Source: Seison nebaliae
Taxonomy: Eukaryota
Length of the DNA stretch: 40,098 nt
Direction of reading: 5' to 3'
NCBI GenBank assembly: GCA_023231475.1
Contig: JALJEE010002292.1
Span: 62,001-102,098 of the forward strand
Part shown: positions 1-40,098 of the stretch, piece after piece
How positions within the stretch are numbered: position 1 is the stretch's first letter
Layout: every line of letters starts with the position of its first letter
Made by a program: the position numbers and the translations under genes
Notes under the pieces: generated by a model
What the model was told of the DNA's origin: nothing
Seen by the model: the letters and a program-made list of their open reading frames with translations, nothing else
The model's database searches: none

Positions 1-1
1 A

Positions 2-3000
2 AATACGGAGGAACAGCTATTGAAAAAATATGATATTTGTCAATTGGAATCGATCGTTCTCGCTGAAACGAACGAAATATTTCGATTCAGTCAATTGAAA
101 CTCTCAATTTTCATTTCAGAATATGAATCAAATAATGAATTGGAGGAGTATTTGAGAAATAAATGTAATTTGCCCAATTCCGTTCAAATTCAATTGATAA
201 AACCAAATTTATTCGATATCGTCAAATCGATTTGGTTATTGTGTAAAATAGAATTGGAATATTTGGATGAGAAAAGTTCTATTGAATATTTCGATATGAT
301 TCCTTTGAATCTATTAAAGTTCTTCATCGAAAAGAAATGGTTGGAAATGATGGAAAATGACGACAGTCAACTATTGACGAATTTGTTGAATAAAATACAA
401 ATTATTTTATCGATTCCAAATAATGATATTAATGGTCGACTAGTTCAATCTTCAACGGAAAATGTCGACGATGGAAATTCTGAAAAAGAAAATATCGAAA
501 AAGAGAATTCTGAAAAAGAAGATATCCGAAACGAAAACTCTGAAAAAGTTAATATCGAAAAAAAAAATTCTGTAAAGGAAAAAATTGAAAATGAAAATTC
601 TGAAAAAGAGAAAATCAACAACAAAAATTCTGAAAAAGCAAAAATCGAAAATGAAAATTCTGATAGAGAAAATTTCAACAAGGTGAATTTAAAGACAGAT
701 GATATGACAGAAGATGATGAAATTCAGAAGGTAAACAATGGAAATTTAAGTTTGAAGAAAGAAGATATCGAAAATACGAATTCGAAAGAAGATAATAATG
801 AAAATAGAAATATCGTGAAAGAACTTTCTGATAAAGAAATTTCACAACCGACGGATAATTCGGTTGTCATAAAAGTTGCAAATGAAACGATCGATAAATT
901 GAAATCCGCAAGAGAATTGATTGTTTATTATTTGCTATTGACCAAAAACATAAAATTGGAAGGAAAACTATTTTTTGGTAAATTTAATTTGACAATTAAA
1001 AAAAATGAGAATTTCTCAAAACTGTTTAAAAAATCGATTCCTTTTCAAATTGCGAAGATGGGAACATTCGGGAAAATACTTCGAATGAAAAATTTCATAT
1101 CGAAATCGAAATCTTCTCAAATCTTCTTTATCTCGATCGACCAAAACGATATGGAGATTTATTTGGCAAAATATGAGAATGTCGATCTGAGAATTATCGA
1201 TTTTGTTTCGAATCATTTCGATGTGGAAAAATTGAAACGTCTATCGACATCCATTGTTCGTCAATATTTTACGGAGGAGAAAAGTTTGAGATGTTTTTTC
1301 TTTTTAAAGAATTGGAATTTATTGAATGATCATCATATTGAGTTGTTTTATAATTTGTTGAGGAATGAATTGGCATCGATAGGAAAAGACGAATCAATGA
1401 TGATTTTTGTGGAAAATCATAAAAATTTTCATGGAATAAAATTCTCTCCGATAATCAAAGACACATTGACGATGATTCCATGGTCATCTGATGAAATGAA
1501 TTCGGAATCAATAATCGATTTTTTCTTCGAAAAATTTAATAATCTCCAAATGACAAATGAGAAGTTAAAGAAAGTTTTCGTGAATTATTTATCGAATAAT
1601 GAAACTTTAATAATTCAAATTGGTCGAACAATTTCCAATATATTTCTGGGAAGGAATTTCAAATTATTTAGTTTCCTCGAAATGGTTTATGATCGGAAGA
1701 TACTAAAAATGATTATCAAAAACTTTCAATATTTATCTGAATCAACATACGAATTATTTATCGTTTATTGGCTTTGTTTTTTACCGATCGATCGATTGAT
1801 CAGTTTCGTCAGTTGTTCGATGAACAAGAAGGAATTTCTGATCAACGTTATTTTGGTGATGGAGGAATTGATGAAATTGTTCGTGAAAATGAAAGAAGAG
1901 AAATTTTTAAAATTTTATTTGTTGAATTATATTACGAATAATATGAATTGTCGTATTTCTTGTCAATCGTCATTGATCAATGGACAGGAATTGATAAGAA
2001 ATAATCGATTATTTCATATCGATGATCTCTTCTTTAAATCATTCATCAAGAAATTGGATAAGATAAAAATGGGAAATGAATTAAAATATATCGGAAATTC
2101 GGAAGATATCGTTCGGATCGTTTGTCAACATTTATCATATCTTTCTACACCGACCATTGTTCGATCTGTCATTTCTTTAATAAATCATTTCCAATTGAAC
2201 AAAACTATCGTCATTTATGGAAATTTGAATACGGGAAAGAGTACTTTAATAAACATTTTATTGGAGACGTTGAAATTGTTGAATTGGAATCTCATTTCAC
2301 GATATATTTCGACGGATATTTTCACCATTGAAGATTTGCTCGGAATTCCATCCGGAAACGATCGATATGAAAATTCAATTGTAAATTCGAATTCTTATTA
2401 TTTGTCGAATGAACGAGAGAAGGAACGTCGAGATTATACATCGATGGAATACGATGATAAATTGATTGAGAGGAAAATAACAAACCGTCAAATTTCCATC
2501 AATAAATCTCAACATATTAACAGTGTCGCTAATCTCTCTGAATATGACGAGACGGAAATTGATTGTGAAATAAATCGAAGCACATTCCGTTCCATAATCA
2601 TTAGTTTATATGATGAAATTGCGAATTCTAATGAGAAATGTTCAATTGAAAATGAGAAATTGGTTTTCCCAGTGATTGTGGTGCAGGATAATGAGAATAC
2701 TTGGATAAAAGGAAGATCATCATTTGAAAATATTCTCAATGAGATTCATTCGAATTATTCGGAGAAGGAAGAACGATGTAAAGTGATAATAGAATGTTCA
2801 CATCTCCATCATTTGACACCCCAAGAAATCGACGAAAATTTCATTCTTTATCAATTAAATGAAGTTGAAGAGAATAAATTAATTATCAGAAATTTCCATC
2901 AATTAACATATGAACAATTTGATGATTATATGGATATGTTATTGGAGAATAATCAAAACTCTTCGATTATCTCACTCCATTATTATGTTCAATGGTTTTT

Positions 3001-6000
3001 GGAGAGTATGAGGAATGAAATCGAAAATAATCATGAGAAACGACTCGATAATGGGAAGAATGATGAGAAAATAATTTTGATTATAAATTACTTCGATTTT
3101 CTTCTCGATTATCTTCTCATGTTTATGAAGAGACTTTTGTATTTGAATGAGAGAATGAAAGAGAATTACAAAGAATCGAAATCTTATCATTCCATCAGTT
3201 TCCGTGTGCGATTCATTCAATTCCTTCAATTATTCAAATATTATTTGAAATCTTATCAAACTTCTTTCACTAATTTAATTGATAAATTATCCATCAATCA
3301 AGATGATCAATCAATAAAGAATAATCTCATTAATTTCATCACATTCGCAGCCATTCAAACATTCGCTTATTCCATCGATAAAGTGAACGACCGTAATCGA
3401 TTCTCATATTTATGGATCGATGTATTTCAAGGATCTCTCATGTGTCCGATAAAATTGGATTGGAATATTTATGAAAAATTCTTCGATACCGATAATCATG
3501 AATGGATGGACATCAACGATTATCAGAATAGTAATCAGATATTTTCCCCATTTGCAGAATGTCAGACATTTAAAGATTTCTCATCGATCGCTCAATATTC
3601 TTTCCTCTCCACACCCACATTAATTCAAATATTTAATCTCATCAATATTCATCTATTAGCGAGCAATAATGTTTGTGTGATGGGAATGAGGAAAAGTGGA
3701 AAATCGGCAATTTTAGATAAATTTTTAAGATCAATCCAATTAACTTCCTTGTTCTCAGGAGAAGGACGTGGAGGAGAAAATACTGAACAATCATCGAGTG
3801 GATTTTCAGCGAAAGGAGTTGAGAAATGTTTCCAGTTATCTATCGATCCATCTCAATTCAATTCGGAAATGCAGAAATTTCTCATGAATACAACGAACAA
3901 ATCATTCATTCGTCATTTCCTTCGCAGTTTCATCTGTCGTCATAATTTGTGTTATATTCCCAAAAATGTGGCAACGGTAACGAATATTCAAAATAAAATG
4001 GATAAACATTTATTGTATTTCATCGACGATTTACATTGTGGAATGATGGATCGAGAATCGATCGATCGAACCAAAACTTCCAGTTGTCTCCATAATACTA
4101 TCGAATATTTGATGGAAAAACGGTTTCTCTGGCCATATGGATGTCACGAACAAATGAGATATTCCACCACCTCCAAACAACATTATAAGGGAATGATAGA
4201 ATTGAATAATTTTTCAATTTTCTCGTCGATTTCAACGGAAAATTTTAATAATTGGAAAAATGATATAAATTATAAGAAACTTTTGAATAAATTCCATTGT
4301 ATCGCCATACCGGAATTATTAGCAGAAAGTGAATTATATTCCATCTTCTCCTGTTTCGTCAACAAACACTTCTTTGGCGTTAATCAGATTATGGATTCGT
4401 TGAAATTCATCGATTATGAACATGTGGCATCGTTACTGATGATATTGGTACGAATCAATATCGATCTGATCGTCAATATGAGGAGATCATTAATAAATGT
4501 TTTAGATTCTTTGATTTTTCAAGATAAATTCATCAATTCGACTCTCAGTATTGATACGATGAAAATTATTTGGACTAACATCACATTATCCACCGTTCCA
4601 TTCCCCACCAATTGGAAATTATTATTGTTGCTATGGAAACACGAGACAGATAATTGCATAAGAAATTCGTTCAAATTGACAAGTCAACTCATCGAATATG
4701 ACGAACAATTCAAACGGATTATGAAGAAATATTTTACGTCGAAAGATTTCTTTCTCATTCTCTACGACGAGCAATTCCAGAAAATGGCAAATTCCGATAG
4801 TTTACGCAATGTCGATATTCCTCAAAATTGTATCGATTATTTTATTGAAAATGAAATTTATTTTACTGATCTTAAAGAAATGGAAAATGGTCTCGTCACA
4901 TCGGTGGTTCAAAATGAAACGTTGAAAATACCAAATCGAATAACTTCACTCATATTGGAAGAAAATGATGAAATTCTCATCAACCGACTAAGTAATTCGA
5001 AGAAAGTAGAAAAGAAGAAAGAGAATCTTACCAGTATTAGTTCGTTGACGTCGTCGGATAAGAGATGGAAAGTGGCAAAGACTAAATTGAAATCCCAATC
5101 GAGTAGTGACGCACCCAAAGAAATTGAAGTGACAGAGAAGAAGAAAAAAGAAGAGGAAATGAACGAAAAAGATTTGCCTGGTCATTTAGTTGTGAAATAT
5201 TTGAAAATTCTTTATTGGAGAAAGAATATTAATAAGAAAGATGATATTATAACTAATCGATCGAATCAAACTGATCAAATAATTATTTCAAATAAAATAA
5301 CAAATGTCACTTGGTCGTCATATGAATACGTGTCGAATGAAGAAGAATTACGAGAAATAATCGATGCGGCTGTGGAAGAATATAATAAGAATTGTCAATC
5401 AATTCATATTCATCTTCATTCGGACAGTTGCAAATTGTTGAGTCATTTTATAAAGAATTTAAAAAGTTTCCGATTCGATCCAGTTAATTGTATTTCAAAT
5501 AAATCATCACCGATTTTATCCGTCTCCTCCGCCATTCAACAACGTGCCATCAAATATCATTTCACATTAATCGCCAATGGACATATCGACATTGACAGTT
5601 CGCTGAAACTCGCCAGTACATTAACTCAACACAATCTCATTCAATTAGATACCTCACAAGAATTCCATAATCTTTCCATCATGACAAATACTACCGATCT
5701 ATCGAATGAACGAACATTCGATAACGAATCAATAAATTCATCAATGACATCATCTGGTTATAATTTGAAAACTTTCGGGAAGGAAATGAAAAAATTCGAC
5801 GCGGATATCATCAACATTTGTGTGCTGATTTCTTTAAGACAAAAAATCGTTTCGGCAGCCATCGAATCTGGTGTTTCATGTCATCGTCAATTAATCGTTT
5901 TCACCATCGACGATGTGATCAATACGAAATTGAGTACGAATTTCGATAAAATTTTCAACGATTGGAACTACGAGACTTTGGCCGGAATTATCACCTCACA

Positions 6001-9000
6001 ATATTCGTCATCTAATAATTTAGATAAATTATTTTATTTTAATATTTGTTCATTGATGGATCTCATCGAATTATTTCTCTCGTACTCACATGATCTAAAT
6101 CATTTCTTTACGAATGACGAAGAATCGAGAATTATCAATTCGATGAGAGGACAAGTGTCACAACTCAATCAAATGTTCTCATCGAAATTAGCATGGCAAT
6201 TATTTAGCAAGAATGTAGCGGAGAATTTATCATTTTTCTTCATCATTGATAATGATCAATCTCCATCAATGAATTATGTAAAAAATCGAAATTCATTTTA
6301 TTTGTCTAATTGTAAAATGATCGTTATGAAATCGTGGAATGAGAAATTATTGAAAGAATCATCACTACTTCATTTGAAAGATATTGAAGAGATTTATGAG
6401 AATGACGACGTTCTCAATTCCATCTCTTATTTATTGACCACAGTACATTTGGATTCCATCAAATTATTTAAAGGAAATGGTTGTCGTCTAGATTCAAATT
6501 TAATTTTCCAACAATTCATTTTGACATTCAATCGATTATTAATGGGAATGTTTGAGAAAATCGAAAACGTTCATGAAAATAATAAAAATCGAATACAACT
6601 CATCGATCGACAAATAAAGATAACACAGGAATTGAAAGAACAAATTCTTTACGAGAAAAAAATAACAGATGAACGTGAAGATAGTTGTATGAAAATGTTG
6701 ACACAAATCGGTACTGATATTTATCGAGCGGAATTGCAGAAAAATGATGAAAATAATCATCGTTGTCGAATGGATCAATTGAAAGCATTATTGCCTAAAT
6801 ATGAAGCGATTTATGAGAAGAATTTATTTCGTCTTATCGAACATGTCAATCGAATAAAGAAATCGATTAATGATCTCCCCGAACAATCTTTACAAGAATT
6901 GCGCTCCCAATTAAGTCGACCAGGAGAAGACGCTGAATTGATTGTTGGAGCGTGTATCGTTTTGTTGAGAAGTGCGTCGAGTGATTTAAGTTGGAATCGT
7001 GGGGCGAAACGTCTCTTAGCGAATTTGGATAGATTCATCAACGAACTTTTATCATACGATAATGAAGTGTTCGATAATTCATATACATTATCAGTAGCAG
7101 AAGAGATGTTGAAGAAAGTGAATGAAATTCCAAAGAAATCATCAGAAATTCACCATCAGGATATGGCTATTTACGTTCTCTATTATTGGGTGAAAGGAGT
7201 AATTTATTATAATACAATGATGACGAATAAAATTCGACCGTTGAAGAAAATGTGTGAAGAAATTCGAATTCGAATCGTCGACGAAGAACGACGAGCGAGT
7301 GAGTTGATGGATAAAACGGAAAAATTAAATACACGTCTCGTTGATTTGGAGATGAATTATGAAGAGGCCTCAGTGGATAAAATCGAACAAAAAAATAAGA
7401 CATTACAATTACAAAAGAAATTAGACGAATTGATAAAATTGCAGGAATTGTTAAATGAAGAAAGTTCAAAATGTAACATGATCCACAACATTTACGATTA
7501 TCGATTGAAGAGTCTCATCGGGAATTATTGTCTCATTTCATTCATTATCGTTTATCTTCCTCTCATGAAATTAGATGAAGAAGAAAAATTGAAAATTATT
7601 CAACAAGTTATCATTGGCAATTTAAAAGAGTGTGGACTATTCGCTGAACTGGATATTCTCGACAAAGGAAGTAATCATTCGATTTTGTGGAATTATGATG
7701 ACCATTTGAAAAGTTATGATGATTTAATATCGAAATTATTGGAATATTCGTTGCCGTCTGATACATTCCATGAAATCTACTCGTCATTCCCGTCGTCGTT
7801 GTTGAAAGAACAAAAATTAATTTTTGAATTATCCAAACTGAACAACGAATCGTTAGTGATTTATGACGAGGGTGGTGGATTGTTTGGGAGAAGATTTTTG
7901 AAAAATTTCGATAACGAAAATTTGGTGGTGGTGAATTTGAATGAGAAATTCTCACAATTCACTTTGAACACAATTGAAAAATCATTGAATAACGGCCATC
8001 ATCTCATCATCATTGGGAATGAGGCGCCCTATTCTTTAAATTCTTCCTCGAAATTCATCGATCCAATTTATCTGCCTCTTCTTATTTATACGAATCATCG
8101 TTCATATTTCGAAAATGATGATTCGGATGAAGAAAATGATTTATTGAAATTTTTCGATAAAAAATTTTTCGTCAATAACAATTTTCGAATTTCCTTCATC
8201 TTCTCCAATCATCACAATGAGAGTCTTTTAAAGAATTCGAGTATTCCAGATTATCTGATGAATTCAACGGATTTCCGATTGAAATCATCCGGCGGACATT
8301 TACCCAAAATTTATGAACATTACACAAAAACCATAAAATTATTTAGTAATAAATTGAATGACGTTAAGAGATTTTTTAGTGGAATTCTCAAAAATTTCTT
8401 ATATCCCCAACGAATTATTTGGAGTGGTCATTGTAGAAATCTGGTCAAATCGAACGAAAATGAATTGAATGAATTTGAGGAGGAGATGGTGAGTCTCCAG
8501 AGTGAATCATTCGCTCAAGCTATGTCAAATAAGAACGATAATGAGGAAATGGATATAATAGGAAAGATCTCCAATCTCCTGTTAGCGAAACATGAATTGG
8601 AGGAAGAAATTAAATTATCGAAAGAAGTGATAGAGAAATTGAATGTTAAGAATGAGAATATCGAGGAATATATTCAACCGTTTTGTAAAATAGTCTCATT
8701 ATTCCATCGAATTATTGAACCGTTAAATGAATCCTATTCCTTCAAATCTATTCAATTCATTCCAATATTTTGGAATTCAATTGAGAAAATTTTGACGATT
8801 TCAAAAGAAGAAAGTTATTTATCTTTCTGGTATCAATTTGATGTGATTTCGAATGAGAATGAAGAAAAAGAGAAAAGGGAAATTGTTGAAAATTTAAAAA
8901 ATATTTTGGAGAATGATCTGGATATGAATGAAGAATTAAATTTAGATGAATTCGTTTTTCATCTCATCAGACAAACTACTCAATTCCTTCTCATTCAATT

Positions 9001-11747
9001 GACGAGAGATCATTTCAAATTCATCTGGTTCATTATATTCATCTCACAATGTCATCATTATATGTTACGAATGGAAGAGAAAAATGATAAATTGATTTGT
9101 TCAATTCTCACCAATTTCAAAGTATTCATCAATAATCTCATTCATCAACCATCACCTGATCGTTGTTCTAATGATTTATTTGATGATATAAAAGAAATTT
9201 CAAATTTGAAAAATTTGGAAGAAAAAAAGAATCGAATCGAAACTTCAATTGACATCGGAAAAATCACTAGAAAAAATTCACCAAAAGAAAGTTTTATTTT
9301 TCATCATTTTTCCTTTTCATTATTAAAATAGAACTGACGATGGCACATGAATTGTTGAAGAGTATTCTCATCAAACAATATTTTGGGAAAGATGAAAATG
9401 TGGAATATTTGAATGAATTCCAAATATTTCCGTTCACTCTCTTAAAATTGGGAAATTCGAATGATTTCCTGGAATTATACTCGTTTATTCGACAAGATAA
9501 TGAAAGAGATTTAATGTCATATTGTAAATATGACGCCTTCCTCCTCATCGAAGACGTAGACGATGATCAAATGAAGATTTTAATGGAGAGAATATTTGAA
9601 GAGTTAAAAAGAAAAAATGAGAATTTTCAAAAAGTCGTCATCGAATTTGATGGTCCTGACGGTTGTACGTCAACGAATGAACGAATAATTTACGAAAATC
9701 TTTACGAATTAATGACAACAAACGAACATCGAATCATTTTCTTCCGTCATACGGAATATGCGACTCATGACATTTTAGAAGAGATTCGTGCTATTCTTCG
9801 TGACAATATAAGTTTCCATCAAAATCTTTTTCTTTCTCTTATTTCTCCATATTTCAGATGGAAATGATATCATCATTCTAACACGACGAGAAGGTAAATT
9901 ATTGAATGGAATATTGGAACAGCAATGTCTCCCAATGAGAGCACATTCGTTAATTTCCACATATTTTGATGAAATTTCAAAAAAATTCAAAAAAAGTTTT
10001 TTTATTTTAATTTATTGGAAATTTTTAAATTTCTTTTTTACAGAAAAGAAGATCGTCAATATCAACGATATAAAATTATCGGATAATTTAAGAAGACGAA
10101 AATGGCAAATTATTATAATTCTCATATTCCAATCATTATTCTCCAATGAATTATACGAAAAAAATTTCCAATTTATTTTATTCTCGATGATGGAACAATT
10201 GGAAGAAATATCGGATGATGAAGATTTGTATAAAATGAAAGACATAATTTTAAATCAACTTCTTCATGGAAGTAACGACATGGAAATTTTACAATTCAAT
10301 CGATTAAATCAACATCTGAATGAGATTACTAATCGATTACACGATGATAAATTTGCAATTTCAGATGAAATTGAATTAAATATAAATGTAAAATCGATTG
10401 AAGAAATTTATGAATTATTCAACTCAATCCAATTCGAAAGATTCAGTAAATTATTCAAGAACTTTCATTATACTATGGTTGGATGGTTAATAAAAATGTT
10501 TTTATGAAATTTTTGAATGAAAATATTTTTGTTTTTTATAGTGAAATTCCAGAGAAAGAGAATAAGAAACTTTTGAAAAAAATCATTTCCAAATCATTAG
10601 AAATCGATCAATTAAATGAAGAGAATGAATTGAAAGAAAATAATTTTATTGATCAATTGGAATTATTATCTAGAAATTTACCGAGATATGATGATCTCAT
10701 TGATATTCATTCGTTATTGATTAAAGAGAATTTGAACACCAAAAATATTCTCTCGAAGAAAATAAATTGTCGAAATAATGAATGGGAGGAAGTAATTCTT
10801 CCAGTCAACTACGAAATTACAAATTATCGTGAAAAGATTTTCAACATATTGGATTCATTTCTACTCAATGTTAATTCATTCATTATAGAATTCTAAAAAT
10901 TTTCCCCTTTTCCAGGAATTTTTCAATCACATAAAATTGATTAGGGAAATCGAAAATGATCTCATCATTTTCAAATCCTTTTCCCCACAAATCAATAACT
11001 GGTTGGACGTGGAGAATCATCCGTCAATTCCCAAAGATCTTTTAATATCTATGCGAAATGTTTATGATGGTGGAATACCGAAAAAATGGAAATTACAAAT
11101 GGGAATGAACGAGAAGAATTTATCGATAAAAAAATTTCTAGAAAGTTTTTTTTTCGATTTTTTTTTTTAAAATTGAAAAATTTTGTTTTTTAGTTCTCAA
11201 TTTCACTTTACGACAATTATGTGAATGGACACAACGTGATAAGGGTGAATATTTCCTCCCAATTCAATGTTTCAAACGAATCGATATTTTATATTCAATT
11301 CTCTGTCCATTAGCGAGTGGGAATAACGACGGTTCTGAAAAGAATGTCCTGTTAATCGCCAACAAAAATGATATGAAGAATTTGTCGATGGATTATGATT
11401 TACATTTTGAAATTGGAACGATTTTCATCGATCGATGGGAAGAAGTGATGTATGGAAATGATGTGATGGATGGAATAAAAATGGAAAATAAATATTTGTT
11501 TATTGTGAATAAAAAGGAATTATGTGAAAAGATTGAATTGAAGAGACTGTACACATTCGTTGGAGTTGCACATAATTCATCATTATCGATCAAAACATAC
11601 GACACTCTTCATTCTCATCCTCAATTACAAATGAGTGTATTGATGATGAATGAGAATGAAATGAGAAGGAAAGAAGACGAAAGAATTGAGGAAAATAGTT
11701 TCGTTCATACACTTATCACGAATGCATTCATCAACTTATCTCAATGA
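2..11747 (+). CDS. Highly divergent dynein heavy chain-like protein, 5'-truncated by the window. Exons <2-9290, 9332-9811, 9858-9995, 10044-10485 (or 10497), 10542-10869, 10916-11144, 11194-11747; ~3,820 codons in the window
   Basis: Frame is open from position 2. Walker A motifs GNLNTGKST (2219-2245) and GMRKSGKS (3683-3706), Walker B-like LLYFIDDLH, a degenerate AAA4-like segment HFTLIANGHIDIDSSLKLAS, and coiled coils flanking an MTBD-like segment (LQELRSQLSRP...LSWNRGAKRLL...LYYWVKG). Six 41-56 nt GT-AG introns join the downstream ORFs in frame. Confidence 0.8.
474..683 (+). repeat. Coding tandem repeat, ~7 x 30 bp, encoding 10-aa units like NSEKENIEKE
   Basis: AATTCTG/AACTCTG recurs every 30 nt; translation NSEKENIEKE NSEKEDIRNE NSEKVNIEKK NSVKEKIENE... 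Confidence 0.9.
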
Positions 11748-11752
11748 TCATT

Positions 11753-13213
11753 TTACCATTTCACCATTTCTTTATATTCGTCTTTTAATGATATTCGTTT
11801 AACGGTTTCATATCCGAAAATTATAAACATCGAATAAACACACGAATGTGTCAATCGAGCTGTCAATCCTTTGAAAACCATTTGAACACCTTCCTGTTTC
11901 CATAAATTGACGAATGTCTTATAAAACTTTCTCGTCGCATCTCGTCCATTTGATTTATATTGTAACTGAATTCTCGTTCGACAAACATCGAACGGATTCG
12001 TTAAAACTGTCGCCATAAACGACGCTAACGGTCCTGCAAATAATTGAACGATGATATTTGGAACTTTTTCTGGTAGAATTGATGCCACTTGTTTCTGCCA
12101 GAAGAAATAGAAAGGCCACCAAACAGCCGAATTCGTTCCGAATAAAACAGTGGACAAAATAAATCCTCGATAGAAACCGCGAATTCCATCTTTTCGATAA
12201 ATATGTTCCGTCAATTGTTTCGCATCTAATAAACGATCGCCTGTTTTTCTATTAGGTCTAAATGTGGATTTTAAGATGAGTTCTTTTGGAATTCCCGCTA
12301 TCGAATTTTCAGTTGATGGAAATTTCAATAAATTATTCGATGCCATCAACTATTCAAATTTAATCGATTATCGATTGAAAGAAAATTTCAAACTTTTAAT
12401 TGTCCCAATAACATGAGTTGTTGAGAAACGATGTCTAACGGAACGACCATTGTCTGCGCTATAGCTGAAGCGGCTGCACCGCCCAACATTGCAGCCGTAT
12501 ATTTCTGAGAATCAAATTGAAATTCATTTGTATTTGTTGTTGATCGAGAATCGATCATATTCGATATCAGATAACGGAATCTTTCAAACGTCGTTATATA
12601 AATTATTCCGGGAAACAATTGCAGATTATATATTCCACATCCTCTATAAAGTGCACGAACTCCTCCTTCTTTAAGAACAAAAAAATACAATGTAATAAAT
12701 ATCAGAATTTCCGATAAAAACATGGAAAAAAATTTTAATTTCTCAAAATACATCGACGAAAATTTATTTTTCTTAATATTTAATATATTTAATATAAACA
12801 ATTTTCTTTGGCGAAAATCATAAAAAATTTTTTTTTTGGCAAAAATCATAAAATTTTTGACATACAACATAAAAAATTTTCTTTGTCCAAAAAAAGTTGG
12901 AAAATTTTCATGAAAAATTTCTTAAAAAGATGTCGAAAAAAAACGAACCGCGATGATAAATACTGCGAAGGGCATGCCATGTTCCGTTGTAATTGGTTAT
13001 TCCATGATTATTGGGAACTAAACGGTTCGTACGTCTTTTCGTACCAGTTTGATATTGCAATCGTGCGCGTACTAAAGTGACTGGATAGAGAATGGTCCGT
13101 ACACTCATAGAGGAAGCGGCAGCTGACGGATAATATTTCCATTTATCCATCATGTACCACTCTACGTCTCTGATGCTGGCCGCCTCCATCTCCTCCAAAT
13201 CGATACTACTCAT
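11753..13213 (-). CDS. SLC25A44: Mitochondrial carrier SLC25A44-like, 378 aa. Exons 13213-12949, 12668-12394, 12349-11753
   Basis: N-terminal VEWYMMDKWKYY matches the SLC25A44 EW..LDK.KFY motif. Three carrier repeats (YPVTLVRARLQ, VPLDIVSQQLM, NPFDVCRTRIQ) and GIRGFYRG. Introns of 280 and 44 nt restore the frame. Confidence 0.9.
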
Positions 13214-13703
13214 TTTCCTTCTTTATTCGATTTTAATTATTTATTCTAATTCTTTCTACTTCAAATTGACATTCGCATTTGATTCGATTATTAATTCGAA
13301 TTGAATTACCACTAAAAAAATTCAATTGATCAATTTATTATTGAGAGACAAATATTGTGGTGAGGAGGATAATAAGGAAATATTGTCTATTAATCATTTT
13401 CATTTGTCAGATGAAATTCTATAAATCCATCTTTTCCTTTCTCCTCGGTTATACTAAAGCTTAAAATTTGAAATAATTAAAAATTTTCTGGAAAGAAAAA
13501 ATTATTTTCTTATAACTCAAATCTCATTTAACAACACTATTTCAGTACGTATCATTTCAAAAATTAAATCAAGAAATATTCTCCTTGTTTCGCTGATTTC
13601 CTAAAGAGATTCTCACATATTCTCCAACTCTTACGTTACTATGGTAACGGGTAAGAATCATTTTTGAATTCAGAATGGAAAGAATATGACTGATAAATTT
13701 TAT

Positions 13704-16170
13704 TTAATGTTCTTCAACATCTTTCGTCGTCATATTAGACCAATAATCAACAAATTCACCTTTCTTCTTCACCTGTTCAAAACATTCGATTCGATCACCA
13801 GATTGGAAAATAAAAGTGGAATTTTGCAGATGTTCTTTCTCATCAGTTTTTTCCATGTCAAATGGTATCAAACTAATTCCACATTCACTTCCTTTCTCTA
13901 CAAGGGAGATGTCATTCTTGAAATGTTTCATCGAATGGATTTTCCCTAAACAAAAGGAATTTAAAAATATAATTTTCAATGGAACCTTCAAAAATAATTT
14001 CTTTTTCATTTATTTCGTAATTCATTCGGAGAATACGAAATTTTTTCTTTCTCACCAATTGTCCTTTCAAACAACGTGTTCCTCCCACACAAATCTGTTT
14101 CTTATCTTCTTTCACATAAAACAAATTGGAGACTTCTCCTTCACCTGAAAAATGTTTGTTGAAATTTTAAATTTTAAAAATTATTAACCGATCACATTTA
14201 CGACTTCAACATCAGGAATTAGAGATATCATTTCCTCTTTCATATCATCCAACAATTTATAAATAATATCAAATTTTTTAATATTTCTTTTTTTCACCAA
14301 TTTCGTATCTTTCGATGTGGAGACATTGAACGCGTAAACGATTCCATTAAATGCGTTCGCTAATTCCACATCTTTCACCGAAACGTCACCTAATCCGAAA
14401 TGAACTACGTCTAAATGACAATGTGTCGATTCGTGCAATTGAAAGATATCCATCAACGCTTCCATCGTTCCATCAACATCACCTGAAGAATGAAATAATA
14501 AATAAATTTTAAAAAAAAATATGAGAATTATTTGAAACATTTTAAAACGATTGATAATTTGGGTAATTGTTTCTCTTTTAATTCATCATCATAAATCGTT
14601 TTCTTCGGTCGAGCTCCTTTCGTCTTTTGTCGTAGTCGTTCCTGATAACGGAATTCTCTCCATCCAATTTTTCTTCTCATTTCCAATTTCTTTTGATATT
14701 CTTTCGCATGAAGATCGATATGTTCTGTATTAGAAGTTCCATGTTCCAATTGATGACGATAATTCATGACTTCATGCATTTTCTTCTCTGATTCCACTTC
14801 TAGAAATAAATCACCAGGTTCTGGTAATTCTTTCCATCCGATCACTTGTGCTATCTCTCCCACACTCAATTTCGATGTTAACACTTTTCCTGTCTCATCA
14901 AAAATATTTCTTACTTTACCAAATCCTCCATTACCTGCTACTATTGCTGCTCCTCGTTTCAAATTTCCCCTTTGAACAAGAATTGTAGCGAGTTTACCTC
15001 GATGTTGATCGATCGATGATTCTATGATGATTCCTTCACATTTACCAGATGGATCTCCACGTAATTCATGAAGTTCAGCTTCCGTTATTATCGTTGAAAT
15101 CAAATCAGTAATACCACTACCAGTAAGTGCTGATATAGAAACGTTTTGAATATCCCCACCAAAATCTTCTAGAATTAAACCATTTTCCAATAATTGTTTT
15201 TTAGTTTTTTTCTGAAAATTTTTTGAGAAAAATTCAAAAAATATTTTGAAAAAAAAAACACAAATAACAATATTGGCTTGAGGTAGATCACATTTGTTAA
15301 TAGCGACGACTGTCGGTGTATTTGTTCGTTTAATTAATTCAATACATTCCAAAGTTTGCGGTTTTACACCATCAATTGCCGATACCACCAAAATGACGAT
15401 ATCTGTCACATTCACTCCACGTTGTCTCATTGATGAGAAAGCGGCATGACCTGGTGTATCCAAACATGTGATGATCTCATGTTTCTTATCTAGAAAATTG
15501 TTAAATTAATCATTGAATATACGTAAAATAATTAAATTAATTTCAAATTTTTTACATTTTCAAACCTGAATCCAGATCGATGGAAAATGCTCCGATATGT
15601 TGTGTAATTCCACCGAATTCCTCATCGACTACATGGGAATGACGTAATGAGTCGAGTAAAGTCGTTTTCCCATGATCCACATGACCAACGATACAAATGA
15701 CAGGACGTCGTCTCATCCAATGAGATGTGTCGATCGGTATTGATCTGGGATAAACATTTTTATCGATTAATTCAGTTTTTTTTATTTGTGGAGATTTTGT
15801 TATTTCATATTTCCGTCCACTTTTCTTTACAATATCGATCAACAAATCGAAATTTTCGATTTCTTAATAAAATGAAATTTCAAAAAAAAAATAGATTAAA
15901 AAAAAAATTATTTAAATTTCACTTTCATTTATCCCCACTGATTGTCGACGTATCCCACTATATTCCAAACATTCATAGACATGTGCTGAAATAAAATTAA
16001 TGAAGAAAATTCAAATTAGTATTCGAACAAACATTCTTCTTTAAAACTTCACTCATTTCTTTCACTGTCATTCCATGAAATATTTTCACTGCTTCCTCTT
16101 TCCTCTTTAACACTTCCACAATTTTATGTCGATGTCGAAATAATTGACGATTATTAATAATTCTTAACAT
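13704..16170 (-). CDS. MTIF2: Mitochondrial translation initiation factor IF-2, 696 aa. Exons 16170-16029, 15985-15923, 15862-15566, 15489-15269, 15211-14539, 14482-14189, 14144-13986, 13945-13704
   Basis: [67 protein letters not shown]. Basic N-terminus resembles a mitochondrial presequence. Seven GT-AG introns give a continuous frame. Confidence 0.95.
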
Positions 16171-16326
16171 TTTTTTTTTCAATTTACATGAAACATAAAA
16201 ATCTGGAATTGAAAAAAAAGGAAAAAAATACGATATTGAAGAAGGAAAAAAAAAAAGAATTTCTTTTTGAAAATCTTAATATTTATTTTTATGAGAAAAT
16301 TATCCGATTCAATATGAGAAATTTGC

Positions 16327-16784
16327 TCATTTGAAAGTGTCTTCATGTGCTTGATGTAATTTCGTCACAGAATTCTCTTCGGAACGCAGGAAATCTTCCG
16401 GTAGAATCATGTCGTCCTCTCCTCTTAACATTCGTGCATGTGGATTATTTTTAGTAATCCAATTAAATTTATTCGCTATCTTTTTCTCCATCTCTAATCG
16501 TAACGGTGCATGTAATCCTGAAAAAGAGAAAAAATTTGAAATTTATAAAAACATTCCAATTAACCAGAAGTATTTCGGAGAATTGTATAATTCATTTTTT
16601 CATCACGTTTCCTCCAATTTTCTTCATTCGCTTCCAATGGATGTGTTTGTGACAATTGATTCAATGTACTTGGTCGAATGGTAGTGAGATCGTTCGATGC
16701 CATCGATGGAATCATACATTCATCCATCGATCGATCATCATTTGATGGAATAACATTCTCCGATTTTCTTAATTGATAAGTCAT
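16327..16784 (-). CDS. POMP: Proteasome maturation protein POMP/UMP1, 136 aa. Exons 16784-16565, 16517-16327
   Basis: Spliced product HPLEANEENW...MNYTILRNTSGLHAPLRLEMEKKI...MLRGEDDMILPEDFL matches the UMP1 family signature. Intron is 47 nt. Confidence 0.92.
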
Positions 16785-16860
16785 CGTTTAAAAAAAAAAT
16801 TAATGGATTCTGGAAGAAGAAAATGGAAGATTATGATTAGAATGATGGAAATTAGAAAAA

Positions 16861-17325
16861 TTATGGTTTTCTCCATTTACATGAGGGACAATATACAAGT
16901 AATTTTTTTGACGTATAATCTAAACATTTCTGATGATACCATCCATCACAACCATCACAACTTACTAATTTCCCTAATTCTGATGCTGGTAATGGTGGTG
17001 GTGGAGTGTTAGGAAATAATGGATCGATTTGAGATTCATCCTCTCCCACACCACACACCTTACAATACCAAGTACATCGAATTCCTGGTACACTGCATTG
17101 GAAATAAGCGACACATTGAGTCAAGGCAATTCCTTGATCTGTTTCTAATGGAACTCCCATGGAACTTCGTTGTTCATCCGTCAAATCTTTCTCATTCAAT
17201 ATCGACTTGTATAATTGAGGAACGGATTTCAAATCATCTTCTAAAAATTAATTCCTATAAATATTCCCATTTCATTAGAATAATGAACTTTTATTAATTT
17301 TTTCCTTTTTCTTCGTTTTCACCAT
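16861..17325 (-). CDS. Small PHD-finger protein, ~138 aa. Exons 17325-17289, 17240-16861
   Basis: C4HC3 pattern WYCKVC...VSCDGCDGWYHQKCL...YCPSC at the C-terminus. A 48-nt intron links an upstream exon MVKTKKKEKINK in frame. The start codon is less certain. Confidence 0.75.
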
Positions 17326-17608
17326 CACCAACAGTCACACAATCAGGAAATAAACATCTGAATAAAAAAAAAGAATTTTTCAATAAATAATTTCCATTAT
17401 GAAAAGAAATTATTGTCATTTTATCAGAAAAAAAAAATTAAATTGTCGAGGAAAAAGCTGGAAAATATTCTCCAAAATTATTTTGGAGAAAAAATTTAAC
17501 TGGAAAAAAATTTGTTTTTTCTAAATTTTCTAAAATAGAATTTGAAAAGAATTGGAGAAAGGAATTTTTTAGAAGATTTTTCCAAAAGTAAATTGGAAAA
17601 TATTTTTA

Positions 17609-18145
17609 TCACAAATCAAATTTTTTGTGTATCCAAATTTCGTTTCGTCTCGAAAAGAATTTAAATGGAGGATCATACATGGCCGTCATATAATGTTGAT
17701 TGGTTGAAATGAATGATTTACCTGATGAATTCAATTGATTCTCTAAACCGACGGAAGCGGATTTCATGTCGTCGTTAGATGGGAAACCTGAAATGTTTTT
17801 CACATAAATTTCTCTTTCAGGAAATTTTTTCAGATATAAATCTTTTGATTTGGGTTTTGGCGGATCAGTTTGTCGCTCACCACAAATATAGAAACACATT
17901 TCGTGGTGTAAACCATCATCGGAATAAAAATGACAAACTGGTTTCGTCATTCTCATTTTCAATTCGTCCGAATTATCACCCTGACGATAATGTGCCAGTT
18001 TCTTAAACATCGATTTCCGTTCGTCTTCTTTGGTGCAAATCCAATTGGATTCTTTATATTTGCGCAATTGAAAATCATCATTTTCATCAACGATCTCGTA
18101 AGACGGAGTCTTTAGTAAATTTTCATCAATTTCTTCATTACTCAT
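17609..18145 (-). CDS. SOUL/heme-binding protein family member, 178 aa, intronless
   Basis: TPSYEIV...FQLRKY...WICT, MFKKLAHY..G.N...MRMTKPV, PPKP...L, AMYDPPFKFFSRRNEIW are SOUL (HEBP1/2) family motifs. Confidence 0.92.
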   Translation of the reverse strand: MSNEEIDENLLKTPSYEIVDENDDFQLRKYKESNWICTKEDERKSMFKKLAHYRQGDNSDELKMRMTKPVCHFYSDDGLHHEMCFYICGERQTDPPKPKSKDLYLKKFPEREIYVKNISGFPSNDDMKSASVGLENQLNSSGKSFISTNQHYMTAMYDPPFKFFSRRNEIWIHKKFDL

Positions 18146-18352
18146 TTTTGTAGAAATGACAAGAAATTTTAAGACCTAACATTTGAATATTTTTTGAGGT
18201 TGAAAAATGTGAAAGTTTTTTTTGAAAAAATTTACGGAGGACATGAAGGAATAAGCCAAGCTTATTTCCAATTCCGATTAATTTCAATTCGTCTCATTTT
18301 CTTTGTTAGTTTTACTTTTTTGTTCTTAGTTTTCCGTTAGTTGTTGAGAGTA

Positions 18353-18596
18353 ATGCCTGATAGAGAAAAACAAATTAAGAAGTCTGTTGGGAAAAAGAAG
18401 AAGGAAGCTGAAAAGAGTGCGAAAAAAAATTGGAGAGATTTCAAGAAAAAGGTACGACAGACACGTCACGATATCGTTTATGGTATAGCTAATTCTTGTA
18501 TGGTTAATAGAACTGCATTAATTCCAATTGTTTCGTTTACTTTTTTAGAAAACTACTGATAACTGTTGTAATAGTTTCAAGAAGAATGCAGGATAA
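18353..18596 (+). CDS. Small Lys-rich protein A of unknown family, 65 aa. Exons 18353-18502, 18549-18596
   Basis: MPDREKQIKKSVGKKKKEAEKSAKKNWRDFKKKVRQTRHDIVYGIANSCM|KTTDNCCNSFKKNAG*. The 46-nt GTT...TAG phase-0 intron is typical of this window, and exon 2 resembles exons of the neighbouring gene B. Confidence 0.65.
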
Positions 18597-18886
18597 TAGA
18601 ATACATCTGTATTAAAATTTTCATATTCTTAAAATTTTCCGTATCCTATTAGTGCTGGGAATAGTAGCTGGAAACTCTAATAAATTTACTTTAAATCTTT
18701 TAATGAGTTGAACAGATAAACATTTGTAGAATTTTAGTTCAAATATTTTTAATTTGTTGGAGCCAAAAATGCTTTAAAAAATTTAAGAAAATTAACTAAC
18801 TAAAAATAAATGGCATGAAATTATTGAAGGAATATTTTGTAATATAATTTATGTTCATTTTATTTGTAACTGTAAAGGAATTGAAC

Positions 18887-19452
18887 TTACAATAAAAATC
18901 GTTTAGTTAACGTCTTCTTAACAAATTTACAAGTTAAATCATTTTCTTTCTAATATGTTTGAAAAAGGAAATAGAAAAAGGATGAAAATAAGTTGAAATT
19001 AACTCGATATGTTTTTATTGCTCCATCGGCTACTTTCTTCGTAAATTTACAACAAACATCTGTTTCTTTCTATTGAGTTGTGTTTTATAATAATAATTTT
19101 ATTAAAATCCACTAACTTTCCAAGTATCGACGAAATCGGTGACGAGACCCTTCCTTTCCTTGTTCAAATATTTCCTGCCTTTCTTAACTCTTTTCTTCGC
19201 TTTCTTATATTGTTTTTTTAGACTTTTCCTCATTTTCTTACCTTGCTTCTTGATCTCCTTCTTTCTCTTCTTATTCTCCTTTTCCATCTTCTTCCTCCGT
19301 TTCTCATGTTCCTTACTATCATAACCGCAACGGCTCTTTTTATTTTTTTTACTCTTCTTACTCTTTTTACTTTTCTTCTTTCGTTTCTTATCTTTCTTCT
19401 TCTTCCTTCTTTTCTTCTTTCTGTCCTTCTTCTTCTTACTTCTCTTGGACAT
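18887..19452 (-). CDS. Extremely Lys/Arg-rich protein B, ~154 aa, with sperm nuclear basic protein-like composition. Exons 19452-19117, 19069-19004, 18949-18887
   Basis: MSKRSKKKKDRKKKRRKKKK...TDFVDTWK|KETDVCCKFTKKVADGAIKTYR|KENDLTCKFVKKTLTKRFLL*. Two phase-0 introns (47 and 54 nt). The 3' end is uncertain because GTAAGT overlaps the stop at 18890. Confidence 0.7.
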
Positions 19453-19784
19453 CTTTTAAAAATTAACTTGACGTCGTTCGACCCAGACACTGGTCTGAAC
19501 AAAATGCGCTTTCAAAAGAGAAAAAGACAAATAAAAATGAAAAACAAAATATACGAAAGAACATTATTGATTCCATCGAATATTTAAAATAATCGCTATT
19601 TGAAAATTAATGGAATTGGACTAAGCTTGCTACTGAATGGAAATCGATAAAGAAATTGAATGAGCTTGAAAAATGAGTAAAACTCTTAATGAATTTCTCA
19701 TTTGACCTATTAACATTTCCACGTCGAACTTAACATTATCATTGAAGTTAATTGAAGAGCGCCTGAGAAATTCTAAAAATAAAC

Positions 19785-22062
19785 ATGTTTCTTTCATTCT
19801 CCATTCTTTCCTTACTCGTACATGTGATTCAATCGAAAAATCTGTTGGTCACGTCCATTATACAACATCCACAAATGTTCCCAATTCATTTGGGACAATT
19901 GGAAACTTATATAAAATGTCCAACCAATACAAATTGTTACATAATGTTAAAATTTACTTATTTTTTTCAATTTCTAACATTACCCTTTAAAAGTTTTATT
20001 CATGTTGATGAAATACATGAGCCTAATAAGTTAGTTGAACATTTGACCAACTCAACTCCCTTCAAATGTCTCACGAAAGTTTTTCTTATTTCCTTATTTT
20101 TCAAATAAATTCTCTAAATTTCCCAAAGAATTGTTTCGTTCATTATGAAACGATGATGTTGAACGAAAAACATTTAAATGTGAACGAATTACTCAATCTT
20201 CAACCAACTTTGGAAATTGATTATATGATGGTAAATCCTATTAAATTTTGTGTGTCTTCCTAATGTTTGCTTTCTCTTAACGGAAACCCATCGAATATTT
20301 CTTTCGACTGAATATTTTTAATCACTTCTTCATTATTATTCAGGTGATGAATATGGAGACTTTATTCTATGATAGAGATATCATCTCTAATCTAATCAAT
20401 AAAGAAAAGTTAATTTTCTTTGACTTTTTTTAAATTCAAATTTTTTTCTTTCAAGAGTTTTTGTCGCTCCCTTATTGAGTTGTTCGAAGAGAATTGATTC
20501 TTTCAATTTTCTCATGGATGATGAAGTTTATTATTATTTAAAAATAATTCAAAATTTATTTTTTTTAAATTTTTTTATGAAATGAAAGGAAAAAATGCAA
20601 AATTTTTCTCAATGCCAAAAACAAGAAAAGTGCACAGGATGTGCATCGGCGTCCAGTATCAGCAATACATTCATGATAAATCTAAATTTATTCAATAATC
20701 AAATAAGAAATTGGAACGGACGAACTTCTCAGCAATTACCAACCGATTTTATCAATCATCTCGTTCATTGGCAAACGAAAGAATTTGGCATCAGTTCAAA
20801 ATGGATCAAAATTTTTGATGAAAAATATTTTTTTTCTAAATGTTTTTCTTTCTCTTATTCCAATTTTAATTGTCTGTTCAGTATATATTTGTAATCGGAA
20901 AGAATATGGTCTTCAATTTTCTTATGATTTACTCCGATCAGATTACGAATTATTATCCGTTTCCGTTGACGAATTAGTTGTCCATCATCAATTGGAATAT
21001 ATGGGTTTCTTTTCACATTTTAAATTGTCAATTTCATAATTCATAAAAGTTAATCGTTATGACAAGAAATTATGGGAAGCTGCATCGAGATCTCGATTTC
21101 CGGAAGAAGATTTTAAAAGAATTTTTGGGATATTAAATAATGTGATGGAATTGTATAATTTCAATAAATTTTTTGATAAAGTTACAATTTGAATTTTTTT
21201 TTTGAAAATTATTTTCTTTCTGAAGATTTTCGTTATAAACTTAAAGAGACGAAATGAGAAGAGAGAACGAATGAAAGAATCATTATCAATTCTCAATATC
21301 GATGTGGAATGGATCGATGCGATTGATGGAAAGTAGTAGATTTATTATAATTTCTTCTTGTTCATTAAATTCCAAAGAAATATGACGGATGATGATATGA
21401 AAAATATAAAATTTTTCGATTCATATATCGATCCGTATAACGAAAGGAAGATGAATAAAGCGGAAGTCGGTTGTTTTTTATCTCATCATCTCATTTGGGA
21501 TCGAATGGTCAACGAGAATATGAAGAACGTTCTCATTTTCGAAGATGATGTTCGTTTTGCTGAATATTTCTCGAAACATCTCAATTCATTAATTCAACTC
21601 TTATCCACTTCGAACAAGCACTGGAATTTGATGTTATTTTTTTTAAAATCAAATTTTGAAAAATTTTCTTGTAGATATTTAGGAAGAAAAATTATGAGAC
21701 CAGACGAAGAAAATTTTGATGAAGATTTTCCTTTGTATCTCATTCATCCTGCGTTCTCACATTGGACACTTGGCTACATGCTCAATTTGGAAGGAGCAAT
21801 AAAGTTGACGAAACAAAAACCGTTGGAATGGTTGATTCCTGTCGATGAATATCTTCCATTAATGATGAATAAACCATACGAGTTATTGGAAAATTTAAAT
21901 GTTTTTTTAAATAATTTTTCTAGTTATACTTGGTCGGAAGAGATTCAGTCAAAAGATGTGATCGGATTGTCCATCAATCCTTTAGTCATCGAACCGACAC
22001 ATTATTATGGTGAACCTGGATATATTTCTGATACGGAAAACTTCTACTTTCCAACATTATAA
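19785..22062 (+). CDS. COLGALT1: Glycosyltransferase family 25, procollagen galactosyltransferase (COLGALT)-like, 549 aa, 12 exons. Introns 19946-19993, 20079-20128, 20231-20343, 20409-20455, 20526-20588, 20794-20881, 21005-21049, 21181-21225, 21333-21377, 21633-21674, 21882-21923
   Basis: N-terminal signal peptide; FVAPLL, ICNRKEYG, IFVINLKRRNEKRERM, DAIDG, EVGCFLSHH, LIFEDDVRF, YLGRK, WTLGY, IPVDEYLP, PTHYYGEPGYISDTE. Confidence 0.9.
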
Positions 22063-22116
22063 AATTTAAACTAATTTACCTCAATATTTTCCTACCAGAT
22101 AACTTTTCTTTTGACG

Positions 22117-23729
22117 ATGGATGTTTTTAAAAATTTCCTCATTTCTTTTCAAAACCCAATCCATCCAAAATATGGTTGGTTGGTGAATAATTTTGTTGGG
22201 AATTTAAAAGATTATTCATGGAAGAATTGTGGAAGAAGCATCATAAAAGAAATTGAATATTACGTGAATGATTGTTGGATACATTTGAATATCGGTTCGA
22301 TACTTCCATTTTTCCGTCGCTTCTACTTCTCATTATTCTCTCAAGGTCATTGGAGTGAAATTGATGGGAAGTGGCGATTCACTTATGTTTTTTTCGTCGT
22401 TCTCAAAATTTTCCTTAACAAATTTCTCTTCTTTGAAAATGATATGACTGAGGTTATTCTAAAATGTGAATTTAATTTAAAATTATCAAATTCTCATTAG
22501 TCGTTAGAATTGATCGACAAGTGTTTATTATTCACTGGAAATTTGATGAAGAAAGAATTAAATGAGTTGTTTGAAGAGTTGAAAAGAGACGAAGTTTTTA
22601 ATTTGATTTTTGTCATGATTATTATTTTCGTGAAAGTATCCATCAGAAATAATCGATATCCATCTGAACGAATTGATAGAAGATGATAGAGACGTTATAA
22701 AAATTAAATTTCCTATTGAAGAAAGAAACGAGTTGAGTTTATTCGAATTTCGTGAGGAATATCTGATGAAGGATCGACCGGTGATAATAAAAAATTTCGT
22801 CCACAATTGGCCAGCCACCACAAAATGGTCATCGTTAGGAATGATTATTTAATGAAGATCTCTTCAGTATCTATTATTCAGGACGAAATATTTGTTGGAG
22901 AAATGTTCGAATCGAACTGTGCCCGTTGAAGTTGACGGACGTTATTCTGATGCAGAATGGAGTCAACAATTGATGCAATTTGAGGATTTCCTTCATAAAC
23001 TTCTAAGTTATGTTAGTGGATTTTAATTGAATGGATTAATTCAAAGAATTATTCATGTTTAAGAGTAGCGATAAAACTAAATCGATCGAATTGACAACAA
23101 AACGAGAATATTTAGCACAACATCAATTATTCGAACAAGTTTCTTTTTTGAATTTTTTGAAATTAATTCATGAAATTATCTGAAAGATATCTGATTTAAG
23201 GAACGATATTTATATTCCTGATTATTGTTTACTTCAAAAAAATGATATCATGAATGACGATGAAGCGACGGATGATGTGGAAGAGTGTGTCACCATTAAT
23301 AGTTGGTTTGGTCCAAGAGGTACCGTATCGTCATTACATCGCGATCCAAAATCCAATCTCTTTTGTCAAGTTAATTCAAAATAATTTTAAAAAATAATAA
23401 TCTACAAAAATTCAATGGAATCATTTTAGGTAATTGGTTATAAATATATTCGCTTATATAATAATGAGGATACTCCACGACTATATTGTCACTCTGATTC
23501 ATTATTGAAGAATACGAGTCAAGTTTTTCTTCTGATTTATCTTCTAATACTTATTTATAATAAGGTCGATGTTGAGAATATAAACAAGGAAAAATTTCCG
23601 TTAGCCGTCGATTGTCCATATACCGAATGTGTTTTACCACCCGGATCCGTTTTGTTTATTCCTGCTTCGATGTGGCATTATGTCCGATCATTATCCATCA
23701 GTTTCTCCGTGAATTTCTGGTGGGAATAA
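22117..23729 (+). CDS. KDM8: JmjC hydroxylase KDM8/JMJD5, 406 aa, 9 exons. Introns 22295-22345, 22453-22500, 22594-22636, 22834-22881, 23012-23063, 23139-23186, 23370-23429, 23523-23564
   Basis: [43 protein letters not shown]...[35 protein letters not shown] (HxD), [17 protein letters not shown]. Confidence 0.95.
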
Positions 23730-24026
23730 ATTCCATAAAATGTGAATAGATATTAAAAAAAATTTCGTTTTCAGATTATTAACAAATAAATCAATTAATC
23801 AACGGTCAATTTTTTTACCCATATTATATCTATTTTATTTAGTCTATTAAAATTTCTAATGAATTTAATTTTTCGAAATTTCAAAAAAGAAATGTTGAAA
23901 TTTTCAAAAATTTGATGGAATTTAATGAGGAATTGACGATTTATAAATAAGATAATAAAACAATTGATTAAATGGAAAATAATGAAGTAATAGAAAATGA
24001 AAAGATTTAAAATTGATGACTCTCAA

Positions 24027-24713
24027 TTAATCCATATGTTTCCTGTGAGGATTCTCCCCGAATAATTGAAGTCTCATAAAAGGAATTTCATGTTCGAAGA
24101 TTAAGGCGAGTCGATCTTCCAACGTATTACAACATTTCATTCGACTTTGTTTCGTAAACAGATGGACGCCACCACCACATGATTCCGGTAGGAATGTTTT
24201 CTCATCGATTTTCATCGGATTATCATCAGGAACATCCTCTACATTCTCTAAATATCGTTTCCTCTCCTCTTTGACTTGAAGAAGGAGTTCCTTTGTTAAT
24301 TCTATATCATTCTTTCGACAACGTACAAGTAACGGTCCGTTATATGACGCTAATTGAAGGAGTGCTTGCAGGAATAATTTCCGTTGCAATTCCTCCGTCA
24401 ATTTCGGCATGGAACTCATCACTTTCTTCCGTATACTTTCCATGACATTTTGTTGTTCTCGTAGAACTCTTAATCGAGCGTCATTTAAAATATGTGACGA
24501 ATTGATATGTTGTTGAATTTGTAATTGTTTCATTCGTTTATCATAAATTTCGTTAATTTTCGATTTTTGTGTTTCCTCCAAACGACATCGTTCAACTTCA
24601 CAATCTTCCTCCAATTGCGAATATAGAAGGTCAACTTTCGATTTCGTCTCCTTCTCCATAAATCGGAGCATTCGTTGAATTCGTTCATTCGCTTCACTAT
24701 CTGATAACACCAT
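24027..24713 (-). CDS. ATP6V1E: V-type ATPase subunit E, 228 aa, intronless, divergent
   Basis: MVLSD..., NDARLRVL, LFLQALLQL, LVRCRKNDIEL, FLPESCGGGV, CNTLEDRL, LFGENPHRKHMD. Confidence 0.93.
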   Translation of the reverse strand: MVLSDSEANERIQRMLRFMEKETKSKVDLLYSQLEEDCEVERCRLEETQKSKINEIYDKRMKQLQIQQHINSSHILNDARLRVLREQQNVMESIRKKVMSSMPKLTEELQRKLFLQALLQLASYNGPLLVRCRKNDIELTKELLLQVKEERKRYLENVEDVPDDNPMKIDEKTFLPESCGGGVHLFTKQSRMKCCNTLEDRLALIFEHEIPFMRLQLFGENPHRKHMD

Positions 24714-24910
24714 TATATTTTTAGGAAATTATTTTTAGATAAACAAAAAAATTTCTTCGATTCATAATCCAAATTATTTTTGATAAATCCAATAAAATTA
24801 ATTAGGAAATTACTCGAAAAATTATCCTCAAATCTTTCAAATGTTTATCCTCAAATTAATTTTATTGGAATAAAAAATTTTAATAATCGCCTGAAGAATC
24901 TCGAGATAGA
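24714..24910. promoter_or_regulatory. Probable bidirectional promoter between head-to-head V-ATPase E and AIP-like genes
   Basis: Only 197 nt separate the divergent ATGs. Contains a direct repeat TTATCCTCAAAT twice (~24822 and ~24846). Function is inferred from geometry only. Confidence 0.5.
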
Positions 24911-26220
24911 ATGAGTCAGAATCAACCCGTTTTCCAAATTCGCACAAAATATAACGAGAAAGATACGACGAATGAATATTGTATCCTAAAGCGAACGATA
25001 TCGAAAGACAATAATGTGAAATTGACAGGAAAAGATGACGACAAATATTTTTTCCATTTTAAAACTTCCTGTAAATTTGAGAATGATGGAGAGGTGATTA
25101 TTGATGATTCGGAATTATTCCATCGTCCAATGGAGTTGGTAATTGGTAGGAAGTTCCGTATGGAATATTTGGAAACGGCATTACTCTCAATGGAATTGAA
25201 TGAAATTTCTGATTTTAAGTTACATCCCGTCCACTCCATCAACTACATTCAAATGATAGGACCGATTCGTACCTTCCTCCAATATGGACATGACGTTCCG
25301 AAAGATGTTTCACGCAAACTACCCACCACTAAATGTTGCGCATCTGCTTTCCAAACGAAGAATAAAGAAGAGAAATCCTCATTGAATGATCAAGAGAAAA
25401 TCGATGAAAGAATCAAAGAAGAAATGCCTTCATTAACCATTAGATTAAGTTAAATATTATTCTTAAATTAGTTAAATATTTTTTCTCTATTTATATAGAG
25501 TTGGTGAAAGTGGAGAAAGAAGGGAAATATGAGAAACATGTCATGTTTCTTGAAACACAAGATAAAATGCAGAAAATAATCGAATTGAAAGAAGAAGGAA
25601 ATGAGAAATTCAAAGAAAAAAATTTCCCATTGTCAATTAAATCGTATGAGACTGCACTTAATCTTTTACAACAATTACGTGTAAATGAGAAACCGGGAAC
25701 GGAAGAATTTTTCACTCTCCAATTGAAGGAAATTCCTTTCTATAATAATCTTTCACAATCACATGTCAATCTGGAAAATTATTATGCAGCAATCTCATTT
25801 GCAGAACAAGTTCTGGCGATTGATCGTTTCAATATAAAAGCATTATATCGACTAATTTTATCTAATATTCATATCGGTTTGACAATTCCAAATTATTTCA
25901 AATTTTCATTTAATAATTTCTCTTTTTTAGGGAGATTTGATGAGGCGATGGAATCGATAAAGATTTATAAGAAAATTTTAATTTCTCAACAACTTTTCCC
26001 ACCTAAACTGGACGAAAATGACCAATTCTTCCACAGCATCAATGTGGATGATGTTCATTTGAAACCGACGATAAACAAGTTGCACGAACAACCGAAAATT
26101 GAGAAGAGCAAAGCCGATTCTTGTATAAAGTCGTTGCAATATTTGTGTAATTTATTCCAGAACGAAAAATCTTTACAGGATGAAATGGATAAAAAACGAT
26201 ATTCGAAAATCTTTAAATAA
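24911..26220 (+). CDS. AIP: AH receptor-interacting protein (AIP/AIPL1)-like FKBP+TPR co-chaperone, 401 aa. Exons 24911-25448, 25499-25876, 25931-26220
   Basis: FHFKT...IIDDS...PMELVIGRKFRMEYLE..L.SM, a CC motif, and TPRs (KEEGNEKFK, EKPGTEEF, NNLSQSH, NIKALYR). Confidence 0.9.
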
Positions 26221-26348
26221 AATTTTGTTTGTCCCACGAATTCGTTTCATCGGGAAAATTCTCTAAAATTCACTTTGGAAATTCAAATTTGAAAAATTAT
26301 TTAGTAAGCTTTGTGTTGATGAAAGGAGAAATTAATGGAATTTATAAA

Positions 26349-28031
26349 ATGTTCCAATTTAGAAAGAAGTTTCTGATAAGTCTCCGGAATTATTCGGAAA
26401 AGAAATGCATAAAAATTCCTTCGAAAATCGAAAGGAAATCTACCGATATCTTGAGCGGTTTAGCTTCCACCATCAAACCGGTGAATGATGCTCCTCATTA
26501 TATGTATGTGGATGATCCGTGGTTAATTCCTCGTAGTCTAATGGAGAAGAAAACTTACGCACTTTCAAAAATATCGGGAGAGAGGACTGCGGAATTTATT
26601 GGTGAGAATCACGAACTCTTCTTTCGGAGATCGACAGCAGATCCGAATTCGTTCGAATTCCAAACGAAATTTCCAAAATTTTCCGAAGAGAAATTAAACG
26701 GATATTCTTCCGACATTGAACTATTGTGGGATTTGATTAGTCACGGGAGATTATTGAAAACGAGTGAAATATATCTGAAAATGAAAGAGAAAAATGAAAA
26801 TTTCCTCAATTCCCAACCCGAATTATTAGAGACATTAATTTATTCACTTATACTTCATGGTAATGATGATTTCGATGGTGTCATTTACAAATCAAATGAG
26901 AATTTACTCGTGAAATGTTATGAACAAGAATTCTGGTTTAAACGGTCGATTGGTGCTCGATTGGCAAATTTGCACGATTTGAGAAATATTAATATTCTCA
27001 ATCAATTATTGGAGAGATCGTTCCACACACAAATCTTACCCAACACTTGGAACGACGATGGACCGGTAGATAAATTATTGAAATATTTTAATGAAGAAAA
27101 TAATGAAAAGAAAAATTTGGAATTAACTTCAGCGAGAATACGATTATTATCGAAGAATAATGAATCAGAGAAAATTGAAGAGATTTGGAAGAAGTTCCTC
27201 AAACATCATTCTCAAATCCAATCGATTGACATTGATACGATGAATGTTTTAATTCGAATGATTCCTCTCAATTATAATTATTATAACGAGAAAGAGGAAG
27301 AAATTAAACAATTTTTAAAATTATCTAAAACAAAATGTCAACTAAATTATACTTCAATCAAATCGTTATTGAATTCTTCACTTTATTCACTTCGTCGATC
27401 AGTGTCTCATCCGAAAAAAATCGCTTTCGCCTTACAACTTTTCGACGAATTTCAACGACATCAAATTCAACCTGATCTCGAGACATTTACTCATCTTTTA
27501 CTCATCTTTTATCCTCATTCAACAACGAACGACAGTATTCTCTTGGAAATTTTGGAGAAGATAGAGAAGAATTTCGAACAATTCCCAATTCGAACAGAAT
27601 ACGATTCTCAATTCTTCGCTGTCGCTATGAATCGATGTAATGTCTGTTTGAATGACGTTTTATTATGTGAGAGAATTCATGAATTATTTTTAAAATATCT
27701 TCAATCGTCAAGTGGATTAGAAGGATCGTTACCATTAATCGATGAAATCCAAACGATAATTTATTATTCGAATTATTTAAATTGTCAATTGGAGGAGAAA
27801 AGCTTTGAAGAATTCATGGAAATTTGGTCGGAATTAGTTCCTAATACTTTCTCTCCAAGTCCAATCTTTTTCGAGAAAGTGCTCAAACAAATGTTGAATG
27901 AAAAGAAGGAAGAATTTCGAGCGAAATTGAAATCTGACGCGAAATTGTTGGGATTTTTATCGGAGAGAAATAAAGACACTTTCATTGCCACTATTTTCGA
28001 CGATACGAAAACATTTGTTAATGAATCATGA
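26349..28031 (+). CDS. PTCD3: Pentatricopeptide repeat protein PTCD3 (mitoribosomal mS39), 560 aa, intronless
   Basis: IKIPSKIERKSTDILSGLASTI..APHYMYVDDPWLIP, ALSKISGERTA, PDLETFTHLLLIFY, DSQFFAVAM, LVPNTFSPSP. Presequence-like MFQFRKKFLISLRNYS. Confidence 0.92.
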   Translation: MFQFRKKFLISLRNYSEKKCIKIPSKIERKSTDILSGLASTIKPVNDAPHYMYVDDPWLIPRSLMEKKTYALSKISGERTAEFIGENHELFFRRSTADPNSFEFQTKFPKFSEEKLNGYSSDIELLWDLISHGRLLKTSEIYLKMKEKNENFLNSQPELLETLIYSLILHGNDDFDGVIYKSNENLLVKCYEQEFWFKRSIGARLANLHDLRNINILNQLLERSFHTQILPNTWNDDGPVDKLLKYFNEENNEKKNLELTSARIRLLSKNNESEKIEEIWKKFLKHHSQIQSIDIDTMNVLIRMIPLNYNYYNEKEEEIKQFLKLSKTKCQLNYTSIKSLLNSSLYSLRRSVSHPKKIAFALQLFDEFQRHQIQPDLETFTHLLLIFYPHSTTNDSILLEILEKIEKNFEQFPIRTEYDSQFFAVAMNRCNVCLNDVLLCERIHELFLKYLQSSSGLEGSLPLIDEIQTIIYYSNYLNCQLEEKSFEEFMEIWSELVPNTFSPSPIFFEKVLKQMLNEKKEEFRAKLKSDAKLLGFLSERNKDTFIATIFDDTKTFVNES

Positions 28032-29370
28032 ATTTTATGATAAAATAAAATTTTTTCTAATGTGATAAATTTATGTTGGAGTGTCGGTTTGACGACGAGT
28101 ACTCGATCATCAGAGGAGTGATGTAATCGAATTCTTTCAACTCTCCAAATTGCCAGTCGAAGAGAAAAGTGAAGTTGATGATGAAGGTGTTTAATGTGGA
28201 GAAGAGATTGGACGAGAAGATTTCCTTTTATGAAGTGACCAATTTTCTCACTTGGAGATAATTCTTCAGTAACTTTTGCGCGAGCATCTTCGAACCGACA
28301 AAGACCTTTTTTTCAACTTATTCCCGACCATCACTAGTATATGATCGAGAATGGTATGATCTGTGATTAGGAGGATATTGAAAACTCTTCAATCACTTTC
28401 CGACGTATCTCGAACGGTTTTTTTTTCAAAAATTTTCTTATACTCCAAAAGAAAAATTGGAGGAGATTTCATAGTAGAAATAGGAAGATAAAACGAATTT
28501 GAATGATTTAGAAGGGAAAAATTCTTTTGGAAAAAATATGTGGACTTCATAAAAATGTTTAATACAATTTTAATGATTTCTCTTTGTTTGCATGTTGTCG
28601 TTTCGTTATCGTCATCATTTGCCTTCCGAATGGGAAGGTATGGAATAGAATCTCTTCTAGAAGGAATTGGGCTGATATCAATTATTTGTTAGTGGATGGA
28701 ATGAGAAGGAATAATAGAAGACAGCTCACGAGATGTTGAAGGTAGAAATAACGAGGAATTCTTTTGTTATCCGTCGTCTCACGCATTCTGCTTCCTATTG
28801 TGATAGTCGACGATAGTTTATTTTGATAAGAGCACAGATGTAAATCGTTCGTTCATTCGTCAAATCGACCATTCATATTCGAAGGAATAATATTGTTCAC
28901 ACGAAGATACTTTTCTTTATCTTGTAGAGATGTAGAATATCAGATAGAGAAACATCATCCATGATTGTATTAATCATCTCGTTCCTCTTCCAATTGTCCG
29001 ATAAACAACGAAATGTTATTGTTGTCGTTCAAGAATAATATCTGTACAATAACTTATTTCGTTTGTTATTATTATCTTCCTCATTTGAAAGGTAAATGAT
29101 GAACTGGACGAAGAGTGCACAGAAAATGCACGGTTCTCCTTATTTTACTTGAACAGCGCAATCATCTCGTATGTTGATAGTGGCTTTGATGAAGTTCGTT
29201 TTGGTTAGTGAAATGAGATCTGTAGAATGGAAATAAGTTCACGGTTTATCTCGGTAACACCAGATGGGATGACGGTGATCCGTTTCTTTTCATTAGGGAG
29301 ATGATATTCCGATCGTCTCACTTCTCCTTGCCCGAATTTAAAATAAATATTTTAGATTTCCTTTCTACTC

Positions 29371-29380
29371 TCATCATTTG

Positions 29381-29412
<32 letters not shown>
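29371..29412 (+). repeat. (TCA)n microsatellite
   Basis: A run of about 10 TCA units flanked by TTTGATC on both sides. Confidence 0.9.
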
Positions 29413-29787
29413 TTGATCTAGTAATATAATATTGATAAACTTTCGTTACTTTAAACGAAAATTTATATTATTTAAATAAATTTTTTTTTCCAAATTAATT
29501 TCCATTGCTAAATGACGAAAAGGAGAGGAGAAGACGTGAAGAAGAAATGAGATAAAATAGAAATTTAATGAACGAATCAAAATTTTACATGGTTCACTAA
29601 TTGTACTCGAAAGGTGTAGGTCACAATTGGAAATGTGTCGTCTGCCTATATCTTGTTAATCGGAGCCTGCAGCCATTCTCACTAATTAGAGACGAGAGAG
29701 ATATGTCGTCGTTGGAAAGGTTGTTGAAGAGAAACAATTGCTTCACTTGAATTGTAGCAATCGCTCCGATTCAGTCGTTCCAACGTC

Positions 29788-29820
29788 AACGAACGAACGA
29801 ACGAACGAACGAATGAATGA
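29788..29820 (+). repeat. (AACG)n/(AATG)n microsatellite
   Basis: aacgaacgaacgaacgaacgaacgaatgaatga. Confidence 0.9.
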
Positions 29821-31714
29821 AGGAAACGTTTCAAACATTCCTCGATAATTGGTGAAGATGAAACGGAATTAACGACGGATTTTTTCCTGTTTGTTTTCCT
29901 TCTCGTTTGAAAGGAGTGATTCCGACGCGTCCGTTTATTTTCATTCTACTCGTTAGTTCAGTTCGATTGAAAGGCATTCTGATAATTGTTTATGTAATTT
30001 CTGTTTAGATTTCTGATAATTTCTTTCTGATAACGAATGAATTGCATAATCGCTGACATATTCATTTCGTTTCATTTCCTTCTTCTTTTTTATCATCATT
30101 CCAATTCTCCTAAATTAAAGAATTTTTTCAGAGGAGGAGAAAGCGGAAATTTTCACGTGGAAATATTATCGTTCCATTGTCTCTCAAACATGAAACATAT
30201 ATTTTCCGATATATAAATGAGATTTCTCACTATTTTTCTCATGATAATTCTACTGAGAAGTAGTTGGGATGGATAGCGCACGTCTAACTTTTTCCGTTTG
30301 AGTTCCTTCCAACTCAATTAACATGTGGAACGACAGGTGAATTGAAAGAGGAGGAATGGCATAAGTGGAACGTCTGAGGGAGATAAATAACAAATACTTT
30401 CCCTTTCGTTTCACTTCATTATTACATTCCTTATTCTGCCATGTGTCTTCATTATAATCCTGATGTCTTATCATAAAGTCGACGGTTGGAAAGAAGATGT
30501 TTATTGGAATCTCTTTCTCCAAATCATAATCTTCTTCTTTCCCCTAATGAACTATCAACATCAACATCGTTCTCTCTATCGAACAAATTGGAGATAGTTT
30601 CACCATTCTCCAGGTTTTTTTTCTTCAAAAAACTTTTCTTCGACAGAAATGAGAATGAACCATTTTAATTAGACGATATCTATCATCAATTAACCTGGAG
30701 AGAATTGTTGGTAGTATATTTCGAAATATTTCGTCAAACTCACATCGTCGTTTTTGACGGAAATTTTATGGTCTGATGATCTGATGCGGTTCCGTTAAGA
30801 TTTGTTGAGGAAAGATCTTGATTCCGGATTGTCTTCTCTTCGAAGCATTTCCCTTCCAGTCATCTATCACGAAGAAGAAAAATTATTTCATTCGAACACA
30901 AACGGTTTAATACTCAAGTAAATAATTGGCAATTAGATCAAATAGAGGAGCGAAAGGAAGGATGAGTAGTGAGAGACTACTAAATATTTAGTTGCGATAG
31001 GTATGATTGTTTGCCAATGGAAAGATGTTAACGATATGCCGCCAACTGTTAATATTCTTGTTTTTTTTTCGTCGAAAATACTTTGTCTATTTCTCGACAA
31101 CTATTTCTCCTTCTTTCCACACGTTCCATTCTCTGATTAATGAATTTAATCTTCGACCATCTCGTCAAGTGCTAGAGAAATGAATGCGAAGGAACTGATC
31201 GACGAAGTGAATTAAATAGAACGAATTGCAATGCATATCGTTCTCGTCTAGTCTGTCGATTATGCAAGTGAAAGATACTTAAAGGAATTTCGACAATATT
31301 TAATCTCCTCATTATTATATATTCAACAAGTAAATTCGTTAGTTAGCGAGCAAATTCTTCACAGTCATCCTACTCGTCGTTTATTCACAAGAAGAGAACG
31401 AAATTGCTTTTCCAATGCTCCATATTGAACGATTAACTCGAATTCGATCGTACTCTTTCATTACTTATCCATCTCCATCTTTCAAACGATATTTTTAAAT
31501 CTTCTTTTCTCTCTTATCATCTATTGATGATGACGTAGAATGATATGAATTTTAGGATCTAAATATTTATTATTATTTTAATATAACCTCATCATCAAAT
31601 CATCAAACATCATACACATTTCTAGCAGTTCACTTTCAAATTATATAATTAATTTTTATGGCTATTCTTTAAGAGTAGTAGACGAAGATAATCATTTATT
31701 TCCCCATAGAGATT

Positions 31715-34470
31715 ATGATTATGAATAAAGAGGAAGACGACTCGAAAGAATTGTCGAATTCTAATCAAATTTGTTTCTGTTGCAATTCACCAATTCTCGA
31801 CAAATGGGTCATGAACGTTGGCGACGAAACGTGGCACGAACAATGTCTCCGCTGTACGAAATGTAACGAATTATGTTCGTGGAAATGTTTCAATAAGAAC
31901 GGTCTCATCTTTTGTCCCAACGATTATTTCGAGTTTGAAAATTTTGTCCATTCAAAATTTCCTTTTCAATTTTCTACTTCAGAATCTTTCAAAACAATTC
32001 CAGAAATTTGAAGGAGTACCGGTCGGGAGAGGAAGATCGATTCCTTAATTTGTCATGTACGATTTGTGAAAAGATCTTCTTCCCATCCTCTACCGTCATT
32101 CAAACGAATAATCGACTATTCCATCATGAATGCTTCCGCTGTTCGCAGTGTGGCATGCAATTAAGGAAAGGCGATGAATTCGGTGTCATGTCAACAGATC
32201 GATCAGTCAAAATTCTTTGTAGCCAACATTATTTCCTTCAAACAGATGATGCTTCTCTTTCGCCATTGGAAACGATGAACAGAAATTCATCTTCATTCAC
32301 TGATTGGTCGTCGGAGAATTTATCGGACGTGCCTCATACCAAATTGGAAGACGGAGAGAAAGAGAATAAGTATAATAATGTAGAGAAACGGAAAATTTGT
32401 TCATCACACGAATGTTCTTCCCCGAAAAGTTTGTATAATTTTCCTTTCATTCTCCTATAAATATCTCCTCAATTCTTTCTCCTCTAAATATCTCCTCGAT
32501 TCTTTCTCTTCTAAACATCTCCTCAATTCTTTCTCATTATCTTCTCTAAAATTCATCAATCCAAATTTCTATTTATAATCTATATTGATCTCTCCGATTC
32601 ATTGGAATATTATTTGCGAAGAGCAACCTGTCCTCTTCTTAACGATAAACAAACATTCTTCCATTTCGTCGTGCCTTGACGACTTTTCTTTCTTTCCCAT
32701 ATGTTGACAATCGTTGAAAGTTTTTCGTGTTAATTCATTAATTAATTTGATGAGACTCCTGTCCAATGATGAGATAAGAACGTTAATAATCAGTTGAACA
32801 CTAAGAATTTGTTGATCCTCCTCCTTCCTTATCAGACGATTGACAGGCGTTATTTTCTCAATTAAATTTCTTATCATCACTTTCTCTCACGTCAATCAAT
32901 AAATATTGATGATTTTTAATGATTTAAAATAGATGCAAAAATTGATGAGAAGAATGAGAATAAGAAAGAACCATTAACTGAGATGGAAGAGAACAATAAT
33001 CTGTCAATGAAGAATTTCGTCAACGGCAATTTCTCTAATGATCCATTTCCATCTTCCGCACCATTTCTCCCACAAATACTCAGTAACGAACAAGAGAATT
33101 CGGGTACTTTCCAACCAGATATCAATAATGACGGATCCGTTGATCCTAATCATTTGCCATTTTTAATGGCATCGATAACATCGAATAATGGTAATAATAA
33201 TCCTCAAGGTCTCCCATCGTTTTTGGCATCTTTAGGTGCACCAAATCAGGGTTTGCCTCCGGCGTCCTTATTCTCTCATATGAATGCACAACATCCAGCT
33301 AGTCATCTCCATCAATCACTTTTACACAGTGTGACAACTGGAAATACTTTATTGGGCAATCATCATACACATATGAGCAACGCGAGACAAAAGCGAATGA
33401 GAACATCATTTAAACATCATCAATTGCGAATTATGAAAACTTATTTCCAATTGAATCATAATCCGGATGCTAAAGATCTCAAACAATTATCAACCAAAAC
33501 AGGTTTATCTAAACGAGTTCTACAAGTCTGGTTTCAAAATGCACGTGCAAAATATCGTCGAGGTGTAATGGCGCAAGAGGATAATGGGAAAGATGTGAAT
33601 AAAACATCAGAAAACGGTTGTTCGAATAATGAGGAAGATATTGAGAAGAATGATGAGGATAACTGTGAGGAACAGGAAATTTATGAAGAGGAGGACGAAG
33701 ATGAATCGAGTAGAAATCAGGAAGACGATAGAAAAACGGGAAATAAACGAAGAAAGATTAAAAATAAAAAATGTTTAAAGAAATCTAAAACGGATACGGA
33801 TAATCATCAAACTAATCATTTTGATGAATCAGATGACGATCTTATCAATGAGAGTGAAAGTAAACAATTGAACGAACTGAATTATTTGAATGAGATGATA
33901 AACAACGAGTCTCATTGCCCAACTAATCCATCAACCGATTCAAATATATATAATAATTTTTCTGCTACAACTCTATCTAATTCCGTCATGATTCCATCAT
34001 CTTCGTCTTCTATCACAACATTAACAACATCAACAATTACTCCATCAATACCAATTTCAATTATGAATAATAATTTCCAAAATTTCCCCACAATTACATC
34101 GGATGGAATTTCTTCTCATGAATTTATACCGAATCATTTAGTTCTCTCATCGTCATCCATCTCTGCTATTTCAACTTTGACACCATCCATCACTCCTCCC
34201 GTATTTGATGGAAATAATTATCCTATTCGCTCAAACAGTCAACAATTATTACCAGAAACAACAACCGACGTTTTCACACAAATGAGAAATGCATCGGGGA
34301 ATTATCTTGAACAATTTCATTTCAATTTACCGATTGATGAGAATAAATTCCATCCAAATTCCTTCTCACAATCCAATGTCGACCAATTCAAACCAGTTAG
34401 TAAAACGACTATTGATGATAACAATTCATCAACAATCTTTTCTCGGACTATGCTCCAACAAATCATGTAG
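31715..34470 (+). CDS. LHX2/9: LIM-homeobox transcription factor of the Lhx2/9 (apterous) class, ~733 aa. Exons 31715-31932, 31983-32428, 32933-34470
   Basis: Two LIM domains (CFCC...WHEQCLRCTKC...C..DY; CTIC...FHHECFRCSQC...LRKGDEFG...C..HY). Homeodomain QKRMRTSFKHHQLRIMKTYFQLNHNPDAKDLKQLSTKTGLSKRVLQVWFQNARAKYRR is diagnostic of Lhx2/9. Confidence 0.95.
32459..32540 (+). repeat. Intronic tandem repeat, 3 x 27 bp
   Basis: aaatatctcctcaattctttctcctct / aaatatctcctcgattctttctcttct / aaacatctcctcaattctttctcatta. Confidence 0.85.
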
Positions 34471-35637
34471 ACTGATGTGATCTTTTCCCAAGTCATGTCA
34501 AGTTGATTCTTCATCATTATTTATGAATTTATTGTTATTTAATTTAATTATTCAATATTGTGACTATATCGAAATAAAAATTCTTCTTCATTTCTCTTAT
34601 CTTCTGTCTTGTTTTTCATTTATGTCGGTATTTACATGTCGGTTTTTCAAAATCAAAAAATTTTTAGTTAGCTTTCAATATTAACGCAACATATTTTTTA
34701 CGATTCTTCATTACAAAATTCAGTTATCGAATGTTTTATTTAAATTGTTTAAATCTTTTGAAAGTTAGAAATTAACGTAAATATTTATTTTATTCTTCAA
34801 ATTATACTTTATTGAGATACCTTTTTTGCGATATACGACAGTCATTTCTTTTAAATTTAAATTAAATCGAAATATTTAATTAAATTCTAACACTTTTGGA
34901 TAATGTCTCCAGAATTCTTCTCTTCAACATGATCGGTTTTTATAGAGGTTGTGAACTTGGTCGACCCTTTGAACAGTTTGACGATACTTTAAGAAAAATA
35001 AGAAATTAATCCAACTTCTATAATTGTGTGCCGATGCCATTCCTTTGCCTGTTTCAAAATTTGTGGCAATGAAAAAATAGAATAATAAAATAGAAAACTT
35101 CATCTATTTTCTCAGTGGTTACTTCGGAACTCAAACCTTATTGCAAAAATTGAAGAATAACTAGCTAGGGCACGATATCTAGTGGATTCGACTGACTATG
35201 ACTTCGAGTATATTTTATTTTGTCGTTTATTCGACAACTAAAAATTAATGTCGAATTAAATTTATGTTTTCTTAATTGTGTGCCAAGTTCTTATTAGCTA
35301 TTGTTTATATCGACACTTCATTACTCAAAATTCCGTTATTTTTTTGAATTGTTCAAAAAAAAATTATTCAACTGAATTTTCCTTCGTTTTGAAATGTAGA
35401 TCGATCTACATAAAAAGTTTTAATAAATTTTCGTGAAGACAAACAGAGTTTAAAACATATTTTCAATTCCTTCAGAGGAAGTTCAGAGGACTGATTTTTC
35501 ACGTATTGATTCTCGTTCATCCAAATTTATTCAATTGAAAACATTTTTGCAGTTACAAATATCTTTTTCTTACCGGATAATTTGTGCACAAAATACTATG
35601 ACGATTTCAATAAAATTTTAAAAAACTGATGACTGGT

Positions 35638-37349
35638 TTAATTTAATTTTCTTTTATTTTCTATTAAATGGTATTCTTTAAATAAAAAAGATTCTTGCTC
35701 ATATTTACATTTTTGATAATTGGAAAATAATTCAATGGGATAAGCACAACTCACACTCATATAACCTCTTGTCATTCGTTGTTGTACTTGAATAAATTCA
35801 GACCATTCGTCAAGTGTTTTTAAATCGAATTGTTTCTTATATTCATTCTTGAAAGTATTTGTTCCATTATAATTTTTGAAGAGTAACGATCTCATGGGTT
35901 CATAATCTTTAATGAAATTATCTGACAATTTTTCAACTTTCATCCAATATCTAAAATTATGAGAATGTCAATTGAAAGGAGCAAGTTTAAGATAAACTTA
36001 TTTGATTGAAAGACAAAAATAAAATCACCAGCACAAAAATGACCGATATTTTTCCGTCCATAATAAATACCATAAAGAAGTGACATAAAATAATCTTTCC
36101 ACGAGTAATAAGTAGTGGTCGGTGGACAAAGAGTTTTCGGGTGATATGATGAACATAATAAGAGACATGCTGATTTATACCTGTCAATTTTGTTTTGTAA
36201 AAAGTTTTTCTGAGGAAAATAAATAAATGAAAAAATTTAAGAAAATTTATTGAATTTAATTGTTGAATTAATTAATTAACTGATATAATTGAAGAATCGC
36301 CGTTAGATTTTGTTGGAAAGTCATAACCAAATTGAACTTTATTAATTTTGGACCATTCTCTCAGAATTTGGGGTTGGAGAAATTGTCGGACATTCGTCCT
36401 CAGACCCAAATCAAATGGGTTATCATTCTCATAATGACAAATGATTGATTCGTGAAATAATTGATAATCAGATTGAGCGGTCAATTTTTTCCATTTTTCA
36501 ACATTTTTAAATAAATTCCATAAGTTGAATTTAACAATTTTGTCATTGATCGAATTGACCACCAATGACTCAGTCAATGTCAAATTAATTGTGATAGTAA
36601 AGAACTAAAATTGTTAAAGAAATTATGGAAAAGTTAATTAGATCCAAACTTGCCATAACAATAAATTTCCGGTGAATAAAATTACTCCGATACATTCGAA
36701 GATAGTTAATAAATTATTTAATTTGAATATTACCCGAATTGATTCTGGAACTTCGTCTTCTAACTTTAAAACTATTCGCTCGACAATAAACAAATATATT
36801 AAACTGCATAGACCCAATACATCAGAACGTAATACAGTCCTACTGACGTGTTGATTGTTGCGAATAAAATGAAGAGGAAATATTCTTTGAAATTCAGGAT
36901 AGCAACACAATTGTTAATTGCAGGACAATGATGATCGAATCGCGGACGACATCTACATTAATGAAAAAATGAAAATTTTCAAATAAAAATTTTTTGAACA
37001 ATTTACATTTGGTGCAATGATATGCTCTTGGTGGTATGAATCCGTTACAATGGTTACACCATTTCAACTTCAATTTATTCTCTTCGTTGTACTGAAAAAA
37101 TTAATGAAATTGCTGAAATATCAATAGTAATGTAACTGATTTCCATCCTTTACGTATTTGACCAGGAGCAGAAAAGACTGAACGATAATAAAAGATGTAA
37201 ACGAGTGCTAAACATATCAACGAGTAAAGATGTGCGCACCAATAATGGATGAATGAATATTCAATCAACAATTGAGTACACATGGCCGAAATGCCGATAT
37301 GAGTAATTTCATACGAAACGATATAAATTGCAAGATCATCTAATTTCAT
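35638..37349 (-). CDS. ZDHHC6: DHHC palmitoyltransferase, ZDHHC6-like, 471 aa. Exons 37349-37137, 37091-37000, 36952-36805, 36763-36650, 36604-36281, 36209-35998, 35950-35638
   Basis: APGQIRKGWK, WCNHCNGFIPPRAYHCTKCKLCRPRFDHHCPAINNCV, NLTLTES, NPFDLGLRTNVRQF, and a C-terminal SH3-like region (GDFIFV..YW...RGYMSVSC) as in ZDHHC6. Family call is secure; orthology is less so. Confidence 0.85.
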
Positions 37350-38443
37350 GATTGAAATATACTTGTAAGAAATATTAAATTAACATCGACACAAATAAAG
37401 ATAATTTTAGTTCCGCTTCGATGCTCATGTATGTTCAAATAATTAATCATCCATTTCAACTTAAAATTTGGTAGTTTATTATGTTACATTATTAGTTTAC
37501 ACCAAATTGTTATTATCGCTTGGTATCATTGTTGTCGCTTGAAAAACGGTTTCACAGTTAAAATAATAATGATATTTCGTCATATTTTAAGAAAAATACC
37601 CTGAAAATCTAATTAAGAAAATCTTTGTCTGTAACGAACGCTATTTATATTTTTTAGACCGATTTTCTAATTCATCCCGTCGGGAATTCCGATAAACAAA
37701 TAATAAGAATAAAAAAACCAAAAAAGCCTTCGGTATTCCTTGTTGACTCGCTAATTCTTCTTCGAATACTTCTTCTCAAATTTAAATTGGGATATAGTCA
37801 GAAGACGTGAAAACGACATTTGGTAGACGGACGTTTGGTAGAGGTGAATCATCATTTTGATATATGGTCAGTTAAAATGAATAAAAGTAAACCAATAATT
37901 AAACTAAATATTCAATGAGAGTATATGAAATAAAAAAGAGTAATTGTATAATAGAAAAACTAACTTATTGTTCAAAATTATACCGATCCTCAATTGCGTC
38001 TTCAAATTTGTTCAATTTCTATTATAAAAATGGAAAAGTAGCTATTTTTTATAAGTTTGTCGGAATTCATTCATTAAAAAACGAACTTCATCCCGTAAGG
38101 ACCGAACTTCAGCTTTTAATTTCTTTCATATATATACATTTTTCATATTATATGCACTATATTTTATTATTTTCGTATTACAATTGATATCCGGTGTGAT
38201 ATAATCCGATGAATTTTTACAATGATTCTTAGAAAATATGTTTATGATAATTATATCTGATTATCAGAATTAAACGTATGATAAATCATCTAATAATCAT
38301 ATGATAATATTATCATATATTAATTATTCCGTTTTAAATCATGACAATTTTCTCATTATGCTGTGTTAATTAATAGTTTAGTTTATTGATGAATTACCGA
38401 AAAGCGATTAAATGAAATGATGAAAAATGGTGAAAATGAGTCA

Positions 38444-38900
38444 TTATATTAGTCGTTGATTATAATATTTAGTAACTTCTTGCGTTAAATCCAAATCATC
38501 GTCAACATCTTGCCTTAAATCCAAATCATCGTCAACATCATGAGTGAATTCCAAATCATCGTCAACATCATGAGTTAAATCCAAATCATCGTCAACATCT
38601 TGCGTTAAATCCAAATCGATTTCAACTTCCTTTGTTAATTCAGCATCATCTTCACAACTATTAACAAAATATTATTCATTAAAATAGTCCGAAGAAATGA
38701 GAAGACTGATGGACAGACCATCATACAATCTTACTTTCTATAAAATTTTTATATGTAATGACCTCTTATTACGTTCTCTAGTTAATTTCAACAGTTTAAC
38801 ATTCAATTCTATCTCTATATCTAACTATACAGCTGTATTCAAAAGTAATCGGTATAATGTCTTATACCAAGCTAGATATAAAAATTGATGAATTCAACAT
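38444..38900 (-). pseudogene. Stop-interrupted coding-like remnant ending in acidic 10-aa repeats; unidentified gene or mobile-element relic
   Basis: One frame reads LYLAWYKTLYRLLLNTAV*LDIEIELNVKLLKLTRERNKRSLHIKIL*KVRLYDGLSISLLISSDYFNE*YFVNSCEDDAELTKEVEIDLDLTQDVDDDLDLTHD...; three internal stops. Confidence 0.4.
38478..38628 (+). repeat. Tandem repeat, ~5 x 30 bp, encoding VDDDLDLTQD-type units on the minus strand
   Basis: tcttgcgttaaatccaaatcatcgtcaaca repeated with few substitutions and no spacers. Confidence 0.92.
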
Positions 38901-39721
38901 TATTAAGATATCAATGACCTATATTATAGATATTATATAAATAAAATTAAAAAAAAAACTATTACGTATTAGGTATTATAATGACATATATGATAAAGTG
39001 TAGGTTCTACAATGTAGAACCCGCATGATTTTTTTTTTATCTCATAAAATCATTATATCATCATCAATTATATAAATCTTGATTTAACATCTTATTTTTT
39101 ATAATATCATATCTTATCATTATTATTTTTCTGTTTTTAAGAATCATCAACAATCATTAACAAAAATTTATCTCTCTGTCCTCCAAACAAATAGAAATTG
39201 TCCTTGGTAGCAGATAAGTTTTTATTTCTTTACTTTTGAATTAACCTTATTTTTAAATAAAAAGATTTAAAAACTTACAAGTTGTTAGATTTAAATAAAA
39301 AGTTCGGAGCATTCTTCTAAACAAGAAGAATAACTAATATTTTTATTCTCTCATTTTATCTTTTGTTTCTGAGCAATTTTTTAATTTACAAGTTGATATA
39401 TCACTGAATTATCAAGTGATTATTATACTGTTTATCAGTAAAAAAAATCATTTGTCTTTATGACGTTTTTGTTAACATGGTTATGAACAATATATCAGTT
39501 TTCAAAATATGATTATTTCAATTTATGGAGACCAATTGAAATAGGTGGAAAAGTTGTTGTCCATCCATTATTTTTACACACTGTATATAATATATAATTG
39601 GACAAGGTTGTAATGAAAAAATTATCCTTAAAAAAAACATATACAATTTCTCATTGCAACCTTGTACAGTGTACAAGGTATTACCTGTACACAATATTTC
39701 TTAAATTTTTTTTTAAAGTTA

Positions 39722-39940
39722 AATCCCCTCGGGAAAAATTTTTTGATCGATCTCCTCTACGGTCAGTGGTAAGAGATCTCTACGTTGCGTGAGACGTGTG
39801 TCCCATCGTTGTGGAGTTGGGAACGTTCATAAACCACTGTGTTACGCACGCCCCAATATGACTCTATCCTTGTGCAGGGTACGTTATTTCGCAAATATCG
39901 CAGTATCGTAGATCACTGCGCTACACACGTCCGTTTAATT
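39722..39940. ncRNA. Candidate structured RNA or SINE-like insert (GC-rich island), family unassigned
   Basis: About 48% GC by manual count in very AT-rich flanks. Perfect 9-bp long-range pair 39793-39801/39923-39931 plus hairpins 39899-39920, 39801-39822 and 39749-39778. Confidence 0.35.
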
Positions 39941-40098
39941 TAATTTATAGTTTAAATATCCACTGAATAGATCTGAATAAATTTGTATAAAATGGTTTGC
40001 CTAAAAAGAACCATTGTTGTTTTATGCATAAGTCTTCTAATCTGGTTGCTCTACATGTCTCAAACTGTTCAACAATATCATCATATCATTTTACAATC

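Follow-up and report, generated by a model that had tools for sequence, protein, structure and literature searches.

The window analysed here, a stretch of 40,098 nucleotides of the marine rotifer Seison nebaliae to which all intron counts refer, encodes proteins deposited at NCBI under this species and is intron-rich, with 14 models, 44 coding introns, and 26 kb of coding DNA. We catalogued 54 introns, of which 25 were placed from published transcript-to-genome alignments (among the alignments listed), 19 by exact mapping of the deposited Seison nebaliae proteins P0273 and P0123, and 10 by our own gene models with stop-free frames. The transcript-supported introns all lie on the minus strand, and among the alignments listed there are no plus-strand gene rows. 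A typical intron is about 48 nt long and T-rich (interiors 50% T), with A-rich exon ends.

On the plus strand, six GTT introns from our own stop-free models (9291–9331, 9812–9857, 9996–10043, 10486–10541, 10870–10915, and 11145–11193) lie in a very long gene, at its 3' end; we take this gene, by eye only, to be dynein-heavy-chain-like, and its large ORF gave no Pfam match at threshold. Eleven introns (19946..21923, donors 19946, 20079, 20231, 20409, 20526, 20842, 21005, 21181, 21333, 21633, and 21882; nine GTT, with GTA at 20231 and 21333) interrupt a glycosyltransferase 25/procollagen galactosyltransferase gene placed with P0273, and eight more, all GTT, a JmjC/cupin gene placed with P0123 (22295..23564, donors 22295, 22453, 22594, 22834, 23012, 23139, 23370, and 23523), presumably JMJD5/KDM8-like; both genes entered the homology test described below. 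Our own stop-free models, with Pfam matches, add two GTT introns each in an AIP-like gene (25449–25498 and 25877–25930) and a LIM-homeobox gene (31933–31982 and 32429–32932, the latter 504 nt).

The minus-strand introns, all transcript-supported, start with a mitochondrial carrier gene (Pfam Mito_carr; 12350..12948, GTT donors 12948, with a 280 nt intron, and 12393), which we assume to be SLC25A44-like. MTIF2 (deposited protein P0002; 13946..16028), also included in the homology test, has seven introns with donors at 16028, 15922 (GTG), 15565, 15268, 14538, 14188, and 13985, six of them GTT. The remainder all start with GTT: a UMP1/POMP intron (16518..16564, Pfam UMP1), one upstream of a PHD-finger exon (17241..17288), two associated with a lysine-rich ORF, at its 3' end and behind it (18950..19116, donors 19116 and 19003), three in a short transcript for which we identified no protein (34848..35098, donors 35098, 35015, and 34891), six in a DHHC palmitoyltransferase gene (Pfam DHHC) and the gene behind it (35951..37136, donors 37136, 36999, 36804, 36649, 36280, and 35997), and three upstream of the DHHC reading frame (37340..37964, donors 37964, 37718, and 37384), beyond the range covered by a preliminary description of this DNA.

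All 54 introns have GT-AG termini, and 51 of them begin with GTT, two with GTA (20231 and 21333), and one with GTG (15922), so that the purine at +3 of the GURAGU-like consensus appears in just 3/54. The preliminary description had reported GTT in 46 of 49 introns; our recount of 9291–37136 gives 48 of 51, with two GTA and one GTG, the same three exceptions that it had named. It was likewise right that GTAAGT and GTGAGT do not occur (0 among 54), and its approximately 12 introns with G at +5 become 14 of 51 in that range. RNA evidence favours GTT over GTR: among the transcript alignments listed, 25/25 junctions are GT-AG and 24/25 GTT, and each of the 25 gaps allows exactly one GT-AG placement. 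Contigs of the sequencing runs X1 and X2 aligned to 9001–28500 revealed no intron-sized joints, X2 covering that stretch as DNA, and those of X7 did not align, results that have no bearing on expression. The two sites where it preferred GTT to an adjacent GTA, in MTIF2 (15565, not 15555) and in the DHHC gene (36999, not 37006), are transcript-supported, and the DHHC profile continues over the 36999 junction (positions 4–26, then 28–75). In a ranking by homology only, with HMMs built without Seison's own protein, 25 of 26 junctions came first among the frame-keeping GT/GC-AG alternatives within 30 nt (8/26 being without alternative), the exception being 21005, fourth of four by at most 3.6 bits. 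We rejected wrong junction calls as the source of the pattern.

The frequency of T at +3 (51/54) is well above that of T following GT anywhere in the window (0.41, P = 6e-17), after GT inside introns (0.48, P = 1e-13), or in intron interiors (0.50, P = 1e-12), and the transcript-only set (24/25) gives P = 6e-9 to 7e-7 over those backgrounds. Since A occupies +3 in only 2/54 introns despite being 31% of intron interiors, it is avoided and not merely unneeded. At bdelloid-like loci of similar AT-richness, 14 of 15 modelled introns start with GTA (Fisher P = 6e-11 for the +3 base against Seison); these introns were taken from genes flanking the glycosyltransferase gene because the bdelloid-like version of that gene is intronless, and they are 44% T yet have kept GTA. 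Both sets have the same donor shape, one strict base at +3 (A in the bdelloid-like donors) and loose +4 to +6. From these values it follows that U at +3 is selected and that AT drift must be rejected, as neutral drift predicts about 50% T and not 94%.

It is most improbable that the pattern arose from a relaxed +3 under mutation bias, or from mass gain of GTT introns from an introner element, even though the genome is AT-rich and one pair of introns has identical first 16 nt (P = 0.0025). Matches between introns are short and, as the low-complexity filter was off, we read them as A/T-run matches, while a direct repeat at the junction is absent in 34/54 introns and never exceeds 3 nt. For the JmjC intron at 23523, an insertion falls on the same residues in seven of 149 homologues and resembles a read-through intron in five of these seven, which suggests that the intron's position is old, although the loop nearby has scattered insertions too. 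Introner-like elements were rejected, since the matches between the 54 introns are all short and junction repeats measure 0–3 nt. A pattern that is RNA-supported, exceeds AT-richness, and is absent in bdelloid-like relatives supports the conclusion that 5' splice-site recognition was altered on the Seison nebaliae lineage, in partial agreement with the preliminary description, which had suggested a lineage-specific spliceosome with altered U1/U6 sequences or a changed recognition mechanism.

Beyond GT, the information in the donor is concentrated at +3 (0.73 bits) and +5 (0.37 bits), with at most 0.21 bits elsewhere. G at +5 is present in 15/54 introns (about 28–29%, against a background of 6.6%, P = 1e-6), +4 is divided between A (24/54, P = 0.02) and T (22), and +6 is T at background level (31/54, P = 0.16) and G only twice. 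Positions +4 and +6 to +12 are close to background T, the excess being confined to +3. The commonest hexamer is GTTAAT (9/54), and GTTTGN accounts for six (GTTTGA 4, GTTTGG 1, and GTTTGT 1). U12-type introns were rejected, there being no ATATCC/GTATCC-type donor (consensus per PMC3033335) among the 54 hexamers. In a branch-point scan, YTRAY-type motifs were no more frequent than in shuffles; TCAY, one of six motifs tried, was found 22 times against 15.5 (P = 0.03). Within coding DNA both donor types are low (observed versus expected, GTTAA 22 vs 45, GTATG 9 vs 22, GTAAG 5 vs 10; GTTAG, 9 vs 14, not significant), and transcript-covered exons hold 11 unused GTRAG sites against 17.5 expected, counts that do not discriminate between GTT and GTA donors.

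On the exon side, A is found at −1 in 30/54 introns (P = 0.002), which together with GTTAAT as top hexamer would be in line with a canonical U1 sliding by one base, so that +3U pairs U1 A7 and −1A pairs U10, a register known for atypical human donors (PMC4856993). We regard this as very doubtful. It predicts G at +6 (2/54 seen) and not at +5 (15/54 seen), on which grounds we rejected it as the main mode, its pairing (3.94 versus 3.43 for decoys) has a smaller margin than that of the normal register, and −1A recurs in bdelloid-like GTA donors (6/15).

We see about an even chance that the +3U of Seison reflects a compensatory U-to-A change in the 5' end of U1 snRNA, like that reported for Entamoeba. 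The U1 base facing +3 would have changed from U to A, and the predicted recognition sequence would be ACUAAC or ACAAAC and no longer ACUUAC. Such a U1 would match +3U but not +3A, and selection would accordingly have turned old GTA introns into GTT. A one-for-one swap of A and U at +3, as seen between bdelloid-like and Seison donors, is what a change in a single partner base predicts. The survival of +5G and of a weak +4A suggests that the major (U2-type) spliceosome still reads the donor in its normal register, which the weakly kept +5G and missing +6G favour over a shifted one; with the rest of the donor being weak, recognition probably relies on the A-rich exon ends and on intron definition over the short T-rich introns. 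The mean number of Watson-Crick pairs (of 9) rises from 4.35 with canonical U1 to 5.26 with the U6-to-A variant of U1 (4.27 on 86 unused GTT sites), a rise that +3U by itself entails and that adds no independent evidence, and the split at +4 (5.26 vs 5.22 pairs) gives no choice between ACUAAC and ACAAAC.

Against a changed U1 count the G at +5 of unused GTT sites nearby (23%, versus 29% in donors) and the −1G, not enriched (12/54, P = 0.2) though canonical U1 pairs with it. There is also a counter-precedent in yeasts, Giardia, and Trichomonas, which shifted the donor at +4 with U1 unchanged, 70 Saccharomycotina U1 candidates retaining ACUUAC, and a review holds that the donor is committed by U6 and U5 and not by U1 (PMC11732430). 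An Rfam scan of the window had no hits, hence no snRNA. A U1 pattern search gave no matches in viral contigs and five in prokaryote assemblies, all canonical U1, which we read as eukaryotic contamination and which have no bearing on Seison.

The U6 base opposite +3 is G44 in human numbering. It is possible, if unlikely, that U1 is either canonical or weak, or has been lost, and that the U6 ACAGA box selects +3U through a G-U wobble or a changed base, as would befit a donor with so little information beyond GT and +3. Roy and Bowser (10.1101/2022.06.08.495308) point out that U6 ACAGA is able to pair with positions +2 to +6 of GUUUGU, and Cyanidioschyzon, without U1, has an altered U6 box and extended pairing (PMC10158995). 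However, U6-led systems have a strong +4 to +6 consensus, in contrast to the 28% +5G and background +6T found here, and Entamoeba keeps a typical U6 box. That an intron-rich animal changed the U6 ACAGAGA box near the catalytic core genome-wide, or gave up U1-based recognition, seems to us decidedly unlikely; if true, it would give Metazoa their first spliceosome of this kind, with many thousands of inherited donors converted.

Rather unlikely, too, is a protein-led choice, where snRNAs would be canonical and a diverged U1C, LUC7, SNRNP27K, or TIA-1/Nam8-like factor would prefer U right after GU in short T-rich introns. The 50% T of the interiors would fit, as would the recruitment of U1 to weak donors by TIA-1 via adjoining U-rich tracts (PMC9311317), the highly diverged U1C of Entamoeba, and the absence of approximately 36% of the metazoan BUSCO genes in assemblies of Seison (PMC8351084). 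Yet the excess of U at +3 only is unlike that of a U-tract binder, and the bdelloid-like introns retain GTA at 44% T.

A literature search found no report of GTT donors for Seison or any animal. Near-universal +3U is not unprecedented in eukaryotes: five Entamoeba species pair GUUUGU donors with a U1 ACAAAC (10.1101/2022.06.08.495308) and, like Seison, are a host-associated lineage departing from GUAAGU in GT-AG introns. Entamoeba, however, is an intron-poor amoeba with a matching U1, a strict hexamer (88–90% GUUUGU), and positional preferences among its candidate branch points, whereas Seison is an animal whose intron-rich window is strict only at +3 and has no standard branch-point motif clearly enriched. 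Mastigamoeba balamuthi, also an amoeba, resembles Seison in its atypical donor and in being relatively rich in introns (2.5 per gene), but its U1 candidate ACGUAC, complementary to GUACGU, places the change at +4 and not +3 (10.1101/2022.06.08.495308). The GUAUGU donors of Saccharomycotina, Giardia, and Trichomonas are likewise a lineage-wide change of one position (PMC11732430, PMC11347140), a +4 shift linked to METTL16/SNRNP27K (PMC11732430, PMC11347140, PMC10581693), but in intron-poor genomes whose U1 has not changed, while in Seison +3 has changed and +4 is mixed A/U. The rare human shifted-register donors, which fit U1 better when slid one base (Roca and Krainer 2009, via PMC4856993), have −1A in common with Seison but need the +6G that it lacks.

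Gene finders that were trained on other animals may place donors wrongly in the Seison group. The Seison donors also bear on which snRNA fixes +3. One model, as outlined by Roy and Bowser (10.1101/2022.06.08.495308), holds that the splicing machinery co-evolves with altered signals only once few introns remain, and public data now allow this to be tested directly; an animal that is rich in introns and has exchanged A for U at +3 almost completely, with bdelloid-like relatives that use GTA, would be a counter-example to it.

Seison nebaliae is a seisonid rotifer (Gnathifera, Pararotatoria) whose hosts are Nebalia crustaceans (PMC8351084). The window is AT-rich, compact animal DNA, with a GC content of about 0.25–0.36 per kb, and exons of MTIF2 (13946..16028, minus strand) and of a glycosyltransferase 25 gene (19946..21923, plus strand), used as queries, retrieved the hypothetical proteins SNEBB_004185 and SNEBB_004190 of S. 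nebaliae, respectively, both matching the window exons letter for letter. A long plus-strand gene (2-11747) opens with a 3109-codon intronless frame from the window start, followed by six short introns; by eye it looks dynein-heavy-chain-like, and the open frame had no match in Pfam. Tandem repeats lie at 458-673 and 38474-38617 (unit 30 nt in both) and at 32446-32535 (unit 27 nt), the last within an intron of 504 nt.

We catalogued 54 introns (25 transcript-supported, 19 protein-mapped and ten further ones from our own models), with a median length of 48 nt (range 40–504), in which the third base (+3) was T in 51 cases, A in two and G in one. Between 9291 and 37136, where the preliminary description had 46 GTT donors among 49 introns, we found 48 among 51, with the same three exceptions (GTA at 20231 and 21333, GTG at 15922). 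Its claim that U at +3 exceeds what AT-richness predicts also holds: T makes up 50% of the bases within intron interiors, A 31% and G 6.6%, and the excess of +3T gave P values from 6e-17 to 1e-12 against every background tried (n = 54), or P <=7e-7 with transcript-supported introns only. The neighboring positions are more mixed, +4 being A in 24 and T in 22, +5 A in 18, G in 15 and T in 14, and +6 T in 31 and G in two, while the exon ends in A at -2 in 34 and in A, G or T at -1 in 30, 12 and 11, respectively (all n = 54). Acceptors were TAG (22), AAG (17) or CAG (15), never GAG, compared with 11 TAG, one AAG and three CAG in 15 bdelloid-like introns (see below), and the relaxed -3 position in Seison points to a possible second change, one affecting the 3' splice site. 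Two introns of unrelated genes, 19116 (minus strand) and 23012 (plus strand), share identical first 16 nt (column-shuffle P = 0.0025).

Transcript evidence came from GMAP alignments of Trinity transcripts, assembled with genome guidance (supplementary file 2 of PMC8351084). One alignment row reproduced exactly the exon and intron lengths of MTIF2 predicted from its protein. Eight spliced transcripts were placed on the window, excluding unspliced rows; two extra isoforms gave no new gaps. From these came at least 25 different gaps, for each of which a single GT-AG placement existed, comprising 24 GTT junctions plus one GTG, all on the minus strand; no alignment chains of plus-strand genes were found among the matches listed. 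For 16 of these 25 (15 GTT, one GTG) only one position was possible at all, which was therefore not chosen by the splice model of the aligner. In the same alignments, the mitochondrial carrier transcript (minus strand) overlaps the final exon of the long plus-strand gene in antisense, by about 400 nt (11351-11747). At 34758-38113 (minus strand), one assembled transcript links the DHHC gene (35951..37136) with a downstream ORF (35638-36206) via intron 36280-36210, which may represent read-through or an assembly fusion, and upstream introns are retained in isoforms. A lysine-rich ORF at 19102-19452 (minus strand) is also transcribed; a Pfam scan gave no match, and our guess is that it is possibly a protamine-like sperm protein. 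The intron at 19116 takes out its final codons and stop, and the true C-terminus is therefore not that of the unspliced ORF.

Mapping the deposited proteins gave seven introns in MTIF2 (six GTT and one GTG, identical to the transcript result), 11 in the glycosyltransferase gene (nine GTT and two GTA) and eight, all GTT, in a JmjC gene (22295..23564, plus strand). As an annotation-independent check, HMMs built from 50, 27 and 50 homologues, from other species only, were used to score all frame-keeping GT/GC-AG pairs up to 30 nt away; the annotated pair came top in 25 of 26 junctions, eight of which had no alternative at all, the exception being 21005 (last of four, by a margin of <=3.6 bits). 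All 14 gene models translate free of internal stops.

For comparison, 15 bdelloid and bdelloid-like glycosyltransferases were aligned and eight metagenome loci (L006-L013) retrieved, matching at 73-100% the alignment's first sequence, which has ~70% identity to named Adineta/Rotaria proteins vs 31-38% to other animals. The glycosyltransferase 25 gene is intronless in these loci where full length, against 11 introns in Seison. The 15 control introns were modeled by eye in flanking genes of four of the eight loci (L006, positions 7560-9785, L009, L011, and L012), leaving out L007 and L008 (repeats of L006), L010 and L013; the models are sequence-based, built on open frames and on Pfam matches in five of six exon ORFs scanned. 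Fourteen of these donors were GTA and one GTT, in introns with 44% T interiors, lengths similar to those of Seison and equally loose +4 to +6 positions. The difference at +3 is significant (Fisher P = 6e-11; P = 2e-8 with transcript-supported introns only and the orthologous pair counted once), and suggests, for this small sample, a loose donor common to both and a +3 switch on the Seison side.

At +3, the base is initially recognized by the 5' end of U1, AUACUUACCUG (PMC9311317), and next near the U6 ACAGA box (PMC11732430). A is avoided at +3 (2/54), and therefore some factor prefers U. The simplest fit to the data would be a U-to-A change in the U1 base opposite +3, and we give this predicted change in Seison, with its precedent in Entamoeba (10.1101/2022.06.08.495308), an even chance, no higher because yeasts altered their donors with U1 unaltered. 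A reading of +3 led by U6 seems unlikely, and one led by a protein slightly more so. A shifted pairing register is disfavoured as quite improbable: +5G survives and +6G is missing, which favours the normal register, and +5G stands out from intron background (P = 1e-6), yet reaches only 29% vs 23% in unused GTT sites nearby. Drift or introners, also disfavoured, appear the least credible source of the pattern; at the position of JmjC intron 23523, insertions were present in 7 of 149 homologues, suggesting that the GTT introns include old ones with converted donors. As a separate observation, canonical U1 snRNA genes occur in five bacterial metagenome-assembled genomes (L001-L005), which we read as eukaryotic contamination.

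The literature searched yielded no mention of +3U donors, either in Seison or in another animal. A 2023 Hydrobiologia annotation paper on syndermatan genomes may bear on their novelty. Term searches found one unrelated "splice" and no "snRNA" in the main text of PMC8351084, neither in its supplement 1, no splice-site or snRNA terms in the main texts of PMC7310846, PMC12690905 and PMC12256650, Seison mentioned for lamins only in that of PMC10125929, and Seison not named in that of PMC10639083. Nor did passages of PMC11347140, PMC11732430, PMC4856993, PMC9311317, PMC10158995, PMC3488318, PMC3033335 and the Entamoeba preprint report such donors in Seison or another animal. The same kind of donor change is already known in Entamoeba, and in Seison a variant of it occurs in an intron-rich animal, with a mechanism that we infer; for one 40 kb window, this changed 5' splice-site code is real and RNA-supported.
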